A stretch of 64,000 nt of DNA from Bilabrum cf. latius (Eukaryota), in assembly GCA_965178125.1 (NCBI GenBank), contig OZ237745.1, forward strand, positions 62,001 to 126,000. Reading direction: 5' to 3'. Of the stretch, positions 1 through 64,000 are shown piece after piece. How positions within the stretch are numbered: the first letter of the stretch is position 1; every line of letters begins with the position of its first letter. The notes beneath the pieces are model-generated. The model searched no databases and was not told the origin of the DNA. It saw only the letters and a list, made by a program, of their open reading frames with translations. The position numbers and the translations under genes were made by a program.

Positions 1-19
1 GGCCCAGGCCAGGTCGAAC

Positions 20-2362
20 TCAGCTGCTCGGCGCACAGAGGGCACGCTCGTTTCCAATGGGCCACAAGAAGCTCTCCAGACTGGCGGCCGGGCCCAGCCC
101 GTCTAGCACAGCAGCGAGCACGTGCTGCTCCTGCACTGCTCCCCCACTCGCAGCTGCAGCCGCCCGTGCCCCTGCAGCGGCGGCCCGCAGCACCCGCCGA
201 GCCATCGAATCGCTCCTGGCCCGCAGCTCTAGCAGCCACTCCTCTGCCGGTGCACCACCATGCGATGCACCGCACCGCAGCAGCCACTCCCCCACGGGCC
301 CCCGCCGGTACCCATCGGAGCGGGCCCATGCCACCAACTGGGCCCTGCGGCCAAGGCCAGCGACCGACGTGGCTGCGTGCCAAGTCTGTCCCGGGTGCAC
401 TGCAATGCCGTGCTTCGGCAGCACGATGCACTGGTCTACTCCGTCACCAATCGAAGGACCCCCTGCCGCACCTTCGCCTTGACCAAACTATGTGTATCCC
501 GCGGGGTCGGCCTGCGCAACATCTTGGAGGGGTCGAGAGGACGCGTGTTCCCTGGTTCCGGAGAACACCAGAGTACCCGGAGGCGGGCCCACGCCTCTGG
601 CAGACCTCCAGCCCTCGACCTCCCTCTCCTCTCCTTGGCTTTGGCCTTCCCCTGGCCCGCCCTGCCTCTCGAGACATGCGTTCAAAGTGATCTCGCTCTC
701 GTCCATGTGTCGGGAGAGAGAAGAGACGCCGTCCGGCTCGGGCCCGTCCCACAGCCTGGGACTGAGCATGGGTCCGGGGGAGCGGACCCCACCGTCGGAC
801 AATATGTCCGTTGAGTTACCGTCCTCCCAGGCGCGCCGCTGCTTACGGTAGGCCACGGTGAACACATGCCAGTCGTCCACCGCACCGCCATCCCACTCGG
901 GCAACGAAAGCCCGAAGGACAGCCTCCAGCGGCCTCTGACCATAGCTTGCGCCCACTGCCGCAGCCCGATCTCTGCGAGCACGACGCCCTGGCGATTCAT
1001 CGAGTTCGGCCGCGTGAGATTGAGCCCCACTGAAGCGACGTCCAGCTCCGTCTCCTCAGGCGACCCATGTACGTCTGTCTGCAGCAATGCACCCCGGACC
1101 GCTGGTCCGACTGCGCGGAGCGCGAGGCAGACCCCCCGCATGGTTCCGCTCTTTGGCGCCGCGCACTCGTCACGCAGGATGCCATTAAGGTCCCTGGCTG
1201 CCTACGCAGCACCATGCAGTGCATCCAGCTCGAGCGGGTCCAGCAGCTGCGATGCAGGCAGGACAGGTGCCCTCATTCCACTCCCCGGCCGCGAGCTGTC
1301 CGTGGTACCTTCGCCGGCAGGTACTGCATCGCTCGCTTGGATGGATAGTGTTGGTTTGCACGGGACCTGCACTGGACGGCGCGCACTGTCGCGCTCGTGC
1401 TCACCCTGCTGCAGGTGCTCAATGGCGCCGGCTCTGCTCCGTCTCCAGTCGTCGGGACTCATCGCACTGCCAGGGAGGACTGCCTCTGCCTCTTCCGGAA
1501 GAATTGGGGGGAGATCACTGAACTCACTGCTGCTTTTGTGCCGCTCTGAGTTTCTTTCTGATCGTTCTCCTTGTTCGGCTGCTTGCAGCATGGCGAGGGT
1601 CTGCAGTCCCGTTGCAAGCGAGCACGCTGCCGCTCTCGCTGGTGATCGGTTCTAGTCTCTGCAACCGGGGCTCTCTGCCAATCGATGAGGTACACCACTT
1701 GTGTTGGCAGTGGTGCCTGCGGTGGTGCTGCACCCGCACTCCTCGGACAGCTGAAGGCCCACGGCAGAGCGGACTGCAATGGGGAGCTAGCGCGATAACA
1801 AACCAAAGCGCCACTCAAGCTCTCGCTCTGCGATGCTTCTAGCTTGTGCTATTGATGAGTGCGTGCTCTCAACTGATCTAATGCTTGCAAGCGATTGCAC
1901 TTCATCAGCAAGCGTTGCTGTTGACTGCAGTCCTGCAGTTGCATGAGGCTGTTCGCAGGATTGAACTACCTGCAAATGCGCCTCAACCTAGTCTTCACAT
2001 GAAAATACAATCCTGTGGACTCCTACTCGGCATGGAAAAGTGGCCTCCGTTGAGCAATTTGAAGCGACACGTTGCAAGCAAGTGCTCCTTCCTCCGGGCG
2101 CAATCAGCGTTTCTTCCTTTAGCCTATACGGGGTGGGCGGAACGTCAAAATCCCAGGGAGACTGAAGAACCTGCCCTGAAGTTGAATCGGAAAAGCGTTG
2201 TATATGGTCCGAAACAACTACCTCAGCGTCTCCTGTGCTGCAGAAACCAGCCGTCGACATCGCATGAATCGCAGGAAGATCTGGCTCAAGAGGCCGATTG
2301 GACAGACTAGGCTGCATTGCAGCAACAAAGATCAATATCAGCTCTGCTGTGGTTGCTGACAT
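20..2362 (-). CDS. Uncharacterised ~780 aa protein with hydrophobic N-terminus (single exon if TAG=Gln)
   Basis: ORF-track pieces 1988..2383, 1787..1975, 1202..1591, 488..1141 and 20..424 share one frame. They are separated only by TAG (1988, 1787, 1652, 1202, 488). ATG at 2362 (MSATTAELILIFVAAMQ), TGA at 20. No domain recognised. Confidence 0.55.
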
Positions 2363-3303
2363 AGGTAGTTGTGTAATCAGCACAGCGCTCTATTAATCTT
2401 GATGTTCGCGGACTGAAGACCGGAACCCCTTTGCGCCACAGGATTCCGAATCGTGGGTGAATGTGAACAAACCAAAAGGATCAAAGCGCTTCCTCGCTTG
2501 TTTCACTGCCGAGCTAGAGCTCGGCTGTCATCAATGCACGTGTCCATGCTTCAGTCCATCCCTGCACTTGGGTATGCATCACAATGCCAACTCAGGTCAC
2601 TCCAGGTTCGCTGCACCGAATCGCGCCCCCTCCGCACCCGCACATCCCGCCGTCCTGCTCAAGGAACACAAACGGGGCCGGGCCGCCCACTGCCAACTGG
2701 TCTTCTCTTCTGTCCGCCAGGCCACCGCCCTTGCCTTGCTTTCAGCCCCCTCGGGGTGCGCAGGCCTGTCATCCGTCACCGCTGACGAACAAGCAGACAC
2801 CACACACTCCCGCAGGGACTCAAGGCTAGGCACGGGCGCGCCAGCCCCCGGGGGACGGACGGCATGAGAAGAAATGCACAAAAACATCATTCCAGTCGCG
2901 CAGTGCGCGCTAGGGCTGGCTGCTCGCCTGCTAGCTATCAGGAACCCCGTCTTCTCGTTCCACCCCGTGCATGCAAGCACGCATGCGTGCTTGCATGGGA
3001 AAGAAAGAAAAGAGAGGACGAGTTCCCATGATGCCTCCACCGCCGCTCCCACGTCAGCGCGCGGTGGAGGGTAGCAGGCTGCGGCCGCCGCGATCGGCTA
3101 CACGCGTCCAACAAATGCGCGCGTGAAGCTACAGCTGGACATGGCCCGCTCCTGTGCGTCTTTGATCCTCGTCCCCTTAACTACCTCTTAGACTTGCGAG
3201 ACCAAGAGGGAGTGGGGGAGGGGGAGCTCAGCGCACAGGGAGTCGGCGACACAACCGCCGGTTCCGCTGCGGACCTCCGCACGGCCCTCGCGGCACCGCG
3301 CGA

Positions 3304-4884
3304 TCACTCCTCGCGGGGGCCATCGCGGCGGCGGCGCCGGTAGATGGCGTCGTCGGGCACGGTGGACTTCTCCACGATGATGGCGTCGCCCGCCACCTCG
3401 GTGCCGTTCTTGGCCAGCGCGGCGCCGGCAGCGGCCTCGGAGCCGAACAGCACGTAGCCGTAGCGGCCGCGCAGCACCACCTCCTCGACGCCAGCGCCGA
3501 AGATGGCCCTCACGTCGTCCTCGGTGAACTCCTTGGGGATGTGCCCCACGAACACGCGGGCGGGGTTGGCGGGCTCGTCGCTGCGCGCGGCGGGGCGGCG
3601 GCGGCGGCGGCCGGACCTGCGGCCCTTGGCGGCGGACTCGGGCAGGGAGCTCTTGGCAACCTCAACCACGCGACCTGCGATCTTCTCGCCCGAGTAGGCG
3701 AGCGCCTCATCGGCCTTGGCGGGGGATGTCATGAGCACGAGGGCGAACCGGCCGCGGAGGCGCATGCTCTCCACGTTCTCCGCGCCGAAGAATGCGAGCA
3801 CGTCGTCCTTGGTGACCTCCTTGTCGATGCCGCCCACCCACAGGCGAGCCGGGTTCGGGGGGTCCGTGGCCTTCTCGCGGGGCTCGCGGGGGGCGGAGCG
3901 GGCGCCGCCCTTGGAGCCTCCACCGGCGGCCCTCTTGCGCCTGCGGCGGGGCCGCTTGGGCATGTCAGCCTCCTTGGTGACGGTGACCTTGTTGCCGCCC
4001 ATGTCGGAGCCGTCCTGAGCGAGGGCAGCGTCCACGGAAGCGACAGACTCGAACGTGACGAAGCCGTGGGTGCCGGAGCGAATCACGCGCGAATCAGTCA
4101 CGGTTCCGCAGCTGGCGAAGTGCGCCGCCAGCTCGTCGTCGGTCGTGCCCTCGGGGAAGTTCTCGACGTAGATGCGGCACTCGTTGGGCTCGCGGCGGGG
4201 CAGGCTGCCCCTGGGAGGGCGCTGGTCGGTCACCTCGATCTTGGCGCCGTTCAGGTCGGCACCGTTCAGGCCGACAGCGGCGGGCAGCGAAGCCTCGCTC
4301 TCGAACACCACCAGTCCCTTGCTGCGAACAAAGATTCAATGAAAAACTGGAAAAGATATGCTTTCGGGTTGGTGCACGCGGCAGGGTCTCCACGAATTGG
4401 TCGGCCGGGAACGCAAGGATCGCGGGAACACGTTGGTTTCCTTCTTCGAGACATCGCGGACTCCAGAGCGTACAAACAACCTTCCAAGCCACGTCATTGA
4501 AATATCCAAATATATCTACGGCCAAATCGGCAAAGTCTGGGGCAGATGGGTTCCTCTGCCGACTGCTGGGACAGAGAGAGCAACGCGCCACTTGGCGCTC
4601 CATCAACGCCCCCGACGAGCTTTCCACCTCGTCCGCTCGTGTACGGGCATGGTCGCCCCCAAACTAGGGCAATTGAATAGTTCCATAAAAAATGACCACA
4701 CATGGCGCGTTGAGCCTTTCCAATATGCTCACGTGTTGTCCCTGCGCAGCACGGTGGTGCGCACGATGGAGCCGCAGTCCTTGAACAGCGCACCCAGCTG
4801 CTCCTCGGTGGTCCCAGCGGCCATGTTGTTCACGTAGGCCTTGAACCCGGGGGCGCGATCATCAGCTCCTGCGACGGCGGCCAT
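3304..4884 (-). CDS. RNA-binding protein with four RRM domains and Arg-rich linkers
   Basis: Exon 1 4884-4733 (MAAVAGADDRAPGFKAYVNNM...), intron 4732-4322 (GTGAG...GCAG), exon 2 4321-3304. Splicing restores RNP1 KGLVVF. Further RNP2/RNP1 pairs: IYVENF/HGFVTF, LWVGGI/FALVLM, VFVGHI/YGYVLF. Ends TGA. Confidence 0.9.
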
Positions 4885-5034
4885 GTTTTTCTACTTCTGT
4901 TGGAGGAAAATGAGGAGGATTAGCGGTACACGGTTCTCCACGCTCGATCCGATTAAATTGTCATCCGGCGCCGCGCGTTTCTTGCCGGGTTGCGGAACTT
5001 TGCACAGAAAAGGGAAGTTGAGCCAAGACGCCAT

Positions 5035-7119
5035 TCATTTCGATATCCTTTCGCAAGGAACTCGCACATTTGCAAGTACTGGCAGATGTGTGCTTTGATG
5101 CGCCGAGAGGTAGCCCCCCTCTCCGCGCCGCTCCCTCTCACAGATGGTCGCCCGCACCCTCACGTGCTCCTGTGCCTGACCAAGCACCCAATCACTCACT
5201 AAAGCAGGGTCTTGAGCCCAAGACAGGTAAACACCAGCTCTTGCAGCGGCATTGCGCATACTGGCATGCGTTCTCTCTGTCACACCCCGCAAAACACACT
5301 CTAGCGCAGACACCCCTTCGGGGCCTGCCCGAACCTGCACCGACAATGCCCTCCAGTCGATCCACCCGTGCCCCGGCAGCTTCATGGGTCTCCCCAGCAG
5401 TGCCACAGGCACCCCTTGCAGCGCTGCCTCCACAGGCCGGGGGGTCCACGGCATCCACCCCTCGGGTGCAAGGAGAAACCTGGACCTGCGGATCTCCTCC
5501 ACGTAGGCCTGGGCCTGGAACCGAGGAGCGGCCAGGATAGGGCCGCCCAGCCCGCCTCTTTGGTGGCTCTTGACGCATTGCCTGCCCTTGAATCGCGCCC
5601 CCTCGTGTCCTCTGCTCTTTGACAATCCCCATCCCCATCCCCATCCCCACCCGCCTGCTGCCTGTTCCTCGGCCCCATCCATGGCCAGAAGCCGCTTCCA
5701 GGCCTCTGCCTGCGACTGCAACTCATGCTAAGCGCCTCCCGACTCCCACGCAATCGAAGGAAGGTCAATCTTGCGCCTGCTTCGCCCATCGCCGTACACG
5801 GTCACCAGAGCCTGCCTCGCTCCCCCTGAGTACTGCCGGTCGTTCATGACGCCACCTGCGAACAGCGCCAGCTGCTTGTACGAAGCAGACGTCAAATCTT
5901 TGCCTCGCACTCCATTGTAGCCAAACGGAGCATTGTCTGGAAACCCCGCGGCCAGGTTCCGGGCCTGTCCCACATAGTACGGCATGATTACATCAAGGGG
6001 GTCCCAGGGCCAGCCCACCTTGCTCTCTCGCTCTCGCCCGGGGTAGCCGTTGTAGTTGGGTAGTGTGTGCTTTGACTCAAGCATGTTTATTTGCTCTTGC
6101 GCTCGCTCTCGATCTGGCTCTGTCCCTGACCCCGATCCCCCGTGGTGGGCCCCATCTACGTCTCTGCGGCCAGTGGCATCCCCGCTGCCGCCATCTTCTC
6201 CTCCTTTTCTCTTTGGGCTTGGAAGCAGCCCGCCGACCTGAACGAAAACCATCCTTCCGAAGTGCTACGAGTGCGAGCGCCGGTCGTCGAGCAGCGCCGC
6301 ACCCGCACCGTGTCCGAATGCCATCACGTGGTCTGACCCCTGGCGCCTATCCCACTGCGGAGTGTTCCGAATGCGCTGCAGCAATGGCCCCAAGACCGCG
6401 TCCCAGACCTACTCTCCACACCTGTACACGCTTGGTGGCACTTGCTTCTAGCCGCTGGTCGTGGCGAGGTCTAGGCAAGAGTGGGCCAGGCAGGTGACTG
6501 GAGTGGGGATTAGAAACATAGTGGCCTCACTTGCATTGAGTGTGATTCGCGACGATCGCACGGCCATTGCAGCCAGCAGAAGCTCAGAAGAGAACATGGA
6601 GCGGTAGCGCGGTACGGAGCCGTCGGGAGTGTCTTCAGAGGAGCGGCAACCCGGTGCCGCACCACCAGTGGAGCCAGAATCAGTGCAAATCCCAGCCCGA
6701 GCCCAGGGATTACAGATGCCAAACTTATCCTGTGACGCGTTTCCAAAGATGTGGACTCCCTTGAACGACCCAGAGGGCCACCCGTACACGTACAGCTTCG
6801 CCGCTGCATCTGCCTCTAGGGACGGCGGAGATCGCATGAAGACCGGAGCGAGCGGACTAGCAAGATGACTGCTGTCATTTTCCTTGCTACACTGTTGCTT
6901 GACTCGACCAGCCTCACAGGCTAGGTCTGGGTGGTTTGCCAGCTACAGCGAGGTTGTCATCGATCGCTCTGCACCGCCTCGAGTGAGCTGCTGATACTGC
7001 AGCGCATAGTTGACCGTAACCATGAAAACTACAGCAATTGCTAAGACAATGGCCAAAAATAATGGCTTCGGCGTCCGATTCTTAGTGTCACAAAAGTCAC
7101 CTTCAGGTGCGGCACACAT
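5035..7119 (-). CDS. Exostosin family (GT47) glycosyltransferase, type II membrane protein
   Basis: One frame with TAG at 6943, 6448, 6409, 6265 and 5728. N-terminal TM (LFLAIVLAIAVVFMVTV). GT47 motifs KLYVY, EATMFLIP, WDRRQGSDHVM, YVEEIRRSRFLLAPEGWMPWTPRPVEAALQGVPV and IDW. Ends TGA. Confidence 0.85.
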
Positions 7120-7369
7120 ATGTCCGAGTCGAACGGTCACCCCGGGCCACTGCTAGTGCCACAGTGGCCGCTGATTATAGATTTTCTCGACTTATCTGGG
7201 CGTGGCCCTCGTCTGGTGCCATGAATCAATGGAATTTTAGATATAGCAGTGAATATCCATCCTTGAAAAGTCGTATCGTTACATTCAATCATCATCGTCA
7301 CCTTCGAGATCTCGCATCGGACCCTCGTCCAACACTTAATCTCTGTGGCACTCATCGAGACTCCCGAGT

Positions 7370-8990
7370 TCACTCAGGATGATCCAGAAGCACCTATACC
7401 CCGCCGTGGTGGGGTTGTGCTGCAGCTGGAGCTCCTGGATCCTCGGGCTCGATCTCTTGAGGAGGTGCTTCGCCAGGGTCAGCAGCTGCGACTGCTCCTC
7501 CCCGGATTCCGCCCTGCAGGTTGAGTGCGACCGGCAATTCTTCCTGCTGCTGGTCGGCTTCAGCTTCGGTCTGTTCAACGACTGCTGCGAGTGCTGCGGC
7601 CTCTGCCGCCTCACCTGCCGCTGCCACTGCTGCTGCTTCCTGTTGCTGTTCCGCTCTCTCTGCGTCCTCCCTCCTCTTCTCCTCCTCGGCAATGGCACGG
7701 CGCGTAGTAACCAGCTGAACATGTTTGTAATAATCGTTCATGTACTTCGCCCGTGTCGTTGCCAAACTCATCGTGATGCGCCTGGCCCACGTCCTGACCT
7801 GTGCGTCCACGCTCTTGCTCTGCTCTGGCCCAACTCGCTCTCGCCTGATCCTCGCCAGCTCCTCTAAGACCTTCCATGCGCCGGTTCCTAGTTTCCCGGT
7901 GTGTAGAACGACGAAGTCCCGGAAAATGTACCTCCCCGGGTATTTCAGGTGTTTGCAGACCTTCTCGCTGGGCGCGTTGCCTCCCACCGGCACCTGTCCC
8001 GCGATCAGCCTCGTCTAGTCCTTGGGTTGGTAGTACATCTGCAGCTTCACCTACGCCCCTGCGTATAGTGCGCTCTCGTTCTGCCAGTCTGACCCCGACC
8101 GCTTGCCTGGTCCCCTCGTTTCGTCGAAAATGTGGCGTGCATACTTGCCCGTGTGTGCTTGTGCCACAAGCACGTCGACGACTACGTTGGTGCCATCCTT
8201 CCTTGTGTAGATCGCGTCCGCGTACCTACCTCTCTCCTTGAACAGCCCTTCTTGCCCCAAATCAGCCTCTTCATCTTGTCCAAGGTGTACCTGAGGGCCC
8301 AGTCTGCCACCTCCAGCAGGGGGGCACTGTGTAGGCCAAAGGAGGGAGCCCGCTGCTCAACCTCTCCGTCTCTCGCCGGCTCGACCAGGGAGTCGAGAGA
8401 GTTCAGGTATGGTAGGTCATACTTCTTCCCCATGCTGAACAGACCCGCCACGACGTCCAGGCACATTCCTGAAAACATCGCGAGTCTGATCAGCAGTGGG
8501 GGTACCAGACCTATGTCCAGGCCACCTTGCGCCTGAGACGAATTTCTTGCCTGCTTGGCAATGGCGATTCTGAGCTAATCGTCCAGTTTCTCGAGCATTG
8601 TCGAGTTGAAATTGGAAGCGTAGTCGCCGATCACTTGGGACAAACGCTCCAACTTGGCAAACGTGCCGCTGCCCGTGAGGCCCAGCGTGGTGCCCGACCT
8701 GTGAAGGTGGTCCCACATGGGTTTCACGCAGTCTCGGAACGCTCGGAAAGCCTCGGAGGGTGGCAGCTGCACACAGAACATGCTCAGCTGACAACATCTC
8801 TTGACTCTGTCCTTGACGAAGTCCTCCACGAACTGCCGCTTGTTGGAGATGGGCACCCCAGCCACGACCATCCCGTCGGCTTGGGTGCGTCCCTCCAGCC
8901 GGCCCGCGGCAATCGAGGCATTGACCTGAGTCAGCGCATCTGAGGAGTTCGAATATCCTTGGATTAGAAATCTGGTTTAAGATCAAGCCT
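7370..8990 (-). mobile_element. Truncated, frameshifted non-LTR retrotransposon remnant (CRE-like, restriction-like endonuclease)
   Basis: Post-RT motifs GMVVAGVPI...FVEDFV and QGGLDI. RLE-type motifs RYADAI...VVVDVLV...KLQMY and FRDFVVLHTGKLGTGAWKVLEELAR. A possible RT motif GLILN lies in another frame near 8975-8990. Frameshift at ~8260-8360; CCHC finger and RT core not seen. In-frame TAGs at 8575, 8051, 8015 and 7394; TGA at 7370. Confidence 0.6.
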
Positions 8991-9189
8991 AACCGAACAA
9001 TGGGTCGCCGCGCAAAGGCCCTGGCAATCTTAGCTGGGTATTCAGGACTAGTACTGGACACCATGAGGTGCTTGAACCCAAAATCTGCTTGTGGACGATG
9101 CGTGCAACAGCAGCTTGAACTGCAAACCGGCCTGTCAGCTAAAAGTGTTACCAGATCGTTCTCGGCGGGAGAACTGGCGCCCTGTGCAA

Positions 9190-11335
9190 TCATTCGTCAT
9201 CTTTCATCTCAGCGCTGCCTTCCCCCGCTGCAGCTGCTGCGGCCGCCTTTGCGCCCTCTGGCGTCACGTCGAGCTCGATGTCCGCGCCCGCAGACCCTAC
9301 CGCCTCCGCCGCCGCCTCCAGCTCCGCCTCCTCGCTCTGCACCTCAGCCCTGGCCCTGCCGTAGCACGCCTGCGCCACCTTCGCGAAGTGCTGCACGTCA
9401 GCGTCCGCATCCCGCGCCAGCTTGGACAGGGCGGGGCCCGCGAGCGCCGCTCCGTCTTCGTCGGAGACCCTGGTCCGGAGGGCGTGCAGCGCCCTGGCGG
9501 CGTTAAACCGCACATTGGCCACCCGATCCTTGGCCAGTTTGACCACGTGCGGCAGCACCGCGTCCCTGCACTGCTCCTCTGGGAGCGCCCTCCCCAGCAG
9601 CGCAAGTGCCCTCAGCCCCGTGAGCCGCAGCAGGTACGACCCCTTGTTCACCTGTGCCTCCAGGCGGGGCACCACGGAGCCGACGGCCCACTCGGGTCCC
9701 AGCACGGTGGCCAGGTGCCTCAGGTTGGCGGCGGCCCTCGCGCGGATGGCCGCCACGTTATCCTCCAGCGCGGCCACGCAAATTCCCGAGAGGTTGTCCT
9801 CGAAGACGCGCCGGCCCAGCTGCCTGGCCAGCAGCGGCATGAAGTCCAGGATTGCCGCTCGCACCCTCCACTTCTTGTCCCCGGCCAGCTCCGTGATGGC
9901 AGGCAGCAGCGACTCGGCCAGGTGCCTCACGTCCACCACCCCCCGCACGGCATCGAGCCGGCTGATCACGTTGAGCCTCACCTGAGACTCGCTGTCCCGC
10001 AGCAGCTGCAGGTACAGGGGCAGCAGATCAGACCGGGTGGTCGCCTCGCCCAGCACAGGGGCCAGCCCGGTCACCGTGGCGCCCAGGGCGGCCCTCACGT
10101 GCTCGCTCGCGTCCTCGGCCAGCTGCTTGGCGCTTGGGAGGACGCCCCGCGCCGCCGCCTCGGCCCCCACCAGCTGTGCCAGCGCGGTCACCTACGAGGC
10201 CGCGGCCGTCCTCACCTCAGCCTCGGCATCCCCGGCCAGCTTGCCGTACGCCTCCAGCAGCTCCCCCCTTGCCGCCTCCGTCCCGAGCGCCCTACTGAGA
10301 GGCGCGAATCCATTGGCCACCGACCAGCGGACCCTCCAGCTGCTGTCCCCGCACAGCTGCACCGCCAGCGGGAGCACCAGCTCCTTGGCCTTGGCCGGCC
10401 CAAGCAGCGCGGCAAGTGACGAGCACGTGTCCACGGCCAGCAGCCGCACGCTGTCTTGCTGGTCCTTGGCCAGCCGGGCCGCGAGCGGGAGCAGCCGGTC
10501 AGACACCGCGTCTGGGCCCGTACCAGCTCCCCCGCTGCCGCTGGACCCCCCGTCCGCCCCCAGCCCGTGCAGCTGCGCCGCCAGAGGCCCCAGGTGCGCC
10601 GCCGCTGCCCTCCTTACCATCGGGGTGTCGTCCCCGCACAGTCTCTCGTACATGCCGAGCAGCTCCTCCCGCCCCGCGGCGGGCAACCTCCGCAGCGCCC
10701 CCGGCAGCAGCGCCGCGGCCGAGATACGAGAGGTGAACCAGTCCCTGGCCACCAGCCGACGCAGCACGGGCAGCACATGCTCCCCAACGGCCCCATCCGG
10801 GATCGCGTCAGAGACCGCCTGGGTGGACGCGACCGCTTGTTCCCTAACGGTGACCTCCTCCACGGTGAGGAGGCGCTCGAGGGGGAGGAGAAGGCCGTGG
10901 GCGTGCTCGGGGCCGCCCACCGAGGGCACCATGCGGCCCAGCTGCTCGGCCATGACCAGCAGGACGTCGTCGTCGTCGTCAGTCATTTCTGCGGGTTAGG
11001 TAGGAAAGGGGTGCGACGTGTGCGGCGGGAGATGTGGGGGTCTGCGCGTGGACACGCTGCCCAAGTGGCAAGCAGCCTGCATGGTGCTCACCAGCCAAGA
11101 AGGGGACCAGCTCCACCCGTGTGCGGTGATGCCCCAATGCTTCTGCTATCTTTGTTATCTGTGACACCGCCTTTGATCGGAGTGTCACATCTTCGTGCCT
11201 AAGCTCGTCTACCAGAAGAGCGATGGGATACAAATCCTCGTCCCCAGCAGCCTGTGCGGCCTAGGCAGCTGGCCCGGGCTGGTCCCCGGGATTTGCTGCT
11301 GACTCAGAGCCAGCAGCACTAGGCTCGTCCGACAT
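9190..11335 (-). CDS. PPP2R1A: Protein phosphatase 2A scaffold subunit A (PR65, HEAT repeats)
   Basis: Motifs LYPIALLVDELRHED, EEVTVRE, WFTSRISA, DDTPMVRRAAA, QDSVRLLAV, SWRVRW, SQVRLNVIS, WRVRAAI and VANVRFNAA. Exon 1 11335-11092, intron 11091-10989 (GTGAG...CTAAC...GCAG), exon 2 10988-9190. In-frame TAG at 11261 and 10192. Ends TGA. Confidence 0.95.
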
Positions 11336-11898
11336 GGCTGCGAGAACATAAGGGCGCTGAGAGCGATTGTGCATCTGATGTATGCAATCGTCTCTTTCCA
11401 TGTTGGGACTGTCTGGCTGCAGTTTCGGGCCCTGACGATTACGTTGCAGCCAAGCTCGCGACCAAACAAGTTAGGGAAATGCACCATAGTCAAACATCAG
11501 TGTACTTGGTTCATCAGAAAGGTGCCTCGACTCGTACTGACCAAGCAGCCGTTGCTCGAATGAACGAGCGCTGCACTTACGCTATGCCATGGCTTGTACG
11601 AAAGAAGTAAACCGTCGCCCAGGTTGAATATCAGATCTAGGCACAATTAAAGGTGCAGATAAGAAAAGCAGCCCAGTTGTCGGGAGACGGTGAGGCCAAT
11701 CCGCTTGCCCTCAAGTTTGGACGTTGTAAGGTGCTGTTGTCAAGTAGTTCCGCTGGCGGCCACATTATATGCGCGGCGCCTGATCGCCCATCGAGACGCC
11801 TCGCTCGTCGAGAATCTGCAGCATCACGAAACCCGCCGATTGGAGCAGAGTGGTGGCTGCGCACTTTGGTGCACATAGTCTAATATTATAAAGCAGTC

Positions 11899-14800
11899 AT
11901 GGCAGCCGCAGTCGGGGGAGAACCCGGTGCTGCTGTAAATCCCAATGGTCCTGGAGCCCAAGTTGCCGCTGCAACGGCATCTGGCACACCTGCTCTGCAG
12001 ATGGACACTGTCGGGCCGATTGTAAAGCAAAGATTTACGCAATTTTTGTAGAAGTGAGAGCAGCGCGCTTGGCGTGTTCTGTTCCATGCCTACCTGCATC
12101 GCAAGGTCAAACCTAGATGCCAGTTGAAACAGCAGGCCAGAATACTGGGAACAGATCGAAACAAAGCAGAGCCAGATCACGGCACGGATCCGTGTTGTAT
12201 GCGTCTAACTGTGCCCCTTGCTTCGATTTCATCGCGCAGCTTCACAGTTCGAGTGCGATACTCGGAACCGTCTGAATCAGGCGACGATCCATCCCAGCAT
12301 TCGACAGAAGACGTGCACGAATATTTGGAGCAGGTGGATGCAATGAAATAGCACGAACATCATACTCTGCAGGTCGATTTTAGGCACCTGGTCGCCCACG
12401 ATGAAATGCTCTCCTAGGTTATCTCCGACGACTACTACCGATACGACTGGTGGTTGCGGCAGGCTGCTTACGACGTAGTGAAGGCCCGGGCCCCCGATTT
12501 TGCTGACCAAGACACCGCTTAGAAGACGTTCTTCGTGTCATTCCACAACATGCCAGCGATCCTTCGGTGAGGAAGTCGCTCGTCCCCGCTGCGTGCACCG
12601 GCAGCACGCCAACCCTAAGCCCGCCTTGCCCGACTCATCCCATGCTCCAAGCGACTCTGCCTCACCCAGAAACAAGTCTTCTTCTTCCACTTTCCCTCAC
12701 GCAGAGTCCGAGAGCTGCGGGCCAGCCAGATCGGCCGCCTCTCCTCCTTCCGCGGCACAGTCACCCGGACCAGCGAGGTGCGCCCGGAGCTGCTCCTCGG
12801 CGTGTTCACGTGTGACGAGTGCAACACCCGGTCTGACCCGGTGGAGCAGCAGTTCAAGCTCACGACCCCTGCGCGATGCCGCAACCCCAGCTGCCCGAAC
12901 CGCACCCGGTTCCGCCTTGACCTGGACCGCTCCCGCTTCGTGGACTGGCAGAGAGTGCGCGTGCAGGAGAACTCGGATGAGATCCCCCCGGGGTCCATGC
13001 CCAGGTCCGTGGACGTGGTGCTGAGGCACGCGGCCGTGGACAGGGCCAAGGCGGGCGACCGCTGCGAGTTCACGGGGGCGCTCGTGGTGGTGCCTGACGT
13101 GTCGCAGCTCATGCGCGCGGGGCAGGCGCCCAGGGCACACACGAGGCCGGCGGGGTCCAAGCTGGGCGCGGGATCCGACGGAGTGACGGGGCTCAAGGAG
13201 CTGGGCGTGAGGGATCTGACCTACCGCACGGCCTTCGTGGCGTGCAGCTGCCGCAGGGAGCAGCAGGCTGGGCTGGGCTCCAGTGCCCTGGAGGACGACG
13301 AGGGCGAGGACGAGCTCGAGAGGATCCGGGCCGAGTTCCCGCCCAGCGAGAGGAAGGCCTTCCACGACCTGGCGGCCAAGCACAAGAGCTCTCTGTACCA
13401 GCGCATGACCTCGAGCGTGGCCCCGACAGTGTTCGGGCACGACGAGGTCAAGCGGGGCGTCCTGCTCATGATGCTGGGGGGCGTGCACAAGCGCACCTCG
13501 GAGGGCATGAGCCTGCGAGGGGACCTCAACGTGTGCGTGGTGGGAGACCCCTCCACGGCCAAGTCCCAGTTCCTCAAGTACACGCACAAGTTCCTGCCGC
13601 GGTGCGTCTACACGAGCGGCAAGGCCTCCAGCGCGGCAGGTCTCACCGCCTCGGTGGCCAAGGACCCCGAGACGGGCGAGTTCACCATCGAGGCGGGTGC
13701 TCTCATGCTGGCGGACCACGGCGTGTGCTGCATCGATGAGTTCGACAAGATGGACCCGGCGGACCAGGTGGCCATCCACGAGGCCATGGAGCAGCAGACC
13801 ATCTCCATCACCAAGGCAGGGATCCAGGCCACGCTCAACGCCCGGACCTCCATCCTCGCCGCTGCCAACCCGGTGCTCGGCAGGTATGACCGCTCCAAGA
13901 CCCTGCGTCAGAACGTGGGGATCAGCCCCCCGATCATGAGCAGGTTTGACTTGTTCTTCGTAGTGCTGGACGACTGCGACGAGGCCCAGGATCTGGCCAT
14001 CGCGAGACACATCGTGGACGTCCACCGGAGGCAGGCAGACGCGCTGCACCCGGACTTCGAGCCGGACTTCATGCGCAGGTACATCAGGTACGCCAAGACC
14101 ATCCAGCCCCAGCTGTCGGCAGAGGCGATGGAGACGCTGGTTGCGTGCTACCGCCGGCTGCGGCTGGGCGACGCCACCGGTTCCCAGCGGTCCTACCGCA
14201 TCACTGTTCGTCAGCTGGAGTCCATGGTGCGGCTCAGCGAAGCGCTGGCCAGGCTGCACCTGGAGCCCGTGGTGCGTGAGGAACACGCTCTGGAGGCTTA
14301 CCGGCTGCTGCAGAGGTCCATCATCCACGTGGACTCCGGGAGCGTGGAGCTGGAGGCGGCCGAGCCCACGGTCATGGGACAGGACTCGCCCGATGCCGGT
14401 GAGGAGGAGGGGGAGGGTGAGCGGGCCGACGAGGACGAGGACGAGGATGAGGATGGCGGCAAGGGCAAGGGCAAGCGCGGGGGCAAGCGTGACAAGAAGA
14501 GCCTGCAGCTGACGTACGACCAGTACTGGCGCATCGCACGTGCCCTGCAGCTGTACGTGCGATCCAGGGAGACCGCCGAGAACGGTGGGGCCATCCCTCA
14601 GTCTGACATGGTGAACTGGTACCTGGAGCAGCAGGCAGACGAGCTCGAGTCGGAGGAGGAGCTCGCCACGCAGCGCGTGCTGATCAACCGCGTGATCGGG
14701 CGCCTGATCGAGCACGAGGAGAGGCTCGTTGTGGTAAGGGCCGTGGACGTGCGGGCGAGGAGGGAGGGCGAGGGCAAGGAGGACGAGGACGAGGATGAGG

Positions 14801-14946
14801 AGGGGGCGGGTGCCGAGGGCGAAACTGCCTTCTCGTGGTTCACTGCGGCGGAGGCCAAGGCAGACGCGGAGGGGCGCGCCCTCGCCGAGTTGGAGCAGAG
14901 GCTCATCTCGGTGCACCCTGACGTGCCCGACGATGGGGAGCTTTGA
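11899..14946 (+). CDS. MCM6: DNA replication licensing factor MCM6
   Basis: Motifs RTSEVRPEL, Zn finger CDEC...CRNPSC, FVDWQRVRVQE, IPPGSMPRS, Walker A GDPSTAKSQFL, SGKASSAAGLTA, CCIDEFDKM, SRFDL and ITVRQLESMVRLSEA. Exons 11899-12053, 12240-12566 and 12705-14946. In-frame TAG at 12049, 12349, 12415 and 12520. Ends TGA. Confidence 0.97.
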
Positions 14947-15058
14947 GCAAGTACACGATTCTTATGTGTTCCTGCAATCTCTGAAATCCTGTCAATCAAA
15001 CCTATTGCAGGATCCTGATCCTAATGCGATGGGAGACCGTTCAGGGCCAGCCGCTGCA

Positions 15059-17377
15059 TCAATCGCTTCCGTTGCTTGACACCTCCTTGGCAAGGGCCCT
15101 CCCGATTCGCTCCTCCTCCGCTCGCATCCTGTCTCGCCAGCCGGCCATCCTCAAGTGCACCTCCCTCTGGAATTGCAGCATGCGGACCGAGAGGCACAGC
15201 GCACCGGTTGCAACCGCAAGGGCCCCGATCCCCAACCCTTTGGTGACACGCCACGCAGTGGAGTGCACGCCCCGAGACCTCGCCTGCGCGGCGGCTAGCC
15301 CTGCACCCATGAGCCCCACGGCGGGCAGCAGGAACCGCTCTCCCACCCCCTCCCCCCCGGCCTGAGTCAGTGCCGCTGCCCGCTCGGCAGAGACCCGTCC
15401 CCATCTCCGCCTCACACCATCCACGTGCGCGGCCCCCACCACCCCCAGCACCCTGCGCCCCGGGGCCGACCACAGCCTGTACGCCAGCAGCTCATCCCTC
15501 TCGTCCAACAGGGCGGCGTCCGCCATGACCGGCTGCTCCTCGATCACAGCGCGCTTGGTGACTGCGGGCACCTCAGGGTCTCGAGAGGCCGCCAGCAGAT
15601 CCACCGACTCGGCTACCGTCTGCCGCACGAGCACCCTAAGGGCCTGCAGGTCCATCAGACTGGGGGGCTGCTCCTGCAGGGCGCGCGCTGCACCCAGGGC
15701 CTCCTCCAGCGCTCGCTCCTGCTCTTGCACGTCGGCTTGTAGCTCCTCGTCGCTCCCCCGCCCAGTGGATCGAGCGTGCTGCTGGTTGCCTCCTCCTTCT
15801 CCTTCTCCGGAGCTGGCCCAATCGTCCTCACCCTACCCAACTCCCGCATCGATGGGCCTCCCAGCCTTGTGTTGTTGCTTCTCCTTCTCCTTCTCCTCCT
15901 CCTCCTTCTACTCTGCCTGCCTCGCACCGCTCTCTAGCCTCTCCAGCACTGCCTGCTGCCCTTCGATGAAGCCCTCCCACGCGCGCACCTTGTCCTCCAG
16001 AGCAGCAAGGGCCACAGAGAGAGACCCTTCAGAGCTGCTGCTTACCCGACTGCCACCGGTTGGATCAGTGCTGCTGCTGCTGCTGCTGCTGCTATTGCTG
16101 CCCGGCACGCTAACGAGAGGCAGGTCCAGCAGCCCCTGCTGCGCCGCTCGTGGTGCGTTTGCCGGTAGTACCTGCATTCTCTCGGCATCCAGCTCACGCG
16201 CGCGATGCTCCAGCGCTGCTGGCCAAGCAGGTTCGGCAATTGAGTTTGATGATTGCGATTCCGAGGCGACGCTAGCCCCCTGCGCGTTTGAGGAACCTGC
16301 TGCTCCTGTGCTGCTGCTTGCTTGCTCCCGAAGCACAACCGAGGCCTCCCGCAGCAGTGCCAGCTCCAGCTTCTGTCTCTCTAGCTGCACCGCCGCCTGT
16401 CTGGCATTGAACCTCGCACGCCTGCCGGAAAGGTCCCCTGAGCTACCCCCGTGCGTGCTCTACGTGCTCATTCCTTCCAACTCGGCCTGTGCCAAGGCGC
16501 CCCCTTGAGCCGCCGCCCTGCGCCTTGCCCGCGCTGCCCCCAGCAGTCGCTCCCTCCGCCCCTCCCCAAGCCGCTCTACCTCGGCCAGGGCCTGCACCAG
16601 CGAGCCCTCGGCCAGGGCGCCACGCGAGGACGAGGAGGACGCGGCCCGCAGTGAGCTGGTCCTCGAGTCGTGGCCCGCAGCGTGCCAATAGAGCGCCGAG
16701 CGGATTCTGTTCCTCGCGACGGCGTCGGCCCCCAGCACGGCGCGCGTCCCCTCCCCTAGCGATGCGTCCCGGACTGCGCTTTCAGCACACAGAGCCGCGG
16801 CCCGGCGCGTGTCGCCAGCGAGGACAGCGATGGCAAACTGCAGCTTTTCCTGGCTATTGAGCCTGCGGGCTTCTCCGAAGATCAGCTGCATGGCGCCCAG
16901 GGTGCTGCGCGCGGCGGTGACGCGCGGGTGCCTGTCTAGCAGCACCAGGTCCGTCTCGCGGTGGCGAGCCACCTCTATGCCCGCGACCATGTCCGCACCG
17001 TAGTCGCCATCAGCTGCGGCTGTCAGTCCAGCAGATTGCTCAGCCAGGCTTCCGAACGCAAGAAGCATTGTGGGGTCGGACAGCATGAATGAAGGCGGCT
17101 CGTCCCCCACCCCGGGCTGTGGGGCCGGAAATACATCCGGTGCGACTGCGTGCGCCCGGCTTCCGTCCAATTCTATCGCGACACAGTCTGGCTAGAAACT
17201 TTCAGACGCCCACGCAATTCCACGCATCTGCTCTTTGTCACAAGCGTGTGAGGTGCCCAGAAGCAGCACTTTGCCACCGTCCTGCTTTTCAAATTCGGCG
17301 ACTTTTGCGACACCATCAAGTCCTTCCAGCCGATCTACAGTTTTGCTCGAACTTGATTCCGAATGGCTGTCAGACAT
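15059..17377 (-). CDS. TraB/PrgY-family (TRABD-like) protein with a large low-complexity insertion and C-terminal hydrophobic segments
   Basis: Motifs VLLLGTSH, [TAG]PDCVAIELD..R, GADMVAGIEVA...LVLLDR...T..R, LLDERDELLA and VLGVVGAAHVDGV. One frame with TAG at 17192, 16460, 15908 and ~15833. Ends TGA at 15059. Confidence 0.85.
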
Positions 17378-17504
17378 GTCTCCAATAGGCAGCAAATGGG
17401 GCAAAATTGAGAATGTGATTGAATTCACTCGTCACATGCTGCGGCGCCACGGCCTTCGAATCGGCCCTTCGTCGACGCTCCTCAAGGTCCATTTTTTGGC
17501 CGAC

Positions 17505-19852
17505 ATGGCATTCGCAAAGTTCTCTCTCGGTGATGATGCCGAGGGTGCATCGACAAGTTTGTTTGGAGGAGGTGCAATGACCAGCGAAGGGTCCGTTCCA
17601 TTCGCTTTCGGGGGGAACGATTCAGTTGCCGCTGATGGCGGTGCTGGCGAGACGAAGGAGGCCCCCGCTCCTGCCATAGACTACAGCCCGGGATCAGAGG
17701 CGCCGAATAAGCTCGAACTCTTAGCAGCTGCGTCTGGTGAGGGATTTAGGTTCCAGATTCGCCCCGTCAATCGCGTTCGGTGATTCCCAGCTGATGCCAT
17801 CATGCATGATTCCCCCCCCGCCAGCTGCAGACCCCCAGCTGGCCGACATTCGAGCAGCAGTTGATGGACTCCGTGTGCTTGCCGGCATCGAGACTGTAAT
17901 CGTTGAGCCGTGCGCTGATGCCGCCACGCTCTCCAGCTCTGTCGAGGCCAAGTTTGCAGACCAGGTGAGAGGCTCCTCTCTCTGTGGCAAGGCCCACCAA
18001 GCTTCGTCCATTTCCTTACACTGCACGCCATCTCCATTCATTTTCCTACTGCTCGCAGCCGTGGCTCTCATCAGCGACAGCCCGCATCGCCGAAGGAGCC
18101 TCGGCAATTCTGGTGGTGGACGGCGGCCGCGGGGTGGTGCAGGGCTCCGAGGAGGTGCTCACCTACGTACGGACTGCGTTCAGCCGATCACTGTCCAGCT
18201 CTCGCCGTGTCACCCACGAGGACGGGCAGGCGGACGGCAGCGCCTTCGATTACGACCTGTTCGTGATCGGGGGAGGCTCCGGCGGCATCGCCTGCGCCAA
18301 GGAGGCCGCTCGGCTGGGGGCCCGGGTGGCGCTGGCAGATTTCGTGAAACCCTCGTGGCAGAACACGCGCTGGGGGCTGGGCGGCACCTGCGTGAACGTG
18401 GGCTGCATCCCCAAGAAGCTCATGCACACGGCGGCCATCATGGGTGAGGCACGGCACGAGGCGAGGCACTTCGGGTGGGATCCAGTGCCTGGGGCACACG
18501 GGGCCGGGGCCGGGGGCGAGGGACAGGCGCCCATGTCCTTCGGGGCACCTGCCACGCACGATGCCAAGGCCGTCAGGGGGCAGCACTCGTGGGAGAAGCT
18601 GGTCGAGGCGGTGCAGAACCACATCGCGAGCCTCAACTTCGGGTACAAGAACGATCTGAGGTCCAAGGGGGTCTCCTACAAGAACGCGCTGGCCACCTTT
18701 CAGGACGCACACACCGTGGAGCTGGTCAACAAGCAGCGCAAGCGGTCCACCGCAACCTCCGCCAGGTTCGTGGTGGCGGTGGGCGGCAGGCCCCGCCCCC
18801 TGTCCTGTCCCGGCCACGAGCTGACCATCAGCTCGGACGACCTCTTCTCTCTAGACGAGGCCCCCGGCCGCACCTGCGTGGTGGGGGCTGGCTACGTGGC
18901 CCTCGAGTCCGCCGGACTGCTCGCCGGGCTGGGGTACGACGTGGTGGTGCTGGTTCGGTCCATCCTGCTGCGGGGGTTCGACAGAGAGGCCGCGGATGCG
19001 ATCCGGGCGGACCTGGAGGCGAGGGGCGTGCGCTTCATAGTGGGTGCCACGCCCCTCAATGTGGAGGAGGCCAAGGAGGAGGAGGAGAAAGGGGCCGCGT
19101 CAAGCGCGTCGAGCGGGGCGGGTGGATCCGCAGGGGAGGGCGAGGGTCGGCTGCAGGTCACCTGGAAGGACCCCGCGTCGGGGGAGGAGGTCACGGAGCG
19201 GTTTGGCACGGTGCTGGCCGCCGCGGGCCGTATCGCAGACACGCGGTCCCTCGGTCTGGACAAGGTGGGGGTTGTGCCTGCGAAGAACGGCAAGCTGGAC
19301 TGCGAGGACGAGCAGACGAGCGTGCCGAATATCTACGCAGTGGGTGACGTGGTGAACGGCAAGCCTGAGCTGACCCCCGTGGCCATCATGGCGGGCAAGC
19401 TGCTGTCCAGGAGGCTGTTCGGGGAGGGTCCCGGGCGCGCGATGGACTACGAGCTGGTGCCCACCACCGTGTTCACCCCGCTCGAGTACGGGACCATCGG
19501 GCTGAGCGAGGAGGACGCGATCGAGAGGCACGGGGAGGATGCCGTGGAGGTGTACCACAGCAAGTATCACCCCCTCGAGTGGACCGTGGTGGAGGAGAGG
19601 GAGGCCAGCCTGGCCCAGGCCAAGCTCATCGTGCTCAAGAAGGAGGGAGAGAGGGTCATCGGGTTCCACTACCTGGGCCCCCACGCGGGCGAGGTCACGC
19701 AGGGCTTCGCGACTGCCATGCGGCTCGGGTGCACGAGGCAGGACCTCCTCGAGACGGTGGGCATCCACCCCACCTCTGCGGAGGAGTTCACCATCCTGGG
19801 CGTCAGCAAGAGCAGCGGCGAGGACGCCCAGAAATCGGGGTGCTGAGGTTAA
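17505..19852 (+). CDS. TXNRD: High-Mr (animal-type) thioredoxin reductase, selenoprotein with C-terminal Gly-Cys-Sec-Gly
   Basis: Motifs YDLFVIGGGSGG, GGTCVNVGCIPKKLMH, GAGYVALE, PELTPVAI, VPTTVFTPLEYG and GIHPT..EEF. Ends GGG TGC TGA GGT TAA (TGA 19844-19846, TAA 19850-19852). Predicted exons 17505-17736, 17831-17964 and 18059-19852; the 5' exons are less certain. Confidence 0.95.
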
Positions 19853-20611
19853 GCCCCCCGGCCCGTGAGGGTCCCGAGTGCCTCTGGTGAGTGCAGTGAG
19901 TGTTAACAGTGAGAGAGGTGCCTGCTGGTGGTTGCGGCGCGTGTTGTTGTTGTCTGCGTGATAGAGTGGGCCACAGTGTGAGGAGAGGGATGGAAGCTCG
20001 CTCGGTGAGCGGGGGCGCGATGCACTGCATTGTGCTGCCGCCTCGCCTGGCCGATTTCTTCACCTTCTTCTCGCCTGTCCATTCACAGCAGACACACACG
20101 CGCCCCGCCCCGCCAGCGGGTGTCTCTCGAGCTGCACTGCATTGCACCATGGGTGTGCTCAGGACCAAAGGACGGTAGTCGGGGGGCTGGAAAGTCGCGC
20201 CCTGTCGGGAGGAACTGCCCTGTTGTTCTCTCTTGTTCCCTCCCTTGCCCTGCCCGCCTCCTTTTTCGCCCTGCACGTGCATCTGGCAGAGCACCGTTAT
20301 TTTGGTGCCTGGCTGTAAACGCCGCGGGGTGATTAAAGGTGACGGGGTGTGGGAGGGGGGACTAGAAGCAGCGGGGTGGTTGGAGGTGGGAAGGAGAAGG
20401 CGCGCCCCCGGGATGTGCATCGCATGGCGGTGCATCCCGGCGGGGGCAGCGGAAGCGTGTCACCCAGTGTGGGTGGCTCGCGCTTGGTGGTGTGTGCGCA
20501 TGTGTGGTGGGGTAAGGTCGGGTTTAGGTAGTGGTACCGTGCATCGAGGGGCTCTGTTCCCTCACGCTCTGCCCCTGCCTCAGTCCTGCCTGTGCCCCGT
20601 CCTCGTGCTGG

Positions 20612-20677
20612 CGGTGCCTTATGACGGCCCTGGCTGTAATGGCGCTTTTTGGCGCTTAGCCTTGGCCTGAAGGTGGG
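20612..20677 (+). promoter_or_regulatory. SECIS element (type II) in the TrxR 3' UTR
   Basis: ATGAC core at 20621 and 3' TGAA at 20668. Helix II pairs GGCC-CT-GGCTG with TAGCC-TT-GGCC. Unpaired AA at 20638-20639, followed by the apical mini-stem GGCGC-TTTTTG-GCGCT. Confidence 0.85.
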
Positions 20678-20965
20678 TCTTCGGACCTAGTCGCAGCATT
20701 TGCAAGTCATGTGCTCATTTCCACTCATTTTGCGTTGTACCGTAACTTGTGCAATCATACACGTGCGACCATATCAGCATGCGCGCGCAACGTTGTGCGA
20801 TCGACCAAAATAGAAGAAGAACAATCATGGAACCGAAACACAAACTCTCCTACTTTTACCGGGTCGCTAGCGTAGAAATATTCTTCTGGTTCCCTGTGGC
20901 TCCTGCGCGTAGATCGCGAGTCCCAGCACATTTCGAAGTGCTGCTAAGAACTCCAAAGCTGTGGA

Positions 20966-23900
20966 GCCATGTTTGCAAGCTAGTCGACAGCATTGGGAGA
21001 GAATTCCAAGGGGCCCCTCGATTTGATCTTGGAGTCTCTCTATGGTTTTGCCTATGTTATGTCCAAAGAGATGACGGTGGAATAGAGAGCATACTTAGTG
21101 TTCATTACGATTGACGCGTTGCAGGTGAGAGAATCCCAGCGGGTGCCGCTCCTCGCACACGGAGGAAGCCGTTGATTCCTAATCGAACCAACGGTCAGAC
21201 CAAAACAAGCACAAGAAATACCGTTCATAACACTTCATCCTGCGCTACTATTTTGTTTTATCGTGCGCAGTTCTACAATTTCCCGGTGAATAGCTCGTTG
21301 TGGGAAGGCGGAGACTCGGCCGGTATTCCACCCCTCGCGACAGTTCTGGACGTCCTCAGCGGAGACTTTGTCGCAAGGTCCAGCTTGTTCACGCTTTATG
21401 TTGTCCTATTAGTAGCATCCACGCTTTGGACGTCCCTTTTCGTGGCCGCGAGCTGTTACGTTGGTGAGAATCCTCACGTTGTGTACTACGCCCATCATAT
21501 GCTCCTTGTTTGGCTGATACGGTGTTCGCAAGCTCCATGCAACCCATGATGCAAATAAGTTTGATTTTAGTCCAAATTCATTTTGGTTTGGAATCACTGC
21601 TCCACCGCTTTCCATCGATTGCAGCGTGGTGCTTCATCACGAAAGCGCCCCAATCTGGCATCGTGCTCAAGGGCCTCAGATCGGTGGCGACCTTGACGAC
21701 CACAACTCTATTCCTGCCGTTTACGACTGTGATGGCCAGGGCACTCGGGTGCCCGGGCGTGGAAGCCCCCGCCGAGTCTGGCTCGCTGGATGGCTTCTCG
21801 TGGATCGGCACGGGCTGGCAGTGCGATGCCGCCGGCCCGATCATCATCCGTATTTTCATCAGCGCCGTCCTGCTCGTGTTCGCGGTGCTCAGCGTGTTCA
21901 TTACGGCCGTGTTCATCGACCGGAACCCGGCCTCTGCGTCGTGGAGCGCCAAGAGCCACGGGCGGGTGGACGCTGTGGTGCTCGTGATCAAGGTAGTGCT
22001 GGTGCTCTGCTTCACCGTGTTCCGGGATGTGCTGCTCGACTCGTGGGTGCTCACCGCCATCCTCTACCTCTCGGGTCTCACGTGGGCCGTCCTCATGTTC
22101 AGGCAGATGCCGTACGTGCACGCGGGTGTCAACGGCATGCAGACCGGGTTTGCAGCCGTCTTCGTCTGGTCCACGGTGGCGCTGACTCTGCACAAGTATG
22201 CCAACTACGGAGACCTCAGCGTGCTCTTCTACATCGGTTGCGGGCTGTCCTACTGCCTTGGTTTCCTGGCCGTGTACGCCCGGGAGCACTATATCGCCAT
22301 GCTGCCGCTGGAGGAGTGCTCCAGGGTGGTGCACCTCGACGTGTGGGCCAGGCACCGCATGCAGGACTTCGCGCAGAGCAGGATGTAGTCGGGGGGTGCG
22401 GTGGCGGTGCTGAGCGACAGGGCATAGCGCAGGGGCAACAGGGGCAATGACGGTGGTGCAGGTGGCGGTGGGACGTTCCTCATGCAGCTGGGTGGTCAGC
22501 TAATGGGCCTGGCAGAGTCGTCCACCTCTGGGGGGTTGAACGGCTCCCACAAGCGTGCCGCTTCTGGTAGTGGAGGAGGCAGTCGTACGAAACACAAGGG
22601 AGCGGGCGCAAGGGACCGCTCCGGTGCTGGGCGTGGTGACGACACAGACGCCTCTCGGTCTGCAGGGGAGCAGGGCTTGCACGAGAGCTCTGATGATGAG
22701 GTGGAGGACGAGGACGAGCGGGCGGTGCTCCTGGCCCAGCGCAGGGCCGCAGCTTCGGCTGCTCCTCGTCTGGGTCTGGACACTGGTGCGGCGCTCATTG
22801 CCGGAGGAGAAGGGCTTGCTTCCTCTGCGGACCTCGGGGGGAACATCGATGCTGACACGCTCTACGGGCAGCGGCTGCTCCACAAGGCGTACTCCAACCC
22901 ACGGAGGAGGCTCGAAGAGCAGCGGCTGTACGCAGCCGAGCGAGCCTACCGCCACATGGTCATGCACCACGCGCAGAACCCCATGAGCCACGTGCTGGCA
23001 GCCGAGTTCTACCGCTCCTTCTACCCAGAGAACAACTTCGCCGAGGCACAGTGCCTATCTGCAGCCAGGCTGAGGCAGCCCGGGCTGGACGTGGCCTTCT
23101 TCATCTACCAGCGCACCAGGGCGCTGCGGGAGGGAGCTGACTCGAGCAAGCTGTCTGCGCTGGACCGCGTGATCTTCGAATCGCTGGCCAAGCAGGCGCA
23201 GGAGAGCAAGATCGCGGCACAGCGCAGCATCCTCAAGCTGTGGGAGCACCTGTCGCAGAGCCATCCGCGGGTGGGTGACCTTGTGGGAGTCAGCGTGGAG
23301 ATTGAGCAGTCTCTAGCTCGCACAGAGGGTCTGTACAAGACCATGATGCAGCTGAACTCGGGAGCGCTCGTGGCCCGCAACTACGCCGAGTTCCTTCTCG
23401 AGCTGAGGAACGACCCAATGCCCGCCATGGAGTGAGTCTGCTGCTCTGACCTAACCATGCAACCCTTTGCCATGCTACCTTTTCTTTTCGTACACTCAAC
23501 TGCCAGGGATCCTATAATGCTTCCTTCAGTCTCCTGTTTACACCCCCCCTCGCTCTATCCCGCAGGCTGTTCAACAAGGCCGACCGCATCGAGGAGAGGC
23601 ACACTCGGCAGCGGCAAAAGGCAGTCAAACACGTGGTGCTGGGCGCGCCTGCTCCTGATGTGGACCAGCTGGACGATTCTGCCGCCAGTCTCACCGTCAG
23701 CGCTTCGGACAGCAGCCTGGGTGAGATCCTGTCAGCCTCTCCAGCGGCCTGTCGACTCTTCGGGCACTCGAGCACGAGCTAGATCGTGGGACTGCCTGTG
23801 CTATCGCTGCTGCCGGAGCCTGTCCGCACCTTGTGGTAGAGGCGAGTGCACTCCATGGTGCGGCTGGGCTTCTCACCGAACCTAAATCGCACCGAAGTGA

Positions 23901-26900
23901 CCTTTGTGCAGCAGAGCAACGGAGCGGCCATCCCCGTGCTGCTCTCGCTCATGGAGAGCACGCCCGATGAGGTTACCTCCTCCCCGCGCCTGACCGTGAG
24001 CATGGACCGACTCAGGTGCGAGGAGAACGTGATCTTCTTCGCGGGCCCCCGCAGCGGACTCAGGGTGCTCTCTGCCAGCGCGTCCTCGCTGTCGCTCATG
24101 GGCGTGGATGCAGACTACCTGCAGCGGGAGTCGTACAGCATCAAGCACCTGCTGCCTAGCGCGGACCGCGGGAGCTTCGACGCGGAGGATTGGGCCCCGT
24201 GGGCGATGCTGGCTCTCCTGGAGAACTCCACTGGGGTGAGGAGGCACGGGAGGAGCGGCAGTCCAGGGCGCGCCTCTCGGTCCATGATCAGCATGCGGGG
24301 CAAGGGCGGCAAGAAGGCCAGGGCCCAGGAGCGGCGCATGAGGGAGCTAGACCGGAGACTAGCCGTTGAGCTGCGGGAGTACCTTGAGTCGGACGAGGCG
24401 CATGCCGGCGGTGACTCGCTTCTCATGATTGCGGGGGGAGACCAGAACGCAGCTGCTGCTATGGGCGGAGCCGGTGCTGCAGGAGGGGGCAAGGGCGGAC
24501 TGGTCTCTCTCGGGTCCTTTATCAAACAGGGCAGGCACGACCTATCAGGTGCCGGATCCAAGAAGAAGAGGAGCAAGGACGGCAAGGGCAACGCGAGGAG
24601 CGCGGCAGGATCGTTCAGGGCGCCGCATCCGCCGCCGGCCATGAGCTCCTCGAGCTCATTCTCTCGCAAGCGGTCTGCGGATGACATGCACCTGTCGGCT
24701 GTGCTCGAGGGAGACATGCGCACGATGCCGGTGTTCCCTGCTTCCATGCAGCTCAAGAGCCTCCTGCGACAGCGGGACACCGGCATGATACCTGTGGAGG
24801 GGGCTTCGGACGGGACGAGGCTTGTGTTCGGGTCCGTGCAGGACCTGACCCCGCTGTTCGGCGAGAGGCAGTTCATGCTGCGGTGGAGGCGGCCAGGGCA
24901 CGAAGAGTCACGGGCGCTCTTGACAGCGGTGCGACAGGCTTTGCTGGACGCGGGCTTCGGCAAGCGAGGCGGTGAAACACAGGAGGGTGGCTCTGGGGGC
25001 TCCCGTGAGAGATTGGGAGCGAAGGCTGCCGGCGATGTACCCACGCCGACTGTGAACGAGTCGAAGAAGAGCAATATTTTGCAGCTTGGATCTGGCGGAG
25101 ACAGCAGGAGCAAAGTATCCGTGTCCGTTGAGGTACCGCAGACGGTACAGCTCACCACCGCTGCGGATGACGATGGCAGCCGATCGATATCAGGCAGCTC
25201 TGCAGGTGGCACAGAGCAGGGGACGGTGGGCACCACCGGGGGCAAAGAGGCAGACTCGAGGGGCACTAGGCGTCGGTTCAGTCAACTGGGTGGGCGCATG
25301 GCCCAGGAGAGCCACTCCAGGCAGCCGTCCTCGAACGCGACTGGCTCAGTTGGGGGCATGTCCGTGAGCCAAGTCGATCCAAAGTTGGGCAGCCGAGAGG
25401 TGTCTAGCAGCTCATAGGCTTCCATGAACAGTCAGACACCCATGAACTCTGAGAAGGGACTGGCTAGCAAGTTCGCTGGGAGGTCTGCGTCACTCATGGT
25501 GGCAGGCAGCAGTACTGGATCTCAAAACAGTACGGCTGCCAACAGCCAGCAGGGCATGTCCTCGGCAAGGGGCATTGCTGCACCGGGCCCACTGATTGCG
25601 AAGGGCCGCCGTGGGTCATTCGCTAGGCATGGAAGTGCGATGAATTCCATGGGCAAGAGGCGAGGGTCGGCGATAAGCGATGGAGGGGCTGCTTTCCGTT
25701 AGAACGCCGAGGACCAGGGCAGCGTGGCATCATCGCAGAGCTGGATGGCGCAACAGCTCAGCAAGGTGGTGCAGACCAGGGCACAGGCAGCCAGCGAGGA
25801 GGTGTACGCGATGCAGGTGACCTTCTCGATACTTCTGGTCATCATCCTCATCCTCGGGGTAGTTGGTATCGTCACGCAGCGCGTCATCGGACAGGAGCTG
25901 CAGCGGGGCTCGCGGTACCTTTACATCACCAGCGAGACAGCCATGGAGTTTCAGGCCTTCTACAATGAGTATCGCTTCTTGGGGGCGCATAATTCAGCCA
26001 CATTCCCCCCGACGCTGCAGGACACCGAGCCCACCTTTCAGCGCATCAAGGCCCGGGCTCTCAGGCACTAGCAGCTGCACCTGGAGCTGACCAAAGCCAC
26101 CCCGGCCCTGGGGGCCCGCCGTGCCATCGACTTCGTGCAGGAGCCCATCTGGCCCTACTCGGACTCGGACCTTGCGGGATCAGCCATCGGCACCACCAAC
26201 GTGAGTGCCCTCAGGATTGGAGACGTGCTGACAGGCATCATGCTGACCATGGCAGGCGGCGAGGAGTCAACCTCGATAATCTTTGAGTCGGTGCCATACC
26301 GCACGCTGACAGTGAACGCAGACACGTACATCGAGGCCCTGAATGCCACTCTGTCCTAGCGACAGCTCGACGTGGTTGACTCTTTCGACACTGCCCGCTT
26401 GCTCATCGGGGGCATTGGCATTGGATGCTTCGTGGTGGCAATCACCGTGGGCTGCATCCTCTTCGTGCGGTCGCTCAGGGGACTCCGACAGCGGACCATT
26501 GCCGTGCTGGATCTGCTGGCCCACATGCCGCAGCGCATCGCCAAGAACCTCAAGAGCAGGGCCAGCGTGCGATTGACCAACACCGTGGCTAAGCTGGAGG
26601 GGCTGGAGGACGAGGACGAGGACAACCAGCGGGACATGGGCCTGGTGGACGAGATGGATGACAAAGAAATGGTCCGGGCTGCCATCGAAGCGGGAGCAGA
26701 ATCCAGTGATTCGGGCAGCTCGGGCGAGGAGGAAGGCGGCGAGGACATGCGCCGAGTGAGGCGTATGGCCTAGTTCCAGCGAGGCAACACCATGAAGCGA
26801 TTGCTGGGCGGGGCACCCAGGTCTGCTGCAGCGGCCACCAAGCTTCAGGACCAGGAGCAGGAGCGCTGGAAGGCACTGATTTCAGCTGAGAACCAGAGGG

Positions 26901-28486
26901 GTGGGGGTGGGCGGCTGATCAGCGGCAACAGCGTGAGTAAGGATACCATGAGTCTTGGCAAGGAAGCACTCAGCATGGGCAAGGAAGAGGCCATGAACAG
27001 CGCCAGGAGCTACGGGTCTGAGGATGAAGAAAGTAATGGAACCGCTGCCAGTGGCGGTGCTGCTCCCCGTCCGAGTGCATCGCAGCCACTAAGGGGCAGG
27101 CGGGGGTCTCGCGTGGTGCCAGCCACGGCAACTGCTGGAGGGGTGCGGGAGAGCTCGCAGGCCAGCCAGGGAACAGAGTCAAGCCAAGTCGACTATGAAG
27201 GATCTCTGGCTGGGTCTGATACTGGCGGTGGTGGCAACTCGAAGGCTGCAGACAAGGCACCGGGCCCGTTCAGTATCGGCGGCCCTGCGTTCAAGCAACC
27301 TGGCTCGCCAGCATCCACCCGCCCGCTGCAGATGGACGCGAAGGCGGACTTGGCCAGGCTTGAGCTGGCCCGGGGGCTCGGGCAGTCCGATGGCGATCTA
27401 CTAAAGACTGGTAGCGATGGCCGCGTGAAGCGGGCAGCAAGCAGCAACCGACGCAAAAAGAGGCGGCAGTCGATCGCAAGGGCGCTTCAGAAACGGGAGT
27501 TTAGAGACAACTGGACGTTCACGCTGCAGTCGACGATCCGTTTCACGGTGCCGCTGATGCTATTCTTCGGCTGGGTGCTGTACCTGGTGATCATGGTTAC
27601 CACGCTGCTCAACCAGGTGATGCGCTACAATGAGAGGATGGTCACGCTGCAGCGAATGGCCATCGACTCGGTTGACTACGTCAGGATTGCGCAGAACGTG
27701 GGCTTCCTTGCACCCACCAATGTGACTCGAGCCAGGGACCAGGCCATTGCGGAGGAGATCGAGGGCCGCATGCTGCAGACTCTGCAGAAAGTCACCATCG
27801 GGGGGGAGGTGGTCGATGAGGCGACTGGCTTGACCACGACCTTGGGCAGCTTGGAGCACGAGTACCCGAAGCGACTCCTGTTCGACGAGGCGTGCTTCGA
27901 GTCTCCTGACCTGGATGGCTGCCTCAGGGCGGGAGAAAGCACCCTCGAGCTGCAGGGCCTCGTGTTCGGGTTCGTGGACCCGAGGACACGCACGTTCACG
28001 CGCTCCATGCGGAACGGTGCCACCACGGCAATCTACTCTCTGGCTCAGGGTCTAAGGCAGTTCATAGGAGGCAGGCACCCAGACATATATCCTGGCGAAA
28101 GTCCTAACTTCAGCCCGTTCACGAACCCCATATACATCCAACTGCTCTTGCTGTGTACTGAGCTGGCCCAGCCGCACTTGCACGACTCGCTTCGGAGAGT
28201 GGCGGCCTTCTATGCTAACGAGGTTGAGGATCGCATTGACTAGTTCATGCAGATCAATGAGGCTGTGATTGGGAGCTACTTGGCAGTGGCCTTCATCGCC
28301 GTTGTGGTGCTCTACTGGAATGCGTTCCAGCACCTGTCGGCCCCGCTGTCTGCCTCGTGGCAGGCCCTCAGCGTGGTGCCACCGGGTGTGAGGGATTCGC
28401 TGCCGGGCATGCGCAAGGGAGTCAGGCAGCTGCTCACCGACGTGCAGGTGGGCAACCAGGCCAGAGGGGATGCGGGCGATGACTGA
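20966..28486. repeat. ~7.5 kb inverted duplication, arm 1 (partner ~52136-59596)
   Basis: Near-identical reverse-complement sequence and translations, for example ORFs 21510/59038, 22482/58066, 23846/56707, 26792/53827 and 28247/52375. Similarity ends just outside the ATG and TGA. Confidence 0.97.
20969..28486 (+). CDS. TmcB/TmcC-like multi-pass membrane protein with helical (TPR-like) region and PAS domain, copy 1
   Basis: Exons 20969-21124, 21271-21463, 21625-23431 and 23566-28486. N-terminal multi-TM block (LYGFAYVMSK...IDALQ, LFLPF, SHGRVD, MPYVH), NYAEFLLELRND, PAS-like GEILSASPAACRLFG...IVG...LLPEP, and later paired TM segments. 12 in-frame TAGs; terminal TGA. Confidence 0.8.
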
Positions 28487-28750
28487 TCCGTAAATGGTCG
28501 GAGGAACGGCTGCATGACCATCTGCTCCTCAAATCCTGAATGAATCCGGATATGTGGTTTGCTGGTGTGCCGATGCGCACAACATGGAGCAGTAGAGTCC
28601 TGGTATGTGTCTTGCTTATCTTACTCGTATTTTAAATCCAAATTCCAGATGTCCAGCAAGTTGTGCTCAACTGCCAGACTTTTCTGCATATAAGTATCCT
28701 TACGCGACTGAGAGACAGCGAATCCGCAGAGTCCCGATCCAGCTGTCGCG

Positions 28751-31363
28751 TCAAAGCTCCACTTGCGAGCTTACCACAACATGCGGCTTCCTCGCCCTCC
28801 TCAGCCTGCGGTACTCGTCAAACGTGGTGTCAGTCCCCGGCTCCACCTTCCCGTCCTCATCGTCAGAGTCACTGTCGCTCTCTTCCCCTGGAGGTGGGGC
28901 GCGGTGGTCCCTACCTCCCCTCCTGAGAGACTTCTTCGCCTCCCTCAGTGGCACTGAGGACACAAACGTGACGAAGTCCCGCCTCGACTTCGGGGGCGCG
29001 GGCGGCAGTTCTGGGGGGTCAAACCTCCCCTCCCGGTCTCTGGCCAGCGACTCGAGGCTGGACGCCCGCAGCTGCAGCTCGGTGGCCTCCGCCCGCATCC
29101 GTGCCGCTTGTTCTCTGGCAGCGCGCAGCTCCTCGGGGCTTCTGCGGTCCTTGTTATGAGCGCTTGCCACCACTGTCCCCTCGGCGGCTGGCTCGATGCG
29201 GGCGGCCCTTTGCCGCAGCAGCACCGCCCTGGCCCTATGTCCCCTCGCCCGCTCCATCGCTTCGGCCGGCTCCATCACGCGGAAGCCGAACTGCCGCCCG
29301 CCCCCGCGCCCCCCTGTCCCCACGCCACCGGCCCGGCCCGTCTTCCTCAGCCGACGCTGCGCCAGCCTCGCGGGGTCCACTGTCCCGTCGGCCCTTCTCT
29401 CTCGAGCCGTAGCGCGGGCAGCCTCTCTGGCCCGCAGCTGCAGCCGAGCCGCCTCCCGGGGCGGAGGCGCGGCTGCCCTCAGGAACTCCTTCCTGCTGAT
29501 GGATCCGGAGCCGTCTCTGTCCAGGGATCGGAGCATCTCGTCCACCACGTCCTTGGGGTCAGAACCGACAGCCAGTCCCGCGCCGAGGGCCCAGGGAACA
29601 AGTCCCAGGTCGGCGGCCCTGTCCATGGCCCGCGCAATCTCGCGCCCCGTCAGCTGCCCGGACCTGTCCGCGTCCGCTTCATCGAAGACTCGCTGCAGCT
29701 GCACCCGCTCCCACTGGCCCAGCACCCCGGTCTGCGCGGTGAGTGCTGCCGCCCCGAGGGCCTCCTGCGTGTCGCTGGCGGCTGCACCCACCCGCCCCGC
29801 CACGGCACCGTCCTTCGCACCCACATCGAAGAGGGCCGGGTCCAGCGTGTACAGTGCGGCAGGCAACTCCTTCTCCTCGCCTGTACCGGCCAAGCCGCCC
29901 CCTGTCCCTATCCCTGTCCACGAGCCTGTCCACGAGGCACCCATGGGGACTCCATGGGCGCCCGGCCTCGTCAACCCCAGGGCGAGACTGCCTCCCAGCG
30001 CCCCCGTGCTCTACATATAACCTCCACTCGAGGCTCCGAATCCTGGCCCATCCCCGCGCATCGTGCCAGCGCCAGCTCCAGAGTCTGCGTGTCTCCGCAA
30101 TGGACTGCCGAACGTTGTGCCTGCTTGCGCGCCCTCCATCCTGCCCCCAGTGTGACCACCCACGATCCCAGTAGTCCCACCTCCACCGGTCCTCGCCAGT
30201 GCCTGCTGCAACTCAACGGCTTTCTTGGCGCGGGTCCTCGCCGCCCGCACCGTCTAGCTCTGCTGCTATCTCGCCTGCCGCACCCCACCCACGGACCGTG
30301 GCCTGCTCCCAGGGAACAACGCACCCGAGCCCGCGGCCCCCCTCGCCTCCTACAGACCCGCCGCCACCGCAGCGTCCTCTGGCAAGGCCCCCCTGCCCAG
30401 CATGTCAACGGCCAGGGTAGACGCCTTCAGGCCCGCTTCGCCTTCGCAGGCCAGCCGAAGCGCGGATGTGAGGCCGGAGTCGTCCCGCGCGACCCTATCC
30501 CTGGCCTTCCTCCCGTGGCTCAGGTTTTCTGCAGTGGCCCGCCTGGCATTTGCCTGCCTTTTGCGCTGTGCCCTGCGGACGGTACGGGCCAGCTCGCGGC
30601 GGGTGAGCGACTCCCCGCCGGCTGCGAAGAGTGGGAGCCCGCGGCTGGTGGTGGCGCCCAGCCCGAGATCGCGGGGGAGGCCCGATCTAGACGCCCCCAA
30701 CGCTGCTGGCCTGGTCCCCTGTCCGGCTGCTACCCCCCTGGACCGGCGAGCAGCTGCAGGCGAGGCCAGCAGAGCAGAGGTGCCGCCGCGGCTGGCCCGT
30801 GATCGTGGCGAGCCTTTCGGAGATGCAGAGAACTTTCGCGATGCTGCCTATCGCTCCAACACTGTGATGCGCTGCCTGTCCAGCACCTCAAGCGACGGCA
30901 TCGAAGCAACCACGCGCAATCTGTAGCCCACCTCTTGCGACACAGGGTTCCCGCTGAGTTCCAGTTCCCGCAGGAATCGCATGTTCTTCAGGTACTGTAT
31001 GGCTTGTGATAATCCGGATATTGCATTATTTCCCAGCAGAAGCACCCGCAGAAACTTGAAATGCTGCAAGCTGCCCTCCAAGCTGCGGATTCGGTTGTCA
31101 GGGCAGCTGAGCTTCTCCATCCGAAAGCAGCTGTCCAAGCCGCTTATTTCGGTAAGTCGGTTAGATCCCAAATACAGTATTTTAAGATTTACGAACCGAT
31201 TAAAGTTCGCAAGTTTCTACAACCCCATGCTGGACATGTGCAGCTCAGTGCAGTCGCGAATGCTCTTGGCACTTAAGCTAGGTAGCAACGCAGCAGGTTT
31301 GCTGACTACCAGGCCTTTATACTCCTCTGGAACCCCAAGAACTTCATCGGCCAGCTTCGACAT
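28751..31363 (-). CDS. LRR protein (LRRC72/U2A'-like N-terminus with LRRcap) plus two EF-hands
   Basis: LRRs LKILYLGSNRLTEISGL, LRVLLLGNNAI and LRELELSGNPV; LRRcap YRLRVVASMPSLEVLD; EF-hands DADRSGQLTGRE and DRDGSGSISRKE. One frame with TAG at 31217, 30848, 30350, 30266, 30254 and 30011. Ends TGA. Confidence 0.85.
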
Positions 31364-31626
31364 AGTCCACACGAAGCTGCAAAGCCGGGATTTGAAACGA
31401 TCCGTTGCGGCCGATATTTCGAGCTCCGAATCATAGCCTGTCCGAACAGCACCGATTGCAGTGCACCTTGCGGCGTCCAGTAATAATCCATTATCAACGT
31501 CAACTACACACCGGCGAAAAATGGGAGTGTCCACCCTGAAAATAAGACGCACTGCGCATCATTGCACGCGGGATCTACAGTAAGAAGCTGGTGGCTACAC
31601 CTGCTACAGCTCCGGGGCCATGCAGT

Positions 31627-33508
31627 TCATTCCGAGTCGCTCCATTCGTCATCCTCCGCACCCGCCTCCTCATCCTCCGACACTAGCTCCTCGGCGCCAT
31701 CGCCGCCCGCCCCGCTCGCGGCAGGCGCAGGCTCAGGCGCAGGCGCGGGGGCAGGGGCCGCCACCTCCTCCTCGTCCCACCCGTCGTCCTCGTCCTCGTC
31801 ATCGTCCGACTCCTCCGCAGCAGCCGCCGCCCCCCCTTGCGCCGCACCCCCATCGCCCCCGGCCCCCGGCCCCTCGATGGCTCCCATTCCCATAATGTAC
31901 CTGCTCTTGGCTTTGAGCGCCTTCTTCATGATGTCGATGCGCTGTGCGTCCCGCTTCACCGCCTCCACTCTCTCCTCGAAGAACTTGAGCAGAGTCTTGA
32001 CGTCCGCGAACACGTCGATGTCCAGCTTGATCCCGTTCCTCCTGAGGGCATCGTCCAGCCGCTTGACCGAGTCCTCCGCGATGGCCAGCTTGCGCTCCAG
32101 CTTCCTCCTCTCCCTCGTCTCCTTCTTCAGCTTGCTCTTCTGGTCCTTGACCGCCTGCAGCTGGTCCTTGAGTGCCTCCTTCTCGTCCGTCACCTGTGCC
32201 AGGCTCGCTTCCAGCTCCTGCGCGGTGGCCGTCATCTGCTGCACGTGCGACTGGAGGTCTGCTTGCTCCCTCCGCATGCGGGCCCGCTCAGCCTCCAGCT
32301 CCTCCGCCCTCTGCCTCGCCTCGTCATCGTCCGCGGCCGCGTTGCTGGCCTCCCTCGCCGCCCGCACCGCCTCGTCCAAGGAGGCGAGGGCGTCGGCCTT
32401 CTCGCTGACGGCCCTCTCGGCGGCCTCCCGCGCCTCCTTGATCTCGTCGTTGAAGCGGGCCTGCTCCGCCTCGCGCTCAGCGATGATCTTCTCGGCCTTC
32501 TCCCGCATGGCCAGGGCCTCTGCGGCGCCTTGCTCCAGTTCCTGCCTCGCCGCCTGCTCGGCTGCGAGCTTGGCTGCCTGGTCCTGCAGGTCTTTCAGAG
32601 CCTTCTCCTTCTCCTCCGCGGTGGCGCTGCCTTCTGCTTCCAGTTTCTTGATCTGAGCATCGCCTAACATTGCATTTTCCATTGTACTGCGGGGAAACGA
32701 TCGATAGATGTAGAGTGGGGGGCTGTTCCTCAAGCGGCAGGAGGGTTGGCACGGTCGGAGGGTCAATCGACCCCTAAATCGCCCTAGGTGCCTTTCCAGC
32801 GGGGGGCGCGCATACCGCGGAAATAGCATAAAGTCGTAGAATGCAGCCGGAGTCGTATCCGGACAGCATCATGTCATGACCAAGAGTCGGTGGATTGCTT
32901 GGTCTCACACTCGGGAACACTCGTCGATCGCTTGAAGCCAGGCAGTCTAATCTTCCTCAGTCTCTGCCGCAAGAACCAGGACTCGACCAGCCACAAAATC
33001 AGGATGAGAGATGCAGAATCCGAACTTAGACCCACCGGGCCCACGCTCTACCTTCTCAACATTGCAGCCGCCCAGTGGGATAACACCGCGCGGCTTGGTA
33101 TCAAACGACTCGAAGTCCGCTGGCTTGCTCGGGGCGTAGTACAACAAAAAACCATCCTTTGCTACGAATAATCGCTTTTGCCATCGCTCCGACGAGCTAC
33201 TGTGAGGGATCGAAAATTGGCGAGGACGCAACCTTAGTACCTGCAACAAGCGCAAGGGCTCCCAATCAGGCTCGATTCTGTTCAAGCAAACGAATTTGAA
33301 CAATGATTAATCAATCAGGGCAAATAAAGCTGCCAGCAGGCAATGCTGTAATGCACTGTGATGCTTCGTTGGCAGTTGCACCTTGAGAATGCAGGCCAGT
33401 CTGCGCCTAAGCCAGTTCTCACGAGCTCATCGGGAGCTTGTGCAGATACCCCGACTTCTAATATTTAGCCTTGATAGCGCCGCTCATGCTGTCTCTTCGT
33501 CCAAACAT
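31627..33508 (-). CDS. PH-domain plus coiled-coil protein (PLEKHD1-like)
   Basis: Exons 33508-33423, 33199-32909 and 32686-31627. Reads KSGYLHKLPM...WQKRLFVAKDGFLLYY...PRGVIPLGGC...ISHPDF...LAAETEED[TAG]TAWLQAI...VTMENAMLGDAQIKKLE, then a coiled coil and acidic tail. TAG at 33458 and 32947. Ends TGA. Confidence 0.85.
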
Positions 33509-33773
33509 TGTAAATTCCCTCGACTCCGAATCGGCGGATGTACTCGGAAGCGTCTGCTTCTACTGGCTTGAACAGCAACGTGAACACCCAAGTGGCACCT
33601 GAGTATATGTGTTTTGTTCTAGCAACAGCAAACAATCCAGGCGGACTTGTTTTCTTCTACGAGCAAATGGCGCGATCCGTCTCATCGCGCTGCCGTAAAC
33701 CACATTTTTGCCCGTTCAGTCTTTAAAGTACACTCAACTTCGTATTACTCGAAAAAACACTCTTGGGGGCCTC

Positions 33774-36700
33774 ATGGACGAGAAAGGGCTGAATGGGCCC
33801 ACCCTATCGCAAATACGCGATATATTTGACAACAACTCTTACAACACGGATGATGGAGATGGGAAGGCCATGAGTGAGCATCGCTGGATGTTGACTCTCT
33901 CGCCTTAATCGCATTGCATGACCTTCGCACCTAAATGTCAACCTTTGAGTCTTACTGCAGGTTTCTACGGGCTCCGCTCTGTGATTTCGTAGTGCCAGAA
34001 GCTGACTGTTGGCAGAGATGCTGTAGAGTTGGCGTTTTCAGCGTGTTCGTAGGGTGCCCATTCTTCAGGCACCGACAGCTCGACTCAGGGGTAAGGCGCA
34101 ATTCCATGGAACCGCGCGCGTTTCATTTTTTGAGTGTGCATGCATAGATCTGGGTGCCAGTCTTCTTGTGCTACTATCGCAGTCATCTTTCATTCGATGG
34201 ATTCTTGGATGCGCTTGAGGAGCTAAGCAACCACGTGTATGGCACAGAATGTGAGTTATGCGATATGCAATCACTTGGGTATCATATCTAAATTGCTTGT
34301 GTACTTTGTTGAAATGGCCGAGTCAATTCGTTGTGTGCAACGACTTCGAACCGGTCATCGTCCGCAGCGGGGACCGACGGTTCTCTCGCTCGACTGGTCA
34401 AGGAGCACTTGCTCCCTTCCAACCTGGATGTCCCGATGCTGGCCGCGGATGGAGGCGTCCACGAGCCGAAGCGAAGCTCAAGATACCGCAGCGGGAGCCC
34501 CAGCCCCAGTCCTGCACTCCCCAAGGGGTTCGGGCTGGTTGGTCCAGAGAGCCGTCCCGGCCGCAGCAGAGCGAGCTCATCAGGCTCATCCTATTCGTTG
34601 GAGCGGAGGCTAGCAGAGGCCATCTCGGGTGCGGCGCGAGGCGGAAATTCGCCTGCTGCCGCCGCTGCCGCCTCTGCGGGGCTGGGCCCGCTGCCTGGGG
34701 TAGACCAGTTGATGGGTGCATCGCACGCAGGTGCAGGCGCAGCAGCGGGGGGCCCGAGACGCCCTCCCCCTCGCGTTGCCTTTGGCAGCGGCGCGGCAGG
34801 CCGCACCATGCTCAGCGCGATGGGGCCGGGGGGGCTGGTGTTCTCGCCCATGGCAATGGCAATGCGCACGGGCGGGGCTTCCTCCCCCAGGGGTCGAGGG
34901 GACTCGGGGGAACAGTGGGGACCGAGCCCCGGCCCCAGCACCAGGGCATCCTCGAGAGGCCGGGCGGGGAACAAGGCGCACCACCGCGCAGTGCACCCGC
35001 CCTCCAGGGCCCGGAAGCGGGCGCCGACCCTCGGCTGGCCCCGACGAGCCCCGGGCCGGGACCCTGTGGTGCGCGACATCCGCTCCTTCCTGTGGAGTGT
35101 GGGCCTGGAGCACGCGATGGGGCCGCTCAGGGAACAAGGCATCGCCACGCTGGCGGACTGCGCGGGATTGCGCGAGGCCACTGCAGCTGCTGCGGGCCTC
35201 ATGCAGGACGAGAGGGCCCGTCTGCTGATGGCGTGCCGGAGGGTCAGCGGGGGCGGCTTCGACACGTCTGTGCCCCTAGACCAGCGCGCCAGGCAGCTGA
35301 GGGCCGTTTCCACGGAGAGGAGGAGGAGGGCGCACCAGGAGAGGGAGGAGGCCCTCGCGGTGGATTCCCCCAGGGGTGTTGGGGGCAGTGCCCTGGGGAT
35401 GGGGTCGGGCGACTCCACCGCCAACGCATCAAGGGGGAACTGGCTGATGTCACTGCGAGGGGACAAAGACGCAGGTGACTTGAGGGGGAATGACAAGGGA
35501 AGGGAAGGGGGTCTTTCTCCCGGGCACGAGGCAGGCTGGGTCGGCGTGGGTGCCAGGGGCAGGAGCGGGAGCGTCGCATCATTTGCCTATGAGGTCGGGG
35601 CCCAGCTGCGTGGCCTGGGCCTGGATCAGCAGCAGCAGCAGGGGCAGCAGCAGGGGCGCCAGGGCGAGGACGAAGCCGGTTACGGCGCCTTGGAGGGGCG
35701 GTCTGTGGGAAGATCCAGTGTGATGAGTGACCGGGCGGGCCGGCTCTCTGTGAGTCCTCAGCTGCCGGACAAGACCATATCTAGGGAACAACAACCGCAG
35801 GCAGTGGATCTACCCGGCGATGTTGATGCGTAGCAATCAACGGAGGCTACAGGAGTGGGAGTAGGAGTGGCAGTGGGAGGCTATGAGTGGGAGGAGTTCA
35901 CCAACGGGGATGGTTACGTGTACTATGTGCATTTGCAGAGCGGCCGCACGCAGTGGGAGCACCCGGGGGTCGGAGACGGTGGGGATCAGGAGCAGGGCAA
36001 GGGGGGCAGTAAGGGCGAGGCAAAGCTCGTGTCGTAGGAAAGCAAGGGCGAGGGCGAGGGCGAGGTGGAGGGGAGCGAGGACGCAGTGCCCCGCGTGCTG
36101 ACTCTCGTGGTGAAGCGGGCGATCCAGGAGGCATCCGAGCTGGCAGCGGCGAAGGCCAGGGAGGCGGCTAGGAGCGGGAATGGAGATGGGCAGGGAGATG
36201 GACGTGGGGATGGCGATGGGGATTGGCAGGGAGTGGCAGGGCCCGGCCAAAGGCCCACGCGCCGGATCCACTCCACCGTGAGCATGCGAGGTTCTGGTTG
36301 GGGTCAGAGCGCCGGTGCTGCTGGTGGTGGTGCTGGTGCTCCCCCCGAGGTACGGGTGGGCGAGTCCGGGAACTTGCTGCTGCCTCAGGGAGGCATGCGT
36401 GATGAGTGGAGGCAGACGTGGGAGGAGCTGCTGGGGCCCATCCACACCCCTGCGAGGGGCGGGTCCAGGGCGGGAAGCAGGGTCAGTACCAGGCCCAGCT
36501 CTCGCAGCGGCAGCAGGAGCAGGGCGCGGCCAAGGGGGGCACACTGGACGGATACGTCAGGGAACACAGGGAACACAAGCAGGGCACCCAGGTCTGTAGT
36601 GGGCTCGGGGGCGGTGGCCGGGGCAGCCTTCGCCCGCCGCTGGTTGGCGCAACACCCCGGCGGCATGGGCGTGATCCGCGCGCCAGGGGAGGCCAGCGCG

Positions 36701-38845
36701 AGCACGCTGAGCTTCCTGGCCCAGCAAGGCGTAGCTCTGGAGGACTCGGAGCGGGAAATGAAGGCGGCACTGGCCGCTCGCCGAGAGGCCCTCCGTCGGG
36801 GGCTTTCCCACCAGGCGGCCGTGGAGATGCTGGAGAACAGGCTGCTTGAGGAACAGGAGAGGAGGAGAAAGGCCGGGGCTGAGGCTGGGCCACGGGCTGG
36901 AGCAGCTACTGGCGGCACAGTCGTTGGGAGCAGCAGCGGGTTTCAGTCTGCGGATCCCTCTGGGCGTGCCACACCCTTGATAAGCAAAGAGGCAGTGCAC
37001 GAGCGCGCCAGGCAGATTTACGAGCACGCGGGCGGCGCTGGCCCGGCACAGGCCTCAGTCTCTGGCACTGCCTACCTGCTGCCTCCCGGGTCCAGGACCA
37101 TCTCGGCGCACACATCGCCGAGCGTGTCCCCCACTAAGGGGGAGGGGGCCGCGGGGGGCCGCAGCCTGCCCCCGGGGATGGGCCCAGGACCTCGCACCGA
37201 GAGCGGTGTGGCGAGTGCGGTGGCGCATTCCCCCACTGGCAGCGTGCCCCCAGTGGCTCGGTACGCGCCCCGGCTCTCTGCAGACGCGCTCAAGCAGATG
37301 GCCACGTTCCGCAAGGTGTCCTCGCAGGCACCCAGCAGGGCCAGCGGGAGCGTAGCACCCCCCTCGTTGCCCCCCACCGTGGGGTTCCCGACGAGGGGGA
37401 GCAGCCGAAGGGGCAGCTTGGGGTACGGCCGCTCGCACTCTAGGTTAGCCCCGGGGCGGCGGGCCAGGTCGAGCGCCAGAGGGCCGGCTGGCTCGAGGAC
37501 GGGGACGGGTGACATGAGGGTCCGGGCCTCGCGCTCCCCTTCGCCTGCAGGGCCGCAGCGGGGGGGCAGGTGGGGTAGCAGGCGCTCCTCCTGGGGAACA
37601 AGCCTGTCGGGTCGACTGGCCCTCGAGGCTGCACCGGGGCTCGGCCGAGGTGTTGGTGGCAGCGCCTCGCGCAGCTCCCGCGCGCAGTCCGACGCGCCCC
37701 CGAGGGTGCACCAGTAGAGGGTGGCACCACCGCCTGCTCCCGACAGTGTGCCCGAGCTGCCCGCCGAGAAGGAGAACGCATCTGAAAACGGGGAGCCTAT
37801 CGAGCGGGGTGCCTGGGGTCAGTCGGCGGCAGAGAATGTGCCCATGTTGCCGGATGAGGAGGATGCCGAGGAGGAGGAGAAAGAGGAAGGTGAAGAGGAG
37901 GCCGGGCCTCGCCTGGCAGTAGAAGGATACTAGGGGCTGGCGGCCACTGCGGCAACAGGCGCATCGTATAGTGGTGTTCCCGCTACTGGAGGTGCAGCAG
38001 GGGCAGGGACAGGGTTTGGGCAGGTCCCCCCCGGGATGGAAGACATGCCTGAGAGCGACAGGAGGGCGGCAGCTGCCATTGCGAGGGCACAGGCGGGGCT
38101 GGGGCGGGGGTCCAAGGCACCGCCGGGCGTAGCAGGGGCGGGCTCTAGCTCAGCCTACGCCGCTTCGCAGGGCCCGTCTGTCTCCGGGCGAAGGCACCGG
38201 CAGAGAAAATCAAAGGCGAGGGCAAGGGCCAGGGAGCTCGGGAGCGACGCCCGGTCCATCGCGGGGTACTCGACCGGGCTGCCGCTGGAGGTGCCTGTCA
38301 CCATGACGGGGCGCAATGCCGGGGAACAAGAGGGACACACGCCAGGCAACGGGCTGCGGAACGCGGTGACGCTGCGGGGAGCCCGTGAGAAAGCCTCTCA
38401 GTTCGGGGGGGCCGCGGGGGGGGACCGGTCCCACGCCGTGTTTGCCTCGCAGATGAGGGAGGGCTTCTACAGGCCCGACGATGCGCTCGAGGAGAGGACG
38501 GGCAGGAGACAGGCACCCGTGCGGGCCCCTGCCGGGTTGGGACCGTCCGACAGGTCGGTACCTTCTGACGCGACGCCGTCGTACGCCTACCGGCATGTCG
38601 CCAGTGAGGCGGGGTCGAGCGTGTACGACCGGCTGACCAACCCCGGGGGGTACACGGGGACGCACAGGCATCGGTTCGGGCGCGACGGGCGCGGCAAGGG
38701 TGTGCGCGGTAGGGATGACACGTCGGTGGACTATTAGTGGGCGGTGCACATGCAGCTCGATGCCGGGGCGCCTGTCCTGGCGGACGGGCTCGGGGGCGGG
38801 GGGGGATACTTGCGCCCGAAGGGCTCCGGCAGGGGCGGGCGGTGA
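33774..38845 (+). CDS. Large protein: N-terminal p25alpha/TPPP-like part, SAM, WW, disordered region, C-terminal partial p25alpha (GxGxGxxGR) motif
   Basis: Exons 33774-33873, 33961-34090, 34183-34250 and 34368-38845. LSFDGFLDALEELS; SAM-like IRSFLWSVGLEHAMGPLREQGI...RARLL; WW WEEFTNGDGYVYYVHLQSGRTQWEHP; VYDRLTNPGGYTGTHRHRFGRDGRGKGVRGRD. 7 in-frame TAGs; TGA at 38843. Confidence 0.75.
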
Positions 38846-39014
38846 GCTTGGGCTCGGTTCGCTAGATCTGCTCCGCGTCATACTGCGCTCATCATTCGCG
38901 GTCTCAATCAATCTGTGCTTTCGCGTTGTCGCGGACGATTCCAAAAACAATTCGGAATCAAAATCGTGCGATCCGCGGGTGGATTTCGGCTCCAGGCACC
39001 GTGCCCCTCTGTAT

Positions 39015-41441
39015 ATGAATGTTATTGACCATGAAGGACAATTTGCATCTTTTTCGTCATCTACAGTGATGCCAGGGGATTGGTCCAAGCAGCATGGCTC
39101 GATCGCCGGCTGCTAGATTGCAGCTCACATAATGAGCACATCAGAAATCGACCGCGCTGTCTCGTGTATTAGTACTATGAAAATTAAGAGCATTGAAATC
39201 CGGTGCCTGTCGACGAAGTCATCGCCAAAGTTGCTCGACAGACTAGTAGGTGGCCTGATTGATAAAGGCATTCAGATCCAGAGACTCAATATTAGCGCTG
39301 TTTTGAACTTATTGGGGAACCCTGGCCATGCAAAACCAATCAGCAGGCTACTGCGTGCAAACAATGCGTCATTACTGCATCTTGTGCTCCACCTCACTAG
39401 TGCAGAGGGCGAGCGTATCGAAGAAAAGTGTGCAGAGACGATTGCAGCGGCAGTTGGTACATGCGAGAGTCTGCGCTCTGTTCAGGGGACGTACTGCAGC
39501 AGGATTGACTAGGAAAGCTCGCACCTGATGATAGCCTTGGGCAATCTCCCGAATCTCGAGACTCTTTTGGCGTTCGATCATGGAGTGCCAGGTCCCGAAT
39601 CGAAGCCGTAGGCAAAGCGCAGCAGTTTCTGGCGGGCGGTGGGTTGCAGCAAATCGATACGGGCAGTTTCAGCCCCATATCCGAGGTGCAATGACGCAGA
39701 AGCCATTCGTGGAGCGTGCAAGGCCATCGCTGCGTCAGCCTCCTTGTGGCACCTCCAGATGGCCCTACCTCCAGACGCGCATCGGGAGGCTGTGGACTGC
39801 TACAGGCACATTGCATGCGAGTTGGAGCTGAATACCAGCCATGCATCTCGCCTTGCATCGATTGTGCTAACGGCGTGTGATTCGGATGTGGAGATTGCCG
39901 GCACGCACTTGCTACAGATGGCCCGGGCTGCGCCTCGACTGCGCCTCCTGCGCGTCCCCGACATGGATGCAAAGGGCCTGGCTGGCCTTGCTCAGCGTCT
40001 TCTTGATGGTTCCTGTCAGCTGGAGGAGCTTCATATTCATCGTGTTCGGGGCAAAACAGATGTATGGGAGCAATTTGGTAAAGCGCTTGCGACCAATCAG
40101 AGCCTGCGACGCTTGGAAATCTCATCGGGCTCCATCAAGAAGATTGGAGTGGAATCGCTCGCAACTGCCCTCCAAACGAATGTTTGCCTGGAAAAACTAA
40201 AGATACCGGTGAGCGGCGTACCGAATCGCAGCATTCTGAAGCTCCTCGCCGCCGTTGGGTACTCCAACGAGACCCTCACGGCCTTGCAGCTTGCGGGCCG
40301 CTTGGACGGCAACTTGGACGATTTGCGGCTCGCACTGGCTCGGGCACTGGAGATGAACGCGTCTCTCACGTACATCTACGCACCTATGCTCTTCGCCTTT
40401 GATTCGCGCTCCAGCACGTGCTGGCATTTGGTGGACGCCGTTGCTGACAGCAGCCTGGTAGAGCTCGAGGGCACTCTTCGGAAATTCGTCTCGGACTGGC
40501 CGGTGCTTGAGACCATCATCCGTTCCAACTGCACGCTGAGAGCGCTGCACTTAACGCATGATTTTTCCGGGCCTAAGAGGGATATCCCGAGCCTGGCCAG
40601 GCTCAAGATGAGGCAGCACGTGCCGAGGTATGCCCCCGGCCTCGCCTCGTGCTGCCCCAAGGATAGCCCCGAGGCTCCTTTCATGCAGCCGGCAACGCGG
40701 CCCCAGTGCGACGAGGTGCTCGGGCGGTGGCTCTAGGAAGTGCCCCAGGCACGACGAGCCGCGTGTATGCTCCGGATGACGGCCCCGTCGTCCAGGGAAC
40801 AAGTCGATCGGGGGCTCTTGCTCGATGTCCCTGCCGTGGCTGCATACGCTACCCGTGCCCTCGAGGCGGCGGTGGTGGTCGAGAGCAGCAGGGAGGGTGT
40901 CATCGTCGCACAGGTACTGCTGGAGGCCGCTCGATTCGGAGCCGAATGTGCGCGGGCCAGGGCGGGGTGTGTGTAGATATATTGCCAGCCTCTGGCAGGC
41001 GAGTTGCCGTACGGGCCCGGGCGTGAGGAGGACAGCAACGCTGCCAGGCGGAGGATGAAAGACGCGCTGCAGTCGTCTGGGCTGCGCAAAAGTGCCACGC
41101 GGATTGTGCGTGGAGCGTCCGGTGGCGTGGGCGGGGTCAAGCGGGGCGGAGTGGTGGTCCGTTGCGTCAAGATGCTCCAGATCTTGGACAGTTGGGCGGC
41201 GGACAGGCTGGTCCGATGGAGGAGGGCCGTGGAGGCCAAGAGGGACGCTGGTATGGTGTTCCAGGCTGCAAGAGATGGTCGTCCGTTGGAGCTGGGGAAG
41301 CGGCTGAGGCTTGGAGTGCTGGCTGGGGGCCTGGATGCGAAGGGGTTGGTGGATGATGGAGCAGGTGGCACGCGGTTGGTGAGTCCATTGGAGGCGGCGA
41401 GGCTGGGTGAGCATGAAGACTGCGTGAAGCTATTGCGGTAA
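39015..41441 (+). CDS. RNI-like leucine-rich repeat protein with C-terminal ankyrin-like repeats
   Basis: LRRs ALATNQSLRRLEIS, LATALQTNVCLEKLKI, NETLTALQL and ALEMNASLTYI. C-terminal VFQAARDG and SPLEAARLGEHEDCVKLL. One frame with TAG at 39114, 39510, ~39609, 40734 and 40974. Ends TAA. Start could be 39015 or 39132. Confidence 0.7.
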
Positions 41442-41496
41442 TGTACCCAGAAGTAACAGAGTGCTGCGCATCATTGCAGGCGAGTACCGAGCACGT

Positions 41497-42382
41497 TCAG
41501 CTGGAAGCCTTTTCCTTGGCCTCTGCCTCTGCCTTGGCCTTCCGCTCCGCCATCCTCTTGGCCATAGAACCGTCTGCGTATCCCTTGTACTGCTCAATGA
41601 AATATTCGGGCTCCTTGGTGCACGCCTTGATGGCCTTGTGGGCATGGCAGGCAGCCGACCATTCGGCCACGCGGGGGAGGCCAGCCGGCAGATCGAAGTC
41701 TCGGTAGGCCTTCAGCACGCCGAGGCGCACGAACCACGGGCACACGAGGATGTCGCCGAAGCTAAGGTCGGCTCCCGCGATGAACGGACCCTCGGGCTCG
41801 CCGGCTGCCTTGCGCCTGGCGTCAGCGGCGAGCAGCTGCTCGTTCATCTTGCCCAAGGTGGCAACCAGACCCTCGCGGGCCGCGTCCTGCTTTTCCTTCT
41901 CTTGTCCCATGAGAAGTCCGTAGTATCCATTGATCACCGACCCAGCGAGCTCTCCAAACATCTCGGATTCCACTGAAGCCACAGGGTTCGAGGGCGTCAA
42001 GGACGGGCGTCCTTCAGCGCGCGCCTTCTGGTCAACGTACCGCGCCACATGTGAAGACTCAGTTATGATATTATCTCCATCCTGAAGTACGGGCACCTTC
42101 CCGTCGCTGCTCTGATCTGCACCGAGCGCTTTCCTGTAGATCTCAGTAAACCACTCTGGCTTGTCCATCAACGAGGTCTCTCTGAGCTTGTAAGGAGTCT
42201 TGGTATAGTTGAGGGCAATGTGCGCCCTTGCCGCGAAAGGACACACGAGGTGGGTGACCAGACTCACTGCAGAAAGGGGTTTGGAAGCGACGGAACGCTT
42301 AGCGACGTGGCACCACAGTGTACCGGATCCATCGCAGTATCACGCGTATATACTCACTTTCGCTGTCTGCTGAAGACGCCAT
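41497..42382 (-). CDS. Cys-type glutathione S-transferase (omega/lambda-like)
   Basis: Exon 1 42382-42358 (MASSADSE), intron 42357-42267, exon 2 42266-41497. Motifs CPFAAR, KPEWF, GKVPVL, ESSHVARYVD and PFIAGADLSFGDILVCPWFVR. Ends TGA. Confidence 0.9.
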
Positions 42383-42553
42383 ACTGCTTAAGTTTCTATT
42401 GAATACTCTGAGACTGGATAACTATCTAGCTGTGCGGGCAACTCGGTGCATACACGAGTGACTGAACGTCGCGCTGTCGATGACGGGGCGCTCCGCAAAC
42501 CGGAAGTCGAGTCGAGCAAACGCAAACAGTGAGTGGCATCAATTTAGTGCAAC

Positions 42554-45500
42554 TTAAAGTCGCCTGCGAGCATCAAGCACTCCTTCGGTGCCTCTACCAA
42601 GCCCCCCTTGCATCATCCTCCCAGCCGCCGCTCCTGCGGACCCACCCGCCGGCACGTCCTCAAACCTCGCCTTGGGCTGCTCCCTGCGCCTCTTCCGCTT
42701 GCCCCCTTTCTTCGGAGCCGGTGTCCTGCCATCGTTGGAAGTGCACTCATCTGCAGTGACATCCTCTCCCTTGACTGCGCCGCCCCTGCCCCTGCCCCTG
42801 CCCCTAGTCCTCACCACGGAGCCACCGGCCGCCGCCGCGTTGGAGGCGACGGGGGCAGGCGCTAGCCCTGCGTCTGGGGCAGCAGGCCGCATCAGGGCGC
42901 CGGACCTCTGCACTTGCTTTGTCGGCGGCTTAGCATGCTGATTCGCTGCCTTGGCCCTGCCCTTGCCCTTGCCCCCTCCGCTGCTCCTGCCCCTGGTCCT
43001 CGTCCTCGTCTTGGCCTTGGCCTTGATCGCACCCGCGGGGGTGTCACCGGCGCGGGCGATGAGCCGCTACCCCTCCACAAAGGCGAGGCGCTGCTGCCGG
43101 CCGCGGCTACGAGGGCCGTGCTGCTTCTCCTTCTCGTTCTCTTTCAACTGCTGCTAATCATCGGGCTCCTTTCCCCTGGCTGGCGCACGCCTGCCCTTGC
43201 CCATACCCTTGCCATTGCCACTGCCCTTGCCCTTGCCCTTGCCTGCAGCCCGCACCTGCAGCCTTCCAAGCGACGACGACTGTAGCGCTGCACAGCCCAC
43301 CGAAGATGAAGCAGAGCCCACTCGGCTGAGCGGAAGCTGGCTCAGGGCGTGACCACTGCCCGTGCTCTTGCCCCTGCCCTTGCCATTGCCCCTGCCCTTG
43401 CCCTTGCTTTGATCCCGTCCCATAATTGCAACACCCTCCCCTGCCTCCTCATCTTCGTCTTCGTCCTCGTCTTCGTCCTCACCGGAATCGCTCATTGCTT
43501 GGTTGGCTCGCCCATTAACCAGGCTGCCGCGGCTCCCATCGTCCTCGAAATCATCCTCATCCTCAACCCTTTCCTCGCACTTGTCTTGCGTGTCCAGTGC
43601 ATGCCCGTCGCCGCCCCTATCCCTGCCCCTGCCTCTTGCGCTGCCTCTCGCCGCCATCACGTCGCTCACCCGCCCAGGCATCGAGCTGGCCAGCGATGAT
43701 GGCACCGCTGCACCATCGTGCAGTGCACCATTCACATCACCATCTCGACCCCCTGTCCCAGTCCCGCTCAACCCGGGCATGCTTTCTTCCATGTCCTGGT
43801 CCTCGATGACGCGGGCCTCGCTGGACTCATCCATCGCACCTCCCCCACTACAGAGCTTCAAACCATCGAGCCCATTGGCCTGGGCCTTGCCCTTGCTCCC
43901 ACTCTCGTTCAAACCCTCGTCCTCCTCCCCGCTCTCGCCACCTTTACCCGTCCTCCGCCGCAGCCTTCCCCTGCCCCTCGTCTTCGGCACGTCCTCGGGG
44001 GATGACACGAACGAGTCTTCCACGGGAGATCGGACCGTCGAACGGGGCCTGGAGGGTGCATCGCACTGCTGGGACGGAACCCTGCCCCTGGATCGCCTCG
44101 CGGGCCCGCTGGAGAGCCGAAGCGACGAAGACACCCTCTTGCGGCCCGCGCGGGCGGGGCGGCTGGAGGGCTTCGCCGCTGTGGGGGCTTGCGAGGATGC
44201 GGAGCTGGCGCTGCTGCTGCTGCGCTGCAGGCCAGACGCATCGACCACATCATCGCCCTGCCTATCGTCATCTTTGTCCCCGTCTTCGTCTAGCATGGGC
44301 GGCTGCGCTGGCAGTCCACCGCGCTCCTGTTCCCTGACCGTACTGTCTATCGCACCACCCACCACCCCACGAACACGGCACTCGTCATGGCGCGCGGCAT
44401 CAGCGACAGAAGGGGCCCCGAAGTCTAGTGCCCGCTAGGTTATGCCGGTGACCGTGGCCGAAGTCTAGTCAGCCCGGGCGGACGACTCGATTCCGGCCCC
44501 GTGCCCATCCACCGCCTGACGGTGCGAGCTCGAGATTCCGCGCCGCGCCGATGCCGCAGCACCAGCACAAGCACCGGTGAGCCGGCGGCCACCGCTGCCG
44601 ATGAGACTGCCTGCATCTGCAGACACATCGCCGTCGAGTAGCGGCTGCCGAATTGCTCCACTGCCGTCCCGCCCTTCACCTCGGATGCTGGACAGCGGAC
44701 CCGGCGTGGCGCTACCAGCGGGCAGATCCCTCCTCATGGAACGGTCGGCGCTAGCTCCACCCGCCACTGACTTCACCCGGGCCAGCGCCCCGCGCGCGGG
44801 CTCGGACACACTGCCTACACCTGTCGAATCAAGCAGGCTGCGCATGCCCGCGCTGGGGCTGGCAGAGCCCACGGCGAGTCGCAGTCGGGCAGGTGCGGGG
44901 GTCTTGGCCGCACCAGCCAGGAAGGGGCTATTGTCATCGTGACCCGCCGCATGGTGACCCGGGTCACGATCACGGCCCTGGGCTTCGTCCATGCTGCCCC
45001 TCCGATGGCCCTCTGTCTCCATCGCGATGGAGGGGGGCGCTGCCGAGGAGGCTCCTGCGGTCCTGAGCAGGTGGGCCCGGCTGGATGCGGGGGCTGGCTT
45101 GCGAGCCGTGCGGGGGACTGCCTTACCATGCATCGCCCCTTGTCCACGTGACTCACGAGTGGGTTCCTTCCTACCCTTCCCAAGCACTGCCTCCCCCCAC
45201 CCGTCCAGGTCGTCGTCCTCTTCTTCGCCCTCGCTCCCCTGCTGCATCTTCATCTGCTACTACTGCTGCTGCTTCTGCCCCGGTCCACCAACGGCGTCAC
45301 CGTGCACCTCATCACAGACCCCCTTGCCCAGCCGCACCGCCGCCTTGGGGTCCCTCGCCCGCACCCTGACGGCCCCCGTCTCTGCCTGGTGCAACAGCGT
45401 CATCACCTCGATCTCGGACTCGGCCAGGTACCTGCTGCTGGCCAGCTGGTCGGCCCTCACTCTCTTGCCAGGGTCGCTGTCCAGCAGGCTTCGCACGATG

Positions 45501-48500
45501 GCTCGCAGGGCCAGGGGCAGGCGCCTCCTCTCCGCCACCCGCTCGAACCGCCTCAGGGTGGAATTGAACGAGTCCGTGGAGCACGTCAGCGCCCGACCGC
45601 TCACCAGCTCGTACATGGTGACTCCCAGCGAGTACATGTCGGCCTGCGCCAGGTCCAGAGTGCCGCCCCCGGCGAAGAAGAGCTCAGGGGCCATGTAGCG
45701 GCTGTCCCCATCGTCTGGGTTCTGCTTGGTGCGTTGCGCCGCCAGGCCCAGATCGCCGAGCTTGTACTGCGGCATGCATGGGAAGTCCCAGTTGCAGTCC
45801 TCGGCGACAGTCGCGAGCTGCTGGGCCTCGCCCTCTTCGCCCTCGTCCCCGGAGGCGCCGGATGAATCCATCGCTGGGGATGGAGCGCACTCGGGGCGCA
45901 CGGGCGCGAGCACCTGCACCAGCTCGGAGCTAGACCCGGAGCTGTTCTGCCCCGCTTGAGCCTCCTCGGCAATCTGCGAGCCCGCCTCGTCGTCGTGTTC
46001 GTCTGAAGTGGCCGCCTGCTCCTGCTGCTACTCGTGCTATCTCTCTCCTTCGTCGCCAAAGCCCAGCCGTACCCCAGTGCCGCCAGCTCCCTGACCCAGC
46101 CACGCAACATCGTCCCGCGATCGTTTGCTCTCCCTCTCTTTCCTAAAGCCCCGCAGCAGCAGCCTCAGCCTCCTCAGCCTGAAGTGTGCATCCGCGCTCG
46201 CCAGCCCCGTCATGTCGGCGCACTCCGGCAGCCACTCGCCCCCCTGGTCGCACATGCCCGACCCAGCGCCGTAGTACACTAGCACGTTGGAGGTCTTGAT
46301 ATCCATGTGCGCAACGCCGCGTCTGTGCATGGCCGCCAGCCCGCGGGCCAGGTGCAGCAGGATCAGGCGGAGGTCGAGAGAGGTGGGCAGCAGCCGCCGG
46401 TGCCTAGACCTTCGGAGTGGTTCGATCTCGATGCGGCCGTCAACGTACACGAGACCGTCGGGCAGCGGGGCCCGGGCCTGGGTATGTTCCTGGGCCTCAG
46501 CTGGCTCATGCACGGGAGCACTGATCCCAGGGGGTGGTGCCGCTCCCCCAGCATCCATCCCTGGCTCCTGTGCCCTGCCGTCATTGCCCGCCCCATCTCC
46601 TAGTCCAATTGATATTCCCGGTGCGTTCTGCGTGCGCGCCTCTCCCTCGTCAGCCTCTTCCATCGCCTGGGTCTCCGCCTGCCTCTGGAACTCACCCGCG
46701 AGTCCCGCGGCCTGGGTCCCTAGAAAGGCAACTTCCTGCGACATGACTGTGCCCACACCGTCCCCTGCATCCCCGTCCTCGTCCTCAGAGCCCGCCTCGC
46801 CTTCCCTCTCTGGAGTGGACAGCATGCCGGGTGGCAGGGGGATCCCGCTATCGCCCTCCTGCATGGCCTCTTGCCCGTTGCCTTCTTCGCTCTAGGAACT
46901 GGGCCGGAGCTGGCCATGCTTGCCCTGGCCCTGGCCCTGGCCCTGGCCCTGATCCTGGCCCTGATCCTGGCCCTGGCCCTGGCCCTGACTGCTGCTGCTG
47001 CCCGATGCCTGCAGCTGCGTGCTCTGCGTGCCAGCCGCATCTTCAGCATCCTGCTCTGCCTCCTGCGACGCAGCGTGGCCATCCGCGCGCTGTTGCTGCG
47101 GATCGGTATCGCTCTGCACCGGCGGTGCAGTCTGGGGCATGGTAGGGCGCTGCGACAGCGTCAGCGTGGACTGCTTGCCCCTGCTCCTCCCGCGGCGCCC
47201 TACAGACCGCGAGCCAAGGGCCAGCCCGGTCGCGTCGATCGAGGACTGTCGCCTCAGCAGCGGGGCTGCAGCTCGCAAGGACTCGGCTGTTTTGGCGTGC
47301 AGTGCACCCAGGCCCGAGGATCGACCCACCACCGACGAGGAAGACGAGGCCGATCCTGGACCCTGGCTGGAACGATTCGAGATAACGCTGCTGGGAGTGG
47401 GCGCGTCCATCTGCACCCCTAGCCCGAGGCCCATCTCGAGGAGCGCACCTCCTCGCTGGGTCAGCGAGGTGCCCGCCGTTGCAGTCGCAGATGGTGCCCT
47501 GCCCCTTGACCTGCCGGATCCTGGCTGCTGGGTAAGAGACATGCCCCTCGAGACAGGCGCATTCTGCCGCTGCTTCTGCGTGCTGGATAGTCTCCTGGCA
47601 CTCTGCACGGCCTGGGACAGTGGGGGCCTGCCGCCCGGTGTGGCGCCCACACCGACAGCGACACCGCTGGTCCCCTCATCGCCCACCTCCACGCGCCTGC
47701 GCTTCGAGGGGCGCCCATGCTGCGATGCACCCGGCAGCACCTTTCCCCTGCTGCGCACCCAGGTCATCAGCGGGCCCTGAGGACGAGAGGAAGAAGAGGA
47801 GGAGGTCGAGTGGTGTGCGCCACCCTGCCGAGAGCCCTCGCCAGAGTACCCAGTCCCTGCCGAGCCGCTGGTCCGACTCCGGCGCAGAAGTACGCCGCCA
47901 CTCGCCGCGCTGCCTCTGGGCAATGGCTGCGCTGCCCATCGGCCTCCATCGGCCTCACCTGCGCGCCTCTGGGCAGAGGCAGAGGCAGGCTGCGGGTTGC
48001 TCGTGCCCCGCCGGGAGGCAGCGCTCAGTTGGGAGGCCCTGACGAGTGCCTTGCCCTCGGTGAGTGACAGCGCCCGCTGCAGCCGGGGACCGCCGCCACC
48101 ATGCAATGCACCCGCACCGGAGGCAGGGGCCAGCTCAGCCGGCGTGTGCGGGTTGGAACCCGACCGGCCCCTGCCCACCGCTGGGATGGAGATGGATACC
48201 GCGGTGTGACGAGCAGCCGACGAAGCCGAGCCGCTTCGGTCCGAGGGCACTCCGGCACTTGGAGGCAGGCCCGAGCGCGACCCAGAGCCCGCGCGCATCG
48301 ACGACTGTGGGCCCTAGAGCGGAGCAGAGGCGAGGCCCTGGCTGCTGCCTCCGCCCTCTTGCCGCGCCTAACCACCGCGGGTCCCTGCAGCGCCCCCCAC
48401 CATGGGGACCCCGCCGTGCGCATAGCTCGAGCCCAGCGGGACCAGCTCGGGCTCTTCCTCGTCACTATCGCCGGAGGTACTGCCGTGCATTGCACCCGGG

Positions 48501-51373
48501 TTCTCACTGGTACCCGCATCTGGTGCTGCCTTGCTGTCTCTGCTCGTGCGACCCCTGCCCCTGCCCCTGCCCCTGCCTCCGCTTCCGCTTCCCGTGGAAG
48601 ACTGCGACAGGATACCAACAGCGGCCGCCTCCACGGCAGTGACGCCACCAACGGCGCACCCGGCCCTTTCCTTGTGGTTCTGCTTGCTGGCGTCATCGAC
48701 GTCACCAGGGGGCCCGCTCCTGGCATTCTCGCCGCCTTCTTCGTCTGCCCCATCTCCTCCGGCACCCACCCATCCAGCATCAGCTTTGCCCCCAGTCCCT
48801 TCCGCTGCGACATCGAAGAGCCCTTTGAGCGCCGTGGCCTTGCCCATCCCCAGAGCAGACGCCCCCCTACTGCCGCTCTCGCCCGCCGATACCCCGCTGC
48901 CACGAGACAGGGCAGATTCCCTCCCACCGCCGAAGAGGCCCCCACCCCTTGGGACCCCTCCAGTGCCGGCACTGTCCTCGGGGCCAAATGCCTGCAGCCT
49001 CGACCGACGCATCCCCACTCTGACCACCTCGGGGGCGTTGCCGGCATGGAGGGGGATTCCCGCGTCCACCTCCGCGGCTGCCGATCCAGCGCTGGCAGAC
49101 GAGTCCCGAGTGCATTCCCCTGCATCTGTATCGCCATGGCCCCACGAGGGCTGACGCATGCCCGGCCTGCCCATCGCTGCGGATCCTTCCCCTTCCCTTT
49201 CCCCACTGGCCAGTCGGATGGGAACTGGAAGCAACTCGCTGCCGGCTGCACCCCCAGCATCCCCACCTTCCGCTCCGAACAGACCTCGCTGCCCATCGCG
49301 GGGCGTCGCGCCACCCACCATCCCGTCTTCTCCTTCTCCTTCCCCATCGAATGGCATCGAGCTCGACCTTCCAAGCGTGTGAACGCCTCCGCCGGTCCCC
49401 GGCCCACCAATGCCCGCTCCCTGTCCCTGCCCTGCGCCGGCTCCCAGCCGCCCTCCCCGCCCGGCCTCCCCCTGCCTCTCCATGGCCTAGCTCTGCACCC
49501 TAGAGCTCATCTCCACTGCGTCCGTCAGCGAGCCCCAGGCCAGGTCCGTCTGGATGTACACGGTTGCATCCTCCCGCCATGCGCTGAAGTACTAAAGCAC
49601 GTGGCTGCATGAGGCTAGGGCGGCCATGGCCTGCGCCTCTCGAAGCATCGCCGATACGCTGCTGGCCAGGCCTCCCTGCCTGGGCCTCTTCACAGCGTAC
49701 GTCACCCCGTCCACGCGGCTCACGCACCGGAACACGTCCGCAAACTGCCCCGAGCCCACCTTGCTCACCTCCTGGAAGTTCCGCAGGTAGTGCGACACCG
49801 CGGCGCCGTTTCCAAGCCGCAGGGGAGCCCGCCGCCCCCTGCCCCGCCGACCGATGCCTCCCGCCTGCTTGGGGGCGAGAAACGGATTCACGTTCACCTG
49901 CGGGACGTGCTGCACGAACCGGCCCAGCCCGGCCTGTCGCGGCCCACCGGTGGTCAAAGCGGTACCGCCACTCGCCCCCCGCATCACAGTGCTGGGTGGG
50001 TGCACCCCCAAACCCCCAGTTAGCATGCCCCTGCGGAGGGGTGTGGGGGGCGGTCCCCTGCGGCCCCTCGCCCCGGGCCCGCGCTTGCGCACCACGCTAG
50101 GGGCCCGTCTGCCCAACGCGAAGCCGCCCGGCGAATCGGCTCCGGGTGCGTGCCCCCACCCGCCAGCTTCATCTTCGTCCTCATCCTCATCTCCGTTCTC
50201 GCCTGCAGAGCTTGCCGTCAATGAGGAGGAGGAGGACGAGGAGGACGCGAGAGCCATAGGAGGGCTGAACGACTGCCCGGGGCCAGCGCCGCGATCGCTG
50301 CCCAGATCGAAGCGCCCCCGCTGGCGGGACCTCGCATGGCGCAGCGACACGGCAAAGCCGGCCCCTGATTCTGCACCGATTCCAGTCTCGCCCACGGCAC
50401 TGGCGCTGGCCGGAGCACCTGTCGCTCCTGTCAGCGGCAGCTGCAGCCTGGTCCGCACATCACTTAGTGCCCCCGCCCCCGCCCCGCTCCCACGAACGAA
50501 CGCACTGCTCGACGCGCCCAAACGACTGCTCCCGCTAGAGGAACTGCCCCTGGGTGCTCCAGGGGTGCAGTCTACTGCCGTGCTAGTGCGCCCCGCCTCT
50601 CTCACAGCAGCATGCTAGTGCTGCTGCTGTTCCCGTCCGTTGTCGTTTGAATCACCGGGCGACGAAGGACGCAGTCGTTGGGCCCCTCTGTCCTGCGCAC
50701 CAGCACCTGCCCGCGGGGTGGCAGCCCCGCGGTCGGACTGGGGCGACCCCCATGCCTCGCGGGCTAGATCAGAGCAGCTCCTCCCACTCGGATGATGCCC
50801 CGCGTCCCTGACCCCGGCTCCGGCACTGACACCGTCCTCCATGGGAGCCGTGCCTGCGGTTTCCTGGGAGCAATTGCCCGCTGGTGGCAGGCGCGGTCCC
50901 CCCTCACTAGCGAGCAGCTGGCTGGGGTGCTAAGGAGCGGCCGGGAGTGTGGCGGGAGTGGCCGAGATGTCGATGGAGCGCGGCTGGGGCCGCAGGATCG
51001 GCTGGGATGGGGAGGATGAAGGCTATATTGCAGGACTGATGGGTGATTGATGTGGCTCGCGGGGGTCCCGCCTCCTCGGTGCCGCTCGGCTCTGTCTCGA
51101 CCTGGCCGAGTCGTTGGGCAGCTTCGGCAGAGCCCCAGGTGCGCGTGTCTGGGAGCCCAGGTCACCGGCTTCGGAGTCCAGGCTACCAGCAAGATGTGTA
51201 AAATCCTGCGAAGATGCCCCGACCGCGTCGTAGCCCCGATTCAATTCTGGATGAGCAAGACCTTCCGATCGTGCGACCGACGATGCAATCGCTGCATCAG
51301 CCGGCGATACTCGAGCTCGCTCCGACCCATTCTGGCATCCTATCTTTAGCTTTGACTGTCTCGCTTGCCCCAT
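42554..51373 (-). CDS. WEE1: Giant (~2900 aa) Wee1-like protein kinase with large low-complexity insertions
   Basis: N-lobe YLRNFQEVSKVGSGQFADVFRCVSRVDGVTYAVKR...LREAQAMAAL...VL[TAG]YFSAW...YIQTD..GSL; catalytic loop GLAAMHRRGVAHMDIKTSN; KLGDLG, DGDSRYMAPE and ADMYSLG. Ten ORF-track pieces share one frame, joined by ~16 TAGs. Ends TAA at 42554. Start uncertain and introns not excluded. Confidence 0.75.
46921..46988. repeat. Hexamer tandem repeat (CCCTGG/CCCTGA-TCCTGG) encoding QGQGQGQDQGQDQG in the Wee1-like gene
   Basis: About 11 visible 6-bp units. Confidence 0.85.
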
Positions 51374-52135
51374 GGGCTAGGAGAGCGGCTTTTGCGCATT
51401 GTTGATCACTCCTGTCGAGTTGCCGGTGGCGCCAGCAGCCTTCCGTGTCGACCGCGACGGCGCCGTGGTTCGTGACGGCTTTTCCCTGCGATGAACTAGG
51501 CAAGCGCATACACTATCAACTTCAATACAGCTAGCATACCACAGTTTTGGGATCGCGGACTGGATTGCGATTTCGACAGCATATGTCGTCACACAAAATT
51601 TGAACCAAAGTAGGCTGTGAGCGGACTAATCCTTGCTTACCGATGCGATTGCGCTTTGGATCCAAATAAACTGGATAAAGTCTACTGCTGGACAGCGTTG
51701 CTGCCCTTCGAAGACATGTGCTACGCGCGATACAGCTTGTTCCTGGAGCAAGCTGCCCACCTCCACTCCCCGGTTGCAACCACTTGCATCGTTGAACTTT
51801 CAAGAAGAAGATTAAAATTAATCCGATCGTGAAGAAGAAGATTATGATCCACGCAAAGTCGGCTTGAGCCGCCCAGTCATGGGATTGTAGCGGTGATATG
51901 CGGGCCACGCTATGTTTGGCACTTCGAGAGAGACGCTGTCGACGGGCACAAGGAGACGGAGTCGGGGGCAGACACCATTTCTTGATGCGTAAATCTATCG
52001 CCCCTCTGGACAGCCGCGATGCCGCACATGGTGGCTCCCATGGTGAGCAAAAGTGTAATAATGACCCGAAAACAAACAATTATGCCCGAAACCCCAAGAC
52101 AAGTTGCAACCCCCCGGGCCACTCTCGTCTCAGGG

Positions 52136-55100
52136 TCAGTCATCGCCCGCATCCCCCCTAGCCTGGTTGCCCACCTGCACGTCGGTGAGCAGCTGCCTGA
52201 CTCCCTTGCGCATGCCCGGCAGCGAATCCCTCACACCCGGTGGCACCACGCTGAGGGCCTGCCACGAGGCAGACAGCGGGGCCGACAGGTGCTGGAACGC
52301 ATTCCAGTACAGCACCACAACGGCGATGAAGGCCACTGCCAAGTAGCTCCCAATCACAGCCTCGTTGATCTGCATGAACTAGTCAATGCGATCCTCAACC
52401 TCGTTGGCATAGAAGGCCGCCACTCTCCGAAGCGAGTCGTGCAAGTGCGGCTGGGCCAGCTCAGTGCACAGCAATAGCAGCTGGATATACACGGGGTTTG
52501 TGAACGGGTTGAAGTTGGGGGTCTGGCCAGGATATATGTCTGGGTGCCTGCCTCCGATGAACTGCCTCAGACCCTGAGCCAGAGAGTAGATTGCCGTCTT
52601 TGCACCGTTCCGCATGGAGCGCGTGAACGTGCGTGTCCTCGGGTCCACGAACCCGAACACGAGGCCCTACAGCTCGAGGGTGCTTTCTCCCGCCCTGAGG
52701 CAGCCATCCAGATCTGGAGACTCGAAGCACGCCTCGTCGAACAGGAGTCGCTTCGGGTACTCGTGCTCCAAGCTGCCCAAGGTCGTGGTCAAGCCAGTCG
52801 CCTCATCGACCACCTCCCCCCCAATGGTGACTTTCTGCAGAGTCTGCAGCATGCGGCCCTCGATCTCCTCCGCAATGGCCTGGTCCCTGGCTCGAGTCAC
52901 ATTGGTGGGCGCAAGAAAGCCCACGTTCTGCGCAATCCTGACGTAGTCCACCGAGTCGATGGCCATTCGCTGCAGCGTGACCATCCTCTCATTGTAGCGC
53001 ATCACCTGGTTGAGCAGCGTGGTGACCATGATCACCAGGTACAGCACCCAGCCGAAGAATAGCATCAGCGGCACCGTGAAACGGATCGTCGACTGCAGCG
53101 TGAACGTCCAGTTGTCTCTAAACTCCCGTTTCTGCAGGACACGAGCCATCCTATGCCTCCTCTTCTTGCGTCGGCTACCGCTTTCGGTTCTTTTCGCTGG
53201 GCTGGAATTACCGGTATCTATGTTCGCATCGGACTGCCCGAGCCCCCGAGCCAGCTCAAGCCTGGCCAAGTCCGCCTTCGCGTCCATCTGCAGCGGGCGG
53301 GTGGATGCTGGCGAGCCAGGCTGCTTGAACGCACGATCGTCGATGCCCATCGGGCCCGGTACTTTGTCTGCAGCCTTCGGGTTGCCATCTTCACCTGCAT
53401 CAGACCCAGCCAGAGATCCTTCATAGTCGACTTGGCTCGACTCTGTTCCTTGACTAGCTTGCGAGCCCTCCTTCACACTTCCAGTAGTTGCCGCAGCTGG
53501 CACAACGCGAGACCCCCGCCTGCCCCTTAGTGGCTGCGATGCACTCGGGCGGGGAGCAGCACTGCCACTGGCAGCGGTTCCATTACTGTCTTCATCCTCA
53601 GACCCGTAGCTCCTGGCGCTGTTCATGGCCTCTTCTTTGCCCATGCTGAGTGCTTCCTTGCCAAGACTCATGGTATCCTTACTCACGCTGTTGCCGCTGA
53701 TCAGCCGACCACCCCCACCCCTCTGGTTCTCAGCCGAAATCAGTGCCTTCCAGCGCTCCTGCTCCTGGTCCTGAAGCTTGGTGGCCGCTGCAGCAGACCT
53801 GGGTGCCCCGCCCAGCAATCGCTTCATGGTGTTGCCTCGCTGGAACTAGGCCATACGCCTCACTCGGCGCATGTCCTCGCCGCCTTCCTCCTCGCCCGAG
53901 CTGCCCGAATCACTGGATTCTTCTCCCGCTTCGATGGCAGCCCGGACCATTTCTTTGTCATCCATCTCGTCCACCAGGCCCATGTCCCGCTGGTTGTCCT
54001 CGTCCTCGTCCTCCAGCCCCTCCAGCTTAGCCACGGTGTTGGTCAATCGCACGCTGGCCCTGCTCTTGAGGTTCTTGGCGATGCGCTGCGGCATGTGGGC
54101 CAGCAGATCCAGCACGGCAATGGTCCGCTGTCGGAGTCCCCTGAGTGACCGCACAAAGAGGATGCAGCCCACGGTGATTGCCACCACGAAGCATCCAATG
54201 CCAATGCCCCCGATGAGCAAGCGGGCAGTGTCGAAAGAGTCAACCACGTCGAGCTGTCGCTGGGACAGAGTGGCATTCAGGGCCTCGATGTACGTGTCTG
54301 CGTTCACTGTCAGGGTTTGACCTGGCACCCAGTCGAAGATCATTTCGGCTGGATCGTTTACCTTTGCCATGGTCAGCATGATGCCTGTCAGCACGTCTCC
54401 GATCCTGAGGGCGCTCACGTTGGTGGTGCCAATGGCTGATCCCGCAATGTCTGAGTCCGAGTAGGGCCAGATGGACTCTTGCACGAAGTCGATGGCACGG
54501 CGGGCCCCCAGGGCCGGGGTGGCTTTGGTCAGCTCCAGGTGCAGCTGCTAGTGCCTGAGAGCCCGGGCCTTGATGCGCTGAAAGGTGGGCTCGGTGTCCT
54601 GCAGCGTCGGGGGGAATGTGGCTGAATTATGTGCAGCAAGAAATCGATATTCATTGAAGAAGGCCTGAAACTCCATGGCTGTCTCGCTGGTGATGTACAG
54701 GTACCGCGAGCCCCGCTGCAGCTCCTGTCCGATGACGCGCTGCGTGACGATACCAACTACCCCGAGGATGAGGATGATGACCAAAAGTATCGAAAAGGTG
54801 ACCTGCATCGCGTACACCTCCTCGCTGGCTGCCTGTGCCCTGGTCTGCACCACCTTGCTGAGCTGCTGCGCCATCCAGCTCTGCGATGATGCCACGCTGC
54901 CCTGGTCCTCGGCGTTCTAACGGAAAGCAGCCCCTCCATCGCTTATCGCTGACCCGCGCCTCTTGCCTATGGAATTCATCGCACTTCCATGCTTGGCAGA
55001 TGACCCACGGCGGCCCTTCGCAATCAGTGGACCCGGTGCAGCAGTCCCCCTCGCCGAGGACATGCCTTGGCTATCCCGGCTGTCTCGACTGTTTGTGCTG

Positions 55101-58100
55101 CCCCCCGCGACCAATGACTCCGACCCCGCCGCTGAAGATTCTAAACTCTTAGATACCGACCTGCTTCCCATCTTGGGATTCACCTGGCTCATCGATCTGC
55201 CAAAGGAGCCAGTCGTGTTCGAGGAAACCTGCCGGGCCTGGTAGCTCTGGGCCATGCGCCCACCCGATTGACTGAACCGACGCCTAGTGCCCCTCGAGTC
55301 TGCCTGCTTCCCCCCAGTGGTGCCCACCGTCCCATGCTCTGTGCCACCTGCAGAGCTGCCTGATATCGATCGACCGCCATCATCATCAGAAGCGGTGGTG
55401 AGCTGTACCGTCTGCTGCACCTCAACAGACACAGATACCTTCCTGCTGCGGTCTCCGCCAGATCCAAGCTGCAAAACATCGCTCTTCTTCGACTCTTTCA
55501 CAGTCGGCGTGGGTACATCGCCGGCCGCCTTCGCTCCCAATCTCTCACGGGAGCCCCCAGAGCCACCCTCCTGTGTTTCACCGCCTCGCTTGCCGAAGCC
55601 CGCGTCCAGCAAAGCCTGTCTCACCGCTGTCAAGAGCGCCTGCGACTCTTCGTGCCCTGGCCGCCTCCACCGCAGCATGAACTGCCTCTCGCCGAACAGC
55701 GGGGTCAGGTCCTGCACGGACCCGAACACGAGCCTCGTCCCGTCCGAAGCCCCCTCCACAGGTATCATGCCGGTGTCCCGCTGTCGCAGGAGGCTCTTGA
55801 GCTGCATGGAAGCAGGGAACACCGGCATCGTGCGTGTGTCTCCCTCAAGTACAGCTGACAGGTGCATGCCATCAGCAGACCGCTTGCGAGAGAATGAGCT
55901 CGAGGAGCTCATGGCTGGCGGCGGATGCGGCGCCCTGAACGATCCTGCCGCGCTCCTCGCGTTGCCCTTGCCGTCCTTGCTCCTCTTCTTCTTGGACCCG
56001 GCACCTGATAGGTCGTGCCTGCCCTGTTTGATAAAGGACCCGAGAGAGACCAGCCCACCCTTGCCCCCTCCAGCAGCACCGGCTCCACCCATAGCAGCAG
56101 CTGCGTTCTGGTCTCCCCCCGCAATCATGAGAAGCGAGTCACCGCCGGCATGCGCCTCGTCCGACTCAAGGTACTCCCGCAGCTCAACGGCTAGTCTCCG
56201 GTCTAGCTCCCTCATGCGCCACTCCTGGGCTCTGGCCTTCTTGCCGCCCTTGCCCCGCATGCTGATCATGGACCGAGAGGCACGCCCTGGACTGCCGCTC
56301 CTCCTGTGCCTCCTCACCCCAGTGGAGTTCTCCAGGAGAGCCAGCATCGCCCACGGGGCCCAATCCTCCGCGTCGAAGCTCCCACGGTCCGCGCTAGGCA
56401 GCAGGTGCTTGATGCTGTACGACTCCCGCTGCAGGTAGTCTGCATCCACGCCCATGAGTGACAGCGAGGACGCGCTGGCAGAGAGCACCCTGAGTCCGCT
56501 GCGGGGGCCCGCGAAGAAGATCACGTTCTCCTCGCACCTGAGTCGGTCCATGCTCACAGTCAGGCGCGGGGAGGAGGTGACCTCATCGGGCGTGCTCTCC
56601 ATGAGCGAGAGCAGCACGGGGATGGCCGCTCCGTTGCTCTGCTGCACAAAGGTCACCTCGGTGCGATTCAGGTTCGGTGAGAAGCCCAGCCGCACCATGG
56701 AGTGCACTCGCCTCTACCACAAGGTGCGGACGGGCTCCGGCAGCAGCGATAGCACAGGCAGTCCCACGATCTAGCTCGTGCTCGAGTGCCCGAAGAGTCG
56801 ACAGGCCGCGGGAGAGGCTGACAGGATCTCACCCAGGCTGCTGTCCGAAGCGCTGACGGTGAGACTGGCGGCAGAATCGTCCAGCTGGTCCACATCAGGA
56901 GCAGGCGCGCCCAGCACCACGTGTTTGACTGCCTTTTGCCGCTGCCGAGTGTGCCTCTCCTCGATGCGGTCGGCCTTGTTGAACAGCCTGCGGGATAGAG
57001 GGGGGGAAATACAGGAGACTGCAGGAAGCATTATAGGATCGCTAGCAGTTGAGTGTACGAAAAGAAAAGGTGGCATGGCAGAGGGTTGCATGGTTAGGTC
57101 AGAGCAGCAGACTCACTCCATGGCGGGCATTGGGTCGTTCCTCAGCTCGAGAAGGAACTCGGCGTAGCTGCGGGCCACAAGCGCTCCCGAGTTCAGCTGC
57201 ATCATGGTCTTGTAAAGGCCCTCTGTGCGAGCTAAGGACTGCTCAATCTCCACGCTGACTCCCACAAGGTCACCCACCCGCGGATGGCTCTGCGACAGGT
57301 GCTCCCACAGCTTGAGGATGCTGCGCTGTGCCGCGATCTTGCTCTCCTGCGCCTACTTGGCCAGCGACTCGAAGATCACACGGTCCAGCGCAGACAGCTT
57401 GCTCGAGTCAGCCCCCTCCCGCAGCGCCCTGGTGCGCTGGTAGATGAAGAAGGCCACGTCCAGCCCGGGCTGCCTCAGCCTGGCTGCAGATAGGCACTGT
57501 GCCTCGGCGAAGTTGTTCTCTGGGTAGAAGGAGCGGTAGAACTCGGCTGCCAGCACGTGGCTCATGGGGTTCTGCGCGTGGTGCATGACCATGTGGCGGT
57601 AGGCTCGCTCGGCTGCGTACAGCCGCTGCTCTTCGAGCCTCCTCCGTGGGTTGGAGTACGCCTTGTGGAGCAGCCGCTGCCCGTAGAGCGTGTCAGCATC
57701 GATGTCACCCCCGAGGTCCGCAGAGGACGCTAGCCCTTCTCCTCCGGCAATGAGCGCCGCGCCAGTGTCCAGGCCCAGACGAGGAGCAGCCGAAGCTGCT
57801 GCCCTGCGCTGGGCCAGGAGCACCGCCCGCTCGTCCTCGTCCTCCACCTCATCATCAGAGCTCTCGTGCAAGCCCTGCTCCCCTGCAGACCGAGAGGCGT
57901 CTGTGTCGTCACCACGCCCAGCACCGGAGCGGTCCCTTGCGCCCGCTCCCTTGTGTTTCGTACGACTGCCTCCTCCACTGCCAGAAGCGGCACGCTTGTG
58001 GGAGCCGTTCAACCCCCCAGAGGTGGACGACTCTGCCAGGCCCATTAGCTGACCGCCCAGCTGCATGAGGAACGTCCCACCGCCACCTGCACCACCGTCA

Positions 58101-59593
58101 TTGCCCCTGTTGCACCCGCGCTATGCCCTGTCACTCAGCACCGCCACCGCACCCCCCGACTACATCATGCTCTGCGCGAAGTCCTGCATGCGGTGCCTGG
58201 CCCACACGTCGAGGTGCACCACCCTGGAGCACTCCTCCAGCGGCAGCATGGCGATGTAGTGCTCCCGGGTGTATACGGCCAGGAAACCAAGGCAGTAGGA
58301 CAGCCCGCAACCGATGTAGAAGAGCACGCTGAGGTCTCCGTAGTTGGCATACTTGTGCAGAGTCAGCGCCACCGTGGACCAGACGAAGACGGCTGCAAAC
58401 CCGGTCTGCATGCCGTTGACACCTGCGTGCACGTACGGCATCTGCCTGAACATGAGGACGGCCCACGTGAGCCCCGAGAGGTAGAGGATGGCGGTAAGCA
58501 CCCACGAGTCGAGCAGCATGTCCCGGAACACGGTGAAGCAGAGCACCAGCACTACCTTGATCACGAGCACCACAGCGTCCACCCGCCCGTGGCTCTTGGC
58601 GCTCCACGACGCAGAGGCCGGGTTCCGGTCGATGAACACGGCTGTAATGAACACGCTGAGCACCGCGAACACGAGCAGGACGGCGCTGATGAATACACGG
58701 ATGATGATCGGGCCGGCGGCATCGCACTGCCAGCCCGTGCCGATCCACGAGAAGCCATCCAGCGAGCCAGACTCGGCGGGGGCTTCCACGCCCGGGCACC
58801 CGAGCGCCCTGGCCATCACAGTCGTAAACGGCAGGAATAGAGTAGTGGTCGTCAAGGTCGCCACCGATCTGAGGCCCTTGAGCACGATGCCAGATTGGGG
58901 CGCTTTCGTGATGAAGCACCACGCTGCAATCGATGGAAAGCGGTGGAGCAGTGATTCCAAACCAAAATGAATCTGGACCAAAATCAGACTTATTTGCATC
59001 ATGGTTTGCATGGAGCTTGCGAACACCGTATCAGCCAAACAAGGAGCATCTGATGGGCGTAGTACACAACGTGAGGATTCTCACCAACGTAACAGCTCGC
59101 GGCCACGAAAAGGGACGTCCAAAGCGTGGATGCTACTAATAGGACAACATAAAGCGTGAACAGGCTGGACCTTGCGACAAAGTCTCCGCTGAGGACATCC
59201 AGGACTGTTGCGAGGTGCGGAATGCCTGACGAATCTCCACCCTCCCACAACGAGCCATTCACCGGGAAATTGTAAAACTGCACGTACCATGGTCGCAAGA
59301 AGTAAAATTTTGACTATACTTGGTACGAGCAACGCAGAAACTCGACGACTAGGATGACAAGCCTGCCATAATTCTCAATCATTGATCTGCGGCGATACGA
59401 TTGGGTTGCTCTGAGGTACTGAAACAATCTATCTCACTTGCAAAGCATCGATAGTGATTAATACCAAGTATGCCCTCTGTTCTACGGTCATCTCCTTGGA
59501 CATCACATAGGCAAAACCGTAGAGGGACTCCAAGACTAAATCCAGGGGCCCCTTGGAATTCTCTCCCAATGCTGTCGACTAGCTTGAGATCAT
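52136..59593 (-). CDS. TmcB/TmcC-like multi-pass membrane PAS protein, copy 2
   Basis: Same exon structure as copy 1: exons 59593-59438, 59277-59085, 58923-57117 and 56987-52136. About 12 in-frame TAGs; terminal TGA. Confidence 0.8.
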
Positions 59594-59596
59594 GGC
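52136..59596. repeat. ~7.5 kb inverted duplication, arm 2 (partner ~20966-28486)
   Basis: Reverse-complement match to arm 1 across the coding region and introns 2-3. Confidence 0.97.
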
Positions 59597-59902
59597 TTAA
59601 TCACGTTTTTTTGATTCGGCAGGAGCCCTTTTCCAGCGCTGGGTATGCCGAGACTGCGGACGAATCTGGAGAGTGGGGGAGTTTGCAATGATGATCAACG
59701 TCGCGCGGTTAGCCCTGCCTGCTGCCAGTGATGAGCCTGCCAGTTCTTGTCAGTCAGTGGTCGCACGGGTACCGTAGATGTGTGGTCGCATGAGCAGCCA
59801 ATCCGATGAGCAGAACGAAAGTCAAAAGTACTTGTTGTCGCTCACAGAAGCAAAGCATTGGTCTTTGCACCTGAAAGATGGGGAACTGAACGCAATCTAC
59901 CA

Positions 59903-62900
59903 TCAGCCTCGCGGCGGTCTCGGTCTCGTGCTGAACCCACCGCCCGCAAATCTCTGCGTTGCAGCCTGCGCCTAGCCCCTCTGGGCCTCAAGCAACCGAG
60001 CCCCCGCGTCTGAGCCTCCACCCCCATCCACGCCTGCAACCCCACCGCCACCAACACCAACTCTCCCAGCAGACCCTCCAGCAGGCGAGGTCGCACCGGG
60101 GGCCACCCCGCCACGCATCCCGCCAGCACCCGCCCCAGCGGGGGGCAGCCCCCCACCCACGGCGCCTGCCCCCATCCCATCCCCTCCTGCGCTAGCATGC
60201 ACCCCTGCACCGGCACTGGCCCTGGGCAAGGAGGGTGGGCCCCCACCAGCCGGCCCAGGCGGGTAGTACCCCGCTGCTTGCGCTGCCGCCGCCTCTGCTG
60301 CCGCCCTCTGTCCCTGCCTGGCCTCCTTCTTCCTGTATGCGTAATACTTGTGCTTGGCCTCCTGCAGTTCCCGCTGCAGCCGCTCCGATTCGTACCTGTA
60401 CTCGCCCACCTGCGCGTGCAGCATGTTGAGCTCGGACGCCATGCTCTTGACCTGCCTGCTCTTATCCCTCAGCGTCTGCTGGTAGGCGCTCAGTCGCTCG
60501 GCCACCTCGGGCCCGGGCTGCCTCTGCAGGATCTCCCTCAGCTCAACGTATAGACGATCCTTCTCCTGCAGCAGCATCTCGCACTCTACCACCTGCTCCG
60601 TCTTGCGGATCAGCCGCCGCTGGAGCGTCTGCACCTTCTGCAGGAGCTCGAACGTGGCCGGGTCGCTGCCCTCCAGCCGCCTCCACCGGTGCACATTGAG
60701 CGGCTGCTCCATCTCCTGCGAGAGCGCGGTCACTTTGGTCCTCTCCTCCATCAGCTGCTTCTGCAGCCGCACCACCTCCTGCTGCAGGGCCGCGTGCTTG
60801 CCCGTGGCCTGGTTGGCGAGAGCCATCTCCCGCCGCAGGTCCGCGACCTTCCGCTTGAGCACCGCCACGTCCTCGCTCACCTGCGCGAACTGCGTCTCGC
60901 CCTTCTTCAGGATGCTCTCCTGGATCTCTAGCTTCTGCTGCTGCAGTGCCAGCTCGTCGTTCCTGCGGATCAGCTGCGCCCCGAGCACGTCCCGCTCGGT
61001 CACCAGGTCACCTGCCTTGCGTTTCTGCTCCGCCTGTGCCTCGTCCTGCTTGCGGATGGCCGCGTTGAGCTCCTCTACAACGGTGGACAGCTGCTTGCAG
61101 TGCGCGTCCGACTTTGCCAGCGCCTCCCTCAGGCCGTCTGCCTCCCTTGCCTTGTCGTCCAGCCGCTTGAGAGCCGCCTTGTTGTCAAAGTGCACGGCAA
61201 CGAGGGACCTGTCCTTGGCCGCCACGTCCTCTTTGAGCTGCTCCACCTGCCTGCTCATGATCTTAAACTTGCGGCGGAGCTCGGCAATCTCGTCGTGGGA
61301 CTGCACCAGCTGCTTGGAGAGGACGTTCCGGTCGGCGCGCACAGTGTCGTACATCTGCCTCTGCTGCTTGAGCTTGCCCTGGCTCTCCGTCTCTCTCCTC
61401 TCGGCGTCCTGCACCTGCTGCTGCCGCATCTTCTCCAGTCCCTCCACCTCTGCCTTCTCCTTGTCCTTCTGCTCGATCAGTTGCTCCAGCCTCGCATTCC
61501 GCTTCTCCAACTTCATGAGGGTTCTCCTCAGCTTCTCGTTGAGCATCATCATGTCCTGTACCCTCGAGTCCATCTCCTTGCTCACCTGCAGCTGCTCCTT
61601 CACCGCTGCCTCGGCGCGCTTCTTGCCGGCCACCTCGGACTTCACCTTCTCCTCCTCAAACTTCTTGGCCATCTCCAGCTTGCCGATGGCACCGCCCGCC
61701 TCGGTCAGCTTGCGGGCCGCCACCTCCACGTCCATTTCCATGGCCCGCTTGTCGACCAGCACCTTGCGCAGGTCCTCCTTCTGCTGGTTCACCCGCTGCT
61801 GCAGGCGGGCCTTCTCCTGCTCCAGCCCGTGCAGCTTTGCCAGCACCCTCTTCCTCTCCTGGTCCGTCTTTGAGGTTATCCTCATGGCCTCCTTCTGCGC
61901 CTGCTGCAGGGTGGCCACTTCGTCCTGCAGGGCACCGCACCTGACCTGCAGGTCGTCTTTCTGGTCCCTCAGCTTCCGCTCCTTTTCGTGCATCTCCTTC
62001 TGGTCCCCGATGATCCTCCTGATCGTGTCGTGCGTCTTCTTGATCTCCGCCTGGTTCTTGGAGTTGATGCCCTCGGCCTCCCGCGACTGCCTCCGGGCGT
62101 CCTCGAGCTCCTTCTCCCTCTGGATCAGCTGGGTCTTCACCTTCTCCAGCTCGTCCCGCAGCCGCTCCGTCCGCTTCGACTCCCTCTGCTCTTCGTCCTC
62201 CTTGGACCTCACCTGCGCCTGAAGCTCGGCCACCCGGTCCTTGAGCTCCCTGCCCTTGGACTTGCGCTGCTCAAGGCGCTGCAGCAGCTCGTCCGCGCGC
62301 TTACGCTCGTACTCTGCCTGCGCGGAAGCCTCTTCGAACTGCCGCGTGGCCTGGTCGCGCGCCGCAATCACGTCCTCCAGCGTCGTGTCTTCCCCTAGGA
62401 GGCCAGTGTACCGGTCGACGAGCATCTTGAGGCTGTCGATTTCTGTCTGGAGCTTCTGCGTCACCGCAGAGGCGGCCTCTTCCTTCTGGTTGGCGCCTTC
62501 AATCATCGCATGAGCCTTTTCTACCTGCTTGCGCAGCTCCTAGATGGTTGCATCGTCGTCTTCGCTAAGCTTCATCGCGGAAGCTACCTGTGCAGCGTTT
62601 CGCTTCATCTCTGAGCTCATTTCTTTCACTTTCTTCACCAAGCGTCTCTCGTTTTCATGTGACTGCGCCAACCATAGTATTGAAGCACAACACGACCAGC
62701 ATGTTCAAGGCATGCGTTTGACGATGTGCAACCATCGACTTTCTTGTACACAACAATCTCACCTTTTTCAGTGCTTCGTGCAATTTCACGTACTCTGAAC
62801 GGAAGCTTTCAAGTGTTTTATCACCAACCATACTTTCCAAGACCTCCTAGAAGTCCTTTTCTAGAGCCTCGAAGGCCTCGGCATCCTCATCAAAATCCCC

Positions 62901-62930
62901 GTCCATGGCATGAGCGTCTTTGCTCTCCAT
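59903..62930 (-). CDS. CFAP58: Cilia- and flagella-associated protein 58 (CCDC147)
   Basis: AFEALEKDF[TAG]EVL...GDKTLESFRSEY..LH...SHENEKRL; ERDVLGAQLIRRNDELAL; PLNVHRWRRLEGSDP; QPGPEVAE; C-terminal RFAGGGFS. Exon 1 62930-62763, intron 62762-62663, exon 2 62662-59903. TAG at 62847, 62540 and 59972; TGA at 59903. Confidence 0.92.
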
Positions 62931-63243
62931 GCCGCCTAGTGCTGCCATTCGCACCGCTCAGGTGGTGATAATAATACGTTCCTATGCTACCGGTCAGCAA
63001 GAAGTACCGGTTCTTTCCGAGAAACTTGCGCTTGATCCAAAAGTCGAAAGGTCCGTTGGTGGTGTTTGTTGCGTGTGGTTTGCTGATTCGGAGCCATCCG
63101 CCGAAGCGAGCGCGGCTAGTCTCCCCCAATATCGCAAAGATGCGAACTACTATCGCCACAAGCATTATACCGAGCATAATAATTATTTATTTTCTTTTGG
63201 ATCACGGCAAATCCCATGTCAATGTGGTGGATTAGGTGCTGAA

Positions 63244-63794
63244 TCAGGGTGAACATCCACAGCTCAGAATCTCAGAGGTATCGTCGGGCCAAAGCCAAGC
63301 TCCGTCTTGGTTTGAGATTCTGAATTTCGTTCCAGGGGTGAATATAGCATTAGATTCCTGCAGCTTCGCAATTTCCCACTCTAGTTCTGGTGTCGCCGCT
63401 CGATTCGACATCCTGCAAGCGGCAACCCCCCTTCGACCAGGTACCGCGGCTGTGGTGCATGCAGGCACAGCAAGAGGGTTCATAGGCGCGCAAATAGGAT
63501 CTGGTTGGGTGCATGAGTCAATGTCATCCCTACACGTATCACAGCAAGTCGTTGACTTTACGCAGTACGAGCGAGCAGACGGCGGCCCTTCCACGCAAGA
63601 CACGGCTGTACCAGCGTTCGACTTGCGACCAATTGATGGCTCGGACTCCGTGGGTATCCAAATAAGCTGCCAAAGTACCCTAATAGGCAGAGAACTAAAG
63701 CCAATCGCGGCAAGCGTGGTGTTGGCCCCGTCGGACTGGCAGGCTTCCAACACCACTGGTCCATCGCCGCCGATGGAAGTGCGTTCTCTTGACA
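63244..63794 (-). CDS. Probable last exon of a Cys-rich protein whose 5' part lies upstream or beyond the window
   Basis: 183-codon open frame rich in Cys (CVKSTTCCDTC...SCGCSP), ending TGA. It is preceded by an acceptor-like TTCCTGCAG, with an in-frame TAA further upstream. Confidence 0.4.
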
Positions 63795-64000
63795 CTGCAG
63801 GAATATCACTCGGCTACGAACTTGACTCTCCTTATGGCACTGATGTGCGGGATTTTGGTACCATGCCATCCGTTGCACAATCCACGGTCGGTGTGCGCGG
63901 GGCAAGGCGCTCTGCCGCTGTCGCTGCACTTGTACCTAGTGACGCACGTGCAAGCTTGCCTGGCGGAAGCAACGCAGCAGATCCGAGCGGTTCTATTGGA

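What the first reader, a model, noticed from the sequence alone, without database searches (positions are those of the whole stretch)
20..62930. Non-standard nuclear genetic code: UAG = glutamine while UAA and UGA still terminate
Seen in sequence: 14 genes, including essential or conserved ones (MCM6, PP2A-A, CFAP58, Wee1-like), have frames interrupted only by TAG, about 85 sites by hand count. None is interrupted by TAA, and the only internal TGA is the Sec codon. Every inferred gene end is TGA (15) or TAA (3); none is TAG. Established knowledge: UAA and UAG are nearly always reassigned together (table 6). UAG-only Gln (table-15-like) is known from very few nuclear lineages, such as the fornicate Iotanema spirale and some ciliates. 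Inference: this GC-rich, intron-containing flagellate does not look like those lineages, so it may be an independent, undescribed reassignment.
Basis: partly seen in the sequence, partly recalled or inferred. Interest (0 to 1): 0.97.

Follow-up and report, generated by a model that had tools for sequence, protein, structure and literature searches.

The report
TAG read as glutamine, nuclear genes
In this GC-rich protist chromosome piece the usual stop codon TAG sits inside many real genes and is almost certainly read as glutamine, while TAA and TGA still end genes: a rare kind of genetic-code change seen here in what looks like a new lineage.

Summary
In 18 open-frame segments I count 83 in-frame TAG. 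Eleven non-duplicate frames (12,625 codons) hold 63 TAG, 0 TAA and 0 TGA, against 33 TAA and 219.5 TGA per off-frame.

TAG sits inside gap-free homology blocks of PP2A-A, a Wee1-like kinase and MCM6.

Glutamine is the best reading. In 10 of 12 comparisons of a window TAG with a paralogue or close relative, the partner has CAG or Q.

TAA is a true stop. The selenoprotein thioredoxin reductase ends Cys-Sec(TGA)-Gly-TAA, flush with the C-terminus of mammalian TrxR1. Reading TAA as sense lengthens no gene body.

A metagenome relative (L001, 77% identical over the N-terminal 306 residues, 56% GC) has in-frame TAGs of its own.

One MCM6 tree groups the window with an oomycete and a pelagophyte, away from ciliates and fornicates only by inference. 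Seven literature searches found no report of this code in such a lineage.

Not tested: tRNA-Gln(CUA), eRF1, mRNA and peptides.

Verdict: a real table-15-type code and probably a new member of a known kind.

The parts
42554..51799 (-). Wee1-like kinase frame: 3,081 aa, 18 in-frame TAG, ends TAA. The kinase N-lobe and C-lobe are separated by a very long low-complexity insert.
   Evidence: PDB Wee1, E 2e-22; Pkinase. Off-frames hold 47 and 54 TGA against 0 in frame.
49592..49594 (-). TAG (Wee1 aa 736) inside the conserved motif SHVL-q-YFSAW.
   Evidence: Gap-free alignment to human Wee1, where the residue is R. It is Q in the 98%-identical relative P0001.
49487..49489 (-). TAG (Wee1 aa 771).
   Evidence: Q in relative P0001.
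45257..45262 (-). Two adjacent TAG codons inside a poly-Gln run (QKQQQ-qq-QMKMQQ).
9190..10995 (-). PP2A scaffold subunit A, main exon. One in-frame TAG at 10192-10194; ends TGA.
   Evidence: Pfam; PDB, E 3.5e-131. The TAG lies in a gap-free block and aligns to K in the plant and human chains.
10989..11091 (-). GT-AG intron of PP2A-A (103 nt, donor GTGAGC).
   Evidence: The junction restores ...VPFLAEMTDDDD, collinear with PDB PP2A-A.
12058..12566 (+). MCM6 N-terminal exon frame with 3 in-frame TAG (12349-12351, 12415-12417, 12520-12522).
   Evidence: (yeast MCM6, E 9e-5; the sites align to I, M and E).
12567..12704 (+). GT-AG intron of MCM6 (138 nt, donor GTGAGG). It contains an in-frame TAA.
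12705..14946 (+). MCM6 main exon. No TAG; GC3 0.90; ends TGA.
17969..19852 (+). Sec-type thioredoxin reductase frame. It ends Gly-Cys-Sec(TGA 19844-19846)-Gly-TAA(19850-19852).
   Evidence: In one search the alignment runs to the last residue of the rat and human TrxR1 chains.
21468..28486 (+). TmcB-like gene, copy a: two exons joined by intron 23432-23565; 10 in-frame TAG; ends TGA.
52136..59080 (-). TmcB-like gene, copy b (inverted paralogue): 10 in-frame TAG; ends TGA.
   Evidence: The public standard-code fragments P0005, P0008, P0011, P0014 and P0015 start or stop at its TAG codons.
23780..23782 (+). TAG (TmcB copy a, aa 111).
   Evidence: CAG in relative L001.
23837..23839 (+). TAG (TmcB copy a, aa 130).
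   Evidence: CAG in relative L001.
26357..26359 (+). TAG (TmcB copy a, aa 970).
   Evidence: CAG in copy b and CAG in L001.
26771..26773 (+). TAG (TmcB copy a, aa 1108); also TAG in copy b.
   Evidence: Q in the 96%-identical relative P0010, but TCC in L001.
52667..52669 (-). TAG (TmcB copy b, aa 1482).
   Evidence: CAG in copy a. Q in relatives P0007 and P0009.
57353..57355 (-). TAG (TmcB copy b, N-terminal part, aa 576), within the span 556-653 that matched the Pfam TPR_TmcB domain in copy a.
   Evidence: CAG in copy a. The Pfam match was obtained on copy a.
59903..62704 (-). CFAP58 frame with 2 in-frame TAG (62540-62542 and 59972-59974); ends TGA.
   Evidence: The second TAG is 23 codons before the TGA, so it cannot be told apart from a terminator.
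5035..7191 (-). GT47 exostosin-like frame, 6 in-frame TAG; ends TGA.
15059..17431 (-). TraB-family frame, 4 in-frame TAG; ends TGA 112 nt from the MCM6 stop.
28751..31558 (-). LRR + EF-hand frame, 6 in-frame TAG (one in an LRR, two in QARqQQSqT); ends TGA.
34313..38845 (+). WW + p25-alpha (TPPP) domain frame, 5 in-frame TAG. The terminal TGA is in a donor-like GGTGAGC context.
38637..41441 (+). Frame with no Pfam family, 5 in-frame TAG; ends TAA.
20..2392 (-). Frame with a weak OGFOD2-like match, 6 TAG (the first is at the frame's first codon and probably non-coding); ends TGA.

Best explanation
This nuclear genome uses a table-15-type genetic code. UAG is an ordinary, low-frequency glutamine codon, about 10% of Gln-type codons and roughly one per 200 codons. 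UAA and UGA remain the terminators, and UGA also encodes selenocysteine in thioredoxin reductase.

Shown here:
- TAG is in frame in many genes, inside conserved blocks.
- TAG exchanges with CAG between paralogues and relatives.
- TAA and TGA are excluded from gene bodies, and TAA ends a gene with a fixed C-terminus.
- A divergent relative shares TAG-as-sense.

Inferred, not shown: decoding is by a cognate tRNA-Gln with anticodon CUA, one anticodon change away from tRNA-Gln(CUG). It would be paired with an eRF1 whose N-terminal domain has lost UAG recognition but keeps UAA and UGA, as proposed for Iotanema spirale (T32G in the GTS motif; PMC5304391, passages read).
For: 1. Frames. Eleven non-duplicate frames (12,625 codons) hold 63 TAG, 0 TAA and 0 TGA in frame, against 71, 33 and 219.5 per off-frame. 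One frame of 3,081 aa carries 18 TAG.

2. Codes compared. TAG-sense raises residues in frames of 500 aa or more from 6,914 to 22,724. TAA-sense gives 6,940.

3. TAG inside gap-free homology. Examples are PP2A-A, the Wee1 N-lobe, the MCM6 N-terminus and TmcB against L001.

4. Residue. One-sided TAG between the two paralogues pairs with CAG in 3 of 4 cases, and 7 TAG are kept in both copies. Of the window TAG sites covered by L001 DNA, 3 of 4 are CAG. Relatives' standard-code proteins show Q at 2 of 2 (P0001), 1 of 1 (P0010) and 1 of 1 (P0007/P0009) covered sites. In all, 10 of 12 comparisons give Gln, and 8 of 9 distinct window sites have Gln in at least one partner.

5. Context. TAG sits in poly-Gln runs (QQQqqQ, qHEqQQ, DDqQQ, RqQQSq). 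The Gln fraction within 3 residues of TAG is 0.094. It is 0.086 around Gln, 0.039-0.064 around the nine other residue types checked, and 0.046 in the background.

6. Selection. The paralogues differ by 30 synonymous and 10 non-synonymous codons in the N-terminal part.

7. TAA is a stop. TrxR ends Cys-TGA-Gly-TAA, flush with the end of the mammalian TrxR1 chains. If TAA were used like CAA relative to CAG, 11.1 in-frame TAA would be expected; 0 are seen (P = 1.5e-5).

8. TAG is not a common terminator. The tails after the last TAG average 186.5 codons against a mean spacing of 200. Two of 10 are under 40 codons, about the number expected by chance.

9. The code is shared. L001 (56% GC, genomic, with an intron) has 2 in-frame TAG in 569 codons.
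Against: No tRNA gene of any kind lies in the window, and no genome is held. The decoding tRNA and eRF1 are therefore unseen.

There is no mRNA or peptide evidence.

Distant homologues never show Gln at the five TAG sites they cover:
- K at the PP2A-A site in the plant and human chains;
- R, R and H at Wee1-736 in human Wee1, P0003 and P0004;
- I, M and E at the three MCM6 sites in yeast.
These columns are variable, so this is neutral rather than contrary.

Two near comparisons are not Gln: GAA in a poorly aligned paralogous stretch, and TCC in L001. L001's own two TAG face ATC and AGG in the window.

Enrichment of Gln immediately next to TAG is not significant (9 observed against 6 expected, P = 0.15).

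Two frames (CFAP58 and the WW/p25-alpha gene) have a TAG 23 and 36 codons before the final TGA. Those TAG could be terminators.

I assume, but could not verify, that the relatives' proteins in the database were called under a standard code. This was verified at DNA level only for L001.
Confidence: 0.8

Rival explanations
1. Context-dependent (ambiguous) code: UAG is read as Gln inside genes but also terminates some genes near the mRNA 3' end, as UAR/UGA do in Condylostoma, karyorelict ciliates and Blastocrithidia.
For: CFAP58 and the WW/p25-alpha frame have a TAG only 23 and 36 codons before the final TGA. The codon-usage score is negative on both sides of the CFAP58 site. Transcript ends could not be examined.
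Against: All 17 frame ends examined are TGA or TAA. Tail lengths after the last TAG fit random placement: mean 186.5 against a spacing of 200, and 2 of 10 under 40 codons where about 2 are expected. The sample is 10 genes, so power is low.
Confidence: 0.1
2. Both UAA and UAG encode Gln (table-6 type, as in ulvophyte algae, aphelids, oxymonads and many ciliates). In-frame TAA is simply too rare to see in a 63% GC genome.
For: CAA is rare relative to CAG (86 against 489 in frame), so TAA would be rare too. UAA and UAG are nearly always reassigned together (PMC5304391 and PMC11687900, passages).
Against: Scaled by CAA:CAG, 11.1 in-frame TAA are expected and 0 are seen (P = 1.5e-5). Reading TAA as sense extends the true coding frames by at most 62 codons, all at their ends. 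TrxR would gain a 22-residue extension after the obligatory C-terminal Gly-Cys-Sec-Gly. Two further frames end at TAA.
Confidence: 0.03
3. UAG encodes a residue other than Gln, such as Glu, Lys, Ser or Leu as in other UAG reassignments.
For: Distant homologues show K, R, H, I, M and E at TAG columns and never Q. One near comparison shows TCC and one shows GAA.
Against: Ten of 12 near comparisons are CAG/Gln. TAG sits in poly-Gln runs. The neighbourhood composition of TAG matches that of Gln.
Confidence: 0.03
4. The genomic TAG is corrected at RNA level (U-to-C editing to CAG), or the sites are removed by unconventional splicing, under a standard code.
For: TAG/CAG exchange is also what editing sites would show. 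No RNA data could be laid on the window.
Against: To my knowledge (recalled) there is no precedent for nuclear U-to-C editing targeted at roughly one codon in 200. TAG sites lie in gap-free protein alignments, so excision would delete conserved residues. L001 and the window carry TAG at different sites, as expected for a freely used synonymous codon.
Confidence: 0.02
5. Artefact: pseudogenes, sequencing errors, or chance open frames in GC-rich DNA.
For: GC-rich DNA does give long spurious frames. Many antisense frames of 200-750 aa are listed.
Against: Only TAG interrupts the frames. TAA and TGA are absent over 12,625 codons, where about 252 are expected. The affected genes include essential ones (MCM6, PP2A-A). 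Seven TAG are conserved between paralogues that show a 30:10 synonymous excess. Sequences from other sources match across the sites.
Confidence: 0.01

Closest known systems
Iotanema spirale (Fornicata) nuclear code: UAG = Gln, UAA/UGA stop
   Same: The same codon table: UAG alone is reassigned to Gln and UAA is kept as a stop (PMC5304391 and PMC11687900, passages read).
   Different: The lineage differs. The window's MCM6 groups with an oomycete and a pelagophyte. The window is 63% GC and encodes a Sec-type TrxR and flagellar CFAP58. The eRF1 T32G change proposed for Iotanema could not be checked here.
Protocruzia tuzeti and two phyllopharyngean ciliate lineages: UAG = Gln only
   Same: The same codon table (PMC11687900, passages).
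   Different: As recalled, ciliate macronuclear genomes are AT-rich with tiny introns. The window is 63% GC with 103-138 nt GT-AG introns. No labelled ciliate was in my tree, so the separation is inferred, not tested.
UAR = Gln codes (NCBI table 6: ulvophyte green algae, Amoeboaphelidium, oxymonads, Hexamita, many ciliates)
   Same: Stop-to-Gln reassignment of UAG, with TGA as the main terminator (PMC8271138 and PMC11687900, passages).
   Different: Here TAA is a stop. There are 0 in-frame TAA where 11.1 are expected, and the TrxR C-terminus ends at TAA.
Other UAG-only reassignments: Scotinosphaera (UAG = Ser), rhizarian exLh and some ciliates (UAG = Leu), ciliate PL0344 (UAG = Glu, UAA = Lys)
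   Same: UAG is decoupled from UAA (PMC11687900, passages).
   Different: The residue here is Gln, not Ser, Leu or Glu.

Membership tests
UAG-only Gln nuclear code (NCBI table 15 type) | In-frame UAG inside conserved protein-coding regions of many genes | tested here: met
   83 TAG in 18 frame segments. TAG lies inside gap-free alignments of PP2A-A, Wee1, MCM6 and TmcB.
UAG-only Gln nuclear code (NCBI table 15 type) | UAG positions correspond to Gln in homologues | tested here: met
   10 of 12 near comparisons give CAG/Gln. None of 5 sites shows Gln in distant homologues, but those columns are variable.
UAG-only Gln nuclear code (NCBI table 15 type) | UAA still terminates and is absent from gene bodies | tested here: met
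   TrxR ends ...Cys-Sec-Gly-TAA. There are 0 in-frame TAA against 11.1 expected. TAA-sense does not extend gene bodies.
UAG-only Gln nuclear code (NCBI table 15 type) | UGA still terminates | tested here: met
   There are 0 in-frame TGA over 12,625 codons against 219.5 per off-frame. Fourteen of 17 frame ends are TGA. The only internal TGA is the TrxR Sec codon.
UAG-only Gln nuclear code (NCBI table 15 type) | UAG is not used as a terminator | tested here: inconclusive
   No examined frame needs a TAG end, and the tail lengths look random. Two genes have a TAG 23-36 codons before their TGA, and transcript ends are unknown.
UAG-only Gln nuclear code (NCBI table 15 type) | Cognate tRNA-Gln with anticodon CUA | not testable with these tools
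   No tRNA gene in the window and no genome held.
UAG-only Gln nuclear code (NCBI table 15 type) | eRF1 domain-1 changes that weaken UAG recognition | not testable with these tools
UAG-only Gln nuclear code (NCBI table 15 type) | UAG persists in mature mRNA, and Gln is found in peptides | not testable with these tools
No proteomics tool is available.
UAR = Gln code (NCBI table 6 type) | In-frame UAA as well as UAG at Gln positions | tested here: not met
Ambiguous stop/sense codes (Condylostoma, karyorelicts, Blastocrithidia) | The same codon is sense internally and a stop near the 3' end | tested here: inconclusive
   No excess of short tails, but only 10 genes and no transcript ends.
Stramenopile affiliation of the source organism | Groups with labelled stramenopiles in a gene tree | tested here: inconclusive
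   MCM6 tree of 78 rows. The query lies in a 15-row clade (SH-aLRT 98) whose only two labelled members are Albugo laibachii and Aureococcus anophagefferens. This is one gene, with no labelled alveolate or rhizarian in the tree.

The most novel reading that the evidence does not exclude
This is an independent and so far unreported UAG-to-Gln reassignment, with UAA and UGA kept as stops. It occurs in a GC-rich, intron-bearing, flagellated lineage affiliated with stramenopiles and is shared by at least two divergent members (the window's organism and the L001 organism). It would be the first such code in that supergroup. It would also arise in a genome whose base composition should favour, not disfavour, TAG as a stop.
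Probability: 0.45. Interest if true: 0.8.

Novelty: new member of a known kind. Interest (0 to 1): 0.7.

Why it matters
Uncoupling of UAG from UAA is rare in nuclear genomes. The passages I read name one fornicate, one rhizarian, one green-algal genus and a few ciliate lineages (PMC11687900).

A further independent case tests ideas on how eRF1 can drop UAG yet keep UAA. This one would be in a GC-rich, compact, culturable-looking flagellate with ordinary introns and selenoproteins. It also tests whether codon loss under AT pressure is needed for reassignment, since here GC pressure should favour TAG.

There is a practical side as well. Public standard-code gene calls for this organism are chopped at every TAG. 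Its proteome, and that of relatives in metagenomes, is therefore mis-annotated until table 15 is applied.

Tried and rejected
- Whole genome: none is held.
No RNA holder is listed as certain; X5 and X6 are only guessed to be RNA.
- tRNA scan of the window: 0 genes.
- Rfam: 0 hits at gathering score. No SECIS model matched downstream of TrxR, even at E up to 10.
- TmcB search among near-length proteins: no hit. The first metagenome scan with the window protein also gave no confirmed locus.
- Chlorophyte-type TGTAA poly(A) signal: found within 900 nt of only 2 of 15 gene ends. AATAAA was found at none. I dropped the idea of a Chlamydomonas-like green alga.
- Distant-homologue columns (PDB): uninformative for the residue.
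- Gln excess at the positions immediately flanking TAG: not significant (P = 0.15). His is the most enriched neighbour, 9 against 2.6 expected.
- Codon-usage model trained on the high-GC3 genes: it passes only 31 of 83 TAG sites on both sides. It also passes only 181 of 388 in-frame control positions, against 2 of 387 off-frame, so it is insensitive for the low-bias genes.
- Aphelid, ulvophyte and Phaeocystis leads from the literature: none fits. The first two are UAR = Gln, and the Phaeocystis case is a plastid UGA = Trp.
- Paper supplements: closed and not seen. Those of PMC5304391 and PMC8271138 may list further taxa.
Full report
**What is there**

The window is 63% GC throughout and is eukaryotic nuclear DNA. 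It carries MCM6, the PP2A scaffold subunit A, CFAP58 and a Wee1-like kinase. It also carries a selenocysteine-type thioredoxin reductase, a GT47 exostosin, a TraB-family protein, an LRR/EF-hand protein, a GST and an RRM protein. There is a WW/p25-alpha protein and two copies of a TmcB-like membrane protein.

Three introns that I resolved by homology are canonical GT-AG. They are 103, 134 and 138 nt long with GTGAG-type donors. Genes are tightly packed: the convergent MCM6 and TraB stops lie 112 nt apart.

**Check of the observation**

Frames bounded by TAA/TGA only are far longer than standard frames. The longest is 3,082 codons against 856. Residues in frames of 500 aa or more rise from 6,914 to 22,724. 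Treating TAA as sense gives 6,940.

In 18 frame segments I count 83 in-frame TAG. In 11 non-duplicate frames totalling 12,625 codons there are 63 TAG, 0 TAA and 0 TGA in frame. The two off-frames average 71, 33 and 219.5. So TAG is as common in frame as out of frame, and the other two stops are excluded.

The frames were defined by TAA/TGA, so I checked the circularity. In TGA-only frames, every in-frame TAA of a true coding frame lies within 62 codons of an end, in leaders, introns or trailers.

TAG codons are not in hidden introns. They lie in gap-free alignments to PDB PP2A-A, human Wee1 and yeast MCM6. They also lie in gap-free alignments to a relative's genomic DNA.

Public standard-code gene calls for the window's own TmcB copy b are cut at its TAG codons (P0005, P0008, P0011, P0014, P0015).

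**Which residue**

A 7.2-kb inverted duplication provides an internal test. It spans 21267-28486 and 52136-59281 at 94-97% identity.
- Seven TAG are shared by both copies.
- Of four sites where only one copy has TAG, three have CAG in the other. The fourth has GAA, in a poorly aligned stretch.
- The two copies differ by 30 synonymous against 10 non-synonymous codons in the N-terminal part, so both are under purifying selection.

Close relatives give the same answer.
- P0001 is a Logan-derived protein 98% identical to the kinase. It has Q at both TAG sites it covers.
- P0010 is an ENA protein 96% identical to TmcB. It has Q at site 1108.
- P0007 and P0009 (64-67% identical) have Q at copy b's site 1482.
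- L001 is the JGI metagenome contig Ga0136560_1018932 (2,011 nt, 56% GC). It is genomic, since it retains the intron. It has CAG at three of the four window TAG sites it covers and TCC at the fourth.

Altogether 10 of 12 comparisons give Gln, and 8 of 9 distinct window sites have Gln in at least one partner.

TAG also sits inside poly-Gln runs. Its neighbourhood is as Gln-rich as that of Gln itself: 0.094 against 0.086, with a background of 0.046.

There are results against, or at least not for, Gln. Distant homologues show K, R, H, I, M and E at the five TAG columns they cover, and never Q. L001's own two TAG face ATC and AGG in the window. Gln enrichment at the immediately flanking positions is not significant. 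These columns are variable, so I read this as neutral.

**TAA and TGA**

The thioredoxin reductase frame ends ...Ser-Gly-Cys-TGA-GGT-TAA. Its translation aligns to the very last residue of the rat and human TrxR1 chains, which end Gly-Cys-Sec-Gly. TAA therefore terminates a gene whose C-terminus is fixed by function, and that TGA is Sec.

If TAA were used relative to TAG as CAA is relative to CAG, 11.1 in-frame TAA would be expected. None is seen (P = 1.5e-5).

Of 17 frame ends, 14 are TGA and 3 are TAA. One TGA (38843-38845) may instead be a splice donor.

I cannot exclude that TAG also ends some genes. CFAP58 and the WW/p25-alpha frame have a TAG 23 and 36 codons before their TGA. Even so, tail lengths after the last TAG (mean 186.5 codons) match the mean TAG spacing (200). 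Two short tails in ten is what chance predicts.

**Extent and source**

L001 has two in-frame TAG of its own in 569 codons, so a relative shares the code. It is 77% identical in the N-terminal part of this protein, 59% in the rest, and has a different GC content.

A more distant Wee1-like relative, P0003 (44% identical), has an unbroken 1,607-aa standard-code frame. This hints that the change is confined to a narrower clade.

For placement I searched MCM6 against cluster representatives, looked up names for 30 of the 150 hits, and built a 78-row tree. The query falls in a 15-row clade with SH-aLRT 98. Its only labelled members are Albugo laibachii and Aureococcus anophagefferens. Its sister (support 92) is an unnamed pair, P0017 and P0022. 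Labelled fungi, a cryptophyte and a prasinophyte fall elsewhere. This is a single-gene lead towards stramenopiles or SAR, not a placement.

**How it most likely works**

Shown: the codon table. Inferred from what is known of other reassignments: a tRNA-Gln(CUA) derived from tRNA-Gln(CUG), plus an eRF1 that no longer recognises UAG. For Iotanema, a T32G change in the eRF1 GTS motif has been proposed (PMC5304391, passages). Neither component could be looked for here, since there is no tRNA in the window and no genome is held.

**Comparison with what is known**

From passages of PMC11687900:
- UAG-only Gln is reported for Iotanema spirale, Protocruzia tuzeti and two phyllopharyngean ciliate lineages.
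- UAG = Ser is reported for Scotinosphaera.
- UAG = Leu is reported for a rhizarian and some ciliates.
- UAR = Gln is reported for ulvophytes, Hexamita, Streblomastix and Amoeboaphelidium.

PMC8271138 (passages) and PMC5304391 (passages) agree. The window's code is the table-15 type, and its defining sequence features are met. The molecular ones (tRNA, eRF1, mRNA, peptides) are untested.

Seven full-text searches returned no paper describing this code in a stramenopile or in any GC-rich non-ciliate flagellate. Subscription journals and supplements were not searchable. All other papers in those listings were seen only as titles and abstract starts. PMC12480563 was read in passages and concerns a plastid code only.

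**Verdict**

This is a genuine UAG-to-Gln nuclear code with UAA and UGA as stops (confidence 0.8, plus 0.1 for a dual-use variant). It is a known kind of code in what is probably a new lineage. It is interesting to specialists and has a practical effect on annotation, but it is not categorically new.

Noticed in passing
21267-28486 (+) and 52136-59281 (-): A 7.2-kb inverted duplication at 94-97% identity, about 23.6 kb apart. Each arm carries a whole TmcB-like gene. The arms end exactly at the gene's TGA stop. A weaker 86% match extends the similarity upstream (20965-21130 against 59432-59597).
   Followed up: partly
42554-51799 (-): The Wee1-like kinase is 3,081 aa. Its N-lobe (about aa 670-790) and C-lobe (about aa 1750-2125) are separated by roughly 950 aa of Gly/Ser/Ala/Gln-rich low-complexity sequence. 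More distant relatives P0003 and P0004 show the same split layout.
   Followed up: partly
19844-20300 (+): The Sec-type TrxR has a TGA Sec codon, but no Rfam SECIS model matches the 3' region even at E up to 10. The SECIS element of this lineage may be divergent. A GTGAGT...AACAG stretch just after the TAA could be a 3'-UTR intron.
   Followed up: partly
14947-15058: Only 112 nt separate the convergent MCM6 and TraB stop codons. Only 264 nt separate the TmcB copy a and LRR/EF-hand stops. The 3' UTRs must be very short or must overlap.
   Followed up: no
all TAG sites: Histidine is the residue most enriched immediately next to in-frame TAG (9 observed, 2.6 expected), for example QQQHqH, ERqHE, LRHqQ and GAqHE.
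   Followed up: no
whole window: TAG use tracks codon bias. High-GC3 genes (MCM6 main exon, TrxR, PP2A-A, CFAP58; GC3 0.84-0.90) have 0-2 TAG. Low-bias genes (GC3 0.62-0.76) have 4-18. This is as expected if TAG is a disfavoured synonymous Gln codon.
   Followed up: partly
L001:1-2011: In the metagenome relative, a roughly 560-residue middle part of the window's TmcB protein (about aa 350-910) has no counterpart. The relative's N-terminal and C-terminal homology blocks are directly joined.
   Followed up: no
34313-38845 (+): A 1,510-aa frame combines a SAM-like region, a WW domain and a C-terminal p25-alpha (TPPP) domain. Its terminal TGA sits in a good splice-donor context and overlaps the start of the next frame (38637-41441), so the two may be one gene.
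   Followed up: no

Follow-up and report, generated by a model that had tools for sequence, protein, structure and literature searches.

A UAA-terminated thioredoxin reductase gene with a predicted Gly-Cys-Sec-Gly tail in a GC-rich eukaryotic window where UAG is a sense codon, most likely for glutamine

We analyzed a 64-kb stretch of eukaryotic DNA (64,000 nucleotides, hereafter the window) and found that the 15 bases at 19838-19852, GGG TGC TGA GGT TAA, most probably encode Gly-Cys-Sec(UGA)-Gly-stop(UAA), the end of a nuclear, animal-type thioredoxin reductase (TrxR) gene, in a code that reads UAG as sense and keeps UAA and UGA as stops. We estimate the probability of this reading at roughly 85%. 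The tail serves as a small built-in control: a single gene would fix both the meaning of UGA (selenocysteine, Sec) and that of UAA (stop).

The 15 bases lie in frame where a 625-codon open frame (17969..19846) has its 3′ end. Judged from sequence comparison, the gene has two exons and encodes a large thioredoxin reductase, and the 15 bases are its true end. The parts of the gene and of its 3′ region are as follows:

17794..17964, + strand: TrxR exon 1, 57 codons when counted from the first ATG in frame, ending ...GAC CAG and followed by GTGAGA
17965..18058, + strand: TrxR intron of 94 nt (GTGAG...CGCAG), with the frame restored across the junction
18059..19852, + strand: coding part of TrxR exon 2, including the presumed Sec codon and the terminator, identified by Pfam domains, PDB alignment and homologue search
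18389..18406, + strand: N-terminal redox-active disulphide motif CVNVGC, aligned with the TrxR1 motif
19844..19846, + strand: TGA, presumably read as selenocysteine, the penultimate residue, aligned to Sec/Cys498 of rat TrxR1
19850..19852, + strand: TAA terminator directly 3′ of the C-terminal Gly codon, where the alignment ends level with TrxR1
19853..20680, + strand: presumed 3′UTR, GC 0.61-0.66, without codon periodicity
20616..20674, + strand: SECIS candidate, form 2, from a pattern scan and MFE fold
20621-20624, 20638-20639 and 20668-20670, + strand: AUGA, AA and UGA elements of the SECIS candidate

Both the fold and the dimerisation domain were detected by Pfam in the TrxR frame, with E values of 2.7e-50 for Pyr_redox_2 and 4.6e-25 for Pyr_redox_dim. 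Its best PDB matches were TrxR1 structures, the lowest E value (2.1e-157) belonging to rat TrxR1 (1H6V). When TGA was translated as Sec, the alignment with rat TrxR1 extended from 175 to 597 of the query and from 95 to 499 of the 1H6V chain, and both proteins ended at the same last residue ('...sgedaqksgccg' in the query, '...sggdilqsgccg' in 1H6V). The GCUG tail canonical for large TrxRs, which an earlier note on this DNA had claimed, was borne out by a terminus level with that of a solved enzyme. Additionally, the degenerate tail motif GGNTGYTGAGGNTRA matched once in the whole window on both strands, against 0.01 expected, and was matched in one of 100 shuffles.

At the other end of the gene, the long open frame appears to be bounded upstream by an in-frame TGA because the GTGA of the intron supplies that triplet. 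The first in-frame ATG of exon 1 is probably the start codon. A degenerate glutaredoxin-like domain at the N-terminus begins in exon 1, and after splicing this N-terminus aligned with the corresponding domain in 16 protist TrxR homologues. All 16 of these aligned homologues, which are database predictions, end at '...[GS]C', exactly the position of the UGA. Five of six fetched homologues also end there, and the sixth is shorter still. One relative, P0005, is 96% identical, and another, P0006, 82%.

A reading in which the UGA of TrxR simply terminates and leaves a truncated, Sec-less enzyme, or else is a Cys or Trp codon, with GGT TAA following by coincidence, is very improbable. It can draw on the absence of an Rfam SECIS match and on the lack of visible Sec machinery in the window. 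Against it stand the full tail motif, unique in the window where 0.01 matches were expected, the exact correspondence to the Sec-Gly end of solved TrxR1, and a strict-pattern SECIS hairpin in the 3′UTR where 0.033 were expected. UGA otherwise never occurs in frame, which excludes a general use as Cys or Trp.

The SECIS candidate was found at the very end of the non-periodic GC-rich stretch, 770 nt downstream of the tail, and immediately after 20680 the GC content drops to 0.48. It has a helix II of 11-12 positions and a mini-stem with a UUUU loop. A scan of 1,648 nt downstream of the stop gave this one match. In 300 shuffles of the 3′ region, the strict pattern (ATGA + AA + GA + helix) matched 0.033 times on average. 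Across 128 kb the strict pattern matched five times, and only the candidate at 20616-20674 had an MFE fold of SECIS form. The matches at 33850, 39528 and 41413 (+ strand) and at 4497 (− strand) were rejected as they lack a SECIS fold, and a search for a small selenoprotein gene beside the strict match near 33.8 kb yielded nothing convincing. A looser pattern was non-specific, with 38 matches in the window and at least one match in 41% of shuffles. The stability of the candidate is unremarkable (z = -1.75; 8 of 200 shuffles fold equally well). The Rfam SECIS families gave zero matches in the whole window at the gathering threshold, and zero at E values up to 10 on 19700-21200 (1.5 kb) and on a 101-nt slice. 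No other RNA family was credibly found by Rfam, the weak miRNA and sRNA matches being at chance level. As to the earlier proposal that UGA serves as a Sec codon, the penultimate codon aligns with that of TrxR1, and insertion would depend on a SECIS candidate that Rfam misses.

In the mechanism we propose, the SECIS-like kink-turn hairpin about 770 nt downstream in the 3′UTR would recruit SBP2, EFSec and Sec-tRNA, and this machinery would cause the one UGA to be read as selenocysteine. The ribosome would then add Gly and terminate on UAA. In the enzyme, the flexible GCUG tail would take electrons from the partner subunit at its CVNVGC/FAD centre and hand them on to thioredoxin. Neither eRF1 nor Sec-machinery genes were seen among the window ORFs scanned with Pfam, including a reduced set of 14 that omitted many small ORFs.

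Codon counts by frame were made on 15 supported ORFs (14,241 codons) from this 64-kb window only. TAA occurred 0 times in frame against 30 and 36 times off-frame, and TGA 0 times against 262 and 231, zeros that are partly circular because those codons delimited the ORFs. At the 19 ORF ends scored, TAA was found at three and TGA at 13-16; TAG was found at none, in ORFs delimited with TAG read through. Where homology defines the C-terminus, in TrxR, the PP2A scaffold subunit A (PP2A-A) and MCM6, the genes end in TAA or TGA. Besides that of TrxR, two further terminal TAAs were found:

41439..41441, + strand: TAA ending the LRR/RNI-like ORF 38637-41438
42554..42556, − strand: TAA ending the 3081-codon kinase ORF

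Among the three, TrxR alone has a homology-defined C-terminus. Reading through these three TAAs adds 19, 52 and 4 codons, all of lower GC3; for TrxR, the 19 extra codons have a GC3 of 0.68 compared to 0.88 in the gene, and codon periodicity is absent in the following 800 nt. TAAs that bound ORFs upstream sit in introns or 5′UTRs. In the window, termination appears to be confined to UAA and UGA, with UGA the commoner. The ciliate-type code in which both UAR codons are Gln (table 6) is ruled out because the TrxR gene ends in UAA, at a homology-defined end, and TAA is absent in frame. These results agree with what the earlier note had said of TAA as a terminator, of the UAR=Gln code and of TGA as the dominant stop.

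A context-dependent UAA, sense inside genes and a stop near mRNA ends in the style of Condylostoma or Blastocrithidia, is highly unlikely here. Such codes have been described (PMC4967479, PMC5304391), and TAA is scarce in this GC-rich DNA (167 and 156 per strand), so that rare internal use could more easily be missed. However, TAA never falls in frame in the 14,241 codons but is counted 30 and 36 times in the other frames, and the ratio of CAA to CAG (116:677) predicts about 13 in-frame TAA beside the 78 in-frame TAG. Reading TAA as sense also lengthens no major ORF, one going from 3082 to 3087 codons and those of 1679, 1659 and 1511 codons staying unchanged. We note that under a dual UAA the TrxR TAA would be uninformative about internal TAA.

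In contrast to TAA and TGA, TAG occurs in frame at background frequency: over the same 14,241 codons there are 57 in frame, and 75 and 64 in the other two frames. ORFs of 3081, 1678, 1658 and 1510 codons exist only with TAG read through. Within the largest of these, frames 1/2/3 contain TAG 18/17/24, TAA 0/5/4 and TGA 0/47/54 times. Two conserved genes carry TAG within regions defined by homology:

12049..12522, + strand: in MCM6, four in-frame TAG (12049, 12349, 12415, 12520) within its N-terminal exons, in a homologue-aligned region
10192..10194, − strand: in-frame TAG in PP2A-A, with the PDB alignment (E 4.3e-131) running through it

A second TAG in PP2A-A exon 1 lies inside the repeat AAqAAQAA. 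UAG is an ordinary sense codon in the window. The alternative that TAG-interrupted frames are pseudogenes, or that RNA editing removes the TAGs and the code is standard, is scarcely credible. The TAGs lie in the essential single-copy genes MCM6 and PP2A-A, and frames of up to 3081 codons stay free of TGA and TAA. Paralogue pairs differ at 120 synonymous and 55 non-synonymous codons, which indicates purifying selection, and database predictions from a relative break where the window has Gln.

For the amino acid inserted at UAG, sequence comparisons point to glutamine as the most likely assignment, in line with the earlier note; TAG is sense in the window and behaves as a synonym of CAG. In the well-aligned blocks of two paralogue pairs there are 11 TAG sites, eight of them common to both copies and three different, in each case against CAG. 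These three sites and a TAG pair within a repeat are:

26357..26359, + strand: TAG, against paralogous CAG at 54260-54262, − strand (paralogue alignment)
27953 vs 52667: TAG/CAG pair (paralogue alignment)
23193 vs 57353: TAG/CAG pair (paralogue alignment)
45259..45264, − strand: TAG TAG within a CAG repeat, (CAG)3(TAG)2CAG, in the 3081-codon kinase ORF

Taking 0.026 non-synonymous differences per codon as the rate, the probability that three or more of 11 TAG sites differ is 0.0024. The minor codon CAA behaves similarly between paralogues, with seven of 14 sites against CAG.

We also considered that UAG is sense but encodes Glu, or another polar residue, and regard this as unlikely. The MCM6 N-terminal columns at the four TAGs are mostly E, D and K, and their BLOSUM sums place Glu first (E 5.3, Q 2.4, D 2.3, K 1.5). 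Those columns are variable, however, and in a control on 143 ordinary positions the same scoring put the true residue first at only 48. One paralogue TAG is paired with GAA, but within a poorly aligned stretch, and a ciliate precedent for UAG=Glu has been described (PMC11687900). Against Glu, all three reliable TAG differences between paralogues are CAG and none GAG (P = 0.0024), while CAG/GAG exchanges number just one in 171. Additionally, the TAG TAG pair sits inside a CAG repeat, and residues adjoining TAG are enriched 1.8-fold in Q (34 seen, 18.8 expected) and not in E (26 seen, 28.6 expected). In two PDB alignments (Aβ, 9j5i_D; human Aα) the PP2A-A TAG is aligned to Lys. A 381-residue query from a TmcB-like gene returned two proteins from 8000 candidates, the fragment of the window's own paralogue and one relative; the TAG site covered by the relative falls in a variable stretch, which makes it uninformative. 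A green alga with UAG=Ser, such as Scotinosphaera, was rejected as the host: TAG is never paired with TCG, and the MCM6 relatives are not green-plant. With Gln as the preferred assignment, the host would be expected to carry a tRNA-Gln(CUA), and its release factor would presumably ignore UAG. ARAGORN found no tRNA genes in the window.

The window gene has the same domains and CVNVGC centre as rat and human TrxR1 (PDB 1H6V, 3EAN, 2J3N), and the same C-terminal Gly-Cys-Sec-Gly, encoded ...GGN TGY TGA GGN stop. Unlike mammalian-type TrxR1, it carries at its N-terminus a further, degenerate Grx-like domain of ~120 residues without CxxC, in common with the protist homologues, and, around residues 345-365 of the exon-2 query, an acidic/Gly-Ser insert. 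Its SECIS candidate also goes unrecognised by Rfam models.

The code variant is rare, but a few lineages elsewhere are known to have it. An NCBI table 15-type code, in which UAG is Gln and the other two triplets are stops, is described for Iotanema spirale, Protocruzia tuzeti and the phyllopharyngean ciliates Hartmannula sinica and Trochilia petrani (PMC5304391, PMC11687900). Similar to these lineages, the window has UAG as its sole reassigned codon, most likely for Gln, and keeps UAA and UGA as stops. For Iotanema and the phyllopharyngeans, UAA is given as the main or favoured stop (PMC5304391, PMC11687900), a preference linked in the latter to lower GC (PMC11687900). In contrast, the window is about 63% GC and TGA is its commonest terminator (13-16 of 19). 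The word selenocysteine occurs nowhere in the main text of PMC5304391 or PMC11687900.

Other variant-code protists combine termination and Sec differently. In Tetrahymena thermophila, UAR is Gln and UGA is the sole stop as well as Sec, and its selenoproteins are reported to include three of the TrxR family, with SECIS elements of the AUGA...AA...GA form (PMC2612030). The window resembles Tetrahymena in having a variant code with UGA as both terminator and probable Sec codon, but its TrxR ends in UAA, whereas Tetrahymena selenoprotein genes must end in UGA because UAA is also Gln there. Condylostoma magnum and Parduczia sp. are described as having a UGA 'triality' of Trp, stop and Sec, and the penultimate Sec codon of TrxR has already served as a landmark for stop-codon meaning in variant-code protists (PMC4967479). 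In those codes every stop codon can also be sense, depending on its context, whereas the window shows no sign of in-frame UAA or UGA apart from the Sec site. Amoebophrya sp. ex Karlodinium was rejected as the host, its genome being AT-rich and all three of its stop codons being described as ambiguous (PMC12005148). The idea that the three stop codons have three different meanings holds within the window, but as a joining of two known phenomena and not as a new type of code.

The host genome is that of a GC-rich, intron-poor, flagellate-type eukaryote, and the window looks like a further, GC-rich lineage with this code, one that prefers UGA as stop. In a quick MCM6 tree with sparse sampling and without named alveolates or rhizarians, the lineage adjoined ochrophyte stramenopiles, a loose placement. 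We suggest tentatively, at somewhat less than even odds, that it is a sparsely sampled flagellated lineage near the stramenopiles in which UAG, and no other codon, came to mean Gln, in a change separate from those in ciliates, fornicates, rhizarians and green algae. It could then be the first with both a UGA-preferred stop and demonstrable Sec recoding, its three triplets being read differently. If this is true, termination must accept UAA and UGA and reject UAG, which would provide a natural test case for third-base discrimination by eRF1. In a rhizarian with UAG=Leu, the conserved eRF1 motifs are described as showing no obvious change (PMC5304391). Nuclear code changes that part UAG from UAA are rare, with a handful of lineages reported in the 2017 and 2024 papers (PMC5304391, PMC11687900). 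Every new independent case constrains models of stop-codon capture, such as a CUA-anticodon tRNA that cannot pair with UAA by wobble, and models of how eRF1 discriminates UAG from the other two triplets.

For annotation, standard-code gene callers break host genes at every TAG and also cut selenoproteins at UGA, and the genome needs table 15 together with selenoprotein-aware prediction. The window's own protein in the database is a fragment (P0245).

Reading TAG through lengthened the longest ORFs of the window from 856 codons or fewer to 3081, 1678, 1658 and 1510 codons, and reading TAA through left ORF lengths almost unchanged. Frames 1, 2 and 3 of the 3081-codon kinase ORF hold 18, 17 and 24 TAG, 0, 5 and 4 TAA, and 0, 47 and 54 TGA. 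Summed over 14,241 codons in 15 better-supported, non-redundant ORFs, frames 1, 2 and 3 hold 57, 75 and 64 TAG, 0, 30 and 36 TAA, and 0, 262 and 231 TGA; the in-frame zeros are partly circular, since TAA and TGA set the ORF boundaries, but the ORF lengths far exceed chance. Thus, TAG is not avoided in frame, and TAA and TGA are. Additionally, an in-frame TAG in the PP2A scaffold subunit A (PP2A-A) is spanned by an alignment (E 4.3e-131), exon 1 of this gene contains one further in-frame TAG, and the N-terminal exons of MCM6 contain four. In the window UAG is a sense codon, as the earlier note had held. The kinase ORF (42554–51799, minus strand) encodes a split protein-kinase domain and is mostly low-complexity, rich in Gly/Ser/Ala/Gln. 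A public protein collection holds the window's own TmcB-like paralogue (record P0245) as a 212-residue fragment bounded by TAGs, indicating that standard-code gene calling has fragmented this genome's proteins.

Sequence comparisons give glutamine, the amino acid proposed in the earlier note, a probability of about 0.85 as the residue at UAG in the window. An inverted duplication (~21.3–28.5 kb against 52.1–59.3 kb, 94–97% identity) contains two paralogous ORF pairs, probably successive exons of one gene per copy. The copies (21267–28486, plus strand, and 52136–59280, minus strand) are ~7.3 kb long, align in two blocks of 4,083 and 2,941 bases, flank a central segment of ~23 kb and carry one large TmcB-like gene each. 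In the well-aligned blocks (2,130 codons), 120 synonymous and 55 non-synonymous codon differences suggest that both copies are under purifying selection. Eight of the 11 TAG sites in these blocks are shared; at the other three, the second copy has CAG. If such sites differed at the non-synonymous rate (0.026 per codon), at least three of 11 would do so with a probability of 0.0024. The minor glutamine codon CAA differs against CAG at 7 of 14 sites, and CAG/GAG exchanges occur at 1 of 171. A fourth non-shared TAG pairs with GAA, in a gapped stretch. Repeats also point to glutamine: TAG TAG lies within (CAG)3(TAG)2CAG in the kinase ORF, and a TAG fills one Q position of the AAQAAQAA repeat in exon 1 of PP2A-A. 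Within three residues of 71 TAGs, glutamine occurs 34 times against 18.8 expected. A relative's predicted TmcB-like protein also breaks off exactly at an ordinary Gln codon of the window. The main alternative, that UAG encodes glutamate, draws on the variable and acidic MCM6 columns at the four TAGs, where summed BLOSUM scores are 5.3 for Glu, 2.4 for Gln, 2.3 for Asp and 1.5 for Lys, by a measure that ranked the true residue first at just 48 of 143 ordinary positions; it is opposed by the three paralogue differences and by glutamate numbers near TAGs (26 against 28.6 expected). Also contrary to Gln, lysine lies opposite the PP2A-A TAG in the two PDB alignments displayed.

The large thioredoxin reductase (TrxR) gene has the following features.

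Starts 17794, plus strand: TrxR exon 1, 57 codons, ATG at 17794, joining exon 2 in frame
17965–18058, plus strand: TrxR intron, 94 nt, ending CGCAG, frame restored at the junction
18389–18406, plus strand: redox-active CVNVGC of TrxR
19838–19852, plus strand: TrxR C-terminal codons GGG TGC TGA GGT TAA, closing the 625-codon open frame 17969–19846

The degenerate tail motif GGNTGYTGAGGNTRA matched once on both strands of the window against 0.01 expected, and Pfam assigns Pyr_redox_2 (E 2.7e-50) and Pyr_redox_dim (E 4.6e-25) domains to the frame. With TGA taken as Sec, the protein aligned to rat TrxR1 (1H6V) at E 2.1e-157 (query 175–597, chain 95–499), and the two sequences finish at the same residue ('…SGEDAQKSGC-U-G' against '…SGGDILQSGC-C-G'). 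These results bear out the observation of a tail predicted to read Gly-Cys-Sec-Gly. A homologue search placed 7895 of 8000 scored candidates at E ≤ 0.001; the best matches are two relatives sharing 96% and 82% identity, and behind them come protist large TrxRs with at most 57%. All 16 aligned homologues end '…[GS]C' in database predictions and are therefore cut at the same UGA. Five of six separately retrieved homologues are likewise predicted to end '…[GS]C', and the sixth stops earlier.

The long TrxR frame has no ATG ahead of the FAD motif, and the TGA bounding it upstream sits in CAG/GTGAGA, the 5' splice site at 17965. Once spliced, the N-terminus aligns with that of 16 protist homologues, a degenerate domain resembling glutaredoxin; a Pfam search of exon 1 found no domain. 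This N-terminal region (17794–18250, plus strand; ~120 residues) lacks a CxxC motif. GTGAG donors also produce apparent in-frame TGAs at 12054 and 12567 in MCM6 and at 23431 in the TmcB-like gene, so the 'stop codons' of ORF maps are partly splice donors. Such sites, seen at 17965, 12054, 12567, 23431 and 57117, often mimic an in-frame TGA at exon ends. TmcB_A (21468–23432) and the next ORF (23450–28483) are probably one gene.

With TAG read through, the window shows 19 ORF ends: 3 TAA, 16 TGA and no TAG. The range for TGA is 13–16, as two of these ends are splice donors and another one or two are possible donors. UGA is thus the dominant stop. TAA closes TrxR (read-through to the next TGA gives 19 further codons at GC3 0.68, against 0.88 in the gene), the ORF that finishes at 41438 (52 codons, 0.50 against 0.66) and the kinase ORF (4 codons, 0.00 against 0.72). 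The TAAs that delimit ORFs on the upstream side are intronic or in 5'UTRs; that of MCM6 at 12616, for one, lies within intron 12567–12704. If TAA encoded Gln at the CAA:CAG ratio (116:677), ~13 in-frame TAAs would be expected beside 78 in-frame TAGs, and none was found. Together with the TrxR TAA at a homology-defined end, this indicates that UAA is still a stop. The TrxR TAA is the sole terminator fixed to the residue by homology, hence the real value of the first observation.

We found no tRNA genes in the window and no eRF1 or Sec-machinery genes among the ORFs scanned in it, and the view of the earlier note that eRF1 has to ignore UAG is thus no more than a reasonable inference. Passages of PMC5304391 describe conserved eRF1 motifs without obvious change in a rhizarian with UAG=Leu, only an L69A-type substitution, and T32G in Iotanema eRF1.

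According to parts of the same source, Iotanema spirale (2017) reads UAG as Gln and terminates at UAA, which it prefers, and UGA. Sections of PMC11687900 attribute this code, described later, to Protocruzia tuzeti, Hartmannula sinica and Trochilia petrani as well. They also record other lineages in which UAG alone changed to Leu or Ser, and a preference for UAA stops among the phyllopharyngean ciliates analysed. Variant codes alongside Sec at UGA are described in portions of PMC2612030 (Tetrahymena, with three TrxR selenoproteins) and PMC4967479 (Condylostoma and Parduczia, with the TrxR Sec codon already a landmark). Our literature search, with most subscription journals outside its scope, found no nuclear reassignment of UAG reported for any stramenopile or for any GC-rich genome that favours UGA stops. 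The data support a further lineage with a table-15-type code and an ordinary Sec-type TrxR; the finding would gain in significance should genome-wide work show that the code arose independently in a genome preferring UGA stops.

Genes in the window include CFAP58, p25-alpha, exostosin, TraB, a GST and a TmcB-like protein, the first two of which point to a flagellate. An MCM6 tree from a quick search (36 rows, named alveolates and rhizarians absent) places the window in a clade of seven rows (SH-aLRT 99), including a record labelled Symbiodinium sp. KB8, nested in an 18-row clade (SH-aLRT 99) with ochrophyte stramenopiles. By these sequences, the lineage is sparsely sampled and probably near stramenopiles. 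Among MCM6 records P0207, P0187 and P0126, the two with plant labels, Cichorium and Adiantum, fall within fungi, and Symbiodinium sp. KB8 groups with environmental sequences beside the window. The organism names given to such records thus seem unreliable, with contaminant contigs as the probable cause.

Rfam detected no SECIS at the gathering threshold in the whole window, nor at E ≤ 10 in the 1.5 kb around the TrxR end or a 101-nt slice. A pattern scan (NTGAN, 8–14 nt helix strand, AA or CC, loop, complementary strand, NGA) matched once within the 1,648 nt 3' of the TrxR stop.

20621, plus strand: SECIS candidate, AUGAC-GGCCCUGGCUGU-AA… …UAGCCUUGGCC-UGAA, from the pattern scan

The loose pattern is non-specific (38 matches in 128 kb; at least one match in 41% of 300 3'-region shuffles); the strict pattern (ATGA with AA) gave 5 matches in 128 kb and a shuffle mean of 0.033. 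Alone among these five, the 20621 site takes the SECIS form by minimum free energy: helix I, an AUGA/UGA internal loop, helix II, an AA bulge and a six-pair mini-stem capped by a UUUU loop, a form 2 arrangement. Its energy of -28.7 kcal/mol is not exceptional (z = -1.75; equalled by 8 of 200 shuffles). We consider this hairpin a credible but unproven SECIS. The other strict matches (33850, 39528 and 41413, plus strand; 4497, minus strand) were rejected, as none takes this fold; a neighbouring selenoprotein gene was not recognised at any of the four.

Positions 19853–20652 lack codon periodicity, with GC of ~0.6–0.7 in every phase against 0.67/0.49/0.88 in the exon, and GC drops from 0.63–0.66 to 0.48 directly 3' of the candidate hairpin. 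This composition fits a 3'UTR of ~800 nt ending just beyond the hairpin. The same region contains a long imperfect hairpin (19976–20074, plus strand) with a chance-level match to a miRNA model (16.7 bits against a gathering score of 168 bits), and the motif TGCACTGCATTG occurs at ~20020 and again at ~20135.

What the first reader, a model, noticed from the sequence alone, without database searches (positions are those of the whole stretch)
21083..59479. TAG/CAG swaps in both directions between the inverted paralogs
Four aligned codons differ as TAG versus CAG. Copy 1 TAG 21083 matches copy 2 CAG 59479-59477 (VE.RAY). Copy 1 CAG 23193 matches copy 2 TAG 57355-57353 (LAK.AQE). Copy 1 TAG 26357 matches copy 2 CAG 54262-54260 (TLS.RQL). 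Copy 1 CAG 27953 matches copy 2 TAG 52669-52667 (LEL.GL). About ten other TAGs are shared by both copies. TAG behaves as a synonymous Gln codon, and this test needs no external database.
Basis: seen in the sequence. Interest (0 to 1): 0.88.

Follow-up and report, generated by a model that had tools for sequence, protein, structure and literature searches.

The report
Nuclear TAG read as glutamine
This GC-rich protist genome uses TAG, normally a stop signal, as an ordinary codon that most likely means glutamine, a rare change of the nuclear genetic code that breaks standard gene prediction for the organism.

Summary
The window is eukaryotic nuclear DNA (63% GC, GT-AG introns). Two inverted paralogs (20969-28486 + and 52136-59593 -) encode a 2358/2335-codon TmcB-like membrane protein. 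They carry 12 and 11 in-frame TAGs, no in-frame TAA or TGA, and a terminal TGA. Nine TAGs are shared, four are TAG/CAG swaps (two each way), and one lies in unalignable low complexity. Both copies are under purifying selection (dN/dS 0.23; differences by codon position 83/58/220; exon indels all multiples of 3). Contigs of two runs splice out the three predicted introns and keep every TAG, so RNA editing is not the explanation. Across the window, 24 TAGs have coding sequence on both sides, against 0 of 1574 TGA and 0 of 323 TAA. Glutamine is the best reading. All four swaps are with CAG, TAGs sit inside polyQ runs, and closer homologs carry Q at 3 of 5 TAG sites. TAA seems to remain a stop. 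A metagenomic relative shows the same TAG-only pattern (24 TAG, expected 16 TAA, one seen). A single-gene tree places the organism near stramenopiles. tRNA-Gln(CUA) and eRF1 could not be examined. This is a new lineage carrying a known, rare code variant.

The parts
20969..28486 (+). Copy a of the TmcB-like gene: ATG at 20969, TGA at 28484-28486, 2358 codons, 12 in-frame TAG. Exons are 20969-21124, 21271-21463, 21625-23431 and 23566-28486.
   Evidence: Gene model and stop census. Pfam TPR_TmcB, E 4.7e-11, 43.1 bits against a cut-off of 27. All exon junctions are seen as GT..AG joints in contigs of X2 (three) and X4 (two).
21125..21270 (+). Intron 1 of copy a (146 nt, GT..AG). It cannot be aligned with intron 1 of copy b.
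   Evidence: Joint 21120/21267 'skips 146, GT..AG (cut +4)' in X2 and X4. Alignment.
21464..21624 (+). Intron 2 of copy a (161 nt, GT..AG, phase 1).
   Evidence: Joint 21462/21624 'skips 161, GT..AG (cut +1)' in X2 and X4. It is one of the candidate introns enumerated.
23432..23565 (+). Intron 3 of copy a (134 nt, GT..AG, phase 2). It holds the only 5-base indel between the two copies.
   Evidence: Joint 23431/23566 'skips 134, GT..AG' in X2..
52136..59593 (-). Copy b, the inverted paralog: ATG at 59593-59591, TGA at 52138-52136, 2335 codons, 11 in-frame TAG. Introns are 59278-59437, 58924-59084 and 56988-57116, all GT..AG.
   Evidence: X8 contig letters equal copy b at 38 of 40 listed differences. 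Library protein P0121 (237 aa, 100% identical) ends exactly before the copy-b TAG at 57355.
21083..21085 (+). Swap 1: TAG in copy a (codon 39) against CAG at 59479-59477 in copy b.
   Evidence: The T is present in the unspliced X1 contig 20989-21381 and in the spliced X2 contig, each with 0 other letters.
23193..23195 (+). Swap 2: CAG in copy a (codon 640) against TAG at 57355-57353 in copy b. The site lies inside the TPR_TmcB domain.
   Evidence: X8 reads T here. The closer homologs P0126 and P0221 have Q.
26357..26359 (+). Swap 3: TAG in copy a (codon 1650) against CAG at 54262-54260 in copy b.
   Evidence: X1 contig 26306-27114 and X2 record 12 each show 0 other letters.
27953..27955 (+). 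Swap 4: CAG in copy a (codon 2182) against TAG at 52669-52667 in copy b.
   Evidence: X2 record 13 and X4 record 19 cover the a-side with 0 other letters.
20981..28243 (+). Nine TAGs shared by both copies (a/b first bases): 20981/59581, 22386/58162, 22425/58123, 23780/56773, 23837/56716, 25700/54919, 26069/54550, 26771/53848 and 28241/52381. There is also an a-only TAG at 25415 in low complexity.
   Evidence: Homologs at 44-61% identity have Q at 22386 (two homologs) and at 23780, D/E at 22425, and R at 23837.
10192..10194 (-). In-frame TAG in the PP2A scaffold subunit A gene (ORF 9190-10986, codon 265), between HEAT repeats that are conserved on both sides.
   Evidence: The homolog column is K x6, Q x3, R, N, A. 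The coding score of both flanks is high.
49592..49594 (-). In-frame TAG in the N-lobe of a Wee1-like kinase (ORF 42554-51766, codon 725). The catalytic C-lobe lies about 1300 codons downstream.
   Evidence: Pkinase, 1.6e-29. SHVLqYFSAWRED aligns to human Wee1 SHVVRYFSAWAED.
59972..59974 (-). In-frame TAG 23 codons before the TGA of CFAP58 (ORF 59903-62671, codon 900). A second TAG sits at 62540-62542 (codon 44).
   Evidence: The tail after this TAG carries QRFAGGGF, which resembles the PRF-TGGGF C-terminal motif printed for the Chlamydomonas and mammalian chains. This was read by eye and was not aligned by HMMER.
42554..42556 (-). TAA that ends the Wee1-like kinase ORF. An AT-richer spacer of about 180 bases follows, then the start of a GST gene (41497-42339 plus a short first exon).
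   Evidence: It is taken as a probable genuine TAA stop. This is an inference, since no transcript end was seen.

Best explanation
The organism reads UAG as a sense codon in its nuclear genes, most probably glutamine. UGA, and apparently UAA, still terminate translation. This is the pattern of NCBI table 15, the type described for Iotanema. TAG codons arise from CAG by C>T transitions and revert the same way. Under this code those changes are silent, so two paralogs under purifying selection can differ TAG/CAG in both directions. What is shown: TAG is in frame in expressed, spliced, selectively constrained genes, while TGA and TAA are not. What is shown less strongly: the residue is Gln. What is inferred from known UAG=Gln systems and not tested here: decoding by a cognate tRNA-Gln with anticodon CUA, which pairs with UAG but not UAA, together with an eRF1 that has lost or weakened UAG recognition.
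For: (1) Paralogs. There are 12 and 11 in-frame TAGs, 0 in-frame TGA or TAA, and a terminal TGA where paralog similarity stops. dN/dS is 0.226 overall and 0.085 in the last 258 codons. Differences by codon position are 83/58/220. Exon indels are 3, 51, 12 and 3 bases, and intron indels are 11, 15, 10 and 5. (2) Expression. Contigs of X2 and X4, from two studies, join the exons at GT..AG exactly as predicted. X2 records 9, 12 and 13 cover 20900-28600 with 0 other letters, so all 12 TAGs persist in the spliced form. (3) Window-wide control. Stop triplets whose 40-codon flanks both score as coding, with no TGA or TAA in those flanks, number 24 of 715 for TAG, 0 of 1574 for TGA and 0 of 323 for TAA. 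Coding ORFs hold 52 TAG, 519 CAG and 76 CAA in 13421 codons. TAGs interrupt the PP2A-A HEAT repeats, the Wee1 N-lobe and CFAP58. (4) Identity as Gln. Of the TAG-bearing sites that differ between the paralogs, 4 of 4 are CAG. TAG/CAG differs at 4 of 13 sites against 2 of 222 for ordinary E<->Q replacements (Fisher 8e-5). TAGs lie in polyQ runs (QQQqqQ, RqHEqQQE, RqQQSqT). Residues next to TAG are Q in 22 of 208 cases, against Q's own 212 of 2380 and the next best, M, at 61 of 1097. Homologs at 44-61% identity show Q,Q at site 371, Q,Q at site 640 and Q at site 791. In these pairs P(Q|Q) is 26 of 59 and P(Q|E) is 4 of 62, and Q is best by 7.0 ln units. In the alignment, Q is best by 8.4 ln units for the shared TAG columns. 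(5) TAA is not sense. No TAA has coding flanks, against 3.5 expected from the CAA:CAG ratio (P 0.03), or 7.6 expected for all 52 TAGs (P 5e-4). Two ORFs end in TAA. (6) A relative shares the pattern. Metagenome locus L002 (55% GC) has 9 TAG in 955 codons of the orthologous gene and 15 TAG in a neighbouring kinase gene. With CAG 58 and CAA 39, about 16 TAA would be expected, and none was counted in these two stretches.
Against: Distant family members (25-35% identity, 9 TAG columns, 21 sequences) rank D and E above Q by 13.3 ln units. Two of the five sites with closer homologs are not Q: D/E at site 384, which is in low complexity, and R at site 810. The PP2A-A column is K x6 against Q x3, and the Wee1 column is R in human. 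In the relative L002 one TAG faces a column that is E in 10 of 10 other sequences, and E and Q tie there (E 0, Q -1.3 ln). L002 and L001 also carry one in-frame TAA, 15 codons after a conserved intron acceptor. No tRNA gene lies in the window or the loci, no genome is held for the window, and no peptide data were available. The library kind of X2 and X4 is not on record, and the tool guesses 'RNA?' and, for X2, 'probably DNA'. The gene ends, and therefore stop-codon usage, are inferred from ORF ends and not from transcript ends.
Confidence: 0.82

Rival explanations
1. UAG is a sense codon but stands for another residue, with glutamate the most serious candidate, then arginine or lysine.
For: The distant-family column test ranks D and E first. 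One TAG of the relative L002 faces a column that is E in 10 of 10 sequences, and E and Q tie for that relative. The PP2A-A column is mostly K. The Wee1 column is R.
Against: No TAG/GAG, TAG/AAG or other swap was seen between the paralogs; the four reliably aligned differing sites are all CAG. TAG/CAG turnover is 4 of 13 against ordinary E<->Q at 2 of 222. Closer homologs give Q at 3 of 5 sites, with Q ahead of E by 7.0 ln units. TAG shares the Q-rich neighbourhood of CAG, 10.6% against 5.1% for E.
Confidence: 0.06
2. Both UAG and UAA are glutamine codons (the UAR=Gln code of table 6, as in ulvophytes, hexamitids and Amoeboaphelidium), and TAA is absent only because the genome is GC-rich.
For: GC3 is 82%, so few TAA are expected: about 1.2 in one paralog and 3.5-7.6 in the window. 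One in-frame TAA appears in the relative's ortholog, in both L001 and L002.
Against: 0 of 323 TAA in the window have coding flanks. Two ORFs end in TAA. In the 55% GC relative, 24 TAG stand against about 16 expected TAA (P of at most one TAA = 1.7e-6). The single TAA there is followed at once by ATG.
Confidence: 0.07
3. UAG has a dual, context-dependent meaning. It is sense inside genes and also terminates at some gene ends, as reported for Condylostoma and karyorelict ciliates, or it is read by inefficient readthrough.
For: True gene ends were not mapped, so a share of genes ending in TAG cannot be excluded. TAG is rarer in the most codon-biased genes: MCM6, the Pyr_redox gene, GST and the RRM gene have 0.
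Against: Twelve UAGs in one 2358-codon mRNA under purifying selection right up to its TGA are not compatible with low-efficiency readthrough. The last TAG of CFAP58 is followed by a conserved-looking C-terminal motif (read by eye).
Confidence: 0.1
4. The TAGs are not translated. The two copies would be decaying pseudogenes, or the TAGs would be assembly errors, or they would be corrected in the RNA (U-to-C editing).
For: Under the standard code both copies are broken 11-12 times. Public ORF catalogues hold only fragments, such as P0121 (237 aa) and P0165 (54 aa).
Against: dN/dS is 0.23, there is a strong third-position excess, and exon indels are all in frame. Only TAG is in frame, never TGA or TAA. 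The same bases occur in runs of four studies. Spliced contigs keep T at all 12 sites. TAGs also occur inside essential conserved genes.
Confidence: 0.01

Closest known systems
UAG=Gln with UAA and UGA kept as stops: Iotanema spirale (Fornicata), Protocruzia tuzeti and two phyllopharyngean ciliate lineages (NCBI table 15 pattern)
   Same: Only UAG is reassigned, the residue is glutamine, and UAA is retained as a stop. Sources are passages of PMC5304391 and PMC11687900. The window shows the same pattern.
   Different: Those organisms are a metamonad and ciliates. Iotanema uses mainly UAA as its terminator. This genome is 63% GC, has 130-160 nt GT-AG introns, ends most ORFs in TGA, and groups near stramenopiles in a quick single-gene MCM6 tree. 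Whether the tRNA and eRF1 basis is the same was not tested.
UAR=Gln codes (table 6): ulvophycean green algae, hexamitid diplomonads, oxymonads, many ciliates, and the aphelid Amoeboaphelidium protococcarum
   Same: A stop codon is reassigned to glutamine, TAG and CAG are interchangeable, and UGA is the terminator (passages).
   Different: In those codes UAA is reassigned as well. Here no in-frame TAA was found in the window, and at most one against about 16 expected in the relative.
UAG reassigned to other residues with UAA kept as a stop: rhizarian exLh (Leu), Scotinosphaera (Ser), phyllopharyngean ciliates (Leu)
   Same: UAG is uncoupled from UAA (passages).
   Different: The residue differs. 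No TAG/TTG or TAG/TCG swap was seen, and L and S rank 19-26 ln units below Q.
TmcB/TmcC-type proteins (Pfam TPR_TmcB), for example Cafeteria 'TmcB/TmcC TPR repeats domain-containing protein'
   Same: The paralog protein matches TPR_TmcB above the Pfam cut-off. It aligns over its N-terminal membrane region and the TPR part with 1800-2650-aa proteins. The nearest named ones are from Cafeteria at 30-33% identity.
   Different: The function of this family was not examined here. The window protein carries long low-complexity inserts, and its C-terminal 1639 residues found no word-based homolog.

Membership tests
Nuclear code with UAG=Gln only (table 15 pattern) | In-frame UAG inside conserved, expressed protein-coding genes | tested here: met
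   There are 12 and 11 TAGs in the paralogs. TAGs also lie in PP2A-A, Wee1 and CFAP58. 24 TAGs have coding flanks on both sides. Spliced contigs keep them.
Nuclear code with UAG=Gln only (table 15 pattern) | UAG positions correspond to glutamine in homologs | tested here: met
   4 of 4 paralog swaps are with CAG. Q is found at 3 of 5 sites in homologs of 44-61% identity, and Q is best by 4.0-7.0 ln units. Distant homologs do not support this and rank D and E first.
Nuclear code with UAG=Gln only (table 15 pattern) | UAA retained as a terminator and not used as a sense codon | tested here: met
   0 of 323 TAA have coding flanks, against 3.5-7.6 expected. Two ORFs end in TAA. The relative has 24 TAG against about 16 expected TAA and one seen. 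Power within the window alone is modest (P 0.03).
Nuclear code with UAG=Gln only (table 15 pattern) | UGA retained as a terminator | tested here: met
   0 of 1574 TGA have coding flanks. Both paralogs, PP2A-A, MCM6 and CFAP58 end in TGA.
Nuclear code with UAG=Gln only (table 15 pattern) | Cognate tRNA-Gln with anticodon CUA | not testable with these tools
   No tRNA gene lies in the window or in L001-L003. No genome is held for the window.
Nuclear code with UAG=Gln only (table 15 pattern) | eRF1 altered so that UAG is no longer recognised | not testable with these tools
   eRF1 is not in the window, and no genome is held.
UAR=Gln code (table 6) | UAA used as a glutamine codon alongside UAG | tested here: not met
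   See the TAA rows above. The single in-frame TAA in L001 and L002 remains unexplained.
Context-dependent stop/sense codes | The same codon also terminates genes at their 3' ends | tested here: inconclusive
   ORF ends are 13 TGA and 2 TAA, but TAG was treated as sense in that census and no transcript 3' ends were mapped.
TmcB/TmcC-like proteins | TPR_TmcB domain above the Pfam gathering score | tested here: met
   The window protein scores 43.1 bits against a cut-off of 27, E 4.7e-11. The relative L002 scores 53.6 bits.

The most novel reading that the evidence does not exclude
The window organism and at least one uncultured relative (L001-L003) form a so far unnamed, stramenopile-affiliated clade of GC-rich flagellates. 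In this clade nuclear UAG has been captured as a glutamine codon, while UAA and UGA still terminate. It would be the first nuclear code change in stramenopiles and one of very few cases in any eukaryote where UAG and UAA are uncoupled. The relative's amino-acid meaning is still open (Gln or Glu), so the clade might even hold two different UAG meanings.
Probability: 0.4. Interest if true: 0.8.

Novelty: new member of a known kind. Interest (0 to 1): 0.72.

Why it matters
Nuclear code changes are rare, and changes that separate UAG from UAA are rarer still. The passages read name Iotanema, Protocruzia, some phyllopharyngean ciliates, a rhizarian and Scotinosphaera. A further independent case would add a data point on how UAG is captured, and it comes from a GC-rich, intron-bearing and apparently culturable or at least repeatedly sequenced protist. 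High GC and rare UAG stops fit a codon-capture route. There is also a practical consequence. Standard-code gene calling shatters this organism's proteins. The public protein libraries hold only fragments of the paralog, such as P0121, which ends exactly at a TAG. Any annotation, orthology or phylogenomic use of this genome and its metagenomic relatives therefore needs table 15. The paralog comparison is a database-free test that can be reused on other genomes.

Tried and rejected
- The word-based homolog search with exon 4 (1639 aa) found nothing at E<=1e-3. The first metagenome scan with the same query found no relative.
- The protein-atlas look-up of MCM6 gave only generic MCM clusters and no taxonomic help.
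- PP2A-A homologs are all 42-54% identical and come from mixed supergroups, so they give no placement.
- The distant-family column test was uninformative on Q and ranked D and E first.
- There are no tRNA genes in the window or the loci and no Rfam family in the window.
- The chlorophyte-type TGTAA poly(A) signal was looked for near 3' ends and not found there: 23 copies on both strands, none placed after the stops inspected.
- No RNA holder is listed among the sequencing runs.
- Some parts of the stretch have no listed cover in single runs.
- Six literature searches found no paper describing a UAG=Gln nuclear code in a stramenopile or in any GC-rich non-ciliate other than those cited. Subscription journals and supplementary files were not searchable, so this does not prove that it is unpublished.
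- An aphelid origin was considered because Amoeboaphelidium has a Gln code and lives in algal cultures. It was not supported: that code is described as UAR=Gln, and MCM6 groups with stramenopiles, not fungi.
- A green-algal origin was considered from the PDB best hits (Chlamydomonas CFAP58 and plant PP2A-A). It was not supported.


Full report
**What the window is.** The 64-kb window is 55-70% GC, mean about 63%. Under the standard code its long reading frames are broken. When TAG alone is read through, frames of 1504, 1617, 1651 and 3070 codons appear. Pfam shows eukaryotic nuclear genes: PP2A scaffold subunit A, CFAP58, a Wee1-like kinase, MCM6, an LRR/EF-hand protein, an exostosin, TraB, a pyridine-nucleotide disulphide oxidoreductase, GST, an RRM protein and a WW/p25-alpha protein. 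No tRNA gene and no Rfam family lie in the window.

**The observation.** blastn of the window on itself gives one inverted repeat, 20965-28489 against 59597-52133, at 94-97% identity, plus an 86% block at the 5' end. Similarity stops within a few bases of the TGA at 28484-28486 / 52138-52136.

Substitutions between the copies fall on the third position of the frames that carry the TAGs. The frame changes at three places where both copies have GTGAG...CAG boundaries. This gives four exons:
- Copy a: 20969-21124, 21271-21463, 21625-23431 and 23566-28486.
- Copy b: the same structure, with introns 59278-59437, 58924-59084 and 56988-57116.

With this model copy a has 2358 codons, 12 in-frame TAG, no in-frame TAA or TGA, and a terminal TGA. 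Copy b has 2335 codons, 11 TAG and a terminal TGA.

- 21083 TAG / 59479 CAG
- 23193 CAG / 57355 TAG
- 26357 TAG / 54262 CAG
- 27953 CAG / 52669 TAG

It also shows nine shared TAGs, and one TAG (25415) in a low-complexity stretch that cannot be aligned reliably.

**The copies are functional genes.**
- Nei-Gojobori dN/dS with TAG=Q is 0.226 (dS 0.129, dN 0.029). It is 0.124 in the first 1300 codons and 0.085 in the last 258, which lie downstream of nearly all TAGs.
- Differences by codon position are 83/58/220.
- Indels inside exons are 3, 51, 12 and 3 bases. Indels in introns are 11, 15, 10 and 5 bases.
- In exon 1 the copies differ at 23 of 156 positions, 18 of them third positions. Even so, the TAG at codon 5 is kept in both copies.

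Identity along the gene is mosaic, with 100-column bins ranging from 100% down to 66%. Intron 1 and the flanks cannot be aligned, whereas introns 2 and 3 are 92-97% identical. I read this as an old duplication partly homogenised by gene conversion. That is an inference, and it means dS underestimates the age of the duplication.

**Reads.** Eighteen runs from 12 studies hold the stretch or part of it. All ids are coded, and all data are kept as Logan contigs. I laid four runs on 20900-28600.
- X1 contigs are unspliced and match copy a with 0 other letters.
- X2 and X4 contigs join 21120/21267 (skipping 146) and 21462/21624 (skipping 161). X2 also joins 23431/23566 (skipping 134). All joints are GT..AG, exactly the three predicted introns.
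- X2 records 9, 12 and 13 together cover 20900-28600 with 0 other letters. The spliced form therefore keeps T at all 12 TAGs, which argues against U-to-C editing.
- The library kind of X2 and X4 is not on record. The tool guesses 'RNA?' and, for X2, 'probably DNA'. The spliced contigs are my reason for treating them as transcript-derived.
- X8 carries a diverged version. At 38 of the 40 listed differences it equals copy b, including 23193 C>T and the intron-3 deletion.
- 170 further difference rows were not shown. The b-side letters of the other three swaps were therefore not seen in reads.

**TAG is sense throughout the window.** I trained a codon-usage log-odds score on confirmed coding sequence, with stop triplets scored as zero. 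Then, for every stop triplet in all six frames, I asked whether both 40-codon flanks score as coding (>6) with no TGA or TAA in them. The result is 24 of 715 for TAG, 0 of 1574 for TGA and 0 of 323 for TAA.

Coding ORFs, with copy b left out, hold 52 TAG, 519 CAG and 76 CAA in 13421 codons. This set includes some weakly scoring ORF parts (exostosin, the kinase N-terminus). The 24 sites are therefore the conservative figure.

TAG sits between conserved HEAT repeats of PP2A-A. It also sits in the beta-strand SHVLqYFSAW of the Wee1 N-lobe, far upstream of the catalytic lobe. A third example lies 23 codons before the CFAP58 stop, ahead of a QRFAGGGF tail that resembles the PRF-TGGGF C-terminus of the Chlamydomonas and mammalian chains (read by eye). 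The most codon-biased genes (MCM6, the oxidoreductase, GST, RRM) have no TAG.

**Which amino acid.**

Internal evidence:
- The four reliably aligned differing TAG sites are all TAG/CAG, and none is TAG/GAG, AAG, TCG, TTG, TGG or TAY.
- 4 of 13 TAG-bearing sites differ, against a first-position difference rate of 57 of 2245 (P 2.5e-4) and ordinary E<->Q replacements of 2 of 222 (Fisher 8e-5).
- The rare synonymous codon CAA turns over in the same way, with 7 CAA/CAG against 4 CAA/CAA sites.
- TAGs lie in glutamine runs (QQQqqQ, RqHEqQQE, RqQQSqT). Residues at +-1 and +-2 of TAG are Q in 22 of 208 cases (10.6%). Q's own figure is 8.9%, and the next residue type is M at 5.6%.

External evidence:
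- A full HMMER search with exon 3 found 442 proteins at E<=1e-3.
- Fragments at 44-61% identity give Q,Q at site 371 (QDFAQSRMqSGGA against QDYAQSRLQSGGA), Q,Q at site 640 and Q at site 791 (GHSSTSqIVGLP against GHANTSQLVGSP). They give D/E at site 384, which is in low complexity, and R at site 810.
- Conditional frequencies came from the same 2162 aligned pairs. On these, Q is best by 7.0 ln units over E with all 8 observations, and by 4.0 over R and 5.6 over E with one observation per site.

Results against Q, or neutral:
- 21 distant family members (25-35% identity) over 9 TAG columns rank D, then E (-3.7), then Q (-13.3).
- The PP2A-A column is K x6, Q x3, R, N, A.
- The Wee1 column is R in human.

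I weight the closer homologs and the paralog swaps more heavily, because TAG sites are mostly variable positions at which distant sequences say little.

**TAA and TGA.** No in-frame TAA was found. From the CAA:CAG ratio, 3.5 TAA would be expected among the 24 conservative sites (P 0.03) and 7.6 among all 52 (P 5e-4). The kinase ORF and an LRR-like ORF end in TAA. The kinase TAA is followed by an AT-richer spacer and then the GST gene. Thirteen other ORF ends are TGA.

**A relative with the same habit.** The closer fragments are unnamed metagenome proteins. Searching JGI metagenome contigs with one of them (P0267) returned three loci, L001-L003, at 55-58% GC.

In L002 the orthologous gene shares the position of intron 2 and the GTTG|GTGAGA donor sequence. 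It reads through 9 TAGs in 955 codons with no TGA. A neighbouring kinase gene on the other strand has 15 TAGs. These two genes hold 58 CAG and 39 CAA, so about 16 TAA would be expected if TAA shared the meaning. None was counted in these two stretches (P 1e-7).

One in-frame TAA does occur just upstream, 15 codons after the intron acceptor, in both L001 and L002. It is directly followed by ATG and aligns to a K/R column. I cannot explain it.

At the window's TAG sites 371 and 791 the relative has CAG. The relative's own TAGs fall on three informative columns:
- one conserved Q column (both window copies and 5 of 6 closer homologs);
- one column that is E in 10 of 10 other sequences;
- one S/Q column.

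E and Q tie there. The meaning in the relative is therefore open, while in the same alignment Q leads by 8.4 ln units for the window's shared TAG columns.

**Who it is.** PP2A-A has no homolog above 54% identity among 5.8 billion proteins, and the best hits are of mixed supergroups. The nearest named full-length homologs of the paralog protein are 'TmcB/TmcC TPR repeats domain-containing' proteins of the bicosoecid Cafeteria, at 30-33% identity.

For MCM6 the best hits are unnamed metagenome proteins and a record labelled Symbiodinium sp. KB8 (68-69% identity), followed by ochrophyte stramenopiles. I built a quick IQ-TREE tree of 34 rows that I picked out of the 120 listed, choosing the named rows and the best unnamed ones. 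The careful search did not finish. In the quick tree the window sits in a 7-row clade of unnamed rows plus that record (SH-aLRT 99). This clade lies inside an 18-row clade (99) that also holds Pinguiococcus, Tribonema, Phaeothamnion, Ascophyllum and Ectocarpus.

This is one gene with limited sampling. I take it as a tentative stramenopile affinity with no named close relative.

**Comparison with what is known.**
- From passages of PMC5304391: UAG and UAA were thought always to change together, until UAG=Leu was found in a rhizarian and UAG=Gln (with UAA the main stop) in Iotanema spirale. A CUA-anticodon tRNA can read UAG without reading UAA.
- From passages of PMC11687900: UAG-only Gln is also reported in Protocruzia tuzeti and two phyllopharyngean ciliate lineages, and UAG=Ser in Scotinosphaera.
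- From passages of PMC6299283: Amoeboaphelidium reads both TAG and TAA as Gln, and Paraphelidium uses the standard code.

Six full-text searches found no report of such a code in a stramenopile or another GC-rich non-ciliate. Subscription journals and supplements were not covered.

The pattern here meets the testable defining features of the UAG=Gln-only code. The tRNA and eRF1 features could not be tested.

**Verdict.** The mechanism I commit to is a genuine reassignment of UAG to glutamine, read by a cognate tRNA-Gln(CUA), with UGA (and UAA) as terminators. I give it about 0.8 confidence. The sense status of TAG is close to certain. The Gln identity is well but not decisively supported. The machinery is inferred. 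It is a new lineage carrying a known, rare code variant.

Noticed in passing
window 20965-28489 and 52133-59597: Identity between the inverted paralogs is mosaic: 100-column bins range from 100% down to 66%. Intron 1 and both flanks cannot be aligned, while introns 2 and 3 are 92-97% identical. This looks like an old duplication kept similar by patchy gene conversion across 23.6 kb of unrelated genes.
   Followed up: partly
L002 5398-5403 (also L001 428): A single in-frame TAA in the relative's TmcB-like gene lies 15 codons after a conserved intron acceptor. It is immediately followed by ATG and aligns to a K/R column. It could be a stop-restart, a rare sense TAA or a split gene.
   Followed up: partly
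L002 6532 (alignment column 711): One TAG of the relative faces a column that is glutamate in all 10 other family members (FAEAQCLSAARLR). Q and E tie as the meaning of TAG in that relative.
   Followed up: partly
window 57353-58066 (protein P0121) and 57117-57275 region (P0165): Public protein libraries contain standard-code ORF fragments of this gene that end or start at TAGs (P0121: 237 aa, 100% identical; P0165: 54 aa, 96% identical). The organism's proteins are therefore fragmented in those catalogues.
   Followed up: yes
window 23192-23252: In run X2 two very short contigs (66 and 31 letters, depth about 500 against about 40-55 elsewhere) lie on this stretch with a 1-base shift. The stretch is next to the 23193 swap site. 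The cause is unknown; it may be a repeat or an assembly bubble between the copies.
   Followed up: no
window 42340-42560: Only about 180 bases separate the TAA of the 3070-codon Wee1-like ORF from the ATG of the next gene (GST, whose short first exon ends in GTGAGT). Gene spacing is very tight.
   Followed up: no
proteins P0281 and P0278: Two records labelled Symbiodinium sp. KB8 are among the closest relatives of window genes: MCM6 at 68-69% identity, and a member of a TmcB-like cluster. In the MCM6 tree the record groups with unnamed metagenome rows near stramenopiles, which suggests that the assembly holds sequence from a relative of this organism.
   Followed up: partly
window 9190-10986: The PP2A-A ORF lacks the first HEAT repeat that all homologs have, about 55 residues before the DDDDD motif. 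At least one upstream exon is therefore missing from this ORF.
   Followed up: no
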